This document shows positions 1 through 32,000 of a stretch of 32,000 bases of DNA, piece by piece. Source of the stretch: Candidatus Saccharimonadota bacterium (GTDB lineage Bacteria > Patescibacteriota > Saccharimonadia > Saccharimonadales > Saccharimonadaceae). The translations under genes were made by a program, and so were the position numbers. Numbering within the stretch: position 1 is the first letter of the stretch; every line of letters begins with the position of its first letter. The notes below the pieces were generated by a model. The model made no database searches. It saw only the letters and a list, made by a program, of their open reading frames with translations, and was not told the origin of the DNA. The stretch spans positions 70,297 through 102,296 of the forward strand of contig JAFWJH010000003.1 of assembly GCA_017511645.1 (NCBI GenBank), read 5' to 3'.

Positions 1-2
1 CT

Positions 3-152
3 GCCGCGCTCCGAAATTCCTTCGAACACAGTTGCATGGAATTACCAAATAACTCACATATTGCCAAACTAGTCGCCCGAATTGACGAGGAAGCACACCG
101 GTTCGCGATCACATACCATTCTTTACTCAAAAGAAAAAATATGCTAAAGTAG
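3..152 (+). CDS. 3' end of an ORF cut by the window edge; UvrC-like tail
   Basis: Frame 3 is open from the window edge to TAG at 150-152. The tail ..HIAKLVARIDEEAHRFAITYHSLLKRKNMLK carries a DE-x-HRFAI-x-H motif I recall from excinuclease subunit C. Only 49 codons are visible. Confidence 0.3.
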   Translation, partial: AALRNSFEHSCMELPNNSHIAKLVARIDEEAHRFAITYHSLLKRKNMLK

Positions 153-168
153 ACATAGGAGTTATTTT

Positions 169-396
169 ATGCAATTAGGAAGTTTTCTAGAAGTTATTAC
201 TTTTATTTCGGCGATTTTGACAATTCTTTTGATTTTACTACAACAACGTGGCGCGTCGCTTGGTGCTGGGTTTGGCAGCTCGGGTGAGCTCTATACTACT
301 CGTCGAGGGCTAGAAAAGTCGCTATTTATTGCTACGATTGTGTTTGCCGTTATCTTCGTATTATCGATTTTGGGGCTATTATTAATTCCGGCATAA
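169..396 (+). CDS. secG: preprotein translocase subunit SecG
   Basis: 75 aa with two hydrophobic helices flanking LLQQRGASLGAGFGSSG..RRGLEK, a typical SecG layout. TAGGAG RBS lies 6 nt upstream. Confidence 0.8.
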   Translation: MQLGSFLEVITFISAILTILLILLQQRGASLGAGFGSSGELYTTRRGLEKSLFIATIVFAVIFVLSILGLLLIPA

Positions 397-397
397 T

Positions 398-2125
398 ATG
401 AAAAGTTCTATCAAAAAGCGTGGGCAAAAGTTTATTAGAAGGTTTTCGCGTGCCTCAACTAGAGCAAGCGAAGAGAGCAAAGAGCATATTAAGGAAAACC
501 TGTTAGCCCGCATTTCACACATCGAGAATATCCGGCTGTTGATTTTTGAATGGGGGCTGCTGGTGGCGATGTTGATTATGTTGGCGATTACGCAAGCGTT
601 TTGGTTTGCTGATTCCTATTCAGAGAATGCCTTTAGCAATGGTGGGACTTATACAGAGGCGACGATCGGCGACGTGAGCTCACTCAACCCATTATTTGCC
701 ACCACTAATAGCGAAAAAGTGCTAAGCCGTCTGATGTTTGCTACGATTTCGACGATTGACTACTCTGGGCATCCTGGCGTCGGCCTGGCGCAGTCAATTT
801 TACCGAGTGAGGACGGTAAAGTTTGGACTATGGTGCTGCGCGACGACCTAAAATGGTCTGACGGCGAGCCGATTACAAACGCAGATGTGTTATTCACGAT
901 AGGTCTAATCAAAAACCCATCGGTAAACTCAATTTACGATTCAAACTTTTCCAATGTCAAGGTGAGCGAAAACGAGCAAGGTGAGATAGTATTTACCTTG
1001 CCATCTACTTACGCGGACTTTATCTCGGCGCTTAATGTGCCGGTACTACCTAAACATAAACTTGAAAATGTCGACCCAAAGACTTTGATCGAAGATAGTT
1101 TTTCGAACGCGCCAGTAACGTCGGGGGCGTTCACTTTTAATGCTTTGCAGTCTACTTCGGTGAGTGAAGAAAAGGTATATTATTTGTCAGCTAACCCGTA
1201 TTATTATAAGGGCGAGGGGTTGCTAAGTGGGTTTGCAGTACATACTTATAAAGACAAGGATGCGATAATAAATGCGCTTAATTCCGGTGCAGTGACGGCA
1301 ACAGCGGAGCTTTCTGCAGCTGATAAAGAACGTGTAAAATCAGCACAGTTCCAGCAAAAAAACTCCAGCCTAAACTCGGGGGCTTATATCTTCTTTAACA
1401 CTAATAGCGAAGCGATAAAAAATGCTGAGGTGCGCGCGGCAATCCGGCAGGGAATCGATATTGAGAAGATCCGTGCGGTAGCTACCGATACAGCGGCACT
1501 AGATTATCCTTTACTAGATTCGCAGATCGAGCTGTCGACATATCCGGAAATACCGACACGAGATTACGAAGCAGCAAAGGCAAAACTTGGTGATACTACT
1601 GCTATTCAATTAGAAGTCGCGACGATTAACTCTGGGTATTTACCCGGCGTAGCAGATGCGGTAGCAAATGAATTGAGAAACCTTGGCTTTGAAGTAAATG
1701 TATCCACTTATGACGAGAATCAAGAATTTATAAACAATGTGATCGCAAAACGGGCATATGATATTTTGATCTACGAAGTAGAGCTTGGTGCGGCGCCAGA
1801 CCCGTTGCCGTATTATCATTCTTCGCAAGCATCGAGTGCTGGGCTAAACTTATCTAATTACCGTAACACATTAGTGGACGATTTATTACTTGGTGCGCGC
1901 GATACTCTAGATCAAACCTTACAGGCTAAAAAGTATGAGACGTTTCTGAACTATTGGGTGACCGGTGTGCCAGCAATTGGCTTATATCAGCCGAACTTGA
2001 CGTATTTTTACAATCGCAATGTGAGGACGTTTAATAATGATATCCGACTAGTAACGGCGTTGGATAGGTTCACTGATATTACCGATTGGGCGGTAACGAA
2101 AGCGACCAAGAATAAGACACCGTAA
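398..2125 (+). CDS. ABC transporter substrate-binding protein, family 5 (peptide/nickel type), N-terminally membrane anchored
   Basis: 575 aa. A basic N-terminus and one TM helix precede an SBP_bac_5-like body (..VLRDDLKWSDGEPITNADVLFT.., ..NPYYYKG..). It starts 1 nt after the secG stop. Confidence 0.75.
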   Translation: MKSSIKKRGQKFIRRFSRASTRASEESKEHIKENLLARISHIENIRLLIFEWGLLVAMLIMLAITQAFWFADSYSENAFSNGGTYTEATIGDVSSLNPLFATTNSEKVLSRLMFATISTIDYSGHPGVGLAQSILPSEDGKVWTMVLRDDLKWSDGEPITNADVLFTIGLIKNPSVNSIYDSNFSNVKVSENEQGEIVFTLPSTYADFISALNVPVLPKHKLENVDPKTLIEDSFSNAPVTSGAFTFNALQSTSVSEEKVYYLSANPYYYKGEGLLSGFAVHTYKDKDAIINALNSGAVTATAELSAADKERVKSAQFQQKNSSLNSGAYIFFNTNSEAIKNAEVRAAIRQGIDIEKIRAVATDTAALDYPLLDSQIELSTYPEIPTRDYEAAKAKLGDTTAIQLEVATINSGYLPGVADAVANELRNLGFEVNVSTYDENQEFINNVIAKRAYDILIYEVELGAAPDPLPYYHSSQASSAGLNLSNYRNTLVDDLLLGARDTLDQTLQAKKYETFLNYWVTGVPAIGLYQPNLTYFYNRNVRTFNNDIRLVTALDRFTDITDWAVTKATKNKTP

Positions 2126-2140
2126 TTTACCCCTGTGATC

Positions 2141-2169
2141 TTGACTTTTATTAAGAAGTGTGATATAAT
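2141..2169 (+). promoter_or_regulatory. sigma70-type promoter: TTGACT, 17-nt spacer, extended -10 TGATATAAT
   Basis: TTGACT at 2141-2146, a 17-nt spacer, then TGaTATAAT at 2161-2169. It lies about 60 nt upstream of the ATG at 2230. Confidence 0.55.
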
Positions 2170-2229
2170 TAGGAATGAGGCTTGCTTCAGGGCCTTGAAA
2201 ATTGACAGATTGGAGTGTGATTTTAGATC

Positions 2230-2964
2230 ATGACAAGAACTGAAGGTAATTTCGTTACGATGGTATGCATCAGTAAGAAAGAGATAGTTGAAGCAATCAA
2301 CAAAAATGACTGCAAGGCCATAATTGAGATGTTGGAGGGGTCTGGTTTTAGTAAAGGCGATACCCCACCCCATTTCGTTCCTGCCGCGAGAGATTTTTTA
2401 ACCACATTATTGGCTACCGCAGCGGCATCAGCCGCAAAAGGGACGCTTGATAAGAAAATTGCTGAAATATTAATTGAGCATGCAGCAATTGCTGTACGGG
2501 TTTTTAATTTTATCCTGCCGGCACGTGTTTATCTTGAGCCTACCGAAAATCTGATAAACTTCGGAGATATTCCCAAAGATATCAGAAAGGCGATCAAAGA
2601 AGACAATACCAGTAAAAAGATTTTAAACAAAATCTCCTCGCTCGAAAAGAACCGCTTTGTTCTGTTGATTGATTATTTGCTGAGCGGTGAAGTAGAAACC
2701 ATTAGCGGCTACTTCACCCCCACGATTCTCCGGTATTTCTATGAAATAATACCCGATGGATTATTCTTTGCCTTAATGGCGACATCCCTTAAAGAACCGG
2801 TGTCTGAAATCGGAATCGGAATGGTAGATCTGGGAGATCTCATGTCTATGCTCGATAGTGTATGTGTAGGGAATGATGAAGACAAAAACGAAAGTTGCAC
2901 TTGCGACGAAAGCTGCAGCGAAGGGGGATGCTGCGACGAATGCGGCAAGTGTGAGAATAATTAA
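2230..2964 (+). CDS. hypothetical protein with acidic Cys-rich C-terminal tail
   Basis: 244-aa ORF with its own promoter and a strong terminator. The last ~35 residues are CVGNDEDKNESCTCDESCSEGGCCDECGKCENN (9 Cys). I recognise no family. Confidence 0.6.
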   Translation: MTRTEGNFVTMVCISKKEIVEAINKNDCKAIIEMLEGSGFSKGDTPPHFVPAARDFLTTLLATAAASAAKGTLDKKIAEILIEHAAIAVRVFNFILPARVYLEPTENLINFGDIPKDIRKAIKEDNTSKKILNKISSLEKNRFVLLIDYLLSGEVETISGYFTPTILRYFYEIIPDGLFFALMATSLKEPVSEIGIGMVDLGDLMSMLDSVCVGNDEDKNESCTCDESCSEGGCCDECGKCENN

Positions 2965-2980
2965 CTCCAATCACCCCCCA

Positions 2981-3008
2981 GCGCCCCTTATGGTAAGGGG
3001 CGCATTTT
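2981..3008 (+). terminator. rho-independent terminator
   Basis: GCGCCCCTTA-tgg-TAAGGGGCGC, a 10-bp GC-rich stem, followed by ATTTTCGTG, 17 nt after the stop codon. Confidence 0.75.
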
Positions 3009-3014
3009 CGTGTA

Positions 3015-3046
3015 TCAAAAAATGCCCTAGAGGCATCTTTTTTTCG
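3015..3046. terminator. weak bidirectional hairpin; plausible original terminator of tRNA-Leu before island insertion
   Basis: AAAAAATGCC-ctaga-GGCATCTTTTTTT: a 5-bp stem with an A-run on one side and a T-run on the other, directly abutting the TGGTGCGCG repeat. Confidence 0.4.
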
Positions 3047-3055
3047 TGGTGCGCG
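3047..3055. repeat. left copy of a 9-nt direct repeat, TGGTGCGCG (antisense of tRNA 3' end CGCGCACCA); candidate island junction
   Basis: Identical 9-mer at 24900-24908, which is the 3' end of tRNA-Leu on the minus strand. A random 9-mer match in 32 kb is not rare, so this rests on context. Confidence 0.4.
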
Positions 3056-3303
3056 TAATCCAAATCTTTACGAACCACTCTGTAACGCAATTGATTACAT
3101 AATTTCGCATTCGGACTACCGCCCTACTTATATTCTAGTTGAAAGCAATATAATTGTCAATGAACGAGATTTTATATATTAGGGCTATGACAGCCAATGC
3201 ATTTACGAACCAGTAATACAAAAATAAGTGAATAATGCTAAGTAGGACAACCTAACACCATCATTGTCATCGTAAAAGCTCTCTTTAGAGCTTCCATTGT
3301 CAA

Positions 3304-3312
3304 TGTTATAAT
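3304..3312 (+). promoter_or_regulatory. extended -10 element TGTTATAAT
   Basis: TGtTATAAT lies 46 nt upstream of the ATG at 3358. It is preceded by a 7-bp hairpin AAGCTCT/AGAGCTT at 3276-3293 (stem arms 3276-3282 and 3287-3293). Confidence 0.4.
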
Positions 3313-3357
3313 GGGAATAATACCGCTTTAAGCGCATCCCTAAGAGAAAAGGGCAAT

Positions 3358-3798
3358 ATGGTAAAAAGCCGTATCTACAAGAAGCCAAAGAATGGCGGAC
3401 CGATAGAAGTCACCGCAAGGCAACTAACCGAATTATACGAAAAACACGAAGGTATACTCACCTCGCGTCAATATAATGACTTAAAAGAAATGGTGCTCGT
3501 CGATTCGAGCGTTCGTGATGCTAAATGGGCGCTTAGGGAGTTTGATGACGAGACTTTGCTTGGAACTTGGGACAAAGAAATGCGCTATGGCTACGGAAAA
3601 CGCATTTATATTCACTTAGACCGCGAAGACGAGGATAAATATTATTTCTCTCTCGCCTATATCCCACGTGCCCTAAATAACCGCGACGTAAACGAGGCGA
3701 TTTTGCGCATGTATTTTGTCCGGCGTTGGTCGGTTGAGAAGCGCTTTTTGTGGGCGGAACCAATCGATATTACGCCGAGCTATGGTAACGATTTTTAG
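3358..3798 (+). CDS. hypothetical protein
   Basis: 146-aa ORF downstream of an extended -10 element. No recognisable motif. Confidence 0.55.
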   Translation: MVKSRIYKKPKNGGPIEVTARQLTELYEKHEGILTSRQYNDLKEMVLVDSSVRDAKWALREFDDETLLGTWDKEMRYGYGKRIYIHLDREDEDKYYFSLAYIPRALNNRDVNEAILRMYFVRRWSVEKRFLWAEPIDITPSYGNDF

Positions 3799-3919
3799 AA
3801 AATAAAACTACAATAAGTCAATGGAGGGTATCCACTTGATCACAAACGGTGTTTCGGTCTGTTTCGTGCATAAAACAGGGGTAGAAATTTTTCTTGACGA
3901 GAAATGGTGAGATATGTTA

Positions 3920-4909
3920 TTATTTACCGTTAATTTTGGCTTCAATTTCAGCAAGTTCAGTTATCAAATCATCAAAATCTGGACGTTCACCATAAATCAT
4001 GCCTGCCATCTTTGAATAATCACGCTTTAAAGCTTCCTTGTGAATATTAGACGGAATAAGTTTGAGCGAACCGATTCTGGCTGAGTCATACTCTGCCCAT
4101 TTTCGCGGATAAAACTTAGCTTTAAAATCAGCAACTTGCTTTAGTAAATCAGATTGAGCTAGAGCCTTATCGAGCACGCCAAGTTTCGCCATGCGATAAA
4201 TGTCGTAATAATGACGCGATATTCTCGGAGGGACAGGCAAATCATCTGGGCGGTTAGCTTCGTGATGCAAGATTGTTGCCTTCTCCCAGAAAGTGCGTTC
4301 TGGTGTAGTAGTGCGGACCGAAACGGAAGCATCACTGAACTGCGCTGGATAGACCTCGGCGATATACGGTCGGATAGTGGAGGCTTCAGTGGGCGTCCAA
4401 GCCGCTTTGGCGCCGATTTCAAGCCGAATTACGTGCAGAATAGACTCATCTGCATAATCATTCCCATACCCGACGATAATCGCATCATCATCGTAGCCGA
4501 TATTGATGCCGCGATTTATAAGATTTGTAAGATCTTCCTTGAGTTTAGGAATGAATGTGGATCTTAAAAATTTCTCAGTCTTTACATCGAATTCCTTATT
4601 TAGCGCATCCTGTTTTGTATTCGAGCGGTTCTCTAGTGGTTCTTTCGTTCCAAAACCAATCACGCGCCAATCCAAAATTAAATCAATATCTTCGGAAAAA
4701 CGCTCGATGAGATTAAAAGCCTTAGATAAACTCGTGCCGCCTTTAAAAGCAAGATTATCTTTCCATGGGCTTTTAGTAAAAAGATAGTCGAGGATAGCAC
4801 AAACGAAGAGGTCTTTTTCGATAATGGCAGGACTTAAATTTTTAGCTTCAGAAACTTTTCCAATGATTATTGATAATTCATCCTTCGGAAGATTTACTAG
4901 ATCATACAT
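3920..4909 (-). CDS. abiEii: nucleotidyltransferase AbiEii/AbiGii-family toxin (type IV TA)
   Basis: 329 aa with ..LAFKGGTSLSKAFNLIERFSEDIDL.., the characteristic AbiEii NTase motif region. It starts 1 nt after the stop of the upstream antitoxin gene. Confidence 0.85.
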   Translation of the reverse strand: MYDLVNLPKDELSIIIGKVSEAKNLSPAIIEKDLFVCAILDYLFTKSPWKDNLAFKGGTSLSKAFNLIERFSEDIDLILDWRVIGFGTKEPLENRSNTKQDALNKEFDVKTEKFLRSTFIPKLKEDLTNLINRGINIGYDDDAIIVGYGNDYADESILHVIRLEIGAKAAWTPTEASTIRPYIAEVYPAQFSDASVSVRTTTPERTFWEKATILHHEANRPDDLPVPPRISRHYYDIYRMAKLGVLDKALAQSDLLKQVADFKAKFYPRKWAEYDSARIGSLKLIPSNIHKEALKRDYSKMAGMIYGERPDFDDLITELAEIEAKINGK

Positions 4910-4910
4910 C

Positions 4911-5510
4911 TTAAACCTCGCAAATCTTCTTTATTACTTCGTAAATCCAATTCGTAGTAGGCTTTGCTTCGGCTAGTAGTTTCTCTTTTTCCGCAACCGA
5001 AGTTTTTCCAGCTAACTGCTCAATAATATCTTTCGAGGCATGCTCAGGCCCCAAAGCCTTAATAGCCTGTATGATAAGCATTGTTTTTCTCGACATACCA
5101 TTTAGTTCTCGATCTGCACGGTGGATAAAGTTGATGGAACGATTATCGATTTGATAGCTTTTCGAGTCGCCACTGCTAAGATATTCCCACTTTGCTGGAA
5201 CTTGCGTTGAAAGGCCGAGTAAGTTTAAGGCCGTATTGCCGTCTGGAGCGATAGTCCAGTTATTCTTGCGTGCGATTGTCTCAGCAACAGCATTAATGTC
5301 TGGCGCTGAATTTTCCTGTAGGATTTCAGAAAAAGCTGGTTTATCGTAAATACCGGGTAAAATTCGACGAATCTTACCTTCGCCTTCGAGACGAGAAAAG
5401 ATTTGACGAAGATTATTATCTGCTGTTATATCAGCAAAATCAGAGGTCGTGAAAACACTACCGTCTGGCATATCTATAATTCTTTTTTCAGCTAATTCGT
5501 GATTGCTCAT
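4911..5510 (-). CDS. abiEi: AbiEi-family antitoxin / transcriptional autoregulator (wHTH, DUF6088-like)
   Basis: 199 aa, upstream of and coupled to abiEii. The N-terminal ..FTTSDFADI..RQIFSRLEGEGKIRRILPGIYDKP.. resembles the AbiEi winged-helix domain. AGGAG RBS and TATAAT lie upstream. Confidence 0.7.
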   Translation of the reverse strand: MSNHELAEKRIIDMPDGSVFTTSDFADITADNNLRQIFSRLEGEGKIRRILPGIYDKPAFSEILQENSAPDINAVAETIARKNNWTIAPDGNTALNLLGLSTQVPAKWEYLSSGDSKSYQIDNRSINFIHRADRELNGMSRKTMLIIQAIKALGPEHASKDIIEQLAGKTSVAEKEKLLAEAKPTTNWIYEVIKKICEV

Positions 5511-5537
5511 ATTTTTCTCCTTAAATCCATTATACTC

Positions 5538-5571
5538 TATGTAACGAAAATTGGGTAGTTTTCGTTACATA
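5538..5571. promoter_or_regulatory. perfect 13-bp inverted repeat, candidate AbiEi operator
   Basis: TATGTAACGAAAA-n8-TTTTCGTTACATA. It lies immediately upstream of the minus-strand TATAAT (5534-5529) of the abiE operon and overlaps the -35/spacer position. Confidence 0.6.
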
Positions 5572-5594
5572 ATAAATTCTAAGAAGCTGGATTA

Positions 5595-5603
5595 TGATAT
5601 AAT
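5595..5603 (+). promoter_or_regulatory. extended -10 element TGATATAAT
   Basis: Exact TGATATAAT 30 nt upstream of the glycosyltransferase ATG at 5634. Confidence 0.45.
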
Positions 5604-5633
5604 ACGTAAGAGATAACAAAGAATAAACTTAAT

Positions 5634-6782
5634 ATGAAAATATTATTTTCATCTGACGTGTGTGAATACCAAATAAGCGGGGCTCATAATTCAAACGCTG
5701 CATTAAAAGATGAGCTAAGAAAACTGGGGCATGATGTCCGGATGCTTGTTTTATCTCCAAACGGTAAATCATATTTTAAGGATAATAATTATTATATTGC
5801 GTCTAAGCCGATTCCGGTTTATCCGGGGGCAAGGTTTAGTTTAAAAACACATGATAAGTTGATACAAAAAATCATAGATTGGAAACCCGATATTGTCCAT
5901 GCTCAATCAGAATTTACCACTAAAATTCTTGCAAATAAAATAATAAAAACCCTCAATATTCCATTTGTGGCAACATGCCATACATTATACGAAGATTATA
6001 CTGAATATTTTTGCCCAAACAAGAAACTTGGCAAGAAAATTGTGAAAATTATGAGCAATAAAATCTATAACACTTCGGCGACGCTAATTGTCCCGTCGGA
6101 AAAGGTAAAAGCTGTAATGGAAAAATATGGTATAAAATGCCCGATAGAAATCATTCCTTCCGGTATAGATATGAATATCTATAAGAAAAGATTGCCCAAA
6201 AAAGAAAAAACGAAAATTTTATCCGAATTAGGTTTGCAAAATTCTAATAAATATTTAGTAACAGTATGCAGATTGGCAGCAGAAAAGAATATAGATGAGT
6301 TACTTAGGTATTTGCCAGCATTAACAAAAAGAGACAAAGACATAAAACTAATCATAGTGGGGGATGGACCATATAAAACAAAATTAGTTAAGGAAATAAA
6401 TAAATTGGATATGAGTGACCATGTGATTTTTACCGGTGCGATTTTGCGAGATGAAATATACAAATATTATCAATTGGGGAATATTTTCGTATCAGCATCA
6501 ACGAGTGAGACGCAAGGGCTAACATATGTAGAGGCATTAGCATCTGGGATGCCCATGGTCTGCAAAAAAGATAAATGTCTAGATAGGATAATAGAAAAAG
6601 GTAGCAACGGATTTGTTTTTGAAAATGAAGATGATTTTATAGAAGGTGTTGAGTCTATATTAAACAATAAGATATTGATGGATGATATGCATAAAAATTC
6701 CTTGAAAAAATCCAATAATTTTAGCAAAGAAGAGTTTGGTATAAAAGTCGAAAGATTATATAAAAAAGTATTAGACATATAG
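5634..6782 (+). CDS. GT4 glycosyltransferase, diacylglycerol glycosyltransferase (glycolipid synthase)-like
   Basis: 382 aa. It has MKILFSSD.., ..DIVHAQSEFT.., ..CHTLYEDYTEY.. and the E-x7-E region ..SETQGLTYVEALASGMPMV... This resembles the alpha-monoglucosyl-DAG synthase type of GT4 enzymes. Confidence 0.8.
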   Translation: MKILFSSDVCEYQISGAHNSNAALKDELRKLGHDVRMLVLSPNGKSYFKDNNYYIASKPIPVYPGARFSLKTHDKLIQKIIDWKPDIVHAQSEFTTKILANKIIKTLNIPFVATCHTLYEDYTEYFCPNKKLGKKIVKIMSNKIYNTSATLIVPSEKVKAVMEKYGIKCPIEIIPSGIDMNIYKKRLPKKEKTKILSELGLQNSNKYLVTVCRLAAEKNIDELLRYLPALTKRDKDIKLIIVGDGPYKTKLVKEINKLDMSDHVIFTGAILRDEIYKYYQLGNIFVSASTSETQGLTYVEALASGMPMVCKKDKCLDRIIEKGSNGFVFENEDDFIEGVESILNNKILMDDMHKNSLKKSNNFSKEEFGIKVERLYKKVLDI

Positions 6783-6803
6783 CCGTAATTTTGGCGGCGG
6801 GTA

Positions 6804-6812
6804 TGATATAAT
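6804..6812 (+). promoter_or_regulatory. extended -10 element TGATATAAT for the 17-gene operon
   Basis: Exact TGATATAAT in the 209-nt gap between the GT4 stop (6782) and the preferred SDR start (6992). Confidence 0.45.
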
Positions 6813-6819
6813 AAAAATA

Positions 6820-6991
6820 GTTCTAGATTTCAATTTCATGGTAAGTCTACCCCTAACAAGGTAGTGTGAAATATCGAACCCTGCGTGGAGCACTCGCTCC
6901 AGTTGGCTCGATAGCTTACTGTGAAAAATGAAGTCTAGAACACTCCATGGCGAGTGTTCCACTTGGTTATGGGGATAGTATGGAGAAAATC
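6820..6991 (+). promoter_or_regulatory. long, relatively GC-rich structured 5' leader (candidate cis-regulatory RNA, class unknown)
   Basis: Local hairpins: CTACC/GGTAG (6847-6864), TGGAGC/GCTCCA (6886-6901) and GAACACTC/GAGTGTTC (6938-6959). A possible long-range helix pairs GTTCTAGA (6820-6827) with TCTAGAAC (6934-6941) and competes with the last hairpin. CTCC at 6943-6946 is complementary to the SD GGAG at 6982-6985. Confidence 0.3.
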
Positions 6992-7990
6992 ATGAAAAAG
7001 ATCTCACGTAGAGTATTAGTTACTGGCGCTTATGGATTTTTAGGTAAGTATGTTATTGCCGAATTTTTGGATAACGGATATATTGTCGTTGCTTTTGGCA
7101 GAAATAAGCAAAAAATGTCAGCTTTAAAGCAGCAATATCCGGAAATCGAATTGGCTTACGGAGATTTATGTAGTTCGTCAGATTGCTTAAAGGCTACGAA
7201 AAATATTAATATTGTCGCTCATCTCGGTGCACTTTCAACTGTGTGGGGTAAACGATCCGATTTTTTAAAAACCAATGTCGATGGTACTAAAAACATCTTG
7301 GAAGCCTGTCGTAAAAACAAAGTTAATAAACTCGTGTACATATCATCTCCCAGTATTTATGCTGGCAAATCCGATAAATTAGATATAGACGAAGATGATT
7401 ATGATAGAGACAACAAATTGAACTACTATATTGAAAGTAAAATTCTAGCCGAGAAAGCTATTGAGAAATATGATGACATTAATTGGACAATACTTCGCCC
7501 ACGAGGATTATTTGGGGTAGGTGATACAAGTATCGTTCCTAGACTAATACATGCTAACAAGAAAATAGGATTGCCTTTGTTTGGGGGCGGAAAGAACTAT
7601 GTAGATATGACGTGCGTCGAAAATGTCGCATACGCAGTGAGGCTCGCAGCAGAAAGTAAAAAGTCATCACATAAGATTTATAATATCACCAATGATGAGC
7701 CGCAAGAATTCAAAGGATTGCTGGAGGAATTATTTAAGCAACTTGGCGAAACACCAAGATACAAGAATATTAACTTAAGATTCGCCATCTCGACCGCAAC
7801 CGCCATAGAATCAATTTATAAGGTTTTTCATATTTATAAAGAGCCACCAATTACTAAATATACTATCTGCACTTTGGGCTATAGCCAGACTTTAAATATT
7901 GACAAAGCGAAGCGAGATTTGGGATATAAACCAAAGATGACATTAAGCGAAGGAATCGAGAAATATGCAACCAGCCATCAAAAGTGTTAA
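6992..7990 (+). CDS. extended SDR, NAD(P)-dependent epimerase/dehydratase / 3-beta-HSD-like reductase
   Basis: Rossmann motif VLVTGAYGFLG near the N-terminus and YxxxK as YIESK. I prefer the ATG at 6992 (GGAG 6 nt upstream) over the ORF-track start at 6947. Confidence 0.8.
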   Translation: MKKISRRVLVTGAYGFLGKYVIAEFLDNGYIVVAFGRNKQKMSALKQQYPEIELAYGDLCSSSDCLKATKNINIVAHLGALSTVWGKRSDFLKTNVDGTKNILEACRKNKVNKLVYISSPSIYAGKSDKLDIDEDDYDRDNKLNYYIESKILAEKAIEKYDDINWTILRPRGLFGVGDTSIVPRLIHANKKIGLPLFGGGKNYVDMTCVENVAYAVRLAAESKKSSHKIYNITNDEPQEFKGLLEELFKQLGETPRYKNINLRFAISTATAIESIYKVFHIYKEPPITKYTICTLGYSQTLNIDKAKRDLGYKPKMTLSEGIEKYATSHQKC

Positions 7991-8759
7991 GTATTTTAGT
8001 TGTGGATATTGTACAAATAACCTCGGTCGAGTTTTTAAGGGTATGCGTGGCGAAAAAAGAAAATTCCCAGCCGGAGCATTTTTGATTGAGCACGCTAAGC
8101 ATGGGCTGATTCTTTTTGATACAGGTTATTCTGCTAATATTTGTAAAACTGGTTTTGTTGGTAGAGCTTATAATTTCTTTAATCCCACATTAGTAGAAGA
8201 AAATGACGAGCTAAAGTATCAACTTAGTAAAATCGGGACTCGGCCGGAGGATATTAAGACAATCATACTGTCGCATTTGCACCCAGACCATATTGGTGGG
8301 CTTAGGAGTTTTGGCAAGGCGAATTTTATTGTCTCAAAAGAAACTATAAATACATACAAAAATAGAAGGATACGAGATTTAATAATGCAGCGTTTCTTTC
8401 CTGCCGATTTTGAAGATAGGGCTAACGTAATTTCAGATAAAATGATGGTAACTGAAGTTCTTGGTGCACTGAAAGGTTATGACTTGTTTAATGACGGCAG
8501 TTTAATTTTATTAAAGCTAGGTGGTCATGCTAGCGGTCAATTGGGCACTCTAATAGATAATAAGATTTTGTTAGCAGCAGACTCATGTTGGGGGAATGAT
8601 TTAATTGATCTATCGTACCATATGAAGTTTCCCGCATCATTAATACAGGACAATATGAGAGAATATCGTAATACCCTAGATAACTTAAAGTTATTAAAGA
8701 AAAAAGGTATTAATCTGGTATTTAGTCATGATGTAAATAATAAAAAGGAGCTACTATGA
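7965..8759 (+). CDS. MBL-fold metallo-hydrolase (lactonase/thioesterase-like)
   Basis: 264 aa with SHLHPDHIGG (HxHxDH) and later GGHASG and D/H ligand positions. It overlaps the SDR gene by 26 nt. Confidence 0.8.
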   Translation: MQPAIKSVKYFSCGYCTNNLGRVFKGMRGEKRKFPAGAFLIEHAKHGLILFDTGYSANICKTGFVGRAYNFFNPTLVEENDELKYQLSKIGTRPEDIKTIILSHLHPDHIGGLRSFGKANFIVSKETINTYKNRRIRDLIMQRFFPADFEDRANVISDKMMVTEVLGALKGYDLFNDGSLILLKLGGHASGQLGTLIDNKILLAADSCWGNDLIDLSYHMKFPASLIQDNMREYRNTLDNLKLLKKKGINLVFSHDVNNKKELL

Positions 8760-10033
8760 ATAAAGGCTTAATTCTTAAAACATTTATTCGTGCCCGCTAT
8801 TTTCACAAATTTAAAAGTCGAAGGAGGCTGGAAAAATATCAGCAAAAGCAGACAAAAAAACAACTAGATTTCTTCGAACGCCATTCCCCGTATTTCCAAA
8901 AGTTTAGTGGCAAAACTTTTGAAGAGTTGCCGTATATGAATAAAAAAGTCATGATGGATAATTTTGACAGAATGAATACAGCCGGAATATCAAAGGACGA
9001 TGCCCTTAAGCTAGCTATTAATAGCGAAAAAAGCCGTGATTTTTCAGAAAAGCTGAATGGCTACTCTGTTGGGCTGTCATCTGGGACAAGTGGACACCGT
9101 GGGGTGTTTGTCCTTAGCGACGACGAAATCGCAACGTGGGTGGGTGGCATGATGGCAAAAATGCTACCGAAAGGTAAGATCTTTGGGACCAAAGTTGCGT
9201 TTTTCCTTCGGGCCGACAATAACTTATATGAGTCATCAAATAGTAAGATACTTAAATTTGAGTTTTTTGACATCTTAAAGCCAATGGAACAAAATATAAT
9301 AAAATTACAGGAGTTTCAGCCGACAATTTTGGTCGCACCGCCATCTGTACTGCTCATACTAGCGGAGACTGCCAAAGTCAAGAAGCTGAGCATTAATCCA
9401 GTAAGGATTATATCAGTTGCAGAAGTATTAACAGAAAAAGACGAACAATATTTGAAAAGGGTTTTCAAGCAAAAGATAATATACCAAGTATATCAATGCA
9501 CCGAAGGGTTCCTTGGATACACTTGCGAGTATGGCTCCCTACATCTCAACGAGGATGTTGTAGTGGTTGAAAAGGAGTATCTTGACGACACAAGATTTAC
9601 TCCGGTTATCACGGACTTTGTTAGGACGACTCAACCTATTGTCAAATATCGATTAAACGATATTTTGGTTGAAGATAGAAGGCCATGTAAATGCGGGACA
9701 TCTATGACAAGGCTTAAAAAGATCGAAGGAAGGATGGATGATGTTTTTGAATTTGATGGCGTAAATGATAGAACGATAAAAGTATTCCCTGATTTTATTT
9801 CCAGAGTGGTACTCTACGTGCCCAAAATAAAGAATTATAGAGTAGTACAAGAATCATCCAAAAAAGTCATTTTTTATCTAGATAATATAGACATTGAAAA
9901 TCAAAGACTAATCAAAGAAGAGTTAAAAACTCTCGCTAAGAGAATGCGTTTCAAAATGCCAGCCACTACTTTTAAGAAATATGAATCTGATTTTAGTAAA
10001 AAGATGAAGCGAGTGGAAAGGATAAAAAAATGA
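8756..10033 (+). CDS. PaaK / coenzyme F390 synthetase-related adenylate-forming enzyme
   Basis: 425 aa with GLSSGTSGHRGVF (P-loop-like ANL motif of the PaaK/F390 clade). ATGA start/stop overlap with the MBL gene. Confidence 0.7.
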   Translation: MNKGLILKTFIRARYFHKFKSRRRLEKYQQKQTKKQLDFFERHSPYFQKFSGKTFEELPYMNKKVMMDNFDRMNTAGISKDDALKLAINSEKSRDFSEKLNGYSVGLSSGTSGHRGVFVLSDDEIATWVGGMMAKMLPKGKIFGTKVAFFLRADNNLYESSNSKILKFEFFDILKPMEQNIIKLQEFQPTILVAPPSVLLILAETAKVKKLSINPVRIISVAEVLTEKDEQYLKRVFKQKIIYQVYQCTEGFLGYTCEYGSLHLNEDVVVVEKEYLDDTRFTPVITDFVRTTQPIVKYRLNDILVEDRRPCKCGTSMTRLKKIEGRMDDVFEFDGVNDRTIKVFPDFISRVVLYVPKIKNYRVVQESSKKVIFYLDNIDIENQRLIKEELKTLAKRMRFKMPATTFKKYESDFSKKMKRVERIKK

Positions 10034-10962
10034 GAAATTGTAAAATATCGGGCTATGGATATTATTTACCAAAAAACATAGTGACATTTGGTAATCAAAT
10101 TAGGTACAGAGCTTCAGGCAAGGAAAATCAACTTTTTATGGCGACAAATGCCGCTAAAAAGGCGATGAAAAATGCTAGGCTAAAACCAGAAAATATTGAT
10201 TTGATAATAGCCGCTTCGGCAGTAGGTATCCAACCAATCCCCTGTACGGCAAGCTTAATTCATGAACAAATAATGAACGACTACAACATTCCTGCTATGG
10301 ATATTAATACTACTTGTACTAGCTTTATAACCGCACTGGATATTGCATCGTATCTGATTGCAGCTGGAACATATAAAAATATCTTAATTGTATCAAGCGA
10401 GCTGGCTAGCCCTGGGCTTCCGAAAGATAAAAAAGAAATCTATGAACTATTCTCTGACGGAGCCGCGGCAATTGTACTTTCTCATACTAACGATACGAAA
10501 CGAGGTGTAATAGCCTCTAAACAGTGCACTTGGTCAGAAAGCGCGCACGCGACAGAAATTGTAGGTGGATTAACCGGACTTAATGCCACTAAAATGAACA
10601 ATAAAAACCGAGACAAATATTACTTTAAAATGGAGGGGCTCGATATATTACGTGCATGCACGCGAAAATTACCAAAAATGTTTGACGATTTTGAAAAAGA
10701 GACTAATCTATCATTGGACGATGTAGACTTAGTAATCCCACATCAGGCGAGCAAGGCATTGCCCTTGATTATGAAAAAATTGGGAGTACCAGAAGAAAAA
10801 TACGTTAATCGTGTTGATAACTTTGGTAATCAAGTGTCCGTTTCGGTTCCATTCATGTTATGCAAAATGCTAGAAGAAGGAAAAATCCATACTAGTGACA
10901 AAGTAATGCTATGTGGGACTGCAGCAGGGTTAACATCTAATATATTATTAATGGAGATATAA
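10030..10962 (+). CDS. KAS III / FabH-like thiolase-fold condensing enzyme
   Basis: 310 aa. Candidate Cys-His-Asn triad in DINTTCTSF, VIPHQAS and NFGNQVSVS. ATGA overlap with the upstream gene. Confidence 0.85.
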   Translation: MRNCKISGYGYYLPKNIVTFGNQIRYRASGKENQLFMATNAAKKAMKNARLKPENIDLIIAASAVGIQPIPCTASLIHEQIMNDYNIPAMDINTTCTSFITALDIASYLIAAGTYKNILIVSSELASPGLPKDKKEIYELFSDGAAAIVLSHTNDTKRGVIASKQCTWSESAHATEIVGGLTGLNATKMNNKNRDKYYFKMEGLDILRACTRKLPKMFDDFEKETNLSLDDVDLVIPHQASKALPLIMKKLGVPEEKYVNRVDNFGNQVSVSVPFMLCKMLEEGKIHTSDKVMLCGTAAGLTSNILLMEI

Positions 10963-10963
10963 A

Positions 10964-11200
10964 ATGTTGGAAGAATTTAAAAAGTTTCTAGATGAGGAAT
11001 TGGGCATAGACGATGATATTACATTAGAAACTAGCCTAAGAGACGATTTGATGATTGATAGCTTGGCGACTACGCAATTAGTGCTCTCACTTGAAGAAAA
11101 ATACAATATAAAAGTAGAGCAAAGCGAGCTCGCTAAACTAAAGACCGTAAAGAATTGTTTGGATTTGCTAGCGGAGAAAGGTATAGAAAGTGCCAATTGA
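10964..11200 (+). CDS. acyl carrier protein (ACP-1)
   Basis: 78 aa, acidic, with the phosphopantetheine site motif LMIDSLATTQLV. Confidence 0.8.
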   Translation: MLEEFKKFLDEELGIDDDITLETSLRDDLMIDSLATTQLVLSLEEKYNIKVEQSELAKLKTVKNCLDLLAEKGIESAN

Positions 11201-11555
11201 TAAACTGAAGAAGATTTTAGCCGATTTCGATAGTTCTGATGCAACCGAATTTGAGTACGAGGATGCCGATTTTAGAGTTTCTATAAAGAAGAATGGTCCT
11301 AAAACGGATCAAGAAAAGACTGACTATTCAGATAAACATATTTTGTCGCCGCTGGTAGGCACTTATTATGATGTATCCCCAACCATACAAATAAACGAAA
11401 GAGTTAAAGAAGGTCAGTCTTTATGTATCATTGAAAGCATGAAAATAATGAATAAAATTTGTGCACCGGCTGATTTGATTATTAGAAAAACGTATTTTGA
11501 AAACGGAGAGAGTGTAGAATTTGGCTCTAAGCTTTTTGAGGTTGATTATATATGA
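11190..11555 (+). CDS. accB: biotin carboxyl carrier protein of acetyl-CoA carboxylase
   Basis: 121 aa with a GTG start overlapping ACP-1 by 11 nt. Biotinyl-lysine motif CIIESMKIMNKI in a lipoyl/biotinyl-type C-terminal domain. Confidence 0.8.
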   Translation: MPIDKLKKILADFDSSDATEFEYEDADFRVSIKKNGPKTDQEKTDYSDKHILSPLVGTYYDVSPTIQINERVKEGQSLCIIESMKIMNKICAPADLIIRKTYFENGESVEFGSKLFEVDYI

Positions 11556-12814
11556 TTCAAAAAGTACTAATTGCAAATAGAGGAGAAATAGCAGTAAGAA
11601 TAATACAGACCTGCCGTATTTTGGGTATTAGAACGGTTGTGGCATACTCAAAATGCGATAAAGATACTATGGCGGTATTCTTGGCTGATGAGGCGATTTG
11701 TATTGGTGATAGCAGTCCATCGGATTCGTATCTCAACATTCCAGCAATTCTAGAGGCGGCAAAAAATACGGGATGTGATTCTTTGCATCCAGGGTATGGC
11801 TTTTTAAGCGAAAATGATGAGTTTGCAAAACGAGCCCATGAAAGTGGAATTATATTTATTGGGCCATCAAGCAACATTTTAGAAAAAACTGCAAATAAAT
11901 TCCGAATGAAAGAAACGGCAAGAAAATTAGGAATTCCAGTTATCCCATCAGCTGATGAAGATAAATGTCCACTAATGATTAAATCAAGCTATGGTGGTGG
12001 CGGAAAAGGCATAAAAATAGTAAAAAACAGAGGGGATTTCGACTATTGTCTCAAATCTGCCAAACTAAGTTTGAATACTGGGTTTAGTGGAGACAATTTC
12101 TTCTTGGAACAAATAATAGATTTATATAAGCATATAGATATACAGTTTGTTGCGGACAAATTCGGCAAAATTTCTATTCTACCGGCCAGAGACTGCTCCG
12201 TGCAATCACATTATCAGAAGGTTATCGAAGAAACCCCAGTGTCTAATATACCAAAAGAGCTATTGGAAAAAATGGAACAAGACGCTGTCAAACTTATAAA
12301 AGAGGTTGGATTTGATAATGTCGGGACGATTGAGTTTTTGGTGGATAAACAGATGAACTATTATTTTCTTGAAATAAATTCTAGATTACAAGTCGAACAT
12401 ACTGTAACAGAAGAGGTCACGGGTATAGATCTTGTTGAACAGCAGATCAGAATAGCTTCAGGTCAGAAGAATCGTCTGCCTATGAAAGTGAGTGCTAAAA
12501 AATGTGCCATCGAATGCAGGCTATCTGCTAAGGATAATGGCGAGCTTAATATATTTAGCTTACCTACGGGAAAAGATGTGCGAATAGACACATATATTTA
12601 TCAAGGATACCGAATAAAGCCATATTATGATCCGCTGATTGCAAAAATAATAGTAAGCGACAAGGAAAGGCGGAGGGCGATCTCAAAGATGAAACTCGCA
12701 CTTGATGAAATAATTATTTTAGGTGCTCATACTAACGTTGATGAACTCTACGAGACTATTAGCCGAGAAGATTATATAGTGGGTAGCTATAGCTATTTTG
12801 GAGAGAATGAGTAA
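11552..12814 (+). CDS. accC: biotin carboxylase
   Basis: 420 aa with KVLIANRGEIAVRII.., the ATP-grasp glycine-rich loop SSYGGGGKGIKIV and ..EINSRLQVEHTVTE... Confidence 0.9.
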   Translation: MIQKVLIANRGEIAVRIIQTCRILGIRTVVAYSKCDKDTMAVFLADEAICIGDSSPSDSYLNIPAILEAAKNTGCDSLHPGYGFLSENDEFAKRAHESGIIFIGPSSNILEKTANKFRMKETARKLGIPVIPSADEDKCPLMIKSSYGGGGKGIKIVKNRGDFDYCLKSAKLSLNTGFSGDNFFLEQIIDLYKHIDIQFVADKFGKISILPARDCSVQSHYQKVIEETPVSNIPKELLEKMEQDAVKLIKEVGFDNVGTIEFLVDKQMNYYFLEINSRLQVEHTVTEEVTGIDLVEQQIRIASGQKNRLPMKVSAKKCAIECRLSAKDNGELNIFSLPTGKDVRIDTYIYQGYRIKPYYDPLIAKIIVSDKERRRAISKMKLALDEIIILGAHTNVDELYETISREDYIVGSYSYFGENE

Positions 12815-14436
12815 TGAGTATCCTGGATGAGCAGAAGATAAAAATAAAGAAGCGTAACGCTAGAATCTTAAATAGACCAGCCTGTTCAAACTGCGGTGAC
12901 GAATTGGACGAACTTCTAGTGTGCAAAAATTGCAAACACCATGAGAGGATGCCAGCTCTAAAAAGAATAGAAATTATACGAAAGAATGGTGGAAAATTCA
13001 AACAACTTTTAGCAGAATACGATATAGATAATTCAAGAACATATGATTATAGTGAAAAATTTGAACGGGACAAAAATCGTACCGGCCTCTCTGAATCCGT
13101 CATTGTCGGCAAATGTAAAGTAAACGGTAAAATTTTTATTACTATACTAATGGAACGATATTTTATGGTTGGTACTTTATCGAAGGCAAATGGTGAAAAA
13201 ATCGCGAAAGCCTTCGAATATGCAACAAAGAGTAATCTTCCTGTTGTGGCTTTCTGCGCTGGAGGCGGAGTGCGTATGCAAGAGGGCGCTGTGGGCTTAG
13301 TACAAATGGCGAAGATTGATGCTACTTTGATGAAATTTCGCAAAAAAGGCCTGCCGTTTATTTCTGTTTTAACGGATCCAACTTATGGCGGCACTACTGC
13401 ATCTTTTGGATTAATGGGTGATATAAATATCGCTGAGCCAAATTCCTCAATTGGGTTCGGCGGCAAGATGCTGGTGAAAGACATATTACACGAACAGGTT
13501 GCTGACGATTTTCAAAGTGCAAAATACGTGTTGAAAAGCGGCGGGCTAGACATGATTTGTGAGCGAAAAGATATATTGAATACAATTATTGAGCTTTTAG
13601 CTATACTAAACAAGAACAATTCAATTAAAGCTGAGAATGAAAAACCAGAATATGACCATGGCAATAAAAAACCAGAAATAGTTCTCCAAAATATTAGAAA
13701 CAACTCTAAAACAGTTGGAATCGATTATCTCTTTAAACTTTTTGACAACCCCATAATATTAAAAGGAGATCGAATTTCTTATGATGATCCAAGTTTACTC
13801 ACTGGACTCGGAGAAATATCTGGCATAAAAACAGCTTTCATCATCCAGAATAAAGGCAGAAATCTGAGAGAGAATATAGAGAATAATTACGGAATGACTA
13901 GACCAGAAGGCTTTAGGAAGGCCATTAGAATAGCAAAATTGGCCGAAAGGTTTCACTTGCCCGTTCTGATATTGCTCGATAGTCCTGGGGCGCATCCTGG
14001 AGATGTTGCAGAAAAGAATTGTCAAAGTATTGCCATTTCGGAAAGTATGCTCAATTTGCTGGAAACAAAAACACCAATAGTATCAATAGTGACTGGAGAA
14101 GGTTGTAGCGGTGGTGCATTGGGCTTATCGATTTCGGACGTACTCGCAATGTTTAGTGGAGCAACTTACTCCGTCATATCACCTGAATCCTATTCTGCAA
14201 TTATTTTTAATAAACCCGAAGTCCAGCCAGAATTATTAGCAAACATGAAGTTTACAGCTAAAGATTTATATAACGAGGGATTAGTTGACGAGATTCTAAA
14301 AGAAGGTACATTGGAATATAACACTTTGCAAATAGAGCGCTATTTTGCAGAGTCCTTAGTACGTTTAAGCAAATTTGATATAAAACAATTACTTGATAGA
14401 CGGTATAATAGAATAAGGAACTGGGATAAGCAATGA
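12814..14436 (+). CDS. fused acetyl-CoA carboxylase carboxyltransferase, beta (AccD) plus alpha (AccA)
   Basis: 540 aa. The N-terminal half has the AccD zinc ribbon CSNCG..CKNCKHH and ..GGGVRMQEG..ISVLTDPTYGGTTASF... The C-terminal half has AccA motifs ..NYGMTRPEGFRKA..LLDSPGAHPG..GEGCSGGAL..YSVISPE... Confidence 0.85.
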   Translation: MSILDEQKIKIKKRNARILNRPACSNCGDELDELLVCKNCKHHERMPALKRIEIIRKNGGKFKQLLAEYDIDNSRTYDYSEKFERDKNRTGLSESVIVGKCKVNGKIFITILMERYFMVGTLSKANGEKIAKAFEYATKSNLPVVAFCAGGGVRMQEGAVGLVQMAKIDATLMKFRKKGLPFISVLTDPTYGGTTASFGLMGDINIAEPNSSIGFGGKMLVKDILHEQVADDFQSAKYVLKSGGLDMICERKDILNTIIELLAILNKNNSIKAENEKPEYDHGNKKPEIVLQNIRNNSKTVGIDYLFKLFDNPIILKGDRISYDDPSLLTGLGEISGIKTAFIIQNKGRNLRENIENNYGMTRPEGFRKAIRIAKLAERFHLPVLILLDSPGAHPGDVAEKNCQSIAISESMLNLLETKTPIVSIVTGEGCSGGALGLSISDVLAMFSGATYSVISPESYSAIIFNKPEVQPELLANMKFTAKDLYNEGLVDEILKEGTLEYNTLQIERYFAESLVRLSKFDIKQLLDRRYNRIRNWDKQ

Positions 14437-15221
14437 AACGAGCGTTTATTTTTACTGGACAAGGAGAAGGACTGGGAATTCATAATCCTCAGCTAGCCAC
14501 TTTTTGGATGAGCATTGCTTTAGCGAAAATTTTAATCGCAAATGATATTAAGCCAGATGCGATAGCAGGTCTTAGCCTTGGGGAATATGCGTGTTTTGCT
14601 GTTGCGGATGTTTTTAACGTTGAAGAGCTAGAGCAAATCCTAATATTTAGGCAAAAAATAATGGATGATGCATTAAGAGGCTCAAATACTTCTATGGTGG
14701 CGTGCCTTGGTATGTCAGCAAAAGAAATTGAGAAAATGGCAACGAGGTGCGGTCTTTTTGTTACAAATTATAATTCACCTATGCAAACCGTAGTCGGAGG
14801 AGAAAAGACAAGAATAAAGGAGTTTAAGGATGCTTTCCGGCAATTTAAAAACGCATCGACAATTGATTTGCGAGTAACTGGCGCCTTCCATTCCCCATGT
14901 TTAAATAGTGCCAGCGAAAAGATGAGGAGATTTTTAGATAGCTTTTGCGAGAAAACGCCTACTATACCGATTTATTGTAACTTAACTGGCAAGAAAATAA
15001 TCAAAGATGTCAGAGGAGCGATGGTGAAGCATTTAGTGAGCCCGGTACAATTCCAAAGCATTATTGAAAATATGTTGGATGACTCAGTAGATGAATTTAT
15101 CAGCATCGGCATTGGAACTACGCCGGTAAATCTAATTCGTCAAATATGCAAAGAAAAGGGGGTTCGAGCTAGAGTAAGGAAAGTTGAGTCGCTAGAAGAT
15201 ATTGAAAGGATTATAAAATGA
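14433..15221 (+). CDS. malonyl-CoA:ACP transacylase-like acyltransferase (short FabD)
   Basis: 262 aa with FTGQGEG, the nucleophile motif GLSLGEY, a conserved Arg in ..LIFRQKIM.. and GAFHSP. It is ~45 aa shorter than E. coli FabD between the first two motifs. Confidence 0.8.
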   Translation: MKRAFIFTGQGEGLGIHNPQLATFWMSIALAKILIANDIKPDAIAGLSLGEYACFAVADVFNVEELEQILIFRQKIMDDALRGSNTSMVACLGMSAKEIEKMATRCGLFVTNYNSPMQTVVGGEKTRIKEFKDAFRQFKNASTIDLRVTGAFHSPCLNSASEKMRRFLDSFCEKTPTIPIYCNLTGKKIIKDVRGAMVKHLVSPVQFQSIIENMLDDSVDEFISIGIGTTPVNLIRQICKEKGVRARVRKVESLEDIERIIK

Positions 15222-16444
15222 GACGAGTGGTAGTAACTGGGTTAGGTGCGATTACTCCTATTGGCAATAATGCAAAAGACTTCTGGAATAGCCTAAAGTC
15301 TGGCGAAGATGGCATTAGTGTCTTAGATACGGAAGAATTCGCCGAGTCGTCCGTAAAGTTAGCGGCAACTGTCAAAGATTTAGACTTATCATCCTTGCCA
15401 AAAAGAGATACAAAATTCGATTCGAGATTTACAAATTTTGCGAGAATTGCCGGACGTGAAGCATGGAATGATTCCGGACTAGATATGGCTTTAGAAGATG
15501 CTAAGAAGGTCGGAGTTTATATTTCTACAAGCATTGGTGGACCAGAGACATTGAGTGACGGTGTTAGACAATTAGACACAAAAGGCGCAGCCAGAATTTC
15601 ACCATATTTCCTACAATCAGTTTTGCCAAATACGGCCGCAGCAAAAGTATCAATAGATTTAGGTGCTAAAGGGAGTAGTATGTGTCATGTAGCGGCCTGC
15701 GCAAGTGGTGGCATATCAATAGGTGAAGCATTTCTAAAAATCAGAGATGGAGATAATAATATTTTCGTTGCTGGAGCAGCAGATGCATCTATAACTCCAC
15801 TAACCCTCGCCGGCTTCGCCGCAATGAGGGCTATATATACTGGCGAAGACAAAAAATGCGCTTCAATTCCTTTCAATAAAAAGCGTAGTGGTTTTCTGAT
15901 AGGAGAGGGTGCTGGTGTTCTAGTTTTGGAAGAGCTATCTCACGCGCTAAAAAGAAAGGCTAAGATATATGCCGAGATTGTAGGATACGCTAATAATTCG
16001 GATGCTTTTAATATGGTATCACCAGACTACGAAGGCCTATCGAGCAAGGATGCTATGTTGGGTGCTATTGCCTGCGCCGAGATTAATCCTGACAATATCG
16101 GGTATATCAATGCGCATGGCACATCTACGATATTGGGTGACAAAACTGAAGCAAAAGCCATCCGCGAGATATGGAGTAAGGAATGTCCACCCGTGTCGTC
16201 GATTAAGTCGCAAATCGGGCACTTGCTTAGCGCTAGCGGTGCAGTAGAGGCCATAGCTACGATATTAATGCTGGGGAGCGGAATTATACCCGGTAGTACT
16301 TACAAGTTGGATCTAGAAGACGACTGTGTCTTGAATATCTCTGAAAAAGAGCGGTTGGCCAACGCTAACTATGCTCTATCTAATTCATTTGGTTTCGGTG
16401 GCCATAATGCCTGTCTGGTATTTAAGAAATGGAGCGCGCAATGA
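15218..16444 (+). CDS. fabF: beta-ketoacyl-ACP synthase II
   Basis: 408 aa with VVVTGLGAITPIGN, active-site AACASGG, HGTST, GHLLSASG and NSFGFGGHNA. Confidence 0.9.
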   Translation: MRRVVVTGLGAITPIGNNAKDFWNSLKSGEDGISVLDTEEFAESSVKLAATVKDLDLSSLPKRDTKFDSRFTNFARIAGREAWNDSGLDMALEDAKKVGVYISTSIGGPETLSDGVRQLDTKGAARISPYFLQSVLPNTAAAKVSIDLGAKGSSMCHVAACASGGISIGEAFLKIRDGDNNIFVAGAADASITPLTLAGFAAMRAIYTGEDKKCASIPFNKKRSGFLIGEGAGVLVLEELSHALKRKAKIYAEIVGYANNSDAFNMVSPDYEGLSSKDAMLGAIACAEINPDNIGYINAHGTSTILGDKTEAKAIREIWSKECPPVSSIKSQIGHLLSASGAVEAIATILMLGSGIIPGSTYKLDLEDDCVLNISEKERLANANYALSNSFGFGGHNACLVFKKWSAQ

Positions 16445-16965
16445 AAAGAATTGTTCTAGAAAGCATCAATAGCACCAATGATCATGCAGAAAAAATAGCA
16501 GACAAAACGCATGAAAATATTCTAATCATTGCAAAATCCCAAACGAATGGGCGCGGGCAGTTCGATAGGAAATGGTTTTCCGAACCAAATAAAAGTATTA
16601 CTCTTAGTTTCCTGTTGAAAAACAAAAGTGGAGACAAAAAGTTAAGGAAAGATGCTTTAGAACACATACCAGTTATCATTTCTAAAAAGCTAAATGAACT
16701 ATACGGCGTAAATTCCAAAGTGGTTTTACCGAATGATATCAAGATTAATAATAAAAAAGTCTGTGGTATTTTGATTGAGGCGCATTTTAAGGCCGATACA
16801 CTAGAATATGTCGTAGTAGGAGTAGGGATTAATCTTAATAATGATGATTTTCCGGATGACATAAAGTCGATTGCGACATCTATCAAATTAGAGATAAAAA
16901 AAGATTCAGATGCGGACATTCTCACGGATAAATTAGAGGAGGCCATAGAGGAACTATATGACTAG
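16441..16965 (+). CDS. birA: biotin-[acetyl-CoA-carboxylase] ligase, catalytic domain only
   Basis: QTNGRGQFDRKW matches the GRGRxGRxW biotin-ligase motif, and CGILIE..VVGVGINLN is present. I prefer the ATG at 16441 (ATGA overlap with fabF, GGAG upstream) over 16429. The protein is short (174 aa) and has no HTH domain. Confidence 0.75.
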   Translation: MKRIVLESINSTNDHAEKIADKTHENILIIAKSQTNGRGQFDRKWFSEPNKSITLSFLLKNKSGDKKLRKDALEHIPVIISKKLNELYGVNSKVVLPNDIKINNKKVCGILIEAHFKADTLEYVVVGVGINLNNDDFPDDIKSIATSIKLEIKKDSDADILTDKLEEAIEELYD

Positions 16966-18526
16966 GGCGAATAATTTCTCTGCGATGATTTCTGAAAGTG
17001 TCCAAAAGTATGGGCAGAAAACTTTCTTCGTCGGCGAAAATTTTTCAAAGACCTACGAAGAATTTTATAATGATATCCAAAAATTGTCAGGTTACTTTGT
17101 GGACAATAGTTTAGTTGGCAAAAAGATTGGGATTTATGCGTCTAATTCTTATAGTTGGCTACTATTATTCTTTGCCGTGGCTGCTGACGTTGGAACAATA
17201 GTGCCACTCGACAAAGAGCTGCCAGAAAAAGAGCTTGCATTATCTGCTAAGCGTATCGGTTTGGATTTCATTTTCTATGATGATTTAACGAAAGACAAAG
17301 TAAATTGTCTTCCTAAAAATATCCATGCAGAACATATAAATAAAATAGACGACATCATCAGAGAGACGCCAAATCGTAAAGTCAAAAAAACGTCGAAACG
17401 CGACTGCGCCGCACTATTTCTAACTTCCGGCACAACGTCTAAATCTAAAATCGTCATGTTATCTGAAAAAAACTTAGTTTCTTGTGCCTATTCTTCAGCC
17501 GCCGCTTTTAAGCTAAAATCCACGGATAGGTATTATACAATTTTGCCACTCCATCATACGCTTACTCTAATGTGTGCAGTGTTGGTGCCTATTACCAATG
17601 GATGCTCGATTTGTTTTAGTAAAAATATTAAAGACATGCAGAGAGAAATGTGCTTTTACCAGCCAACTGCACTCGTTGTGGTACCGAGGCTGCTCGAATA
17701 CATTATGAATAATATAAAACTCACAGCTAAGAAAAAACACAAAGAAAAGGCTCTGCAAAAACTAATTTTTATATCAAGAGGAGCGAGGCTATTACACATT
17801 GATATAAGAAAGCCCTTATTCTCTAGTATTCACGCCAGATTTGGAGGCAAGGTTCGCATGATCGCTTGTGGTGGAGCAGAGCTAGATCAAAGGGTTTTTA
17901 ACTTCCTGGACGATTTAGGATTTAATATTTACCAGGGATACGGGTTAACGGAGAGCTCACCGATTTTAACCATTCGCGGAATGTTTGTAAAAAGTAAAAT
18001 TGGCGTCGGTAGGCCGCTAAATGGCGTACATCTAAAAATAGCCAATCCAGATGCGGCTGGTATTGGAGAAATTATTGCCAAAGCTCCACAAGTTATGTTG
18101 GGTTATTATGATGATAAAAAAGCTACAGAAGATGTTTTAAAGAATGGTTGGCTCTACACGGGTGATTTAGGCAGGATAAGAAATGATGGTAATCTAGAAG
18201 TAGTTGGTAGAAAGAAAAACGTCATTGTGACCAGCAACGGTAAAAACATCTATCCAGAGGAACTAGAAACACTGATTAATTATAGCAACATAGTTAAAGA
18301 GAGCATCGTAAATGGAGTTCAAAAGAAATCCGGCTTACAAATTATCGCTACGATAGTACCAGAAGATAAAAACCGGAAAGATAAGTCTCTCGACAGCAAA
18401 ATAAGTAAACTTATTAAAGACATAAATGCAGAATTACCGGATTATAAACGTATCAATAAATACATAATCAAGAAAGATGAATTCGAGAAAACCACTACAT
18501 TAAAGATAAAGAGAGGTGGAAAGTGA
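16958..18526 (+). CDS. ANL-family AMP-dependent acyl ligase (fatty acyl-CoA/ACP ligase or OleC/LstC-like)
   Basis: 522 aa with LFLTSGTTSKSKIV, YQGYGLTES, TGDLG and GRKKNVIVTSNGKNIYPEELE. Confidence 0.85.
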   Translation: MTRANNFSAMISESVQKYGQKTFFVGENFSKTYEEFYNDIQKLSGYFVDNSLVGKKIGIYASNSYSWLLLFFAVAADVGTIVPLDKELPEKELALSAKRIGLDFIFYDDLTKDKVNCLPKNIHAEHINKIDDIIRETPNRKVKKTSKRDCAALFLTSGTTSKSKIVMLSEKNLVSCAYSSAAAFKLKSTDRYYTILPLHHTLTLMCAVLVPITNGCSICFSKNIKDMQREMCFYQPTALVVVPRLLEYIMNNIKLTAKKKHKEKALQKLIFISRGARLLHIDIRKPLFSSIHARFGGKVRMIACGGAELDQRVFNFLDDLGFNIYQGYGLTESSPILTIRGMFVKSKIGVGRPLNGVHLKIANPDAAGIGEIIAKAPQVMLGYYDDKKATEDVLKNGWLYTGDLGRIRNDGNLEVVGRKKNVIVTSNGKNIYPEELETLINYSNIVKESIVNGVQKKSGLQIIATIVPEDKNRKDKSLDSKISKLIKDINAELPDYKRINKYIIKKDEFEKTTTLKIKRGGK

Positions 18527-19665
18527 AACCAATTCGAAAAATCACAAATATAGAGCAATTATATGAGGATGTACAGAGCGCAACCAATGCATATGCAATA
18601 CAGTTCATTCTAAAAACTAGCAGCATTAAAAATAAAGATATAATTGAATGTGTAATTAGGCGAGTAATAAAAGAATGCCCAGAATTTAATGTCTATCTAA
18701 GAAGGGGTAAATTTTATCCACAGCAGCATCCAATCAGTATCCAAGATATTAAAATCAAGGATTCTATTGTCTATAGTCTAGATTTATTTAATCAAAAAAT
18801 AGATCTAATTAGCCACTCAATGGAAGTCTATCTTGTGAAGGCGCCCAAGAGCGATTATTTAGTGTTTCGATTCGCCCATTCGGCAATGGACGGAAAGAGT
18901 GCCCTTCTTTTTATGCAAAACATTGTAAATCTACTAGGCGGGAAAAAGCCACTAAAATGCAAAAAAGCTATCTCCGAGAAAGATTTCTTAAAGAAACTAG
19001 ACTACTACAAGAAGAAAGAACCAAAATTACCCCGAATTATCCATGACGAAGCGTCGATTATCAAACAATACACGACAAGGTGGCAAGTCGTACAATTAGA
19101 CAAGTATGTTTCGGGTATTATAGCCAAACTTTCGTGCCTTTTAGCTCGGGAATTTGAAAGCGACCGGATAAGAGTAATGGTGCCTGTAGATTTAAGACGT
19201 CACGACGGCAACAATCCATATATAGGCAATCTGACCTTGCCAGTTTTTCTAGATGTAGATAAGAGCGATAGTTATACCAAGATTAATGGTGAGCTGTTGT
19301 ATAGCTTGAAGAACAGCAAAGAGTTAAACATCGGCAATACTTTGAACAATTATTATTGTCGTATGCCAAGTTTGTTGCGAAAGACGGGCGTAAAAATTGG
19401 ATGCATGGCAAGTCGACACTACAATAAATTTTCCGTCGGCGCCGTCATATCGCATTTAGGCAGAATAGATTTAAATGAATATTCCAATAAATATTTTAAA
19501 GCTAAAGATTTCGTAGACTTATCAATACAACAACCTCTAGGTGCATTCTCGATAGTTATAGTAGAATGTTCCCATAAGACAAATATCAGTATAGGTTACT
19601 ACGGAGATCAATTCACTGAAGAATATATGAAGTCTCTCATAAAAAAGATAGAGAGGTTAGCATGA
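18523..19665 (+). CDS. condensation/acyltransferase-like protein with HxxxDG motif
   Basis: 380 aa with a GTG start in a GTGA overlap. FRFAHSAMDGKS fits the HxxxDG catalytic motif of C-domain, WS/DGAT and PapA-type acyltransferases. The rest is not recognisable by eye. Confidence 0.45.
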   Translation: MKPIRKITNIEQLYEDVQSATNAYAIQFILKTSSIKNKDIIECVIRRVIKECPEFNVYLRRGKFYPQQHPISIQDIKIKDSIVYSLDLFNQKIDLISHSMEVYLVKAPKSDYLVFRFAHSAMDGKSALLFMQNIVNLLGGKKPLKCKKAISEKDFLKKLDYYKKKEPKLPRIIHDEASIIKQYTTRWQVVQLDKYVSGIIAKLSCLLAREFESDRIRVMVPVDLRRHDGNNPYIGNLTLPVFLDVDKSDSYTKINGELLYSLKNSKELNIGNTLNNYYCRMPSLLRKTGVKIGCMASRHYNKFSVGAVISHLGRIDLNEYSNKYFKAKDFVDLSIQQPLGAFSIVIVECSHKTNISIGYYGDQFTEEYMKSLIKKIERLA

Positions 19666-20081
19666 AAAGTCAAAATTGCCGAGTCGTTAATGGGCTAGTA
19701 ATTCATCACATAGGAGTTGCCACCAATAATTTAGATGAATTAACGGACGAATATCTGCGGGATGGTTATCAAATTACAAACGAGGTCTATGACCCCGGAC
19801 AAAAGGCTAAGTTGCGGTTACTTAGTAAGGATAATCAAAACAGCATAGAGCTAATATATACAGATAATCCAGAATCGCGAGTTTTCAATTTGTCACACAA
19901 CAACTATAAGAAAGAATACCACACCTGTTTTAAAATAAACAATCTTGATCGCGCCATTAAAGTATTCAAAAAAGATGGCTATTCTTTAATCACTAATATT
20001 GAAATAGCTAAATTGTTCAATGGCAGGATATGCTTTATGTACAAGAGCGGTAAACTAATAGAATTAATGGAGGAAATATGA
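19662..20081 (+). CDS. VOC (glyoxalase/bleomycin-resistance/dioxygenase) family protein, methylmalonyl-CoA epimerase-like
   Basis: 139 aa with two beta-alpha-beta-beta-beta half-modules: ..IHHIGVATNNLDE.. and ..YHTCFKINNLDRAIKVFKKDGY...ELMEE. Confidence 0.6.
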   Translation: MKSQNCRVVNGLVIHHIGVATNNLDELTDEYLRDGYQITNEVYDPGQKAKLRLLSKDNQNSIELIYTDNPESRVFNLSHNNYKKEYHTCFKINNLDRAIKVFKKDGYSLITNIEIAKLFNGRICFMYKSGKLIELMEEI

Positions 20082-21649
20082 AAAAGATTTACTGTTATCG
20101 TGATACCGCAATTGAATACTTATTCAAAGACGTAGAAACTATATCGTATAGCGCATATGGTGATATTAAACTATTGAACGACGACACAGATATAATGATT
20201 TTCTATATGCTACCATATGATTATTCTATTAAAGATTTAGTGTCGACGATTAATAGCTATTTTGAACGAGCGAAATACATCATAAACAATTATCCAAATA
20301 GGACAATATTTGCAATAACCCTACATAATTATTTTTACGAATCATTCGTTTTCGGAAATAATGAATTAGAGAAAGCTATTAACTCATATAATGAATATCT
20401 ATATAGCCAGAAAAATGTCAGGGTTATAGATATAGCGCCATTTTATAATAATCATAACGACGTATTTAACCCAAAGTATTATTACTTATATAATGCAATA
20501 ATAAACCCGTCTCTTGCGAAAGATTTTCGGCGTTTTATTTTAGATAAGATGGCGCTGTTTCGAGGAACTCGAAAAAAATGCCTAATCCTAGATTTAGATA
20601 ATACTTTGTGGGGTGGTATTCTGGGTGAAGACGGATTGGCAAATTTACAAATCAGCGGCTCCTATCCAGGCAATTGTTTTCATAGTTTTCAACAAATGGT
20701 TTTGGAGCTAAAAAATCAAGGTATTCTGCTAGGGATTTGCAGCAAAAATAACTATAATGATGTAGTCCTGTGCTTCGAAAAAAGAGATGATTTGGTATTG
20801 TCTCTGGATGATTTTGCTGCCAAAAAGATAAATTGGTCAGAAAAAAGACTTAATATTTCTGAATTAGCCAAGGAACTGAATATTGGTTTAGATAGCATTG
20901 TTTTTATAGATGATAGCCCAGCAGAAAGAGAAAACGTAAAAGCATTGGATGGGGTCACAGTCTTAGACTTCCCAGATTCGCCCTATAAAATGGTTGGGCA
21001 CTTCGCCAAAGATTTTTATAGATATTTCGGAACATATCTACTAACAGAAGACGACGTAAATAAAAATATTTACTATAAACATAAAACGGAAAGTGAAGAG
21101 TTGAGAAGCAGAGTCGAAAACGAGGATGAGTTTATAAAAAAATTGAAAATCAAAATAGCCTACGAGACCATAGACGACAATAATAGCGACAGAATCGCTC
21201 AACTGATCAATAAAACGAATCAGTTCAATTTAACAACTAGGCGTTACGATAAAACCGAATTAGCTAATATGACTGACGCGCTAATAATAGCAATAAAAGT
21301 AAGCGATAAATTCGGAGATCTTGGCCTTACCGGAGTTGCAATAGTTAGAAAAAACAAAGAAGAAGCAACTATAGATACATTTTTAATGAGTTGCAGAATA
21401 TTAGGCAGAAAAATTGAGCGAGAGTTTCTAAAAATCGTATTAAATGAACTAAAAATATTAGGGGTTAAAACGGTCATAGGCGAGTACATAGATAGCAAAA
21501 AGAACGAGCAGACTAAAACATTCTATAGTGATAATGGATTTCGAAAAGTTCCAAATCATTCTCGTGAGGTTCAGCGTTTCAAATACACGCTAACTAAACC
21601 GTTGAAGTATAATAATAATTACATAGTGGAGAAAAAAGATGGAAAATAG
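20078..21649 (+). CDS. FkbH-like HAD-IIIC family protein
   Basis: 523 aa. HAD motif I in CLILDLDNTLWGGILGEDG, then ..GICSKNN.. and ..VFIDDSPAERE... The C-terminal domain has ..FLMSCRILGRKIEREFL.., typical of FkbH-like proteins. Confidence 0.8.
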   Translation: MKKIYCYRDTAIEYLFKDVETISYSAYGDIKLLNDDTDIMIFYMLPYDYSIKDLVSTINSYFERAKYIINNYPNRTIFAITLHNYFYESFVFGNNELEKAINSYNEYLYSQKNVRVIDIAPFYNNHNDVFNPKYYYLYNAIINPSLAKDFRRFILDKMALFRGTRKKCLILDLDNTLWGGILGEDGLANLQISGSYPGNCFHSFQQMVLELKNQGILLGICSKNNYNDVVLCFEKRDDLVLSLDDFAAKKINWSEKRLNISELAKELNIGLDSIVFIDDSPAERENVKALDGVTVLDFPDSPYKMVGHFAKDFYRYFGTYLLTEDDVNKNIYYKHKTESEELRSRVENEDEFIKKLKIKIAYETIDDNNSDRIAQLINKTNQFNLTTRRYDKTELANMTDALIIAIKVSDKFGDLGLTGVAIVRKNKEEATIDTFLMSCRILGRKIEREFLKIVLNELKILGVKTVIGEYIDSKKNEQTKTFYSDNGFRKVPNHSREVQRFKYTLTKPLKYNNNYIVEKKDGK

Positions 21650-21854
21650 AATAAAAGAAATAATGGAACAGACATTTAGGCAAAGTATAAACGACAACTT
21701 CTCTAAAAATGATACTGACAAATGGGACTCGTTTACTCATTTAGATCTGATTGTAAAATTAGAACAGGAGTTTAAAATTTCTTTTTCACCAGAAGAGATA
21801 GGAAGCATTGAATCTTATAATGATATAAAAAAGATTATTAAGAGTAAGTTCTAA
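21639..21854 (+). CDS. acyl carrier protein (ACP-2), partner of the FkbH-like protein
   Basis: 71 aa with the site motif KWDSFTHLDLIVKLE. It overlaps the FkbH-like gene by 11 nt. Confidence 0.7.
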   Translation: MENRIKEIMEQTFRQSINDNFSKNDTDKWDSFTHLDLIVKLEQEFKISFSPEEIGSIESYNDIKKIIKSKF

Positions 21855-21857
21855 AAG

Positions 21858-22379
21858 ATGAAAGTCTACATAACGCGAATTAAAAACGGAGATCGTAAAA
21901 CATTATCTAGCCAAATATTGAAATATTCATATAGAGATACATATGGCAGAAATATAAATATTGCAAAAATTCACAAAGGCGAATACGGGAAACCCTATTA
22001 TGACAATAATTTCTACTATAATATCAGCCATTCCAAAAATTTTCTTTGTATAGCGACGGACGAAAACGAGATTGGAATAGATATAGAAGAGTCGCGGTCT
22101 GTCAACTCCAATCTTTCGAAAAGGATTCTGGCAAAAGATGAGGATGTCATCGATGAAGACATTTTAAATAATTGGGTGATTAAGGAAGCTTACAGTAAAT
22201 ATCTAGGTCTCGGTCTTAATGTTGATTTTCGCGATATATCTACAAGCGATATTATGGGGCATGAAAATGTCACCAATTTATCTACGAACGACTATGTTTG
22301 TTTTGTTATTTCAAAAAAACCATCAGATATTAAGGTAACTTACCTAAAAGAAGAGGATTTAGTCAAAGCTGGTTGTTGA
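21858..22379 (+). CDS. Sfp-type 4'-phosphopantetheinyl transferase (short)
   Basis: 173 aa with GKPYY..YYNISHSKNF..IGIDIEE.. and WVIKEAYSKYLGLG. Confidence 0.8.
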   Translation: MKVYITRIKNGDRKTLSSQILKYSYRDTYGRNINIAKIHKGEYGKPYYDNNFYYNISHSKNFLCIATDENEIGIDIEESRSVNSNLSKRILAKDEDVIDEDILNNWVIKEAYSKYLGLGLNVDFRDISTSDIMGHENVTNLSTNDYVCFVISKKPSDIKVTYLKEEDLVKAGC

Positions 22380-22545
22380 TAAAAGCATTCAATGCTTCTC
22401 TAATCCCACATCCTGGGCAAATCTTGGTTTTGTTGTCCTTGCGCGATAGCGCAGGGTAATCTAAATAATATTTTCCGCATTCAGGGCATTTATGGCCCTC
22501 CTGAGCGGCTTTTAAGTCAGAGTAGGGTGTTTTACCGTATTTCAT
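22363..22545 (-). CDS. small zinc-ribbon protein, unknown function
   Basis: 60 aa with CPECG..(19 aa)..CPGCG. ATGA-type overlap with the upstream minus-strand ORF. Its 3' end overlaps the PPTase gene by 17 nt, convergently. Confidence 0.5.
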   Translation of the reverse strand: MKYGKTPYSDLKAAQEGHKCPECGKYYLDYPALSRKDNKTKICPGCGIREALNAFINNQL

Positions 22546-22841
22546 AAATCCACCGAGCAGACACGCGTTAAACCGAATTTATGCCCCAATTCCTCCCACA
22601 TACTATCGGGCGCATCCTCTTCCAGGACTCGCCAGACCGGGTAATTATAGTCGAGCATAATTTTTGCAACATCTTTTGGATCCACCATTAGTTGGCAATA
22701 GTAGCCAGCTGTAGTTTCGCCTTCAATTATAATTGGATCATTTTCTTCAGTCTTTAATACTTCTTCCAAGTACTTATATTCGACCGCAATAGCTTCATTT
22801 ACGAGCTTAACGGCAGGTGCTAATTTATCATCTTTTTCCAT
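22542..22841 (-). CDS. hypothetical acidic protein
   Basis: I prefer the internal Met (MEKDDKL.., 99 aa) because the longer ORF-track start at 22892 runs through A/T-rich promoter-like sequence. No family recognised. Confidence 0.45.
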   Translation of the reverse strand: MEKDDKLAPAVKLVNEAIAVEYKYLEEVLKTEENDPIIIEGETTAGYYCQLMVDPKDVAKIMLDYNYPVWRVLEEDAPDSMWEELGHKFGLTRVCSVDL

Positions 22842-22898
22842 AATGTTTGTATTTAACCTTATTCTGTAAATTTTACAAGTCAAAAAAAACAAATAACG

Positions 22899-22976
22899 TG
22901 CTATAATAGAATCAGCTTCGAGTTAGAGATGCTCTCGGAGCCCAAGCAATGCGGCAGTAGAATGCTCGCATTTTTT
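22899..22976 (+). ncRNA. candidate small transcript or attenuator: extended -10, two hairpins, intrinsic terminator
   Basis: TGCTATAAT lies at 22899-22907. Hairpin 1 is GCTTCGAG/CTCGGAGC (22915-22941). Hairpin 2 is AATGCGGCA-gtagaa-TGCtCGCATT, followed by TTTTTTATTT (22948-22980). No ORF lies between promoter and terminator. Confidence 0.3.
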
Positions 22977-23051
22977 ATTTATACACGCGTTTATCAAATT
23001 GCGGGATAAATTGCGTCACTAAAGCCTAAGAGGCTACGCAAGGAGTTCTTT

Positions 23052-23192
23052 ATGGACGAAGACAAAGAAGCGTCCACGGCTATCGCCAGTCTGTTTAACG
23101 TTCTGAAAAACATTAAAGTCACGCCAGAACGCATAGCACAAAATCAATGGAAATCGGTGGGCAAAAATGGCGAAGTTGAATTTTACTATTAA
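23052..23192 (+). CDS. small hypothetical protein (46 aa) upstream of the recombinase
   Basis: Not in the ORF track (under 60 aa). AAGGAG lies 6 nt upstream of the ATG. Translation: MDEDKEASTAIASLFNVLKNIKVTPERIAQNQWKSVGKNGEVEFYY. A strong hairpin follows. Confidence 0.4.
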   Translation: MDEDKEASTAIASLFNVLKNIKVTPERIAQNQWKSVGKNGEVEFYY

Positions 23193-23215
23193 AACAAATA
23201 TAATTCACAAAATCT

Positions 23216-23250
23216 AAAATCTCTAGTCAAAAGGCTAGAGATTTTTATAT
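23216..23250 (+). terminator. hairpin terminator after the small ORF
   Basis: AAAATCTCTAG-tcaaaagg-CTAGAGATTTT, an 11-bp stem, followed by TATAT. Confidence 0.55.
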
Positions 23251-23282
23251 TAAGCGGCCGCCTAGCATTTCCACCTCTGTTA

Positions 23283-23291
23283 TGATATAAT
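23283..23291 (+). promoter_or_regulatory. extended -10 TGATATAAT giving a leaderless recombinase mRNA
   Basis: Exact TGATATAAT. Only 7 nt separate the -10 from the ATG at 23299, and there is no SD. Confidence 0.45.
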
Positions 23292-23298
23292 AAAATCA

Positions 23299-24963
23299 AT
23301 GAAAAGCAAATCAATTGTGGCAATAAAAACCGATATAGACGAGCAGCCATTGCTTCGCTATGTCCTTTATGCACGCAAATCCTCTGAAGATGTCGGCGCA
23401 CAAGCTAAATCTCTTCCTGATCAGATTAAAGATTGCTTAGCTTATGCAGAAACTCATGGCTTGGTCGTCGTGGATATTTTAAAAGAGTCTCATTCGGCTA
23501 AAATCTCCGGGCGTCGACCGATATTTTCCAAAATGCTAAAAGATCTTGAGGTCGGCAAGTATGACGGCATTCTTACCTGGCACCCAGACCGCCTTGCGAG
23601 AAATTCACTCGAAGCCGGAATGATTGTCGACATGGTAGATAACGGCGTAATCAAAGACCTTAAATTTCCGATGTTTAATTTTACGAATGACTCAAATGCA
23701 AAACTACTCCTTAACATCGTTTTTGCAATGTCCAAGCAATATTCAGAACATTTAAGCGAGAGTGTCCAACGCGGCGTCAACTCTAACCTCGCCCAAGGAA
23801 AATCTGGCGGTATGCCAAAATGGGGCTATAACCGCGACGAAGTAACAGGGTTTTATGAACCAGACCAGAATTTCGACATCATTAGGCGAGGATTCGATAT
23901 GTACCTTGAAGGTTATAGCCAAAGAGATATTATTGATTTCTGGCGACAAAACGATGTTCATCGTATGACGAAAATTAATCGTAAAAACAAAAATAAACGA
24001 AAAATTACCGTATATAACAGCGTCTCGGTTCTTGGTACGATCTTAAGTGATCCATTTTATTATGGTATCCTTGTCCAGGGCGGGCAGAGGGTAGATTTAC
24101 GTGAAATATTACCAGATTTCAAGCCGATGATAACTGAAGAGGAGTTCGGATTAATTCAAGCAAAACGTAGGAAGCTCAAAAAAGTTGTCTCTGCTTCCGT
24201 AAAAGCCGAAGAAGGTAAAGTATTTATCCCATTCCGTCAGATGGTAAAATGTGGTGAATGTGGTAATTTTATGCACGTAGCACGCTCAAAATCACGTACT
24301 GGTAAGAAATATCTCTACTTCCGCTGCGGAAATCCGGAATGCAGCAGAAAACAAAAAAGCGTTCGCGCGCAAGTAGTTTTAGATGCTTTATATAGGACGC
24401 TTGATAACCTACGTTTCACGAAAAGAGACATTTCAAAAATCCAAAATAGTTTAACGAATTATATAAACGTTCGCCATAACGAGCTGACTACGGAGAAACT
24501 TCGCGTCAATGCGGCCATAAAAGCCAAGAAGCGTCGCCAAGATGAATTGGCTCAGGCTTTCATTGATCTCGGCAAAGATGCGCCAAAAGAGGCTAAACAG
24601 ATGGTGAGTGAACAGCTTGAAGAATGCCGGAACGATATAGCAACTTTGCAGACTGAGCGTGATGAGATTGAAGCTAAAATCTTCGATCCAGACCAAGTTC
24701 GCGAAATTCTGGATGAGCTTACGAACCAGCTGGATTCCATCGGTGACAAGATGAAATCTGGCGATTCCTGGCAAAAAGACCAGTTGGCCCGAAATATGCT
24801 TGCGAACCTAGAAATTTCCAATAAAAATGAGGTTTCTTTCAGATGGAAGAAACCTCTAAAGCACATATTTAGCAATGCTTCAACCGAAGAATTTCGGCCT
24901 GGTGCGCGCGACTGGACTCGAACCAGCACAGCCGTAAATGTGGCCACTACCACCTCAAGGTAG
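23299..24963 (+). CDS. large serine recombinase (integrase)
   Basis: 554 aa. The N-terminal resolvase domain has YARKSSED (catalytic Ser region) and ..HPDRLARN..SESVQRG... It also has a recombinase domain, the zinc ribbon CGECG..FRCGNPEC and a coiled-coil region. The last 64 nt overlap tRNA-Leu antisense. Confidence 0.9.
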   Translation: MKSKSIVAIKTDIDEQPLLRYVLYARKSSEDVGAQAKSLPDQIKDCLAYAETHGLVVVDILKESHSAKISGRRPIFSKMLKDLEVGKYDGILTWHPDRLARNSLEAGMIVDMVDNGVIKDLKFPMFNFTNDSNAKLLLNIVFAMSKQYSEHLSESVQRGVNSNLAQGKSGGMPKWGYNRDEVTGFYEPDQNFDIIRRGFDMYLEGYSQRDIIDFWRQNDVHRMTKINRKNKNKRKITVYNSVSVLGTILSDPFYYGILVQGGQRVDLREILPDFKPMITEEEFGLIQAKRRKLKKVVSASVKAEEGKVFIPFRQMVKCGECGNFMHVARSKSRTGKKYLYFRCGNPECSRKQKSVRAQVVLDALYRTLDNLRFTKRDISKIQNSLTNYINVRHNELTTEKLRVNAAIKAKKRRQDELAQAFIDLGKDAPKEAKQMVSEQLEECRNDIATLQTERDEIEAKIFDPDQVREILDELTNQLDSIGDKMKSGDSWQKDQLARNMLANLEISNKNEVSFRWKKPLKHIFSNASTEEFRPGARDWTRTSTAVNVATTTSR

Positions 24964-24990
24964 CGTGTCTACCAATTCCACCACGCGCGC
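24900..24990 (-). tRNA. tRNA-Leu (anticodon GAG), class II with long variable arm, CCA encoded
   Basis: The reverse complement GCGCGCG-TG-GTGGAATTGGTAGACAC-G-CTACC-TTGAGGT-GGTAG-(variable arm)-GCTGG-TTCGAGT-CCAGT-CGCGCGC-A-CCA folds by hand into a cloverleaf with a perfect 7-bp acceptor stem. Confidence 0.9.
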
Positions 24991-25010
24991 AAAATCAAAG
25001 TACAAGTTAT

Positions 25011-25019
25011 ATTATAACA
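25011..25019 (-). promoter_or_regulatory. extended -10 TGTTATAAT for tRNA-Leu
   Basis: The plus-strand ATTATAACA is the reverse complement of TGTTATAAT, 20 nt upstream of the tRNA 5' end. Confidence 0.4.
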
Positions 25020-25064
25020 TATCTTGAGATTTTTGGGCGATTTTCACAGAACACATCTTGGCCG

Positions 25065-25073
25065 TGTTATAAT
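25065..25073 (+). promoter_or_regulatory. extended -10 TGTTATAAT
   Basis: Lies 19 nt upstream of the ATG at 25093, with AAGGAGG RBS in between. Confidence 0.4.
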
Positions 25074-25092
25074 GAAGTAAACAAGGAGGTAA

Positions 25093-26136
25093 ATGAAGAA
25101 AACTTTTACTAAGTTTGCAGTGGTCGTAGTGCTAGGAATGTTGATATTGTCTGGCATAGTAATACCAGTAGGATTAACCTATGCCGAAGAGGATGAGGGG
25201 ACTGGGGGCGATACCATTGGTACAAGTATTAGTATTTCTCCAGTAAGCAAGGTTTTGCAGTTGAGCGCTAATTCGACCTACGATGACGTATTGAGCGTCA
25301 CCAATGACGGCAGTGAGAAAATCAGATTTGAGGTTTATGCGGCACCATATTCATATGTATATTCAGAGGAAAACGACACCTATACACTCGGGTTTAGCAA
25401 AGAAAGCGACTATACCCAAATTGCACGATGGATTAGCATAAAGGATAGAAACGAAAATTACACCACTAAGCCAATATTTACTGCTGAGCCAGGTGAAACG
25501 GTGGAGGTATCTTACCGAGTAACTACCCCGAGTAGCATACCAGATGGTGGTCAGTATGCAGTGTTGTTCGCACACACTTTATCGGATCCGTCCGACACTA
25601 GCGGTATTAAAACCGAAGCCAGCCCTGGCATGGTGATTTATGGTAGATCCGATGGCGAAACGATTATCGCTTCTGAAATCTCTAATATGCAGATTAATCA
25701 AACCATCACTAGAGATACCGAAGTAGAAGAAAATGGTCAAACCGTTACTAAAGAAATGACACTGAATAATATCAATGCTTCGGCAAAAGTAAAAAATACC
25801 GGTAATCTAGATTTTAATGCGCACGGCGTATTAAGAGTGGAGGGGATACTAGGCGGAACATACTACGAGACACCCGAAAACGAGTCGCGGATCTCGGTGA
25901 TACCAGAAGCAGAGCTAACCCTGTCAGACGAATGGGAAGAAACGCCAGGCTTTGGTCTATACAGAGTAACCTGGACAGTAACAGCTGGCGATAAAACCGA
26001 AACTAACGAAATGGTATTATGCCTGATACCGCCATCCGTAATAATTATTAGCATAATCTTGTTGACAATCATAATTGTATGGATTATAATGGCCGTAAGG
26101 AGGCGCAGAGAACGCCGTTCTAGGTTTGCCGTCTAG
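25093..26136 (+). CDS. secreted, C-terminally membrane-anchored surface protein (possibly DUF916/DUF3324-like)
   Basis: 347 aa. It has an N-terminal signal-like helix, a beta-rich Thr/Ser/Glu ectodomain, and a C-terminal TM helix followed by RRRRERRSR. Confidence 0.65.
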   Translation: MKKTFTKFAVVVVLGMLILSGIVIPVGLTYAEEDEGTGGDTIGTSISISPVSKVLQLSANSTYDDVLSVTNDGSEKIRFEVYAAPYSYVYSEENDTYTLGFSKESDYTQIARWISIKDRNENYTTKPIFTAEPGETVEVSYRVTTPSSIPDGGQYAVLFAHTLSDPSDTSGIKTEASPGMVIYGRSDGETIIASEISNMQINQTITRDTEVEENGQTVTKEMTLNNINASAKVKNTGNLDFNAHGVLRVEGILGGTYYETPENESRISVIPEAELTLSDEWEETPGFGLYRVTWTVTAGDKTETNEMVLCLIPPSVIIISIILLTIIIVWIIMAVRRRRERRSRFAV

Positions 26137-26186
26137 ACACGAGTTGCGCAACCAAAATAAAAACTAAAAATAAAAGAGTGTAGAGC

Positions 26187-27125
26187 ATGAAAAAGACAAA
26201 AAAACGCGTGTTTGGTCTAGTAGGGCTTGGTCTAGTAGCTATCACCACAATCTTTGCAGCATCTTTGCCTGGGCCGGAAGCTGCAGCTATAGAGTCAGAC
26301 CAAGCGACTGACACCATAGTGGTGCGAGTAGTAGGGGCTGATCCGCTAATAGAAATTACTAGCAGCCAAGACGGCAAAGAATTGGTTCAGCAGGAACAAA
26401 TTTTTAGTTTTAAATATTACAATTCAGAATATATTGACTCAAAAATACTCTATACTAATGACGAAGACGTAAAGACTGAGCATATTTTAATTGAAGGTGA
26501 AGAGCGTTATGTAAAATATCACGATGGCGAATACGTAACAGTCCCTGCTTTAGACTTGCTTAGCGATGGTTATGGCTACGGCGAATACGTGGTAGAATCT
26601 GTCGCTACAGGATATGCTGGCGTAACTTACCCAAAAACGATTAGCTTTTCTTTTATCCCAGTAAAAGGCGAGGCGGCGGAAGATCCTAACGACGGATTGA
26701 TCTATTTACATCTTGATTACGACACTGAAAATGAAAATATAGATCATATCAAAATTAATGTCTACGATGAAAGTGGCAATATTGTAAAAGTGATTTCTCC
26801 GATTGTAGTAGTAACGCCAGGGATGAAAGTGGAGCTACCGTTTTCGGAAAATGATCTACCAACTGGAAATTACACGATAGGAATTACTGCTTATAATGCT
26901 GAGGATGAATTGCTATACGGTAAACCGTACTATACTAGCGTATACTATGAGGCGATCCCAGTGCCAGACACGGGTGGGATGTTCACTGGAATGAATATTT
27001 CAAAGACAGATTATTTGGTAACTGGATTGATTGTATTCTCACTGACGGCGATACTTGGGTTTGTATTTGTGGCAAGGGGAAGAAATAATGAAAGTAGACT
27101 AACAATAAAAAAGAGACGCCGCTAG
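26187..27125 (+). CDS. surface protein with LPXTG-like (VPDTG) sorting signal
   Basis: 312 aa. It has a signal peptide and an acidic ectodomain. The C-terminus is ..IPVPDTGG.., then a hydrophobic stretch, then RGRNNESRLTIKKRRR. Confidence 0.6.
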   Translation: MKKTKKRVFGLVGLGLVAITTIFAASLPGPEAAAIESDQATDTIVVRVVGADPLIEITSSQDGKELVQQEQIFSFKYYNSEYIDSKILYTNDEDVKTEHILIEGEERYVKYHDGEYVTVPALDLLSDGYGYGEYVVESVATGYAGVTYPKTISFSFIPVKGEAAEDPNDGLIYLHLDYDTENENIDHIKINVYDESGNIVKVISPIVVVTPGMKVELPFSENDLPTGNYTIGITAYNAEDELLYGKPYYTSVYYEAIPVPDTGGMFTGMNISKTDYLVTGLIVFSLTAILGFVFVARGRNNESRLTIKKRRR

Positions 27126-27136
27126 TTATTAATTCG

Positions 27137-27176
27137 GAAAAAATGGACGCTGCTACTGCGAGGGCGTCCATTTTTG
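27137..27176. terminator. bidirectional rho-independent terminator between convergent genes
   Basis: AAAAAATGGACGC-(13 nt)-GCGTCCATTTTT: an 8-bp stem flanked by an A-run and a T-run. Confidence 0.65.
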
Positions 27177-27190
27177 TGATTTTAGAGGGA

Positions 27191-27523
27191 TTATTTTTCC
27201 TCAGCCTTGGCTTTTTTCTCAGCCTCTTTGGCAGTTTTCTTGGCTTTGTTTGCTAAAGCTTCTTTCATTTTGGCAGCCTTGGCAGCGCGAGCCTTGAAGC
27301 GATCCACACGGCCTTCAGTATCGATAATCTTCTCTTCACCAGTAAAGAATGGGTGAGAAGCAGAAGAAATCTGAACCTTGACCAATGGATATTCGTTGCC
27401 ATCTTCCCATTTGATGGTCTCTTCGCTTTTCGCGGTGGACTTTGTCAAGAACGCAAAACCGGCGGCCTCGTCTGAAAAGACAACATCGCGATAATCTTTA
27501 GGGTGTAACTCTTTTTTACTCAT
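27191..27523 (-). CDS. rpmE2: 50S ribosomal protein L31 type B with Lys/Ala-rich C-terminal extension
   Basis: [47 protein letters not shown] matches L31. There is no Cys (type B). About 30 extra KA-rich residues follow. Confidence 0.85.
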
Positions 27524-27534
27524 AACTGGCGACC

Positions 27535-27563
27535 ATTATATCAGATTTTTTCTAAACTGTAAA
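27535..27563 (-). promoter_or_regulatory. sigma70-type promoter of rpmE2: TTTACA, 17-nt spacer, TGATATAAT
   Basis: The minus strand reads TTTACA-gtttagaaaaaatctga-TATAAT. The ATG is 11 nt downstream of the -10, so there is a very short leader and no SD. Confidence 0.55.
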
Positions 27564-27586
27564 GAAAAAGGAGGCCGAAGCCTCCA
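27564..27586 (-). terminator. rho-independent terminator of the small ORF
   Basis: The minus strand reads GGAGGC-TTCG-GCCTCC followed by TTTTTC, 4 nt after the stop codon. Confidence 0.7.
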
Positions 27587-27589
27587 GAA

Positions 27590-27727
27590 TTAGTAGCCAC
27601 CAGGCCCTTCGCGCTGCTCCATAGCAAGATCTTCTAATAATTCTTTATCAGGATCTTTCGGCTTCTGAAGTTTTACTTCTAAAGTCTTATCAGCTGTACA
27701 GTTGCCAGTGGTCTCTTTCTCTTTCAT
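27590..27727 (-). CDS. small hypothetical protein (45 aa)
   Basis: Not in the ORF track. Translation: MKEKETTGNCTADKTLEVKLQKPKDPDKELLEDLAMEQREGPGGY. It has its own TGCTATAAT (27787-27779), a G-rich RBS (AAGGGGGGAAG) and a terminator. Confidence 0.5.
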   Translation of the reverse strand: MKEKETTGNCTADKTLEVKLQKPKDPDKELLEDLAMEQREGPGGY

Positions 27728-27844
27728 AAAGAACTTCCCCCCTTCAGGCCGCTATATTGTATTAATAGGCCTATCTTAATTATAGCACAAACGTAATAAA
27801 AAGTCAATATTTTGGCACTTGTTGTTGATTTTTTAAAGGGAATG

Positions 27845-27853
27845 TGATAGAAT
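27845..27853 (+). promoter_or_regulatory. extended -10-like TGATAGAAT upstream of rpsB
   Basis: TGaTAGAAT lies 78 nt upstream of the rpsB ATG. The leader contains the hairpin CTATGGG/CCCATAG (27881-27910). Confidence 0.35.
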
Positions 27854-27931
27854 TGGACCATATTAAATTTAACGAAGCAGCTATGGGAGGTTTCCTGATT
27901 AAACCCATAGTAAAGGAAAGGAAATCATATT

Positions 27932-28618
27932 ATGGCAGTTGCTATTGATATGAAAGCTCTGCTCGAAGCTGGTGCTCATTTTGGGCACAAAACGAGCCGG
28001 TGGCACCCAAAGATGGCGCCATATATTCACTCCAAGCGCCAAAATGCGCATATTATTAACCTGGAAAAGACCGTAGAGGGTCTCGAAGTGGCTTTGCCAA
28101 AAATCACCGAGATCGTAAAAAATGGCAAAAAGGTACTTTTCGTAGGCACCAAAAAACAAATGAAAGAGGTTGTCAAAGAAGCAGCTGAATCTATAGAGAT
28201 GCCATATGTAACTGTACGCTGGGTTGGTGGTACGTTGACTAACGTAAACACCGTAAACCGCCAAATCAAGAAGCTGAAAGACTTAGAACGCCGCATGGCT
28301 TCGGGTGAGCTCGAAAATCGCTATTCGAAACTTGAGGTACAAAGATTTCAAGAAGAAATCGACGCCTTGAATGAGCGTTATGGTGGCATCAAAGACATGA
28401 CCGAGCAGCCAGCTGCAATCATTGTAGTAGATGCAATTGAAGATAAGAATGCAATCAAGGAAGCTAAGGTTCTAAATATTCCGGTATTTGCTATTACTGA
28501 TACCAATGTAGACCCAACTAATATTGACTACGTAGTCCCAGCCAACGATGATGCAATCAAGGCGACAAAGTTGATCTTGAGCTACTTCGTAGAGGCTGTC
28601 AAAGAAGGCAAAAAATAA
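27932..28618 (+). CDS. rpsB: 30S ribosomal protein S2
   Basis: 228 aa with ..LLEAGAHFGHKTSRWHPKMAPYI.. and ..VLFVGTKKQ... Confidence 0.95.
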   Translation: MAVAIDMKALLEAGAHFGHKTSRWHPKMAPYIHSKRQNAHIINLEKTVEGLEVALPKITEIVKNGKKVLFVGTKKQMKEVVKEAAESIEMPYVTVRWVGGTLTNVNTVNRQIKKLKDLERRMASGELENRYSKLEVQRFQEEIDALNERYGGIKDMTEQPAAIIVVDAIEDKNAIKEAKVLNIPVFAITDTNVDPTNIDYVVPANDDAIKATKLILSYFVEAVKEGKK

Positions 28619-28632
28619 TTTAGGAGGCAAAA

Positions 28633-29223
28633 ATGGCAGAAATTTCTGTAGAACAAATCAAAAAATTAAAAGAATTATCCGGTGCGGGACTGACTGACGC
28701 AAAAAAAGCCCTAGTGGAGGCGGGTGGTGATTTTGACAAAGCGCTCGAGGCGATGCGCAAAAAAGGTCTTACCAAAGCTGAAAAACGCGGTGATCGCGAA
28801 ACTCGTGAAGGTTTGGTAGATAGCTATATTCATGATGGTCGCCTTGGCGCAATCGTAGAGGTAAACTGCGAGACTTCTTTTGTGGCAAAAACTGACGAAT
28901 TTAAGACTTTGGCACATCAAATCGCGATGCAAGTAGCTTCGATGGCGCCGCTTTATGTCTCGGAAGATGATATTCCAGAAGATGTGAAAGCAGTAAAAAT
29001 TAAAGAGCTCGAAGAAAACTTCAAGGGGCCAGAAAATATGAAAGAGAAGATTCTTGAAGGCCAAATGAAGAAAGCTTTCTCTGATAAGGTATTAATGAAT
29101 CAGCCGTACATCCTGGATGATTCAAAAACTGTAGAACAATTCATTAAAGAAGCGATTGCAAAGACCGGTGAAAATATAACTGTACGCCAATTTAAACGTA
29201 TTGAACTCGGCGTAACCGAATAA
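28633..29223 (+). CDS. tsf: translation elongation factor Ts (short form)
   Basis: 196 aa with an N-terminal UBA-like ..IKKLKELSGAGLTDAKKALVEAGGDFDKALEAMRKKG.. and ..GAIVEVNCETSFVAKTDEF... AGGAGG RBS. Confidence 0.9.
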   Translation: MAEISVEQIKKLKELSGAGLTDAKKALVEAGGDFDKALEAMRKKGLTKAEKRGDRETREGLVDSYIHDGRLGAIVEVNCETSFVAKTDEFKTLAHQIAMQVASMAPLYVSEDDIPEDVKAVKIKELEENFKGPENMKEKILEGQMKKAFSDKVLMNQPYILDDSKTVEQFIKEAIAKTGENITVRQFKRIELGVTE

Positions 29224-29230
29224 ACCTAAT

Positions 29231-29319
29231 AACAAAATATACCTTTTCGGGGACGGGTCGCTCGCACCCTTAATCCTTGGTCGTAACCTCCGGACACCCC
29301 TCAAAGGTATATTTTTGTT
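29231..29319 (+). other. long imperfect hairpin in the tsf-frr spacer (terminator/attenuator or small structured RNA)
   Basis: The outer stem AACAAAATATACCTTTT (29231-29247) pairs with AAAGGTATATTTTTGTT (29303-29319) with one bulge. Inner pairings are GGGG/CCCC and GGGT/ACCC. The 3' arm is T-rich. Confidence 0.4.
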
Positions 29320-29361
29320 ATCCATATTGTGTTATACTTAGAGTGTTAACTAAGGAGTTTT

Positions 29362-29907
29362 ATGTTCGATACAAATGAAGATCGCAAGAAAATGGAAGGA
29401 GTGATTGGGCGTTTCAAGGAAGAGATGAAAAAAGTCCGTACTGGGCGGGCGCATCCAGATATGATTTCGGGTGTAAAAGTAGAAGTTTATGGCCAGTATT
29501 TGCCTCTTAATCAAGTAGCAAATATTACCGCAGCTGATGCGACCTTACTCGTAATTACACCATTTGATCCGACCAATATTCAGGCGATCGCAGCAGCAAT
29601 TCGGGCCGACCAATCCCTTGGTCTCAACCCTGCTGATGACGGCCGCGTGATCCGAGTACCTATCCCAGCGCTCACCGAAGAGCGTCGTAAAGAAATCGTT
29701 AAAAATGCCTCGGCCAAAGTGGAAGAAGCCAAGGTGGCTATTCGTAATGTGCGTGAAGATGCACGTAAAGCAGTAAAGATCGCCACCGAAATGAGCGAAG
29801 ACGTAAAAAAACGCGCCGAAAAAGAAATCAATGAATTAACTAAGGAGTTTAATGATAAGGTCGATGCGGAGTTTAAGGCAAAGTCCGACGACATTATGAA
29901 ATTGTAA
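29362..29907 (+). CDS. frr: ribosome recycling factor
   Basis: 181 aa with ..KKVRTGRAHPDM..V.VYGQ..PLNQVANI.. and ..IRVPIPALTEERRKE... Confidence 0.95.
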   Translation: MFDTNEDRKKMEGVIGRFKEEMKKVRTGRAHPDMISGVKVEVYGQYLPLNQVANITAADATLLVITPFDPTNIQAIAAAIRADQSLGLNPADDGRVIRVPIPALTEERRKEIVKNASAKVEEAKVAIRNVREDARKAVKIATEMSEDVKKRAEKEINELTKEFNDKVDAEFKAKSDDIMKL

Positions 29908-29909
29908 TT

Positions 29910-30581
29910 ATGAGTTTAGTACATTTAGGAATTATTGCCGACGGCAATCGCCGCTGGGCAAAAGAAAATGGTCTGCCAAAAGTAGAGGGGCACCGGCAAG
30001 GATTAAAGGTAATCGAACAATTGGTAGCAGCAGCTGCGAAATTAGAGATTCCTTATATTACTTTTTATGTATTTAGCACAGAAAACTGGGGGCGTGAAAA
30101 AGCCGAAGTCGATCATATCATGAAACTGGCCGAGACCAAGATTTTAAAAATGGCCGAAAAAATGGCGGCTAATAATATCAAGCTCTTGATATTAGGCACG
30201 CGCGGCAAAGTTAATCCGACTTTAACTTCGCTGGCCGAAAAGGCCGAGAAGATTACCGCAGACTGCACTGGCACGACAGCGTGTTTTTGTTTTAATTATG
30301 GCGGCGAGCAGGAAATTGCCGATGCGGCAAATATCGCCATAGAAGTCGACGGTGAAATTACGCCAAAGACCATTCGCAAACATCTGTATCACCCAGAAGT
30401 GCCAGATCTCGACATGGTAGTGCGGACATCGGGCGAAGAACGGATCTCGGGTTTTATGTTATGGCGAGCAGCTTACGCAGAATTAATGTTTATCAAAAAG
30501 TATTTCCCAGAGATGAGTGGTGAAGATCTTGAGACGATTCTGAGCGAATATGAAAAACGCAACCGTCGCTTTGGCAAATAA
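29910..30581 (+). CDS. uppS: isoprenyl transferase (undecaprenyl diphosphate synthase family)
   Basis: 223 aa with HLGIIADGNRRWA, ..TFYVFSTENWGR.. and ..VRTSGEERISGFMLW... Confidence 0.9.
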   Translation: MSLVHLGIIADGNRRWAKENGLPKVEGHRQGLKVIEQLVAAAAKLEIPYITFYVFSTENWGREKAEVDHIMKLAETKILKMAEKMAANNIKLLILGTRGKVNPTLTSLAEKAEKITADCTGTTACFCFNYGGEQEIADAANIAIEVDGEITPKTIRKHLYHPEVPDLDMVVRTSGEERISGFMLWRAAYAELMFIKKYFPEMSGEDLETILSEYEKRNRRFGK

Positions 30582-30590
30582 TGATATAAT
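30582..30590 (+). promoter_or_regulatory. extended -10 TGATATAAT giving a leaderless rseP mRNA
   Basis: Exact TGATATAAT starting right after the uppS stop. Only 6 nt separate it from the ATG at 30597. Confidence 0.4.
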
Positions 30591-30596
30591 GGGCTT

Positions 30597-31844
30597 ATGG
30601 ATATTTTAATAGGTGTGATTGTGGGGTTGTTCGTGCTGATGTTTTTGGTGACAGCACACGAGTTTGGACATTTTTTGGCAGCACGACGAAATGGTGTAAA
30701 TGTACTAGAGTTTGGAATCGGTTTTCCGCCGCGCATAATGGCCTGGATGAAAGACATACGTACTGGCAAATGGCGACGGCTACCTCGCGGCGAATGGAAA
30801 AAAGAAAAAGCAACTAAGGTAGTGTACTCTGATGGCGAAAATAAGAAGTTCGCACAAAAAGGCATGGTGTTTAGCTTAAATTTGTTGCCAATTGGCGGTT
30901 TTTGTCAGATGGATGGTGAATCGGACGCAGATACTAGAAAAGGGACTTTTGGCGCAGCGAGTTTTTGGGCAAAAACCAAAATATTGTTCGCCGGCGTAAC
31001 GATGAACTGGCTGATAGCGATTGTGATTTTCACTATACTAGCGTGGTCTGGAATGCCGGAGTTTTTGGAGGGACAATTTACGGTGCCAGTAGACACGCGT
31101 ATAGAGTCTACGCCGGTAGAAATTTCATCGGTAGCAGAAGATTCTCCTGCGGATCAAGCGGGGCTAGCAGTAGGGGATAAAATCCTAGCAGTAGACGGAA
31201 ACGAATTTGTGCACGCAAGTGAGATTACCGATTATAATGAAACAAAAGCTGGCGAGCAGGTAATATACACTATCGAACGAATGGATGATACAAAAGAATT
31301 AATCGTGACGCTAAACCCAGCCGAGTCAGATTATTTACTTGGTGTAACAATGGCCACCACGCAGTCGCGATCTTATTCTACTTGGTCGGCACCAATCGTA
31401 GGTGTGGGGCTAACCGCACAATTAACTGGTGAAACCTTTAAAGGCGTCGGTGTGATGCTATGGAACTTAATCTCGGGTGTGGGGTCGCAATTTAGTTCTG
31501 ATGCGACAGTACGCGAGACTGGGCAAGAGGCGATTTCATCGGTGGGGGATTCGGTGTCGGGGCCAGTGGGTATCATCGGAGTACTTTTCCCAGCCTTTAC
31601 AGCAGCTGGGCCGACTAATTTAGCGTTTCTTGCTGCACTAATTTCGGTATCTTTGGCCTGTATGAATGTGCTGCCAATTCCAGCGCTGGATGGCGGGCGA
31701 TGGCTGCTGATCGCGATTTATAAATTACGCAAGAAAAAACTTACCAAAGAGACTGAAGAAAAGATTGTATCTAGGGCCTTTATGGTGCTACTAGCTATTA
31801 TCTTTATTGTGACAATTCTAGATATTATAAGGATAGCGCAGTGA
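30597..31844 (+). CDS. rseP: RIP (site-2) metalloprotease, M50 family with PDZ domain
   Basis: 415 aa with HEFGHFLAAR (HExxH) in TM1, a central PDZ-like ..SPADQAGLAVGDKILAVDG.., and a C-terminal ..NVLPIPALDGG.. motif. Confidence 0.85.
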   Translation: MDILIGVIVGLFVLMFLVTAHEFGHFLAARRNGVNVLEFGIGFPPRIMAWMKDIRTGKWRRLPRGEWKKEKATKVVYSDGENKKFAQKGMVFSLNLLPIGGFCQMDGESDADTRKGTFGAASFWAKTKILFAGVTMNWLIAIVIFTILAWSGMPEFLEGQFTVPVDTRIESTPVEISSVAEDSPADQAGLAVGDKILAVDGNEFVHASEITDYNETKAGEQVIYTIERMDDTKELIVTLNPAESDYLLGVTMATTQSRSYSTWSAPIVGVGLTAQLTGETFKGVGVMLWNLISGVGSQFSSDATVRETGQEAISSVGDSVSGPVGIIGVLFPAFTAAGPTNLAFLAALISVSLACMNVLPIPALDGGRWLLIAIYKLRKKKLTKETEEKIVSRAFMVLLAIIFIVTILDIIRIAQ

Positions 31845-32000
31845 TGAAAAAAACCACTAAAATCGAAATTGTTAAAGCGCGTAGCAAGGTTCCGAAAAAG
31901 TCTAAGCAAAAGAATAGTGATTTTCCCAAAAAACAGATCTGCGAGGTAATTTTCAAAGCAATTTTGTTATTAGTGTGGGTGGCTGCGGTAGTGATTGTAG
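31844..32000 (+). CDS. 5' part of a membrane protein ORF running off the window
   Basis: The ATG overlaps the rseP stop (TGATG). The frame is open to the window end: MKKTTKIEIVKARSKVPKKSKQKNSDFPKKQICEVIFKAILLLVWVAAVVIV.., a basic N-terminus followed by a TM helix. Confidence 0.4.
   Translation, partial: MKKTTKIEIVKARSKVPKKSKQKNSDFPKKQICEVIFKAILLLVWVAAVVIV

Follow-up and report, generated by a model that had tools for sequence, protein, structure and literature searches.

A large serine recombinase island at the 3' end of a tRNA-Leu gene in Saccharibacteria, with a predicted attachment site inside its integrase gene

The window analysed here, a 32,000-nucleotide stretch of a rumen Candidatus Saccharibacteria chromosome, hosts at 3056-24908 what is very probably a 21,853-bp integrative island with its own serine recombinase, an attP inside the integrase gene and an embedded replacement terminator for its target. 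According to the proposed mechanism, the large serine recombinase of the island would insert it site-specifically into the 3' end of tRNA-Leu(GAG), with the crossover within TGGTGCGCG, the 9 bp common to element and target. As these 9 bp cover the encoded CCA, the discriminator base and five bases of the acceptor stem, the tRNA stays intact, while its own terminator would stay behind at the far end of the island. The attachment site of the element would lie 41 codons ahead of the integrase stop; the free or rejoined element would produce a 578-aa integrase, and insertion would relocate the 41 terminal codons to the island's left end, fusing the other 537 to 17 tRNA-antisense codons. A hairpin with a T-run opposite the 3' coding region of the integrase could terminate the tRNA transcript, replacing the lost terminator.

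Island boundaries and empty sites

The features that delimit the island are the following:

3047..3055, plus strand: left (attL) repeat of the 9-bp core TGGTGCGCG, which is antisense to CGCGCACCA at the tRNA 3' end
24900..24908, plus strand: attR copy of the 9-bp core (sequence match, empty-site alignments)
24900..24990, minus strand: tRNA-Leu(GAG) with encoded CCA, intact, the integration target (ARAGORN)
3015..3046, stem 3022-3036, bidirectional: chromosomal hairpin with an A-run before and a T-run after it (terminator scan)

The repeat of the 9-mer at 3047 and 24900, reported in the initial annotation of this DNA, is real, and a window-wide search for exact matches adds a copy at 1891-1899 that had been missed (3 copies observed versus 0.13 expected; 3 reached in 0 of 100 shuffles). 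This third copy falls within an SBP_bac_5 gene and, since that gene is also present in island-free relatives, it lies outside the island and is unrelated to it. The site without the island had been predicted to read …CTTTTTTTCG-TGGTGCGCG-CGACTGG…, and it is present in two island-free relatives. The closer one (contig L012, with a flank protein 95% identical to that of the window) matches the prediction to the base, reading ...gccctagaggcatctttttttcg-TGGTGCGCG-cgactggactcgaacc...; its positions 1-1201 align with window 1866-3055 at 97.3% and its positions 1193-2247 with window 24900-25954 at 99.6%, the two alignments sharing exactly the 9-mer. The more distant one (L011, flank protein 83%) has the same arrangement, with the gene order SecG-SBP-246aa-tRNA-Leu(-)-347aa-313aa. 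The region 3056-5500, which would be conserved chromosome in such relatives if the left boundary were misplaced, is missing from both. The two empty sites thus define the insertion as 21,853 bp with the 9-mer at both ends, and L012 and L011 both provide the uninterrupted site, with boundaries at a tRNA-end repeat, by which tRNA islands are recognized. The GC content of the island is 0.374, versus 0.433 and 0.428 in the flanks.

The tRNA-Leu(GAG), the single tRNA found by ARAGORN in the window, is kept whole after insertion and is identical in sequence to the tRNA at the L012 empty site. The hairpin with A-run and T-run described earlier to the left of 3047 is found by the terminator scan, its stem at 3022-3036 having the tail CTTTTTTTCG. 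It was expected to follow the tRNA directly once the island was removed, and in L012 and L011 it does lie immediately after the tRNA 3' end, which identifies 3015-3046 as the displaced terminator of the tRNA, now 21.85 kb away from it.

The integrase and its family

23299..24963, plus strand: large serine recombinase, integrated form, 554 aa (Pfam PF00239, PF07508 and PF13408; ORF list)

The ORF next to the tRNA, correctly taken for a large serine recombinase from the start, carries the Pfam domains Resolvase, Recombinase and Zn_ribbon_recom. The catalytic domain PF00239 spans residues 22-168 (E = 1.4e-20), with Y24, R26, K27, S28 and S29 invariant or nearly so in 18-51 homologues, and the zinc-ribbon cysteines C318, C321, C343 and C348 are invariant in the family. 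A coiled coil is predicted by the AlphaFold2 model of the family member P0025, with long helices at 376-424 and 431-461 (pLDDT 83-94). The best PDB matches are 9dxd and 9dxh, from SPbeta SprA/YokA (E = 3e-8 to 6e-8, residues 23-474), and phage serine integrases share no more than 27% identity with the island enzyme. Neither a tyrosine integrase nor any other second recombinase is found among the annotated island ORFs with Pfam, NCBIfam and PHROG. The empty sites, together with this sole recombinase abutting the junction, support the initial view of a serine-recombinase island at the tRNA-Leu 3' end, and the enzyme is the likely catalyst of the insertion of its own island.

Homologues of this integrase read into the antisense of a tRNA 3' end at about 40 loci in Saccharibacteria and other phyla of the candidate phyla radiation (CPR), the ORF ending within the antisense tRNA at 29 of the 38 best GTDB loci and at 10 more. 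The target tRNAs are those for Lys, Leu, Met, Pro, Ser, Ile, Gln, Asp, His, Ala, Gly, Val and Arg, and among the hosts are Saccharibacteria, Peregrinibacteria, Peribacteria, Paceibacterota, Gracilibacteria and further groups. One remote member of the family, P0097 (L015/L016), does have Replic_Relax and a TrwB-like ATPase.

Attachment sites and excision

Serine-integrase att sites are about 40-50 bp long and imperfectly dyad-symmetric, and their crossover spans 2 bp. The identity between the attP and attB partners is just 9 bp, consistent with short serine-integrase sites, and the cores of nine loci intersect in TGG plus 3 nt; the crossover probably lies within the shared 9 bp. The weak inverted repeat initially noted around attP does not rise above chance, as 217 of 500 shuffles reach its best score in an ungapped dyad scan; for attB, the figure is 198 of 500. 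Excision by serine integrases requires a recombination directionality factor, and none is recognisable among the island ORFs. The candidates for this role are two conserved backbone ORFs without a family match:

3358..3798, plus strand: conserved backbone ORF, 146 aa (76% protein identity in the L018 island, 55% in L104)
22898..23200, plus strand: conserved part of the backbone ahead of the integrase gene (tblastx 76-96%)
23052-23192, plus strand: 46-aa ORF in this backbone, nearly identical in L013 and L018

The 146-aa ORF has no Pfam, PHROG or NCBIfam match, and the 22898-23200 region with its 46-aa ORF is a candidate for either a regulator or a directionality factor. The circular junction that would reveal excision, the search for which had been suggested at the outset, was found neither in a 15-billion-protein collection, where the exact 578-aa and 572-aa proteins do not occur, nor in metagenomes, where 12 of 12 matches to the left-end pattern are attL junctions and none is attP, nor in IMG/VR.

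This result would fit a fixed remnant that was inserted once and lost excision, its integrated integrase decaying and its read-through into the tRNA meaningless. The absence of transfer genes from the island points the same way, as do the tRNA-antisense extensions, whose differences in length and sequence between loci suggest no selection on them. A remnant is nevertheless unlikely, given that the integrase ORFs are intact at nearly all of the roughly 40 loci, that strains with 97-99.6% flank identity differ in the presence of the island, that a diverged island variant at the same position adjoins 11 distinct host flanks with an almost identical left end, and that the detached integrase tail is under coding constraint.

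A probable split of the integrase gene by integration

3056..3182, plus strand: detached integrase 3' end, 41 codons NPNLYEPLCNAIDYIISHSDYRPTYILVESNIIVNERDFIY, with the stop TAG at 3180-3182, in frame once the ends are joined

The integrase ORF is open through the core, without a stop before the junction, and in the reconstructed rejoined (attP) form it runs on into 3056-3182 to give a 578-aa protein. Integration leaves 537 codons in place and exchanges the last 41 aa for 17 tRNA-antisense codons, those of the integrated form from 24909 onwards (DWTRTSTAVNVATTTSR, then a stop). As read from the sequence, the core would lie inside the integrase ORF and the free and integrated forms would have two different C-termini, the arrangement that defines the Mx8 type. 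The crossing of the junction by the integrase ORF was absent from the initial annotation.

The frame, length and stop of the tail are retained in two diverged islands, L007 at the same site and L018, a 9,027-bp island at tRNA-Lys. Between the window and L018, 15 tail codons are identical, 15 synonymous and 15 non-synonymous, and the differences at the three codon positions number 10, 8 and 23, an excess at the third. The integrase runs uninterrupted into a homologous tail in P0009, P0025, P0097, P0100, P0119 and L024, and likewise in 575-597-aa proteins called in independent samples. The left core is followed by tail ORFs of 44-50 aa in L029, L043, L038, L045, L035 and L055, against a background in which 40-50 open codons occur at only 3.8% of positions. 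In L038, a degraded second integrase is fused to the tail. The contigs with an uninterrupted integrase plus tail could be junctions of tandem arrays instead of circles.

The segment 3056-3182 might instead be conserved as DNA, providing a P' arm and binding sites, with the integrase ending near the core and the continuity of the ORF being incidental. Its first ~28 nt do double as a conserved P' arm, and it is in this part past the core that nucleotide conservation relative to L007 is best; the AlphaFold model gives the tail a pLDDT of only 33-42, so that structural support for a role of the tail is absent. Against this explanation, which appears quite improbable, stand the conservation of the full 44 codons and of the place of the stop, the third-position excess and the contiguous tails of independent samples, and a stop before the core is seen in no family member. 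Hardly credible at all is a coincidental 9-mer, with the segment brought in by homologous recombination of the flanks, a transposase or a tyrosine integrase and the serine recombinase as a passenger: the copy at 1891 shows the 9-mer recurring without an island, but the empty-site alignments already contradict this reading by placing both boundaries exactly at the 9-mer, the island has no other recombinase, and about 40 homologous integrases adjoin tRNA 3' ends in the same geometry.

A putative replacement terminator

24829..24856, minus strand: terminator-like hairpin GAGGTTTCTTCCATCTGAAAGAAACCTC followed by ATTTTTATT, 43 nt past the tRNA 3' end

For the island with a split integrase gene, the favoured reading, this hairpin is the proposed replacement terminator of the tRNA. 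It sits on the tRNA strand within the integrase codons NKNEVSFRWKKPL, and its stem and T-run suggest that it may terminate transcription. Of 30 family loci, 12 have a hairpin at the equivalent place, with stem sequences that differ between clades; elsewhere on the antisense strand of integrase genes, 1 match occurs in 44,025 nt. Some of this conservation could reflect coding, since the hairpin lies over a conserved protein motif.

Cargo of the island

3920..4909, minus strand: AbiEii nucleotidyltransferase toxin (Pfam)
4911..5510, minus strand: DUF6088 AbiEi-like partner (Pfam)
5634..22379, plus strand: low-GC cargo operon (Pfam and NCBIfam) with genes for a GT4 glycosyltransferase, NAD-epimerase, MBL-fold hydrolase, F390-synthetase-related protein (TIGR02304), KAS III, ACP, BCCP, biotin carboxylase, fused carboxyltransferase, FabD-like protein, FabF, BirA, acyl-CoA ligase, a 380-aa protein of unidentified family, glyoxalase-fold protein, FkbH-domain protein, second ACP and PPTase

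The AbiE toxin-antitoxin pair (3920..5510) is cargo of the island, and the operon, with a GC content of 0.364 versus 0.43 in the flanks, is by its predicted gene content a lipid or polyketide-type biosynthetic cluster. All island ORFs of at least 110 aa, and most of the shorter ones, were compared with Pfam, NCBIfam or PHROGs. The matches are metabolic, toxin-antitoxin and integrase genes and one 60-aa zinc-ribbon protein (a PHROG of unknown function), and a few ORFs have no match. Virion, packaging and lysis genes, which would indicate a prophage, are not among the scanned island ORFs, and neither relaxase, coupling protein nor oriT, the marks of conjugative or mobilizable elements, is found in the island of the window. 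The lineage is usually regarded as lacking fatty acid synthesis of its own; given this host, a complete acetyl-CoA carboxylase with KAS, ACP and FkbH genes of lipid type on a mobile island is of interest.

Comparison with known systems

The island resembles tyrosine-integrase islands and prophages of the Islander/TIGER type in its insertion at a tRNA 3' end with an intact tRNA and a distal direct repeat, as well as in the integrase gene beside the tRNA and the empty sites in relatives; it differs from them in its serine enzyme, in a repeat of only 9 bp and in the overlap of the integrase ORF with the tRNA. SCCmec is a non-conjugative cargo island whose Ccr large serine recombinases target the 3' end of rlmH/orfX without inactivating the gene, and its ccr genes lie in the interior of SCCmec and are left whole on integration. 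Common to both are the non-conjugative cargo, the large serine recombinase and a housekeeping gene left functional at its 3' end, whereas the target here is a tRNA instead of a protein gene and the integrase gene is split. The SPbeta enzyme SprA/YokA has the same domain order as the island integrase and is very distant from it; SPbeta has a protein-coding gene as its target and relies on a separate directionality factor. Among the tycheposons of Prochlorococcus, a minority of 27 of 937 have a large serine recombinase in place of the tyrosine enzyme, and the accessible part of that source makes no mention of an intragenic attP (bioRxiv 10.1101/2020.12.28.424599). As far as that part goes, tycheposons are likewise cargo islands at tRNA genes, in another host phylum, and many of them have replication genes that are not seen in this island.

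The Int of the myxophage Mx8 is a tyrosine recombinase. Its attP lies within int, and integration at an attB in a tRNA region creates a recombinant int with a new 3' end and changed activity (IntP/IntX; PMC6070905). The island shares with it the attachment site inside the integrase ORF and the new 3' end that insertion gives to the integrase gene; it differs in having a large serine recombinase and in exchanging 41 aa for 17, and the elements described here are cargo islands of CPR bacteria instead of a myxophage. Large serine recombinases usually owe their directionality to coiled-coil contacts and a directionality factor. By analogy with Mx8, it is conceivable, if tentative, that an attP inside the integrase gene acts as a built-in directionality switch, with the new tRNA terminator supplied in the same event. 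Only the free element would then make the full-length integrase with the 41-aa tail, competent for attP x attB recombination, and the tail-less or tail-swapped enzyme of the integrated form would be either silent or prone to excision without a separate directionality factor. The exchange of the tail may in this way alter the function of the enzyme.

Significance

Serine integrases are the main tools for the insertion of large DNA segments. Their choice of direction is an actively studied problem, and a clade whose integration rewrites the C-terminus of the enzyme offers a direct and testable handle on it; if true, the switch would be the serine-recombinase counterpart of Mx8 IntP/IntX. The clade also shows a systematic targeting of tRNA 3' ends by serine integrases, in a niche commonly assigned almost entirely to tyrosine integrases. 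Genetic tools are scarce for Saccharibacteria and the other CPR phyla. With integrase and att pairs defined for some 13 tRNA specificities across these phyla, the family would, if these readings hold, provide a ready-made set of tRNA-targeted integrases for the genetically intractable Patescibacteria.

Boundaries of the island and the empty site

The insertion of the island into the 3' end of tRNA-Leu(GAG), the sole tRNA gene in the window (24900-24990, minus strand, CCA encoded), is well supported. The initial annotation had placed the island between this gene and a displaced terminator, and its main elements are found as described. The plus-strand 9-mer TGGTGCGCG (the core), antisense of the tRNA 3' end, occurs at 24900-24908 and at 3047-3055, a hairpin (stem 3022-3036), preceded by an A-run and followed by a T-run, lies just left of the latter copy, and the ORF at 23299-24963 encodes a serine recombinase with Resolvase, Recombinase and Zn_ribbon_recom domains, here called the integrase. 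GC content, 0.43 in the two flanks, drops to 0.374 in the island and 0.364 in its central operon. The predicted empty site, ...gccctagaggcatctttttttcg-TGGTGCGCG-cgactggactcgaacc..., is present in the related contig L012, in which BLAST aligns positions 1-1201 with window 1866-3055 (97.3%) and positions 1193-2247 with window 24900-25954 (99.6%), the overlap of the two alignments being the 9-mer, neither more nor less. A more distant empty site, L011, has the same layout (SecG-SBP-246aa-tRNA-Leu(-)-347aa-313aa). From these two sites, the length of the insertion is 21,853 bp (3056-24908, equivalently 3047-24899). The stretch 3056-24899 is wholly missing from the relatives, where the order of elements makes hairpin 3022-3036 the terminator immediately after the tRNA, as had been proposed for the chromosome before insertion. 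The tRNA-Leu of the window is unaltered, being identical to that of L012. The outcomes named in advance as contradicting this placement of the island were not seen.

These relatives were reached by looking up the exact protein of the left-flank gene (2230-2964) and those of its 82-95% identical homologues, which led to contigs from other rumen metagenomes, two of them empty sites; a scan of genome contigs with the 244-aa left-flank protein returned 450 pattern matches and no true relative. Members of the integrase cluster bear the NCBI name 'Candidatus Saccharibacteria bacterium', and the nearest genome loci are Saccharibacteria and Nanosyncoccus MAGs from rumen and gut. Samples that carry the island are the runs behind ERZ28655603 and ERZ28019020, as well as SRR31077493 and SRR12529293. 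Several short-read assemblies have breaks that do not coincide with the core: L002 and L003 end at about window 3116-3125, some 70 nt into the island from its left side, and other breaks fall inside the tRNA gene (L005 and L006 start at window 24938 and 24962, and scaffold_558 ends at about 24974), possibly owing to strain mixtures or to tRNA sequence common to other genomes. In the 197-kb contig L004, rpsB is split into two ORFs, of 76 and 152 aa (12840-13525), versus one 228-aa ORF in the window (27932-28618), a difference that probably reflects a frameshift in the assembly.

A third copy of the core, at 1891-1899, brings the count in the window to 3, which no shuffle attained, against 0.13 expected. 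This copy is unrelated to the island, since it sits in an SBP_bac_5 gene that is present also in island-free relatives, where it carries the 9-mer too. Its identity to attB extends over 12 nt (1891-1902, TGGTGCGCGCGA, encoding LGARD), probably by chance, and it could act as a pseudo-att site.

Splitting of the integrase gene

No stop codon interrupts the integrase ORF ahead of the core, and in its integrated form it reads into the tRNA antisense sequence, so that the 554-aa product ends in ...EEFRPGAR followed by DWTRTSTAVNVATTTSR and a stop. When the island ends are joined in silico, the frame runs on through 3056-3182, giving a 578-aa protein that ends in ...GAR followed by NPNLYEPLCNAIDYIISHSDYRPTYILVESNIIVNERDFIY and a stop. 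Given the continuity of the frame and the retention of this detached tail in diverged islands, integration splits the integrase gene and swaps its last 41 residues. As judged from sequence comparison, frame continuity across the core is not a single-sequence accident. In the diverged island L007/L008, at the same tRNA and recovered at its left end alone, GAR is followed by YLNLYEPLCGVVEYVIVNPTWRPDFDLVESKLNPELQDFIY and a stop, with frame, length and stop unchanged. The 9,027-bp island L018, at tRNA-Lys(CTT) of Saccharibacteria RGIG5667, has the core TGGTGAGC at each end and the left-end tail GERSPNLYEPLCGAINYIIENPNWRPTYILVQSNIINKPSDFTY, terminated by a stop; between its tail and that of the window, 15 codons are identical, 15 synonymous and 15 non-synonymous, and differences at codon positions 1, 2 and 3 number 10, 8 and 23, respectively, the hallmark of protein-coding constraint. 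The left core copy is likewise followed by an in-frame tail of 44-50 aa in L029 (5,148 bp, tRNA-Leu CAG, with a tail close to that of P0119), L043, L038, L045, L035 and L055; runs of 40-50 open codons are found at only 3.8% of positions in these six loci.

Among 1,500 integrase homologues, the majority terminate in tRNA-antisense peptides, and the homologous tail is uninterrupted in proteins of 575-597 aa (P0009, P0025, which ends in EEFIY, P0097, P0100, P0119 and that of L024, a locus of a Nanosyncoccus MAG). The motif common to the tails of Saccharibacteria clades is approximately φE.(L/I)(C/Y)..φ(D/Q/N)(W/Y)φφ..(P/Q).(Y/W/F)...(F/Y).(Y/F), followed by the stop. In an AlphaFold2 model of full-length P0025, built from 51 sequences, the body is confident, while the tail has a pLDDT of 33-42 and a short helix (544-555) only.

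A proposed replacement terminator within the integrase gene

A terminator-like hairpin with a T-run, GAGGTTTCTTCCATCTGAAAGAAACCTC then ATTTTTATT (24856-24829), lies 43 nt beyond the tRNA 3' end on the tRNA strand, antisense to the 3' coding region of the integrase, and falls within the integrase codons NKNEVSFRWKKPL. Stems of 10 bp or more with a T-run are found in 12 of 30 family loci, 33-45 nt past the tRNA except in L042 (7 nt), with stem sequences that differ between clades (e.g. GGTGATTTATATCTGTAAATCACC and GGGCTCTTTCCAGAGGTAGGAAGGAGCTC); the remaining integrase antisense sequence holds a single such site in 44,025 nt. The likely role of the embedded hairpin would be to end the tRNA transcript, whose own terminator is 21.85 kb off, and to keep antisense transcription out of the integrase gene.

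Attachment sites

The two junctions expected on excision read as follows:

attP junction, reconstructed from the rejoined island ends: ...GAAGAATTTCGGCC-TGGTGCGCG-TAATCCAAATCTTTACGAACC...
attB junction, reconstructed as the repaired chromosome: ...GGCATCTTTTTTTCG-TGGTGCGCG-CGACTGGACTCGAACC...

An inverted repeat had been claimed around the attP core, which proved to be at chance level in an ungapped dyad-symmetry scan of attP and attB against shuffles. Further repeats shared by the two island ends are only 8-11-mers, also at chance level. In nine fully bounded islands, the identity blocks span 8-12 bp and all include TGG (antisense of CCA), their intersection being TGG plus three bases. Provided that the position of crossover is conserved, it would lie within the last six tRNA bases. 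Directly left of the core, the P arm (island DNA flanking the core) of the window contains a small palindrome (24886-24899, CCGAAgaatTTCGG), which is kept in L018 (11584-11601) with compensatory changes (GACCGAGAAATCTCGGTC). The 26 nt preceding the tRNA contain a hairpin of 5 bp or more in 10 of 30 loci, which are not independent, versus 7.9% of other integrase windows.

Distribution and relatives of the integrase

A search of GTDB species genomes with the family profile yielded 578 relatives, the best 80 of which were retained. Of the 38 best loci examined, 29 have an integrase ORF that terminates within a minus-strand tRNA gene, as do 10 additional loci. The target tRNAs are Lys-CTT, Leu-GAG/CAA/TAG/CAG, Met, Pro, Ser, Ile, Gln, Asp, His, Ala, Gly, Val and Arg, and the hosts include Saccharibacteria, Peregrinibacteria, Peribacteria, Paceibacterota, Gracilibacteria, Amesbacteria and Moraniibacteriota, among others. 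This read-in pattern was not seen in more distant proteobacterial homologues. The nearest solved structure is that of the SPbeta integrase (E = 3e-8), and identity to phage serine integrases reaches at most 27%. The uninterrupted P0097 (597 aa), a distant member, is encoded beside a Replic_Relax protein and a TrwB/DUF87-type ATPase (L015 4978-12083; L016), with a 1,918-aa RHS-repeat protein nearby (L015/L016). These neighbours suggest that some members of the integrase clade may belong to transmissible elements.

Excision and tandem arrays

None of the exact-protein, JGI metagenome or IMG/VR searches turned up an attP junction for the window island. The rejoined-form integrases (578 and 572 aa) are absent, by exact look-up, from a collection of 15 billion proteins, and a degenerate pattern of core plus P' arm gave no match in IMG/VR. 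In JGI metagenomes the same pattern matched 12 contigs, all attL of the L007-type island and none attP. Their left ends are near-identical across 60 nt, and together with L008 they adjoin 11 distinct host flanks, in most of which a hairpin and T-run immediately precede the core. This variety of flanks is evidence that the island type is mobile. Contigs with an uninterrupted integrase plus tail (among them JAZLDZ010000058.1, k141_1582184 and scaffold_5655) lack the tRNA and may be circles; they were rejected as proof of circles, because tandem arrays can give the same junction, as in L038. Degraded fragments of a second integrase lie at 1845-3473 of L038, upstream of the island, and the last piece runs through the core into the tail of the island that follows, a fusion that points to these islands being arrayed in tandem at a single tRNA-Met.

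Backbone and cargo

The window island, L018, L104 and L013 share a backbone made up of the tail, an ORF of 146 aa, a stretch of about 300 bp that holds a 46-aa ORF, and the integrase. The window features concerned are:

3358-3798, 146-aa ORF, no family match, kept in L013, L018 and L104 despite wholly different cargo
23052-23192, 46-aa ORF, no family match, likewise kept in these three islands
5634-22379, cargo operon of low GC

Both backbone ORFs are candidates for a regulator or directionality factor; no directionality factor, transfer or virion genes were recognised among the island ORFs, and a prophage or conjugative-element identity was rejected, with zero genes of either kind. The cargo varies: L013 and L018 carry restriction-modification genes, and the window island carries AbiE and a biosynthetic operon. 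This operon encodes a complete acetyl-CoA carboxylase (BCCP, BC, fused CT) and BirA, together with KAS III, a FabD-like protein, FabF, two ACPs, a PPTase, an FkbH-domain protein, a TIGR02304 F390-synthetase-related protein, an acyl-CoA ligase, a GT4 glycosyltransferase and an epimerase. By its predicted gene content, it is a lipid, glycolipid or polyketide-type pathway carried by a mobile element. Saccharibacteria are generally regarded as being without fatty-acid synthesis.

Comparison with known systems

The window island behaves as classical tRNA-integrated genomic islands do, but differs from them in using a large serine recombinase. For an attachment site within the integrase gene, the closest precedent is the myxophage Mx8, whose integrase is a tyrosine recombinase. 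In the literature searched, a limited collection, no serine integrase was reported to have an intragenic attP, and neither tRNA islands of Saccharibacteria nor these CPR islands were described. A minority of tycheposons have large serine recombinases at tRNA genes (bioRxiv 10.1101/2020.12.28.424599). In Mx8, the integrase gene acquires a new 3' end upon integration, and the activity of the integrase changes as a result (PMC6070905). For the islands described here, control of directionality by the swap of the tail would be a plausible, if rather doubtful, role.

Follow-up and report, generated by a model that had tools for sequence, protein, structure and literature searches.

A 32,000-nucleotide stretch of DNA from a Candidatus Saccharibacteria bacterium, referred to below as the window, contains a mobile island. 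Its cargo is read here, with moderate confidence, as a modular and self-sufficient set of discrete type-II FAS/PKS-like enzymes with an NRPS-type condensation (C) domain, the most likely product of which is a glycosylated, glycerate-containing acyl lipid. Judged by its gene content, the 18-gene pathway looks complete and would have its own malonyl supply. The preliminary description of this DNA could name no pathway for the locus, and indeed no matching characterised cluster or literature account was found.

The island and its host

3047..3055, no strand: attL-like direct repeat of 9 bp, TGGTGCGCG, marking the island's left end (identical 9-mer at the tRNA-Leu 3′ end, 24900-24908)
3358..3798, +: island ORF of 146 aa, function unassigned (no Pfam or PHROG match)
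3920..4909, −: AbiEii-type nucleotidyltransferase toxin (PF08843, 138 bits)
4911..5510, −: DUF6088 protein beside AbiEii, where an antitoxin would lie (PF19570, 101 bits)
22363..22892, −: two small island ORFs, a 60-aa zinc-ribbon protein (phrog_2945, 55.7 bits) and a 116-aa protein (no match found)
23299..24963, +: large serine recombinase, integrase (Resolvase, Recombinase, Zn_ribbon_recom; phrog_95 integrase, 232 bits)
24900..24990, −: tRNA-Leu(GAG), intact, with the attR-like repeat as its 3′ end, 24900-24908 (ARAGORN; Rfam, 52.4 bits; sequence)

The island measures about 21.9 kb (3047-24908), with the 9-bp 3′-terminal sequence of tRNA-Leu repeated at its two ends. The large serine integrase, whose gene reads through the att site and ends within the tRNA gene, would have placed the island at the 3′ end of tRNA-Leu(GAG). 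An integrase-bearing island had already been proposed; the serine integrase is confirmed, and the tRNA-Leu repeat now makes the ends definable. The left junction sequence is also found in a second Saccharibacteria species (locus L010), in which the island is 98% identical and the flanking genes about 68%. Identity to this locus is 98.3% from position 3046 onward, against 67-69% in the upstream flank. The G+C content of the island is 0.31-0.40, compared with 0.40-0.45 in the flanks. Both small ORFs at 22363..22892 are kept in loci L001 and L003, and the same island is recovered in independent assemblies (ENA, NCBI and Logan data).

The flanking proteins match Candidatus Saccharibacteria MAG proteins exactly. 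The flank has the gene order rpsB-tsf-frr-uppS-rseP, without pyrH and cdsA, and its EF-Ts is just 196 aa long. The host is a gut or rumen Candidatus Saccharibacteria (TM7) bacterium with a reduced genome, which bears out the earlier impression of a metabolically reduced neighbourhood.

Organization of the cluster

5634..6782, +: GT4 glycosyltransferase, nearest to glycolipid (diacylglycerol) glucosyltransferases (Glycos_transf_1, Glyco_transf_4)
6783..6991, +: intergenic leader ahead of the 17-gene operon (TATAAT-like box; inverted repeat with a 10-bp stem, 6936-6961)

All 18 ORFs between 5634 and 22379 lie on the forward strand. The 17 genes from the short-chain dehydrogenase/reductase (SDR) to the phosphopantetheinyl transferase (PPTase) are joined by 16 junctions consisting of 1-26-nt overlaps or 1-3-nt gaps, most of the overlaps being of the 4-nt ATGA/GTGA type. 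The layout and the junction measurements thus agree with the original claim of 18 same-strand genes, the last 17 tightly joined. The GT4 gene is separated from the SDR gene by 164 nt if the longest ORF (start 6947) is taken, and by 209 nt if the SDR starts at 6992, the start which agrees with homologue lengths of 326-329 aa and which had been assumed from the beginning. An Rfam search of the leader matched no family.

Every one of the 18 family assignments made earlier was upheld by HMM, motif, structure or profile tests, and catalytic motifs are intact in each enzyme inspected. HMM searches of the cluster proteins returned no family match for FabG, FabZ, FabI, PlsX/Y/C or a thioesterase. The proposed absence of FabG, FabZ and FabI therefore holds, none being hidden in these proteins under another name, as does the statement that this is neither a FAS-II nor a phospholipid operon. 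The sole reductase is the extended 3beta-HSD/OleD-like SDR, for which adh_short (20 bits) and KR (18 bits) both remain below cut-off. The AccC, AccA, AccD, BCCP, FabD, GT4 and SDR proteins score below the NCBIfam equivalog cut-offs; they may therefore act on substrates other than those their names imply. Ka/Ks values of 0.08-0.27 (against L003 and L010) indicate purifying selection on the cluster. Together with the intact motifs and the independent assemblies, such low values favour a retained function.

Module A

6947..7990, +: extended SDR, 3beta-HSD/OleD-like, probable start 6992 (3Beta_HSD, 125.6 bits; 3Beta_HSD/Epimerase)
7965..8759, +: MBL-fold hydrolase, lactonase-like (Lactamase_B; HLHPDH motif)
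8756..10033, +: adenylate-forming enzyme, F390-synthetase-related (TIGR02304, 537.6 bits; cut-off 251.9)
10030..10962, +: KAS III-type condensing enzyme (ACP_syn_III and ACP_syn_III_C; triad C96/H238/N267)

Module A consists of an OleD-like SDR, a lactonase-like MBL protein, the TIGR02304 adenylating enzyme and a KAS III. The SDR carries the GxxGxxG and YxxxK motifs. Its top two NCBIfam matches are both 2-alkyl-3-oxoalkanoate reductase (OleD) models (205 and 194 bits; cut-off 580), and its closest PDB entry is NSDHL (110 bits). These nearest relatives have in common that NSDHL, like the beta-keto-acid reductase OleD, acts on a 3-hydroxy/3-oxo carboxylate. The MBL protein is unlike the known MBL-fold thioesterases and resembles lactonases instead, its top matches being the AttM/AhlS AHL lactonases and 4-pyridoxolactonase and, in the PDB, the GcL and AiiB lactonases. 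The third enzyme, described previously as PaaK/F390-like, clears the TIGR02304 cut-off; PaaK is its nearest PDB structure (45 bits), and its alignment (A1) shows no variation in the SSGTSG, YQCTEG and EGRxDD motifs. Among PDB matches of the KAS III, which has a Cys-His-Asn triad, Aquifex FabH scores highest (139 bits), followed by MxnB (133), CorB (130), PqsD (76) and OleA (about 53).

Module B

10964..11200, +: ACP1 (PP-binding, 41 bits; DSL Ser33)
11190..11555, +: biotin carboxyl carrier protein, BCCP (Biotin_lipoyl; TIGR00531, 85 bits, below cut-off 115; SMKIM, Lys75)
11552..12814, +: biotin carboxylase, AccC-like (Biotin_carb_N, CPSase_L_D2, Biotin_carb_C; 463 bits, below cut-off 597)
12814..14436, +: carboxyltransferase, AccD-AccA fusion (ACCA, 254 bits; Carboxyl_trans)
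14433..15221, +: malonyl-CoA:ACP transacylase-like (FabD-like) protein, shortened (Acyl_transf_1, 82 bits; fabD, 135 bits, below cut-off 261)
15218..16444, +: FabF-type elongating ketosynthase (PRK07314, 445 bits; cut-off 387; C161/H300/H334)
16429..16965, +: biotin-protein ligase (BirA), catalytic domain only (TIGR00121, 128.8 bits; cut-off 83.1; GRGQFDRKW motif)

Module B comprises ACP1, the acetyl-CoA carboxylase (ACC) proteins, FabD, FabF and BirA. In the carboxyltransferase, residues 32-270 correspond to accD and 284-537 to accA, with a CxxC...CxxC zinc finger at the N-terminus; its scores are 243 against a cut-off of 357 for AccA and 231 against 317 for AccD. The FabD-like protein has an internal deletion of about 45 aa and keeps GQG, GLSLG Ser48, Arg73 and His153. 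The BirA match spans positions 3-167 of the 235 in the model. FabG, FabZ and FabI are presumably missing from the rest of the host genome too, as is general for Saccharibacteria; module B and the PPTase appear to be carried because the host could not lend a FAS II of its own.

Module C and the glycosyltransferase

16958..18526, +: ANL acyl ligase, long-chain-fatty-acid-CoA-ligase-like (AMP-binding, 201.6 bits; AMP-binding_C_3)
18523..19665, +: stand-alone NRPS condensation-type domain, 380 aa, remnant of a C-A-T module (AF2 and Foldseek)
19662..20081, +: VOC/glyoxalase-fold protein (Glyoxalase_4, 43.7 bits)
20078..21649, +: FkbH-family glyceryl-S-ACP synthase-like protein (TIGR01686, 270.4 bits; cut-off 146.65; HAD-IIIC, 64.8 bits)
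21639..21854, +: ACP2, carrier protein partner of FkbH (hhalign to the ACP1 family)
21858..22379, +: 4′-phosphopantetheinyl transferase (ACPS, 34.3 bits; cut-off 25; IGIDIE and WVIKEAYSK motifs)

The ANL ligase, the NRPS C domain, VOC, FkbH, ACP2 and the PPTase form module C. The top NCBIfam match of the ligase is PRK06187 (203 bits, below cut-off); in the PDB it matches MenE and fatty-acyl-CoA synthetases. The 380-aa protein matched no family in Pfam and NCBIfam searches. It had been called an HxxxDG acyltransferase-like protein, and the motif is real (H119, D123 and G124 are invariant); the assignment can now be refined. The AF2 model (pLDDT 88.9) has an NRPS condensation-domain fold (Foldseek against the PDB, prob 1.0), matching AzeD, the C domains of LgrA and SrfA-C, and the RzmA starter C domain (E 1e-18 to 1e-16). 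The protein is also 42-54% identical to residues 1-380 of 955-970-aa C-A-T proteins in loci L003, L004 and L005, which identifies it, by homology, as what is left, as a stand-alone protein, of a C-A-T module that relatives have intact. The A-T part and a second C-like protein, both kept by relatives, are missing from the window variant; therefore, its product may be truncated or module C partly disabled.

The earlier FkbH-like assignment stands on TIGR01686 and on the DLDNT and SCRILGR motifs, a Pfam search giving no match. The VOC protein, which scores 34.8 bits with the methylmalonyl-CoA epimerase model (below cut-off) and 48 bits with glyoxalase I in the PDB, always adjoins FkbH in the cluster loci and also adjoins an FkbH homologue in one Bacteroidetes locus. 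The second ACP matches ACP models weakly (at most 24 bits); profile-profile comparison shows it to be homologous to the ACP1 family (hhalign 97%, E 1.3e-10), and its invariant WDS Ser pairs with the DSL Ser in that alignment.

The top NCBIfam match of the GT4 is an alpha-monoglucosyl-DAG synthase (215 bits, below cut-off 400), and the diacylglycerol/glycolipid glycosyltransferases Mgs and IagA/BgsA are two of its top three matches. In locus L093, from another lineage, a GT4 copy of 65% identity overlaps the cluster's final gene, and such translational coupling argues that the GT4 is a genuine member of the pathway.

Distribution of the modules

In each of the 80 genome loci examined, mostly from mitis-group Streptococcus, the four genes of module A keep together, the set being complete where the contig permits; a glycosyltransferase gene is usually their neighbour. 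The streptococci have this core cassette alone, without module B. Of 83 fetched loci (±10 kb), 68 contain a GT1 gene, which adjoins the cassette or cluster in those with its position inspected (L007, L013, L022, L077). In Saccharibacteria, GT4 takes the place of GT1, and the Erysipelotrichaceae and Clostridia variants have GT1, UDP-galactopyranose mutase and GT4. Module B accompanies the cassette in Saccharibacteria, in one 'Bacilli' MAG and in MAGs of Erysipelotrichaceae and Clostridia. Locus L094 combines the C-domain, FkbH, VOC and ACP2 genes with module A, without module B, adjoining LolA-like, FtsX/ABC and DUF1302 envelope-export genes. FkbH-ACP(-VOC) cassettes of Bacteroidetes terminate in an acyltransferase; thus, the triad behaves as an acyl-donor module. 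The earlier reading of the locus is supported, with a refinement of the 18-gene unit. Three modules, each with an evolutionary history of its own, have been put together in it, and since the core cassette occurs widely in Firmicutes, what is unusual is only the combination and the host.

Proposed pathway and product

The chemical steps below are all drawn from family resemblance. BirA would biotinylate BCCP, and the PPTase would convert ACP1 and ACP2 into their holo forms. Malonyl-CoA would be made by AccC, BCCP and AccDA and loaded onto ACP1 by the FabD-like enzyme. The TIGR02304 enzyme would adenylate a carboxylic acid starter, although its role may be either starter activation or late re-activation of an acid; in the full cluster, the ANL ligase would also activate a scavenged fatty acid. 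KAS III and FabF would then catalyse decarboxylative Claisen condensations with malonyl-ACP1. As there is no reductive cycle, the chain would stay a beta-keto or poly-beta-keto intermediate, to be released or opened by the lactonase-like hydrolase, and a beta-hydroxy acid would arise when the OleD/NSDHL-type SDR reduces the beta-keto acid. No release enzyme or exporter is evident within the window. FkbH would place a glyceryl unit on ACP2, the VOC enzyme would isomerise or epimerise it, and the C domain would esterify this glyceryl-ACP2 arm with the acyl arm. Finally, the GT4 would add a hexose.

In line with the preliminary description, we infer a lipid built on a glycerate or sugar scaffold. 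The product is probably a so far undescribed sugar-bearing lipid, and the four-gene core cassette is also present in many oral streptococci, where it is unstudied.

Host genome and integrative island

The flanking genes encode S2, EF-Ts, RRF, UppS, RseP and a substrate-binding protein, all of them exactly matching proteins from a Candidatus Saccharibacteria MAG, and the 90% cluster of the S2 protein takes in Ca. Nanosyncoccus alces. The preliminary description considered this neighbourhood to be metabolically reduced, which agrees with the gene order rpsB-tsf-frr-uppS-rseP (27932-31844), from which pyrH and cdsA are absent. The gap between tsf and frr is only 138 nt, cdsA is missing between uppS and rseP, and EF-Ts comprises only 196 aa. 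Such an order, together with the short EF-Ts, is typical of a reduced CPR genome. The G+C content of the cluster is 0.31-0.40, versus 0.40-0.45 in the flanks.

The ends of the mobile segment are defined by comparison with L010, a locus from a second Saccharibacteria species representative. The two sequences share 98.3% identity from position 3046 onwards, but only 67-69% upstream of this breakpoint, in the SecG and substrate-binding-protein genes. The breakpoint sequence (3047-3055) is TGGTGCGCG in both the window and L010, and an intact tRNA-Leu(GAG) at 24900-24990 has these same 9 nt, which take in the CCA, as its 3′ end. The gene of a large serine recombinase (23299-24963), with Resolvase, Recombinase and zinc-ribbon domains and a match to a PHROG integrase, reads across the att site. 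The repeats of the tRNA end, the recombinase and the break in identity to L010 together define the cluster as the cargo of an integrative island of ~21.9 kb (3047-24908). The island previously proposed from the presence of an integrase has thus gained definite ends, set by 9-bp target-derived repeats, and the same element occurs in L010. As independent assemblies contain the same island, a binning or assembly artefact is ruled out. A repeat search returned no long att repeats; the 9-bp repeat came from the boundary comparison with L010.

The island consists of one ORF without known function, an AbiEii/DUF6088 pair, the GT4 glycosyltransferase gene, the 17-gene operon, two small ORFs and the integrase. 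The AbiEii toxin and DUF6088 genes (3920-5510) are located at the left end, with overlapping stop and start codons, and probably form a type IV toxin-antitoxin or abortive-infection system that stabilizes the island. The two small ORFs, which may encode island directionality or regulatory factors, are as follows:

22363-22892, minus strand: two small ORFs between the PPTase and integrase genes, kept in the related loci L001 and L003
22363-22892, minus strand: their products, a 60-aa CxxC...CxxC zinc-ribbon protein (phrog_2945) and a 116-aa acidic protein

A phage or prophage origin was considered and rejected, as phage structural genes are absent, IMG/VR holds no relative of the C domain, and only the integrase and one small ORF match PHROGs.

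The 9-mer of the att repeat occurs three times in the window versus 0.13 expected. At 1891-1902, inside the substrate-binding-protein gene and ~1.15 kb to the left of the attL-like repeat, 12 nt (TGGTGCGCGCGA) exactly repeat the tRNA-Leu 3′ end at 24900-24911. This copy may be due to chance or may represent a secondary or old att-like site. To the right of the tRNA-Leu, two adjacent plus-strand ORFs (347 and 312 aa; 25093-27125) are host genes with no significant Pfam match.

Organization and coding content of the operon

ORF calling recovered the 18 consecutive plus-strand genes (5634-22379) of the preliminary description, and the tight operon reported there is present: at all 16 junctions between the SDR and PPTase genes, neighbouring genes either overlap by 1-26 nt or lie 1-3 nt apart, mostly with ATGA/GTGA junctions. 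Between the GT4 and SDR genes there are 164 nt; a start of the SDR at 6992, which fits the lengths of its homologues, would make this 209 nt. Pfam and NCBIfam searches of the cluster proteins upheld the list of gene families. Of the assignments based on motifs, those of the F390-related and FkbH enzymes pass their HMM thresholds; the "HxxxDG" protein matches no family and has the fold of a C domain.

Within the longer spacer, the leader at 6783-6991 (209 nt) carries a TATAAT-like box and an inverted repeat with a 10-bp stem (6936-6961). In L011, a further Saccharibacteria locus, this spacer is lacking and GT4 abuts the SDR gene. A riboswitch or leader RNA ahead of the operon was rejected, since Rfam matches nothing but tRNA. 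A promoter and terminator scan of the cluster yielded counts no higher than in shuffled sequence and is hence uninformative.

Among the known systems to which the cluster is related is type II fatty acid synthesis (accABCD, fabD, fabH, fabF, acpP). Both have an ACC of separate subunits, a malonyl transacylase, an ACP and ketosynthases of the KAS III and KAS II types. The condensing enzymes, ACP, transacylase and ACC all retain their catalytic residues. These include C96/H238/N267 of KAS III, C161/H300/H334 of FabF, and Ser48, Arg73 and His153 of the FabD-like enzyme, which has an internal deletion of ~45 aa. The active-site residues are also intact in both ACPs (DSL in ACP1), BCCP, BirA, the PPTase, the MBL protein, the SDR, FkbH and the ANL ligase. 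By domains, the ACC set is complete: biotin carboxylase, BCCP with Lys75 in SMKIM, and both the alpha and beta carboxyltransferase parts (AccC, AccDA). All ACC subunits score below their equivalog cut-offs, so that acetyl-CoA is their presumed substrate, and the substrates of several other cluster enzymes are uncertain for the same reason.

The differences from type II FAS are considerable. The absence of FabG, FabZ and FabI noted in the preliminary description was not due to homologues hidden under other names, as Pfam and NCBIfam reveal none in the 18 cluster proteins. The wider set of FabG ketoreductase, FabZ/FabA dehydratase and FabI/K/L/V enoyl reductase has no match in these proteins or in the rest of the window, and PlsX/Y/C and thioesterase families have none in the cluster. 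Its sole SDR belongs to the extended 3beta-HSD group and reaches 20 bits with adh_short, below the cut-off of 26.6. In addition, most parts are below equivalog cut-offs, the cluster encodes its own BirA and Sfp-like PPTase, and it embeds FkbH, a C domain, a VOC protein, an MBL protein, a PaaK-like ligase and a glycosyltransferase on a mobile island. Between island variants, the Ka/Ks ratio is 0.08-0.27 for AccDA, FabD, FabF, the ANL ligase, PPTase, SDR, MBL, TIGR02304 enzyme and KAS III, which argues that the island genes are in use.

A conserved four-gene cassette and its carriers

When the loci of FkbH, TIGR02304 and C-domain homologues were traced, the cluster resolved into three modules: module A (SDR, MBL, the F390-synthetase-related TIGR02304 ligase and KAS III), module B (ACP1, BCCP, AccC, AccDA, FabD, FabF and BirA) and module C (ANL ligase, C domain, VOC, FkbH, ACP2 and PPTase). 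The search for the same gene order in other genomes found module A in each of the 80 genome loci, with all four genes present unless the contig is too short, and with the order SDR-MBL-TIGR02304-KAS III constant wherever it was examined. These loci come mostly from mitis-group Streptococcus; the further carriers are Enterococcus, cultured Aerococcaceae, Lachnospiraceae, Fusobacterium and a Campylobacteraceae MAG. A scan of species-representative genomes confirmed at least 550 relatives of the TIGR02304 ligase.

Of 83 fetched loci, 68 include an MGT-type GT1 gene, and in those checked for its position it lies next to the cassette or cluster. An uncharacterized five-gene operon GT1-SDR-MBL-TIGR02304-KAS III occurs in S. 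oralis (L077, 6924-12222) and in the loci L007, L012, L021, L022 and L030-L089; its carriers are many genomes of mitis-group Streptococcus, Enterococcus larvae and cultured Aerococcaceae. In S. oralis, the cassette is located between an SP_0198-family lipoprotein gene (with Fe-ADH) and cls, encoding cardiolipin synthase.

The TIGR02304 enzyme scores 537.6 bits against an NCBIfam cut-off of 251.9 and is PaaK-like by PDB search. The ANL core motifs SSGTSG, YQCTEG and GRxDD and the C-terminal Lys are invariant among its homologues in the A1 alignment; no characterized member of the family was apparent from the literature search. The MBL protein resembles AHL lactonases and pyridoxo-lactonases. 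The best two NCBIfam matches of the SDR are OleD models (205 and 194 bits, full length), which exceed the next family by about 100 bits, and a further resemblance is to NSDHL; OleD and NSDHL are both enzymes of 3-oxo or 3-hydroxy carboxylates. Among solved structures, KAS III is closest to FabH (139 bits), followed by CorB and MxnB (133 and 130), PqsD (76) and OleA (~53), and the first scores are too close to separate the functions. CorB and MxnB join chains into alpha-pyrones, and a pathway lacking a reductive cycle would supply the beta-ketoacyl substrates of such a reaction, yet the score of KAS III to them is no better than to genuine FabH.

Such a combination of a thiolase-fold enzyme, a 3beta-HSD-family reductase with OleD as its best family match and an adenylate-forming enzyme in one tight operon recalls the OleABCD and beta-lactone (lipstatin, nocardiolactone) pathways. 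In a route of this kind, KAS III would perform an OleA-type head-to-head condensation and the SDR would give a 2-alkyl-3-hydroxy acid similar to mycolic acid; the TIGR02304 enzyme would then act as OleC (beta-lactone synthetase) and the MBL protein would open or decarboxylate the beta-lactone before glycosylation. The OleD matches, the same four reaction classes as in OleABCD (thiolase-fold condensing enzyme, 3beta-HSD-type reductase, adenylate-forming enzyme, hydrolase) and a classical "mycolate reductase"-like SDR upstream in Enterococcus larvae all speak for it. Nevertheless, this route is rather unlikely. The KAS III is FabH-like rather than OleA-like, the ligase belongs to the TIGR02304 PaaK/F390 clade and not to the OleC type, and the SDR falls well short of the OleD threshold (580). 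The hydrolase is of the MBL fold, and the cluster proteins have no match to an OleB-type alpha/beta-hydrolase; the second ligase of the cluster is a 522-aa ANL enzyme. The glycosyltransferase attached to the cluster is a further difference, and the dedicated malonyl supply (ACC, FabD) in presumably FAS-less hosts argues for a decarboxylative condensation.

Another related system is the Pqs part of alkylquinolone synthesis, in which an MBL-fold hydrolase releases a beta-keto acid after ligase and KAS III-type steps. PqsA, PqsD and PqsE share with module A an acid-activating ligase, a KAS III-type malonyl condensation and an MBL-fold hydrolase, and PqsD is a detectable relative of the cluster KAS III. 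The differences are that the cluster MBL is nearest to AHL lactonases and not to a thioesterase, that the ligase is of another clade, that an OleD-like reductase and a glycosyltransferase are added, and that an equivalent of PqsBC is lacking.

Distribution of modules B and C and the mosaic structure of the cluster

Module B, whole or in part, is found in Saccharibacteria (L009/L093, L010, L011, L024, L092), a "Bacilli" MAG (L008/L006), Erysipelotrichaceae, Clostridia and some Lachnospiraceae MAGs. In the Erysipelotrichaceae-type variants, FabF is followed by GT1, UDP-galactopyranose mutase and GT4. Module C of the fullest clusters comprises the ANL ligase, a C-A-T protein, VOC, FkbH, ACP2, a second C-like protein and the PPTase. 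Only the N-terminal C domain of the relatives' 955-970-aa C-A-T protein survives in the window, which also lacks the second C-like gene. Residues 1-379 of the relatives' protein are 54% identical to the window protein, and its T domain carries the Ser in GLDSLD. The C-only form is kept at 63-99% identity in several protein clusters and is also present in L092.

The comparison with L003 points to exchange between such variants. The identity is 94% over module B and the ANL gene and 92.6% over the integrase end, but falls to 65-67% over module C from the C domain to ACP2 (window 18856-21836, L003 7081-11765). Low identity amid flanking segments of 92-94% indicates that module C was exchanged by recombination inside the operon. 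A distant variant, L094, has C-A-T, VOC, FkbH and ACP2 together with a divergent module A, without module B. It adjoins LolA-like, FtsX/ABC and DUF1302 genes, a setting that suggests a possible role in making an envelope lipid.

Within the cluster of MAG GCA_028709685.1 ("Bacilli bacterium"), the ANL ligase and C-A-T genes are separated by a tyrosine integrase and two opposite-strand small ORFs (L006/L005 4904-6520, and L008 16677-17663), and a second integrase fragment lies upstream. The integrases in and near this cluster imply a mobile context there too.

The loss of the A-T part and of the second C-like gene would be in line with a rival reading of the cluster as a partial FAS II that only elongates or remodels scavenged fatty acids, or as horizontally acquired cargo decaying without a current function. 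The presence of ACC, FabD, a FabH-like enzyme, FabF and ACP would suit the former, although a FabG-type ketoreductase, a dehydratase and an enoyl reductase are all missing. Decay is opposed by the Ka/Ks values of 0.08-0.27 and the intact active sites, by the conservation of the C-only variant itself at 63-99% identity and by the tight translational coupling that has been kept. Either form of this reading is considered hardly probable.

The C domain and the FkbH arm

The 380-aa "HxxxDG" protein (18523..19665) gives a confident AlphaFold (AF2) model (pLDDT 88.9, pTM 0.89) with the two-lobed, CAT-like fold of NRPS C domains. Foldseek against the PDB returned 304 matches at E≤1e-3 (best E ~1e-18), with AzeD at the top (TM 0.77) and the C domains of LgrA and SrfA-C and the starter C domain of RzmA among the others. 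Its motif AHSAMDG retains only the second His of HHxxxDG, and H119, D123 and G124 are invariant. By sequence the protein has no match in the PDB, and in Pfam it matches not Condensation but, weakly, AATase (17 bits). It represents a subfamily of 1255 clusters at 50% identity (E≤1e-3), composed of ~380-aa or ~1000-aa proteins and absent from Pfam and NCBIfam; no relatives were found in IMG/VR. The single-module NRPSs (C-A-T) of lipo-initiation offer a parallel, since the relatives have C-A-T proteins with the T-domain Ser and the fold matches both starter and elongation C domains. They differ in that this C domain is outside the Pfam and NCBIfam subfamilies and stands alone in the window.

FkbH matches TIGR01686 with 270.4 bits (cut-off 146.65) and nothing in Pfam; a sequence search of the PDB yielded only the uncharacterized BF1531. 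It carries the HAD motif DLDNT (172-176) and SCRILGR (438-444), and the Cys of the C-terminal motif has a role in the FkbH family. ACP2 matches the ACP models weakly, but its family aligns to that of ACP1 (hhalign 97%, E 1.3e-10), and the invariant Ser residues coincide in this alignment. The VOC protein resembles methylmalonyl-CoA epimerase and glyoxalase I and might act as an epimerase or isomerase at the alpha-carbon of a thioester.

An FkbH-family enzyme with its own small ACP is also found among the genes of glycerate use in tetronate, methoxymalonyl and lactate-starter pathways. Unlike these, the cluster has no FkbI/K/G-type enzymes and no tetronate acyltransferase/eliminase pair, and its FkbH is partnered with VOC and an NRPS C domain. 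The FkbH-ACP-VOC triad is common to the cluster and Bacteroidetes, where it occurs with an Antibiotic_NAT-type acyltransferase. Such cassettes, with or without VOC, end in this acyltransferase, which supports the triad as an acyl-donor module. FkbH, a small ACP and the acyltransferase are found in Marinifilum fragile and another complete genome (L090 8001-10824, L091 8001-12193), and Bacteroidetes sets sometimes add VOC and a 354-aa protein without known function. The L090 set lies inside a capsule locus and lacks VOC. The FkbH-ACP-NAT set looks like a module that would place a C3 hydroxy-acyl group on an amino sugar.

An acyl-tetronate pathway of the RK-682/agglomerin type, in which FkbH, an ACP and ring closure by a FabH-like enzyme form the assembly logic, was the initial idea. 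The ANL ligase would load a fatty acid, FabF would extend it once, FkbH and ACP2 would give glyceryl-ACP, the KAS III-like enzyme would form the ring from it and 3-oxoacyl-ACP, and MBL and SDR would tailor the ring. The enzyme set is present, the lack of FabG, FabZ and FabI is consistent with one round of elongation, and a lactonase-like MBL would suit a lactone product. The idea was dropped as the main reading after the synteny survey tied KAS III to module A. KAS III is inherited with the SDR, MBL and TIGR02304 enzyme and not with FkbH, from which it is 9 kb away in the window, and more than 70 loci have it without FkbH or ACP2, so that its conserved role cannot need glyceryl-ACP. The FkbH arm is adjoined by a C domain and not by a KS, and Pfam and NCBIfam find no 2-oxoacid-dehydrogenase-type acyltransferase or alpha/beta-hydrolase pair in the cluster. 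A tetronate product is now considered very unlikely.

The glycosyltransferase

The best match of GT4 is Mgs, the alpha-monoglucosyldiacylglycerol synthase (NF049988), with 215.4 bits against an equivalog cut-off of 400. Being full length but below the cut-off, this match marks GT4 as a related lipid-type enzyme and not as an Mgs equivalog. In L093, a GT4 65% identical to that of the window overlaps the last cluster gene, which indicates that GT4 belongs to the pathway.

This relationship raises the alternative of a bulk membrane glycolipid, in which a diacylglycerol-like anchor made from scavenged fatty acids and FkbH glycerate would be glucosylated by the Mgs-like GT4. The proximity of GT4 to alpha-monoglucosyl-DAG synthase and LTA-anchor glycosyltransferases, the resemblance of the ANL enzyme to fatty-acid-CoA ligases, the reduced neighbourhood without cdsA between uppS and rseP, and the envelope-export genes beside the distant variant are consistent with it. 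A bulk lipid is a poor fit with an accessory, mobile and mosaic element whose position differs or is variable among Saccharibacteria. Moreover, streptococci, which make their own membrane lipids, carry the core cassette too, the window offers a single C domain for acylation and no PlsC-type acyltransferase, and the GT4 score falls well short of the Mgs threshold (215 versus 400). A membrane lipid of this sort is accordingly judged improbable.

Proposed pathway and its significance

The whole scheme proposed here is derived from gene content and family resemblance. First, an acid would be activated. Second, KAS III and FabF would condense it with malonyl-ACP1. Third, hydrolytic release and ketoreduction would give a beta-hydroxy acid. 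Fourth, the C domain would esterify this acid with the FkbH/VOC-derived C3 unit on ACP2, possibly involving a fatty acid activated by the ANL ligase as well. Finally, GT4 would glycosylate the product, its nearest GT4 families being glycolipid glycosyltransferases. Modules B and C would thereby contribute exactly the functions of malonyl-ACP supply and condensation (ACC, biotin ligase, transacylase, carrier, PPTase and an elongating KS), and they contain no reductive-cycle functions. To our knowledge, Saccharibacteria have no FAS. The occurrence of module B in hosts such as Saccharibacteria and of module A alone in streptococci fits a core that consumes malonyl-ACP, with module B offsetting the missing FAS of the host.

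The cluster is rated as a putative discrete-enzyme PKS/FAS-NRPS hybrid. The furthest-reaching interpretation, considered less likely than not, is that an episymbiotic CPR bacterium would owe to the island the independent production of glycolipids that contain glycerate and belong to a class so far undescribed, acting in the envelope or as a signal at the interface between episymbiont and host. Under this interpretation, the island would bring ACC, biotin ligase, PPTase, two ACPs, two ketosynthases and FkbH to the uncharacterized module A cassette, which many oral streptococci of humans carry as well. Episymbionts of this type are otherwise generally regarded as incapable of producing malonyl-CoA or acyl chains.

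The CPR bacteria, Saccharibacteria included, are defined by missing functions, among them lipid and fatty-acid synthesis. In a study of cultured Saccharibacteria, NRPS and PKS clusters were reported to be absent (PMC8694215). The literature search returned no paper on the cluster, the module A cassette or TIGR02304 in such a context. All parts come from known families; what is new is their combination, the self-contained supply of cofactors and precursors, the host and the mobility.

Independently of the island, a four-gene cassette with its glycosyltransferase has come to light that has so far gone unstudied. Since its carriers, including mitis-group streptococci, enterococci and Fusobacterium, are culturable and genetically tractable, the chemistry could be solved there first and then transferred to the uncultured host. 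For the Saccharibacteria themselves, a selectively maintained 17-gene operon that moves between species with its own malonyl-CoA supply would mean that episymbionts can acquire specialized lipid chemistry, and it provides a concrete handle on how they may modify their envelope or communicate with their hosts.

Follow-up and report, generated by a model that had tools for sequence, protein, structure and literature searches.

Saccharibacteria are tiny parasitic bacteria, and the occurrence in one of them of genes for a complete acetyl-CoA carboxylase (ACC), together with a biotin ligase, a FabD and a FabF, raises the question of what such a malonyl supply is for. The genes lie in a 32,000-nucleotide stretch of DNA (the window) from a rumen ‘Candidatus Saccharibacteria’ MAG, and the proteins encoded in the flanks of the gene cluster are identical to NCBI MBR2993951-84, which are assigned there to Saccharibacteria. 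De novo fatty-acid synthesis is reported to be generally missing in Saccharibacteria (PMC10633639), and we asked whether these genes are a remnant of FAS-II or belong to a different pathway.

Supply-gene identities were assigned from Pfam and NCBIfam matches and from alignments to solved structures, and the preliminary description had placed and identified the six + strand genes at 11190-16965 correctly. AccB (11190-11555, 121 aa; Biotin_lipoyl E=1e-12; BCCP TIGR00531 85 bits) carries the biotinyl-lysine motif SMKIM, with the lysine at K85. AccC (11552-12814, 420 aa) has all three biotin-carboxylase domains and aligns to a solved biotin carboxylase with E=1e-106; it has lost 14 and 8 residues at two internal sites, and retains the GGGGKG loop and the FLEINSRLQVEH and IECR motifs. 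The 540-aa product of the next gene (12814-14436) is a fused AccD-AccA carboxyltransferase, in which residues 30-264 resemble S. aureus AccD (E=6e-54) and residues 281-536 resemble AccA (E=2e-48). Its translation shows an N-terminal CxxC...CxxC zinc ribbon and GGGVRMQE and PGAHPG motifs, and the same fusion architecture is common to Lachnospiraceae proteins annotated as ACC carboxyltransferase. The FabD-like malonyl-CoA:ACP transacylase (14433-15221, 262 aa) retains GQG, GLSLGE, the Arg of FRQ and GAFHS, with a 39-residue deletion directly after GQG relative to its homologues in Firmicute clusters. FabF (15218-16444, 408 aa) is an elongating ketosynthase with C161, H300 and H335 (NF005589, 445 bits against a cut-off of 387).

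The sixth gene encodes a BirA-like biotin-protein ligase (16441-16965; TIGR00121, 129 bits against a cut-off of 83) of 174 aa, or 178 aa if started at the upstream ATG at 16429. It aligns only to residues 87-256 of the 323-residue S. aureus ligase (BPL), and therefore has neither the N-terminal HTH nor the C-terminal domain. Its AlphaFold model (pLDDT 93) gives TM-scores of 0.83-0.86 when normalised to the query but only 0.47 when normalised to full-length BPL, and none of the biotin-ligase structures found by sequence and fold searches with this protein is shorter than about 220 residues. The residue equivalent to E. coli R118 is Gln; this and the missing C-terminal domain count against the pathway proposed below, in which ligase activity is assumed. 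Aligned to structural references, the proteins that had been singled out as unusually short (FabD, AccC, BirA and the PPTase described below) keep their catalytic motifs, and those of all six supply genes are intact.

These genes are not a module on their own: they are embedded in a larger biosynthetic cluster at 5634-22379 that holds, besides the six supply genes, two ACPs and an Sfp-type PPTase. Neighbouring genes overlap by 1-11 bases and therefore form one operon, entirely on the + strand. In a comparison with L014, another Saccharibacterial genome, 14 cluster genes, from that for the GT4 glycosyltransferase through that for the condensation-domain protein, are collinear with zero indels, and dN/dS values of 0.00-0.36 show them to be under purifying selection.

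The first gene of the operon encodes a GT4 glycosyltransferase (5634..6782; Pfam Glycos_transf_1 and Glyco_transf_4) that we call Mgs-like, its best family match being alpha-monoglucosyl-diacylglycerol synthase (NF049988, 215 bits, below the cut-off of 400). It is followed by four genes whose products constitute the conserved core that defines this cluster family. The first is an NAD(P)-dependent reductase of the 3beta-HSD/epimerase family (6947..7990; Pfam 3Beta_HSD and Epimerase), which is OleD-like in that its best NCBIfam matches are OleD 2-alkyl-3-oxoalkanoate reductases (205 and 194 bits, below the cut-off of 580). The second, a metallo-beta-lactamase-fold (MBL) hydrolase (7965..8759; Pfam Lactamase_B, HLHPDH motif in the translation), is lactonase-like: its best NCBIfam matches, all below cut-off, are the AttM/AhlS AHL lactonases and 4-pyridoxolactonase, making it a candidate for a release or lactone step. 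The third is a PaaK-like adenylate-forming enzyme (8756..10033) that matches TIGR02304, ‘F390 synthetase-related’, with 538 bits against a cut-off of 252, and by profile the phenylacetate-CoA ligase 4r1l (E=2e-14). The last is a FabH-like KAS III (10030..10962; Pfam ACP_syn_III) with a Cys96/His238/Asn267 triad, whose top PDB matches are Aquifex FabH and then the pyrone-forming MxnB and CorB.

Both ACPs in the earlier account are real. ACP1 (10964..11200), with Ser33 in a DSL motif, matches NCBIfam acyl carrier protein models, and PP-binding is annotated on an identical gene; ACP2 (21639..21854), with Ser31 in a DSF motif, rests on its translation and on weak NCBIfam ACP matches, and its homologue in a related locus (L010) has a faint PP-binding match. 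Between the supply genes and ACP2 lie four further genes. The first encodes a 522-aa ANL-family acyl-CoA/acyl-AMP ligase (16958..18526; Pfam AMP-binding E=2e-59), with long-chain fatty-acid-CoA ligase models, below cut-off, as its best NCBIfam matches. Next comes a free-standing 380-aa protein (18523..19665) with zero Pfam matches at the default threshold, which has the fold of an NRPS-type condensation (C) domain: its AlphaFold model (pLDDT 88) has NRPS C/E/Cy domains as top Foldseek matches (E~1e-17), its HxxxDG motif (H119/D123/G124) is invariant across 14 homologues, and its homologues in L010 and the Lachnospiraceae locus L018 are fused to an A domain. A VOC/glyoxalase-family protein (19662..20081; Pfam Glyoxalase_4 E=4e-11) is weakly similar to methylmalonyl-CoA epimerase (TIGR03081, 35 bits, below the cut-off of 115). 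The fourth gene encodes an FkbH-family protein with a HAD-IIIC phosphatase domain and DLDNT at position 172 (20078..21649; TIGR01686, 270 bits against a cut-off of 147), which is predicted to load a glyceryl unit onto ACP2. The 173-aa Sfp-type 4'-phosphopantetheinyl transferase (PPTase) closes the operon at 21858-22379 (Pfam ACPS, 34 bits against a cut-off of 25); IGIDIE and WxxKEAxxK motifs are present, and the alignment to Sfp covers Sfp residues 61-169. The ACC, FabD, OleD-like and Mgs-like proteins all score below NCBIfam equivalog cut-offs, and their exact substrate assignments are therefore not secured.

Could such an inventory amount to a compact de novo fatty-acid synthase that makes membrane lipids and gives the Saccharibacterium back its lipid autonomy, the OleD-like reductase and genes elsewhere carrying out the reductions? 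FAS-II uses ACC, FabD, FabH, FabF and ACP for entry and condensation, the best family match of the GT4 is to a diacylglycerol glucosyltransferase, and a glycerol-type backbone could come from FkbH. We nevertheless consider this highly improbable. No homologue of FabG, FabZ/FabA or FabI/K/L is present in the operon, and the cluster alone therefore could not run a full fatty-acid cycle; the TIGR02304 adenylase and lactonase-like MBL that are the conserved partners of these enzymes, and here the NRPS C domain, are not FAS-II components; and a Gracilibacillus genome and a MAG of Lachnospiraceae carry the same core.

The setting of the operon also bears on its origin. The island is flanked by ribosomal and translation genes, in line with the assignment of the host, and the cluster has a GC content of 0.364, compared with 0.429 and 0.436 in the flanks. 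At its left edge is an AbiEii toxin gene with a DUF6088 partner (3920..5510, - strand; type IV TA). At its right edge is a large serine recombinase (23299..24963, + strand; Pfam Resolvase, Recombinase and Zn_ribbon_recom; phrog_95 integrase, E=3e-68), the 3' end of whose ORF overlaps a tRNA-Leu(GAG) gene (24900..24990, - strand). In a neighbour-joining tree of AccDA, the four Saccharibacterial sequences form one clade within the cluster-borne Firmicute group, separate from those Lachnospiraceae copies that bear the annotation ACC carboxyltransferase. The cluster also occupies different chromosomal sites in other Saccharibacterial contigs (L008, L029 and probably L010). Because the cluster is low in GC, adjoins a serine recombinase and tRNA-Leu, and has an AccDA nested among those of Firmicutes, 5634-22379 is a biosynthetic cluster gained by horizontal transfer, and not a remnant of FAS-II. 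The GC difference and the Firmicute affinity of its closest non-Saccharibacterial relatives are also what one would expect if a Firmicute island had been mis-joined to Saccharibacterial sequence during assembly or binning. The chance of this is very slight: the same junctions appear in assemblies made independently of one another, namely ENA scaffold_558, a Logan contig, NCBI contigs of up to 197 kb and two GTDB species genomes from different studies, and other Saccharibacterial contigs carry diverged copies between different Saccharibacteria-type flanks.

Across hosts, the supply genes form a graded series that correlates with host type. L018 has the core, an ACP and FabF, with no ACC, FabD or BirA within 10 kb; a Firmicute-like locus of 48% GC (L027) has a carboxyltransferase and FabD as its only supply genes; and the full AccB/AccC/AccDA set with BirA is found in Bacilli/Clostridia MAGs of 26-28% GC and in every Saccharibacterial locus. 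The PPTase reported within the operon is indeed there in the window, and in L008, but it is not a constant component: within the sequence available, it was not found in L029, and in L013 a GT2-like gene replaces the whole 3' module, PPTase included. The claim of streamlining likewise holds for some proteins only. The 39-residue FabD deletion and the shortening of AccC are specific to Saccharibacterial copies (the Firmicute loci with full ACC, L011, L012 and L028, encode an AccC of 432-435 aa), but the short BirA is a family trait, already about 170 aa long in the Firmicute versions.

The graded series therefore supports, within limits, the earlier suggestion that the pathway brings its own malonyl supply into hosts that lack one, which is also in line with the literature on the phylum (PMC10633639), the intact residues and the purifying selection. 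Alternatively, ACC, BirA and FabD could be a dedicated precursor booster of the kind seen in actinomycete polyketide clusters, which would increase the malonyl available to the pathway with or without an ACC and FAS-II of the host's own and would say nothing about a deficiency of the host. Acyl-CoA carboxylase and PPTase genes of angucycline clusters do feed malonyl-CoA in hosts with normal FAS (PMC4943663), and four Firmicute loci (L011, L015, L017 and L028) also have the full ACC and BirA; if those low-GC hosts have FAS-II, the module would be a booster and not a necessity. We regard this as unlikely for the present locus, given that its host phylum is reported to be without fatty-acid synthesis, that ACC is absent from L018 and partial in L027, both without BirA, and that a biotin ligase would be superfluous where the host already has one.

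We conclude that the acquired operon at 5634-22379 probably encodes a small pathway of the thiotemplated (FAS/PKS-NRPS-like) kind that makes a glycosylated acyl compound, with 11190-16965 as its built-in malonyl supply; the product is predicted to be glycolipid-like. We infer that the Saccharibacterial host has no other ACC, BirA or FAS, and likewise infer every enzymatic step, substrate and the order of the following scheme. The minimal BirA would attach biotin to Lys85 of AccB, AccC would carboxylate the biotin with ATP and bicarbonate, and the fused AccD-AccA would transfer the carboxyl group to acetyl-CoA, giving malonyl-CoA. The PPTase would convert apo-ACP1 and apo-ACP2 to their holo forms, and the shortened FabD would pass malonyl to ACP1. 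The TIGR02304 adenylase, the 522-aa ANL ligase or both would activate a carboxylic acid as starter, plausibly a fatty or aryl acid obtained by scavenging, and the FabH-like enzyme and FabF would extend it in one or a few decarboxylative condensations. The OleD-like reductase would then reduce the 3-oxo group and the lactonase-like MBL could release or cyclise the chain. In this variant, FkbH would charge ACP2 with a glyceryl unit derived from glycolysis, which the free-standing C domain would link to the acyl part, and a sugar would be added by the Mgs-like GT4. To call this supply ‘cofactor-autonomous’, as was done earlier, is an overstatement: the ligase and the transferase are encoded, but there are no genes for biotin or CoA synthesis or transport in the cluster, and no source of either within the window.

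We found no match to the cluster among characterised clusters, and the known systems nearest to it each resemble it in part. As in heteromeric bacterial ACC with BirA, each of the four catalytic components is encoded and shows its signature motifs, and the catalytic domain of the ligase is there as well. Here, however, the genes lie in a biosynthetic operon instead of fab or housekeeping loci, AccC has two internal deletions, BirA lacks two domains, and no ACC would be expected in the host phylum. The minimal BirA of the streamlined bacterium Ca. Pelagibacter is likewise 174 aa long, with Pfam BPL_LplA_LipB as its sole domain, but the cluster BirA is only 33-40% identical to the Pelagibacter ligases, which are presumably the cell's only BirA, whereas the present one is cluster-borne. 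Angucycline clusters similarly encode an acyl-CoA carboxylase (JadJ, or GreN/PgaI) and a PPTase that supply malonyl units and activate carrier proteins (PMC4943663). Their hosts have a full primary metabolism, and the clusters contain one or two subunits of the carboxylase, whereas this one, from a phylum in which FAS is reported to be missing, combines a complete ACC with its biotin ligase, FabD and FabF.

In the OleABCD olefin/beta-lactone pathway, OleA is a thiolase, OleD a reductase, OleC an adenylating lactone synthetase and OleB a hydrolase. The core described here similarly comprises a thiolase-fold condensing enzyme, an OleD-matching reductase, an adenylate-forming enzyme and a lactonase-related hydrolase. 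Unlike in that pathway, the condensing enzyme is far nearer to FabH than to OleA (E=1e-39 versus about 1e-13), the OleD score is below cut-off, the adenylase is of the PaaK/F390 type rather than the OleC type, the hydrolase has an MBL rather than an alpha/beta fold, and malonyl-dependent FabF/FabD chemistry is present. Finally, the ‘glycerate utilisation’ cassette of tetronate clusters consists of an FkbH-like glyceryl-S-ACP synthase, a dedicated ACP and a FabH-like ring-forming enzyme. The present operon likewise has an FkbH-family gene with that for a dedicated ACP directly behind it, and it also encodes a FabH-like enzyme. The FabH-like gene is, however, part of a core that occurs without FkbH in L011, L018 and L020, and in place of the acyltransferase/dehydratase pair typical of tetronate clusters, of which none was seen here, it is the C-domain protein that adjoins FkbH.

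The genes at 5634-22379 form an unbroken plus-strand series with start/stop overlaps of 1-11 bases (ORF map), and this operon extends both upstream and downstream of its acetyl-CoA carboxylase (ACC) genes. The preliminary description had placed AccB, AccC, a fused AccD-AccA carboxyltransferase, a FabD-like transacylase, FabF and BirA at 11190-16965, and had read them as a cofactor-autonomous malonyl supply module for hosts that lack biotin-dependent enzymes and ACP-dependent fatty-acid synthesis. The ORF map, Pfam and NCBIfam matches and structure alignments returned exactly this gene content. The same operon carries two ACPs, recognized by NCBIfam and from their translations (ACP1, 10964-11200, plus strand; ACP2, 21639-21854, plus strand), and the PPTase assigned to 21858-22379 is indeed of the Sfp type, with both signature motifs. 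The term cofactor-autonomous overstates the case, since the cluster holds no biotin or CoA supply genes.

We first consider the carboxylase. AccB (121 aa) matches Biotin_lipoyl in Pfam (E=1e-12) and BCCP as its top NCBIfam family, and its biotinyl-lysine is K85, within SMKIM, an (A/V/S)MKM-type motif. AccC (420 aa) contains three biotin-carboxylase domains and aligns over 397 residues to the solved biotin carboxylase 8hz5 (E=1e-106), an alignment in which it keeps the glycine-rich ATP loop GGGGKG, EINSRLQVEH and IECR, with the catalytic Glu, Asn and Arg residues; internal deletions of 14 and of 8 residues account for its short length. The 540-aa protein is a genuine fusion of AccD and AccA: its N-terminal part (30-264) corresponds to S. 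aureus AccD and its C-terminal part (281-536) to S. aureus AccA (chains B and A of 2f9i), and the translation of its AccD half contains a CxxC...CxxC zinc ribbon. The ACC subunits score below their NCBIfam equivalog cut-offs (accB, 85.5 vs 115; accC, 446 vs 626; accD, 231 vs 317; accA, 210 vs 319). The predicted product is malonyl-CoA, with which the GAFH and Arg motifs of FabD are consistent. Because the operon also includes a Glyoxalase_4 gene, we considered a propionyl-CoA carboxylase working with a methylmalonyl-CoA epimerase; this reading was rejected because the carboxyltransferase is of the AccD/AccA type, the FabD GAFH motif is of the malonyl type, and the epimerase score lies far below its cut-off.

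When the short FabD, BirA and PPTase were aligned to structural references, all three were found to keep their catalytic residues or motifs. The FabD-like protein (262 aa) retains GQG, GLSLGE, the malonyl-selecting Arg and GAFHS in an alignment that includes solved FabD structures, and the GxSxG catalytic Ser, the His, the malonyl-selecting Arg and the GQG oxyanion Gln are invariant in an alignment of seven sequences. It lacks 39 residues directly after GQG, a deletion identical in four of four Saccharibacterial copies, while Firmicute copies are 299-305 aa long; its TIGR00128 score is 135.6 bits, below the cut-off of 260.9, and with the deletion its fold is less than full-length. FabF has the triad C161/H300/H335 and scores 445 bits against the KAS II subfamily NF005589 (cut-off 387) and 444.5 against the stricter TIGR03150 (cut-off 493.75). 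The PPTase (173 aa) scores 34.3 bits against Pfam ACPS (threshold 25), and its IGIDIE and WVIKEAYSK line up with the (I/V)G(I/V)D and WxxKE(A/S)xxK motifs of Sfp. Sfp-type enzymes with two full pseudo-symmetric halves are about 230 aa long and only Sfp residues 61-169 align to it, so its N-terminal half appears to be shortened. On the other strand, the region of the PPTase stop codon is overlapped by a 60-aa CxxC...CxxC zinc-ribbon protein (22363-22545, minus strand) that matches the phage family phrog_2945 (E=6e-15).

The BirA-like protein is 174 aa long when counted from the ATG at 16441, the start chosen by other gene calls. It has a BPL_LplA_LipB domain and scores 128.8 bits against TIGR00121 (cut-off 83.1), the match spanning positions 3-167 of 235. 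Of the 323-residue S. aureus BPL, the stretch 87-256 alone is covered by the alignment. The C-terminal SH3-like domain, present in every BPL structure that the searches returned, is missing. The AlphaFold model (pLDDT 93) superposes on solved BPL catalytic domains, including that of S. aureus, with query-normalized TM scores of 0.83-0.86, these structures all being longer, and the catalytic Lys, K106, is invariant in 31 sequences. Residues 37-45 read GRGQFDRKW in place of the GRGRxGRxW biotin-binding loop. In the alignment, the second Arg of GRGR is Gln in the Saccharibacterial cluster BirAs, Thr in the Firmicute cluster BirAs and Arg in other BPLs. The Gln occupies the position of E. coli R118, mutation of which loosens the retention of biotinyl-AMP and yields a promiscuous biotin ligase. 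The loop of the BirA from L008, another Saccharibacterial locus, reads GYGQ.

The short lengths had been taken as a sign of streamlining. That holds for FabD and AccC, which are shorter in Saccharibacteria (AccC, 418-421 aa vs 432-435 aa in the Firmicute loci with a full ACC), but not for BirA, which is 166-177 aa in every aligned version of the cluster and shares its 174-aa length with forms from Ca. Pelagibacter.

The operon has further genes on both sides of the ACC genes. Upstream of the ACC genes are an Mgs-like GT4 glycosyltransferase (family match), ACP1 and four genes that we refer to as the core (6947-10962). These encode a 3beta-HSD-family reductase with OleD as its top family match (205 bits, below the cut-off of 580), an MBL-fold protein most like AHL and pyridoxo-lactonases, a PaaK-like adenylase of the F390 synthetase-related family TIGR02304 (537.6 bits, cut-off 251.9), and a FabH-like enzyme with a Cys/His/Asn triad. 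Downstream are a 522-aa ANL ligase (16958-18526), a 380-aa C-domain-like protein (18523-19665), a VOC-family protein (the Glyoxalase_4 gene), an FkbH-family protein (TIGR01686, 270.4 bits, cut-off 146.65; HAD DxDxT motif DLDNT at 172), and then ACP2 and the PPTase. The 380-aa protein has no Pfam hit, its Condensation match being sub-threshold only. Its HxxxDG motif (H119/D123/G124) is invariant across 14 homologues, and in related loci homologues are fused to an adenylation domain. Its AlphaFold model (pLDDT 88) matches NRPS condensation, epimerisation and cyclisation domains in Foldseek (E~1e-17), and the predicted V-shaped, two-lobe, CAT-like fold places it in the NRPS condensation-domain superfamily. 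FabG, FabZ and FabI are all absent from the operon, which is therefore not a fatty-acid synthase. An Rfam scan found a tRNA only, with no riboswitch or leader, and a scan of 5400-23300 for promoters and terminators gave the counts expected from shuffled sequence.

We next asked how the supply genes are distributed among relatives. A scan of 185,579 species genomes for the core adenylase found 11 loci, nine of them close relatives (45-100% identity) in two Saccharibacteria, an Erysipelotrichaceae MAG, two Clostridia MAGs, Lachnospiraceae UBA3804, a Clostridiales MAG, Gracilibacillus oryzae and a Bacteriovoracaceae MAG. The core occurs in Bacillaceae, Lachnospiraceae, Bacteriovoracaceae, low-GC Bacilli and Saccharibacteria, and all nine close loci have it in common, the 2.6-kb L016 containing the MBL and adenylase genes only. 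When the window proteins were mapped onto all fetched loci, the supply genes fell into a graded series. The UBA3804 locus (L018) has the core, an ACP, FabF and a C-A-(T) protein, with ACC, FabD and BirA absent within 10 kb. The Firmicute-like L027 (48% GC) has the core, an ACP, the carboxyltransferase, FabD and FabF (5773-13678) without AccB, AccC or BirA, so its carboxyltransferase would need AccB and AccC from the host. Four loci of 26-28% GC from Clostridia, Erysipelotrichaceae and Bacilli MAGs (L011, L015, L017 and L028) have AccB, AccC, AccDA, FabD and FabF; BirA was seen in L011 and L028, and the sequences of L015 and L017 stop short of its expected place. The full set occurs in Saccharibacteria, namely in the window, L008, L013, L014, L029 and L010 (the last a probable Saccharibacterial locus), with the PPTase variable. 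In L028, which comes from a 27% GC Bacilli MAG, a tyrosine integrase and three small ORFs (8412-10451) lie mid-cluster, between the ANL ligase and C-A fusion genes.

The proposal that the cluster carries both of its holo-enzyme activators stands for the window, where BirA and the PPTase are present, but does not extend to the PPTase across the family: we did not find it in the available sequence of L029, and in L013 it is replaced. The latter locus, from Saccharibacteria isolate RGIG4349, is 97-100% identical to the window as far as the ANL ligase extends. The match breaks off at 18527, and the place of the C-domain/VOC/FkbH/ACP2/PPTase module is taken by a GT2-like membrane glycosyltransferase of 363 aa (L013 19768-20859). 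Very close genomes thus differ by an exchange of the 3' module.

Homologues of the fused carboxyltransferase form two groups: a cluster-borne family (43-99% identity) and a group at about 36% identity that consists of AccD-AccA fusions from Clostridia, Lachnospiraceae among them, which carry the annotation ACC carboxyltransferase. In a neighbor-joining tree, the four Saccharibacterial proteins form one clade within the cluster-borne Firmicute group. The Saccharibacterial copies have differing flanking genes and are 50-61% identical, which points to an old acquisition or to spread inside the phylum. A comparison of the window with L014 covered 14 cluster genes, which are collinear and have dN/dS values of 0.00-0.36.

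The flanks of the cluster encode an oligopeptide-binding protein, L31, S2, a 196-aa EF-Ts, RRF, UppS and RseP. Cluster and flank proteins have exact matches in a 'Candidatus Saccharibacteria bacterium' MAG, on contigs of up to 197 kb, and the recurrence of the same junctions in independent assemblies makes a chimera unlikely; judging by the names of samples and isolates, the source is ruminant gut metagenomes. The cluster has a GC content of 36.4%, compared with about 43% in its flanks. Directly upstream is a minus-strand pair (3920-5510) of an AbiEii nucleotidyltransferase toxin and a DUF6088 partner (a type IV TA or abortive-infection pair), and at the other edge is a large serine recombinase (23299-24963, plus strand). 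The GC contrast and edge genes mark the cluster as foreign to its host. A tRNA-Leu(GAG) gene (24900-24990, minus strand) overlaps the final ~60 bases of the recombinase ORF, which suggests that the island or a neighboring element integrated at or beside it. Our search for an att-like repeat of the tRNA-Leu region elsewhere in the window gave just one 12-mer chance match, and no empty site was recovered, contigs with the left-flank gene matching the window identically and stopping before the island. A phage or plasmid origin was rejected: megablast of 5600-22400 against plasmid and phage collections returned nothing, no relative turned up among viral contigs scanned with the core adenylase profile, and PHROGs families matched only the recombinase, the AbiEii protein and the 60-aa protein.

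Three further features of this flank are recorded here. Two proteins of 347 and 312 aa (25093-27125), between the tRNA/recombinase and L31, have no Pfam, NCBIfam or PHROGs match. At 28633-29907, where the usual block is rpsB-tsf-pyrH-frr, EF-Ts is just 196 aa long and pyrH is absent between tsf and frr, which makes the arrangement a reduced one. The metagenome contig L004 (1-6414) is 99.5% identical over rpsB-tsf-frr and fully divergent from just upstream of rpsB (~27777), where unrelated small ORFs replace the two unknown genes and L31; what lies left of rpsB therefore varies between strains.

Does the pathway bring its own malonyl supply as the host cannot provide it? This reading is likely but not proven. 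It fits the description of the phylum as generally without fatty-acid synthesis, the graded series of supply genes and the conserved catalytic motifs; it is limited by the variable PPTase and by the lack of biotin and CoA supply genes in the cluster. De novo fatty-acid synthesis is reported to be generally missing from Saccharibacteria (PMC10633639), and streamlined genomes seldom contain biosynthetic gene clusters (PMC12455944). We found no prior description of this cluster type, or of an ACC in Saccharibacteria, in the searchable literature.

Starting from the parts list and its conservation, we infer each step of a possible pathway from family membership. BirA would biotinylate AccB, AccC and AccDA would convert acetyl-CoA to malonyl-CoA, the PPTase would activate ACP1 and ACP2, and FabD would load ACP1 with malonyl. 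A scavenged acid starter, activated by an adenylase, could then be condensed with malonyl-ACP once or a few times by the FabH-like enzyme and FabF, and the chain processed and released by the OleD-like reductase and lactonase-like MBL protein. ACP2 would receive a glyceryl unit via FkbH, the C domain would couple the acyl and glyceryl parts, and the GT4 enzyme would glycosylate the product.

Missing pathways, fatty-acid synthesis included, are what defines Saccharibacteria and other CPR bacteria. Here a Saccharibacterium has acquired a thiotemplated pathway dependent on malonyl-ACP and has retained it under purifying selection, in a version that encodes all the enzymes for making and delivering malonyl units. 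The series from no ACC, to carboxyltransferase only, to full ACC with BirA and in some loci a PPTase can be viewed as a natural experiment in which transferable pathways gain self-sufficiency in metabolically poor hosts. The locus also offers naturally minimized enzymes for enzymology (BirA, FabD, AccC and the Sfp-type PPTase), and points to a conserved, uncharacterized four-gene core.

In the kinds of enzymes it encodes, this core resembles the Ole/beta-lactone pathway. An unlikely reading is that the core is a widely transferred pathway that may act like the Ole route, taking a 3-oxo acid to a 3-hydroxy acid, an adenylate and a lactone by non-homologous parts, and that accretions in Saccharibacteria (ACC, BirA, FabD, in some loci the PPTase, and the FkbH/C-domain/glycosyltransferase module) turned it into a glycolipid route. 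If true, an otherwise lipid-auxotrophic episymbiont would have its own surface or signaling glycolipid, made from glycolytic carbon. The likeness has limits: the reductase falls below the equivalog level though OleD is its top match, the condensing enzyme is nearer to FabH than to the OleA structures from X. campestris, and the operon has no alpha/beta hydrolase of the OleB kind. A PqsA-E-like logic (ligase, FabH-like enzyme, MBL thioesterase) was set aside as analogy only, the sole similarity being that PqsD and PqsC appear low among the FabH matches. Polyketide clusters of actinomycetes are known to include carboxylases and PPTases (PMC4943663). Unusual here are how complete the supply set is, with FabD and even a biotin ligase in it, the CPR host, and the uncharacterized core itself.

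Follow-up and report, generated by a model that had tools for sequence, protein, structure and literature searches.

Described relatives of the locus

Enzymes of the FkbH family are known from the methoxymalonyl- and hydroxymalonyl-ACP pathways (FkbH, OzmB, ZmaN), from tetronate gene sets, and from glycan loci. The enzymes of the former pathways, ~340-360 aa long, combine a HAD-IIIC domain with an acyltransferase domain containing the SCR cysteine and have a dedicated stand-alone ACP; their genes are followed by those for FkbI/FkbK dehydrogenases and the FkbG methyltransferase, feeding modular PKS. In tetronate sets, such as those of RK-682 (RkD/E/F), agglomerin (Agg1-5), and tetromadurin (Mad7/8/16-18), a long-form, N-terminally extended FkbH is found with an ACP and sometimes a PPTase, and the acyl donor comes from an activated fatty acid and malonyl units; a five-gene definition of the set has been given (PMC7489565). 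The Agg4-like acyltransferase and the Agg5-like eliminating hydrolase are optional in RK-682-type pathways. Glycan-locus modules of FkbH and ACP, with or without a VOC protein, are represented by Bacteroides BF1531 (PDB 3slr), C. jejuni cj1302, and loci of Marinifilum and S. meliloti. There, the acyl group is presumably passed to AAC(3)-like or MBOAT transferases; the function of this subgroup is not established in the literature we found.

Relatives have also been described for other proteins encoded nearby. ClbN-like starter-C modules of the C-A(Asn)-T type and ester-forming C domains (BurF, SgcC5, PapA5-type) share the C fold and the HxxxDG motif. Examples of C domains working in trans or forming esters are known. 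OleABCD-like and PqsABCDE-like cassettes combine a KAS III, an OleD-like SDR, an adenylate-forming enzyme, and a hydrolase.

In the 32,000-nt stretch of DNA analyzed here (the window), we have confirmed a trio of an FkbH-family enzyme, a dedicated ACP, and a PPTase. We propose, with a probability of about one half, that the trio serves as a glycerate-supply arm, and that a C domain joins glycerate to an acyl chain, which would yield an acyl-glycerate-type amphiphile or glycolipid.

Host and integrative island

According to the annotation of flanking core proteins, the host belongs to Candidatus Saccharibacteria (CPR). Membrane-lipid synthesis has been reported as absent in CPR bacteria, including Saccharibacteria (PMC10939385). 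Saccharibacteria are tiny parasites, normally unable to make lipids. The trio lies within a ~22-kb integrative island located at a tRNA-Leu gene, with the following features near the island's ends.

3047-3055, unstranded: left island boundary, a 9-nt direct repeat TGGTGCGCG, copy of the tRNA-Leu 3' end
3920-5510, minus strand: AbiEii toxin (3920-4909; Pfam PF08843, E 6e-40) and its DUF6088 partner (4911-5510; PF19570, E 7e-29)
23299-24963, plus strand: large serine recombinase of the island (Pfam Resolvase, Recombinase, Zn_ribbon_recom)
24900-24990, minus strand: tRNA-Leu(GAG), whose 3' end (24900-24908) is the right repeat copy and the integration site

The 9-nt repeat taken alone has no statistical significance (BLAST E 2.3), but its left copy coincides with a jump in identity to a sister contig from 70% to 93% (window position 3045). 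The GC content of the island is 0.32-0.40 versus 0.41-0.44, and between genomes the island is 93-98% identical, while the core genes of those genomes are 66-80% identical. With a recombinase beside the tRNA gene, a repeat at the far boundary, a distinct composition, and raised identity, this is a tRNA-targeted island. Its operon (5634-22379) comprises 18 tightly coupled genes. The AbiEii and DUF6088 genes form a toxin-antitoxin pair at the left end. The host, the island, and the recombined variable arm described below go beyond the initial annotation of this DNA.

The FkbH-family enzyme and its partners

19662-20081, plus strand: VOC / glyoxalase-I / methylmalonyl-CoA-epimerase-like metalloenzyme (profile matches, structure alignment)
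20078-21649, plus strand: FkbH-family enzyme, 523 aa, with an N-terminal extension (residues 1-165), a HAD-IIIC phosphatase domain, and a C-terminal GNAT-fold acyltransferase domain with Cys439
21639-21854, plus strand: ACP2, dedicated carrier protein, 71 aa, with the W-D-S31 motif (alignment with FkbH-adjacent carrier proteins)
21858-22379, plus strand: Sfp-type 4'-phosphopantetheinyl transferase (PPTase), 173 aa (Pfam ACPS, E 2.7e-8)

The initial annotation had described an FkbH-like gene overlapping an ACP gene by 11 nt and followed by a PPTase gene, and the reading frames are indeed arranged so (FkbH/ACP2 overlap, ATGGAAAATAG). The FkbH protein matches the NCBIfam 'FkbH domain' TIGR01686 with E 2e-80 (270.4 bits, cut-off 146.65) and the HAD-IIIC family TIGR01681 with 64.8 bits; a Pfam search of this protein yielded no match. 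The two motifs named earlier, DLDNTLWGG and SCRILGR, are found at residues 172-180 and 438-444, respectively. We aligned the protein with ZmaN from the zwittermicin cluster, one FkbH encoded beside FkbI/J/K-like genes, three FkbHs from tetronate-type loci, and FkbHs from glycan loci. Residues D172, D174, T176, K256, D278, D279, the TNQFN motif, and S438-C439-R440 are invariant, the latter in both the 11-sequence and the 33-sequence sets, and so is S222 (alignment A1). The catalytic Asp and Cys expected from the initial annotation are D172 and C439, common to ZmaN and the other FkbHs. Cys439 is, as we assume from work on OzmB, the glyceryl carrier. In the AF2 model (pLDDT 90), the N-terminal and HAD domains match 3slr (E 1e-22), and the C-terminal domain has a GNAT fold.

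The window FkbH is 27-28% identical to ZmaN and a Streptomyces FkbH with all catalytic columns in common, although enzymes of that type lack the 165-aa N-terminal extension. Neither an FkbI-like acyl-CoA dehydrogenase, nor an FkbK-like 3-hydroxyacyl-CoA dehydrogenase, nor an FkbG O-methyltransferase was found among the scanned window proteins (reference locus L010), in agreement with the earlier statement that the methoxymalonyl enzymes are absent. The nearest relatives outside the island family, at 39-41% identity, come from the polysaccharide loci and are always paired with a small ACP; these modules resemble the window in their three-domain FkbH of ~525 aa, their W-D-S carrier protein, and a recurrent VOC partner. 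Membership in the polysaccharide-modifying subgroup had been put forward as evidence against glyceryl transfer to ACP2. The kinship is real, but these relatives too are ACP-paired, and therefore it is no argument against ACP2 loading; the test was ill-posed.

Profile matches of ACP2 to ACP families are sub-threshold only, but it aligns with FkbH-adjacent carrier proteins of other loci, the W-D-S serine S31 being invariant. The PPTase carries all Sfp-type motifs (GKP, YNISHS, GIDIE, WVIKEAYSK). The VOC protein aligns over its full length with the deposited VOC structures 3hdp and 2qh0, annotated as glyoxalase I, and by our reading of the alignment its metal ligands would be H16/E63/H87/E135. 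A VOC gene adjoins FkbH/ACP genes also in loci L003, L004, L006, L008, L021, L023, and L024, and the linkage reaches distant phyla.

The FkbH-ACP2 pair is likely a glyceryl-ACP branch. If the chemistry is that of characterized FkbH enzymes, the substrate would be glycolytic 1,3-bisphosphoglycerate, from which the HAD domain, with Asp172 as the nucleophile, would remove the 3-phosphate; the glyceryl group would be held on the cysteine of the GNAT-fold domain and then passed to the phosphopantetheine of ACP2. The FkbH residues and folds involved are those seen in the alignment and the AF2 model. The island's PPTase would convert both ACP2 and a second carrier protein, ACP1, to their holo forms. 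Given its family and repeated linkage to FkbH-ACP, the VOC protein may act on the alpha-hydroxy thioester, most simply by C2 epimerization.

The KAS III cassette and the improbable tetronate route

6947-7990, plus strand: cassette gene, extended SDR, OleD-like (2-alkyl-3-oxoalkanoate reductase-like; 205 bits, below cut-off)
7965-8759, plus strand: cassette gene, MBL-fold hydrolase, lactonase/thioesterase-like (profile matches)
8756-10033, plus strand: cassette gene, F390-synthetase-related adenylate-forming enzyme (TIGR02304, 537.6 bits, cut-off 251.9)
10030-10962, plus strand: cassette gene, KAS III with intact Cys96/His238/Asn266 (profile matches, alignment)

The initial annotation had suggested that the glyceryl-ACP branch could feed either tetronate or acyl-glycerate chemistry, with a preference for the former. 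In the canonical tetronate route, the FabH-like enzyme of the window would condense a beta-ketoacyl thioester with glyceryl-ACP2 to form a 3-acyl-tetronate, like RkD/Agg1/Mad16. The FkbH, ACP, and PPTase genes follow one another as they do in L011 and L012, two RK-682-like loci of Streptomyces, and with KAS III, FabF, FabD, and ACC present and no KR/DH/ER, a beta-ketoacyl donor is plausible. However, the window KAS III has only 21-23% identity (45-66 bits) with its counterparts in three tetronate-type loci, L011 and L013 among them, and scores better with true FabH (131-139 bits) and CorB/MxnB (130-133 bits). Where the enzymes of the tetronate-type loci have P-P-Q, it retains P-H-Q with His238. 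Moreover, KAS III, the OleD-like SDR, the MBL protein, and the F390-synthetase-like enzyme form a conserved four-gene cassette, which Bacillus mycoides and 674 of 5426 E. coli genomes possess in the absence of any FkbH; the window SDR shares 33-39% identity with its counterparts in the E. coli and B. mycoides cassettes. The KAS III gene lies 9 kb from the FkbH gene, in a block whose recombination is independent of that of the FkbH arm. The window FkbH itself is 26-31% identical to those of the tetronate sets and falls outside their clade in a tree with weakly supported deep nodes. Homologs of Agg4 and Agg5 are absent, as no matches to the 2-oxoacid_dh (E2 acyltransferase) and alpha/beta-hydrolase Pfam families were obtained among the scanned window proteins. 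Hence, the proposed role of this KAS III as the tetronate-forming enzyme is not supported, and canonical tetronate formation is very improbable; of the two chemistries suggested initially, the evidence favors the acyl-glycerate one.

In composition, the cassette (6947-10962) resembles the OleABCD-like and PqsABCDE-like sets, but its KAS III has more in common with FabH/CorB than with OleA, its adenylating enzyme is of the PaaK/F390 type and not like OleC, and its hydrolase has an MBL fold. We found no function for this cassette in the literature searched.

Putative acyl-supply genes and the glycosyltransferase

5634-6782, plus strand: GT4 glycosyltransferase, most like lipid glycosyltransferases (Pfam Glycos_transf_1/Glyco_transf_4)
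10964-11200, plus strand: ACP1, with the canonical DSL serine (Pfam PP-binding, E 2e-10)
11190-14436, plus strand: acetyl-CoA carboxylase (ACC), comprising BCCP (11190-11555), biotin carboxylase (11552-12814), and a fused AccD-AccA carboxyltransferase (12814-14436; profile matches)
14433-15221, plus strand: FabD-like malonyl transacylase with an internal ~42-aa deletion, retaining Ser, Arg, and His
15218-16444, plus strand: FabF-type KAS II, Cys161/His300/His335 (NF005589, 445 bits, cut-off 387)
16429-16965, plus strand: biotin-protein ligase, BirA catalytic domain (TIGR00121, 128.8 bits, cut-off 83.1)
16958-18526, plus strand: ANL acyl-CoA/ACP ligase, whose gene ends the highly conserved left block (profile matches; 96% identical to the sister island)

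The KAS III, FabF, FabD, ACC, and ANL ligase genes named in the initial annotation are thus all real. The active sites of FabF, FabD, KAS III, and BCCP (biotinyl-lysine motif SMKI) are intact. The window does not encode a complete type II FAS: FabG, FabZ/A, and FabI/K/L/V are missing, and only the condensing, loading, and carboxylating enzymes are present. The left block would be the source of the acyl partner, with ACC, BirA, and FabD providing malonyl-ACP1, and FabF and KAS III adding C2 units to a scavenged fatty acid activated by the ANL ligase. Because there is no KR/DH/ER set, the chain would stay 3-oxo, or become 3-hydroxy via the OleD-like SDR.

In NCBIfam, GT4 is matched best by alpha-monoglucosyldiacylglycerol synthase, with a full-length score of 215 bits against a cut-off of 400, which it does not reach; BshA scores 98 bits. 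GT4 is missing from the closest sister island, but an independent variant, L022, has a 68%-identical copy directly after ACP2. A glycolipid-synthase-like GT4 travels with the cluster.

The presence of GT4, together with the kinship of FkbH, bears on another possible role, in which VOC, FkbH, and ACP2 supply glyceroyl groups for a glycoprotein or a sugar on the cell surface, the role inferred for the polysaccharide and flagellin-glycosylation relatives. The closest outside relatives, with the same architecture and a 45%-identical ACP, reside in polysaccharide loci that also encode AAC(3)-like or MBOAT transferases. In C. jejuni, the fkbH-domain gene cj1302 belongs to the flagellar glycosylation locus, and dimethylglyceric-acid-modified pseudaminic acid occurs there; Tannerella is known to have N-glyceroyl Pse. 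By contrast, the window has no genes for a flippase, polymerase, export, priming transferase, sugar-nucleotide synthesis, or AAC(3)/MBOAT transferase. Acyl-chain machinery makes up two-thirds of its operon, its arm-linked transferase is a C domain of the NRPS type set amid fatty-acyl/malonyl machinery, and GT4 is best matched by a glycolipid synthase. We consider such glycan decoration unlikely.

The condensation domain and the variable arm

18523-19665, plus strand: free-standing NRPS condensation (C) domain with the HSAMDG motif, the first gene of the variable arm (fold and motif)

The AF2 model of this protein (pLDDT 88) retrieved NRPS C, E, and Cy domains and the C-like dehydratase AzeD, the top match, in a Foldseek search (E ~1e-17, TM 0.53-0.71). 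H119/D123/G124 are invariant in the alignment. The two-lobed fold of the model and the HxxxDG motif place the protein in the NRPS condensation-domain superfamily. The HxxxD protein of the initial annotation is present, but its C-domain fold does not fit the suggested tetronate-maturation acyltransferase. Its identity as a C domain, the conserved VOC partner, and the glycolipid-type GT4 are further additions to that annotation.

The arm of the sister island consists of a C-A(Asn-like)-T protein, VOC, FkbH, ACP2, and a second C domain. The first of these proteins (955 aa, specificity code DLTKIGEVGK) is comparable to the starter-C modules, whereas the window C domain stands alone, without A or T domains. 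The latter shares 54% identity with the N-terminal third of the C-A-T protein and is an orthologue of this C1 domain rather than of C2, which follows ACP2 there (23% identity); it is the C domain that survives from a C-A-T module. The stand-alone architecture is retained in lineages down to 42-63% identity, with a C-domain dN/dS of 0.12. A C-like gene lies beside or near FkbH-ACP2 in every island variant examined. In the window, 4-nt overlaps (ANL/C, C/VOC, VOC/FkbH) and the 11-nt FkbH/ACP2 overlap indicate translational coupling. The C-VOC-FkbH-ACP2 arm is a divergent allele acquired by a swap, and a recombination breakpoint falls within the PPTase gene, near 21964. The exchange of the arm in sister islands points to a polar head that varies while the acyl part is shared.

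On the basis of its modeled fold, the C domain is the best candidate to acylate glyceryl-ACP2; a precedent for ester formation is BurF (PMC12304814). It would join the acyl chain to a hydroxyl of glyceryl-S-ACP2, and the resulting acyl-glyceryl thioester would be freed by hydrolysis, possibly by the MBL-fold enzyme. GT4 may then glycosylate the product. It speaks against this scheme that the variable arm has no obvious release enzyme. Since the C domain is orthologous to C1, which precedes the Asn-like A-T portion, the acceptor may be other than glyceryl-ACP2; the domain could equally have glyceryl-ACP2 as the donor and a free nucleophile as the acceptor.

The same esterification could lead to a different product. 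If the C domain forms an ester between a beta-ketoacyl chain and the 2-OH of glyceryl-S-ACP2, Dieckmann cyclization would give a 3-acyl-5-hydroxymethyl-tetronate, or reduction and Knoevenagel closure a butenolide, in both cases a small molecule, signaling or antibiotic, and not a lipid. In favor, condensing enzymes occur in the cluster without KR/DH/ER, there is a free-standing C domain, and in malleicyprol biosynthesis a C-domain ester is followed by reductive Knoevenagel closure to a butenolide (PMC12304814); in addition, the SDR is weakly similar to thioester reductases (TIGR01746, 62 bits), and the MBL protein is lactonase-like. Still, the SDR matches OleD-type reductases best and belongs to the separate cassette. 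The Asn-like module of the sister islands sits where cyclization of a beta-keto ester would not apply, the GT4 linked to the arm is of the lipid-glycosyltransferase type, and no cyclase is evident. We consider a non-canonical tetronate or butenolide an unlikely product.

The window could also carry a decaying remnant of a C-A-T/C2 cluster, with FkbH-ACP2 no longer feeding any product: it lacks the A-T portion and the second C gene of the sister island, and one related MAG (L014) has lost both the PPTase and the recombinase. This is highly improbable, as the reduced architecture recurs in many independent contigs (C-domain identity 63-99%) and in a 42%-identical lineage, and no reading frame is disrupted, the 4-nt overlaps being clean. 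Purifying selection acts on the genes: in comparison with a 79%-identical relative, dN/dS is 0.02-0.12 wherever dS was computable, whereas FkbH, ACP2, and PPTase have a saturated dS and a dN (0.16-0.28) far below it. The catalytic residues are intact as well.

FkbH, ACP2 and PPTase

The operon comprises 18 plus-strand genes without interruption (5634-22379), mostly with 4-nt overlaps in the ORF map. Promoter and terminator scans gave results at chance level and hence are silent on the operon limits. The final three genes are:

20078-21649, plus strand: FkbH-domain protein, 523 aa; TIGR01686 and HAD-IIIC TIGR01681 (NCBIfam)
21639-21854, plus strand: ACP2, 71 aa, overlapping the FkbH gene by 11 nt
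21858-22379, plus strand: Sfp-type PPTase, 173 aa, with all signature motifs

Pfam yielded no match for FkbH, ACP2 or the 380-aa condensation-domain protein described below, so that NCBIfam and structure prediction were required. The FkbH protein scores well over the TIGR01686 cut-off (E 2e-80; 270 bits, cut-off 147). ACP2 produced ACP matches only below threshold in profile searches; it aligns with carrier proteins that follow FkbH genes elsewhere, and the serine of its W-D-S motif is invariant. The trio of FkbH-like gene, small ACP and PPTase read by the initial annotation is thus borne out by the ORF map, NCBIfam, the PPTase motifs and the ACP alignment, and the FkbH motifs it quoted are present in the protein. 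As dS is saturated for all three genes, no numerical dN/dS is given.

Reference FkbH proteins were drawn from annotated plasmids: ZmaN of the zwittermicin cluster (B. thuringiensis pBMB422), a Streptomyces FkbH adjoining FkbK-, FkbJ- and FkbI-like genes, two Streptomyces RK-682-like loci (FAAL, ACAD, ACP, KS, KAS III, FkbH, ACP, PPTase), and a Pseudalkalibacillus tetronate-type locus (KAS III, FkbH, ACP, E2 acyltransferase). D172/D174/T176, K256, D278/D279, the TNQFN motif and S438-C439-R440 are invariant both across the joint alignment and among 33 closer homologues. The AlphaFold model (pLDDT 90) has three parts. The N-terminal alpha/beta and HAD domains jointly match 3slr (Bacteroides BF1531; E 1e-22), the sole solved relative, while the C-terminal domain, bearing Cys439, is predicted to have a GNAT fold. 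Some FkbH-like proteins have a 'NEX' extension, suggested to aid glycerate transfer to carrier proteins (PMC12304814); the N-terminal part is its counterpart here.

The window FkbH is 39-41% identical to FkbH-like proteins of polysaccharide loci, compared with 26-31% for those of tetronate-type loci and 27-28% for the short-form FkbH and ZmaN. In a neighbour-joining tree, the island FkbHs form a separate clade (87% bootstrap) and those of tetronate loci fall into another, joined by the MBOAT-linked FkbH of S. meliloti (100% bootstrap); deeper nodes are weak. A search of genome contigs with the FkbH protein returned one locus only, from another Saccharibacteria MAG.

FkbH/ACP modules in glycan loci

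The FkbH relatives from glycan loci had a small ACP immediately before or after them in all loci examined, with the following gene orders:

Marinifilum: FkbH, ACP, AAC(3)-like N-acyltransferase, within a Wza/Wzz/flippase locus
Genome of comparison locus L008: FkbH, ACP, VOC, a protein without assigned family, AAC(3)-like
S. meliloti: VOC, MBOAT, ACP, FkbH
C. perfringens: VOC, ACP, FkbH

The initial annotation had named membership of the polysaccharide-type HAD-IIIC subgroup, with no glyceryl transfer to ACP2, as a refuting condition. These relatives also carry a small ACP, and nearness to that subgroup therefore does not weigh against ACP2 being loaded with a glyceryl unit. Bacterial nonulosonic acids are known to bear glyceroyl and dimethylglyceroyl groups, and cj1302 is an fkbH-domain gene in the flagellar glycosylation locus of C. 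jejuni. The literature searched held no account of a biochemical role for FkbH genes in glycan loci.

The VOC protein encoded upstream of FkbH (19662-20081) aligns over its full length with 3hdp and 2qh0, deposited VOC structures annotated as glyoxalase I; our reading of the alignment would place the metal ligands at H16, E63, H87 and E135. VOC genes recur beside FkbH-like/ACP pairs in Alphaproteobacteria (L023 1303-7188), Clostridia (L024 4676-6957) and the L008 genome (10001-12262), where the sets are combined with varying transferases (MBOAT, AAC(3)-like). VOC thus emerges as a conserved companion of FkbH-ACP pairs across several phyla, and we found no explanation of this partnership in the literature searched. 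In the distant variant L022 (8838-12959), genes for the ANL ligase, stand-alone C protein, FkbH, ACP2 and the GT4 glycosyltransferase stand in a row with neither VOC nor PPTase, and both are thus dispensable accessories in some lineages.

The condensation-domain protein

Upstream of VOC lies a gene without a family match, assigned by fold:

18523-19665, plus strand: free-standing NRPS-type condensation (C) domain, 380 aa

Its predicted structure (pLDDT 88) has the NRPS condensation-domain fold. Foldseek matches (E ~1e-17, TM 0.53-0.71) are numerous among NRPS C, E and Cy domains, starter C domains included, the best being the C-like dehydratase AzeD; H119, D123 and G124 are invariant. An E2 acyltransferase of the Agg4 type was rejected, as the NRPS C-domain superfamily accounts for all fold matches.

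The counterpart of this protein in the nearest sister island (54% identity) forms the N-terminal third of a C-A-T protein of 955 aa; there, ACP2 is followed by a second C-like gene, 23% identical to the window C. The C-A-T proteins of sister islands (955-963 aa) are located as follows:

L003 6745-9612
L004 6746-9619
L006 6716-9607

The A domain of the 955-aa protein scores as an amino-acid adenylation domain in profile searches. Two Bacilli loci have the ten-residue code DLTKIGEVGK, the sister from Saccharibacteria DLTKVIEVGK, and both look like the asparagine code; the PheA fragment used for the code positions reproduces the published DAWTIAAICK positions. A C-A-T protein with an Asn-like code resembles the ClbN-like N-acyl-Asn lipo-initiation modules. 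The stand-alone C is no fresh deletion, as 380-aa versions with 63-99% identity occur in many contigs in unchanged gene order, a 42%-identical one precedes FkbH-ACP2-GT4 in another lineage (L022), and the gene has a dN/dS of 0.12.

Acyl-chain genes, GT4 and KAS III

The genes for ACC (BCCP with SMKI, BC, fused CT), BirA and FabF (Cys/His/His) are intact. FabD (14433-15221) keeps Ser/Arg/His. In the Saccharibacteria islands it lacks an internal stretch of ~42 aa that E. coli FabD and the versions in Bacilli MAGs have, and GLSLG replaces GHSLG; the dN/dS of 0.12 indicates purifying selection. An N-terminal truncation, suggested by a profile match starting at position 60, was dismissed, since the alignment shows the deletion to be internal. 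No FabG, FabZ or FabI was found in the window, and a complete FAS restoring fatty-acid synthesis is rejected for it on these grounds. The PDB matches of the ANL ligase (16958-18526) do not separate FAAL, acyl-CoA ligase and acyl-ACP ligase. GT4 (5634-6782) fits best the alpha-monoglucosyl-diacylglycerol synthase family (full-length, 215 bits, below the cut-off of 400), followed by other lipid glycosyltransferases and BshA.

KAS III belongs to a separate four-gene cassette:

6947-10962, plus strand: OleD-like SDR, MBL-fold hydrolase, F390-synthetase-related adenylating enzyme (TIGR02304, 538 bits), KAS III

The KAS III triad (Cys96, His238, Asn266) is complete. The initial annotation had put forward this FabH-like enzyme as a possible tetronate former, which its membership of the cassette speaks against, as do its low identity to the KAS III proteins of the tetronate-type loci L013 (23%, 66 bits) and L011 (21%, 45 bits) and its P-H-Q, not P-P-Q as in both of these. 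Among solved structures, the nearest are true FabH (139 bits) and pyrone-forming CorB/MxnB (130-133 bits). Judged by sequence, the window KAS III falls outside the tetronate-type enzymes. Each of the four cassette proteins is 31-44% identical to counterparts on a B. mycoides plasmid and in an E. coli island (L019 6035-11338 and L020 7185-11272), both without FkbH. In E. coli, where narI and purU flank the island, the cassette has PAP2, sterol-desaturase and acyl-CoA-desaturase genes as neighbours and is present in 674 of 5426 complete E. coli genomes. We found no functional study of it in the literature searched.

An exchanged island

The flanking proteins (SecG, a family-5 solute-binding protein of Pfam SBP_bac_5, L31, S2, EF-Ts, RRF, UppS and RseP) are assigned to Candidatus Saccharibacteria in NCBI, with Ca. 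Nanosyncoccus alces among the members of the S2 cluster. GC content is 0.32-0.40 in the operon and 0.41-0.44 in the flanks. At the right end, a large serine recombinase abuts tRNA-Leu(GAG) (24900-24990); the tRNA gene is on the opposite strand, and the 3' end of the recombinase ORF extends into it. A 9-nt copy of the tRNA-Leu 3' end lies at the far end (3047-3055), where identity to a sister Saccharibacteria contig leaps from 70% to 93%. Together, the repeat, the jump and the tRNA delimit an island at approximately 3047-24908.

Nucleotide identity of the window to the sister contig (L015 and L003)
37-2112: core genes, 70%
3045-5573: island left end, 93%
5574-6800: GT4, absent in sister
6801-18602: SDR to ANL ligase, 95%
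18856-21836: C, VOC, FkbH and ACP2, 65-67%
21964-24927: from within the PPTase gene onward, 93%

The C-VOC-FkbH-ACP2 arm, at 65-67% against 93-95% on its sides, is thus a recombined, divergent allele in a near-identical island. The breakpoints (18602-21964) are sharp, the right one being inside the PPTase gene. In a third genome, another Saccharibacteria MAG (L014), 10078-21685 is common at 98%, and core genes are 66-80% identical. There (L014 11600-12021 against window 21686-24570), the PPTase is missing along with two small ORFs and the greater part of the recombinase. Since its nucleotide identity between species (93-98%) exceeds that of their core genes (66-80%), the island is undergoing exchange and is retained. 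Uncultured 'Bacilli' MAGs carry related clusters; no description of such an island was found in the literature searched.

Proposed product

The FkbH/ACP chemistry is known, and it would occur here in an unexpected host and genetic setting. The analysis establishes the families, folds and catalytic residues, the coupling and conservation of the genes and the mobility of the island; the following route is proposed. FkbH would convert the glycolytic intermediate 1,3-bisphosphoglycerate to glyceryl-S-ACP2. VOC may act on this alpha-hydroxy thioester and probably epimerises it; the reactions of methylmalonyl-CoA epimerase and glyoxalase I both pass through an enolate or enediolate adjacent to a thioester. 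From malonyl-ACP1 and a scavenged fatty acid, the left block of the operon could build an acyl chain with a 3-oxo or 3-hydroxy group; the C domain would couple it with the glyceryl unit, and GT4 may glycosylate the product. The initial annotation, which had proposed a glyceryl-ACP branch feeding tetronate or acyl-glycerate chemistry, is upheld in its gene trio and partly supported in its interpretation; the canonical FabH-type tetronate route is not supported, and a cyclised outcome (tetronate or butenolide) is possible through the C domain.

At a probability of roughly one in five, the horizontally exchanged island would give Saccharibacteria an ACP-templated amphiphile with a glycerate backbone, in which glycerate held on ACP2 is acylated by the C domain and a swappable arm supplies the polar head. 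The acyl part would be a chain extended from a scavenged fatty acid; the head would be a sugar added by the MGlcDAG-synthase-like GT4 in the window, or an Asn-like residue added by C-A-T and the second C protein in the sisters. CPR bacteria, including Saccharibacteria, reportedly cannot synthesise membrane lipids and rely on bacterial hosts for their lipid supply (PMC10939385). The island encodes a malonyl-CoA supply of its own (ACC and biotin ligase), a pair of ketosynthases, a PPTase for its two carrier proteins, a putative enzyme for loading glycerate, a condensation enzyme and a glycosyltransferase of the glycolipid type. Such an amphiphile would imply lipid assembly by a logic unlike that of the G3P/PlsXYC pathway, and the surface lipid of this episymbiont would be variable. 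If the product is a surface or signalling lipid made from scavenged fatty acid and a glycolytic intermediate, it would bear directly on envelope construction or decoration in these episymbionts and on their dealings with hosts. Of interest to natural-product enzymology, the island couples an FkbH/ACP/VOC module to a stand-alone C domain, and the swapping of arms, sugar versus Asn-like, is a natural experiment.

Other genes

The left end of the island carries an AbiEii/DUF6088 toxin-antitoxin pair (3920-5510), also found in the sister, where AbiEii is shorter (247 aa). ORFs without Pfam matches are located at 2230-2964 (missing from the sister contig), 3358-3798, 22542-22892 (minus strand), 25093-26136 and 26187-27125. 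The region 25093-27125 looks like core sequence and not part of the island, with 67% nucleotide identity to L014 over its first part.
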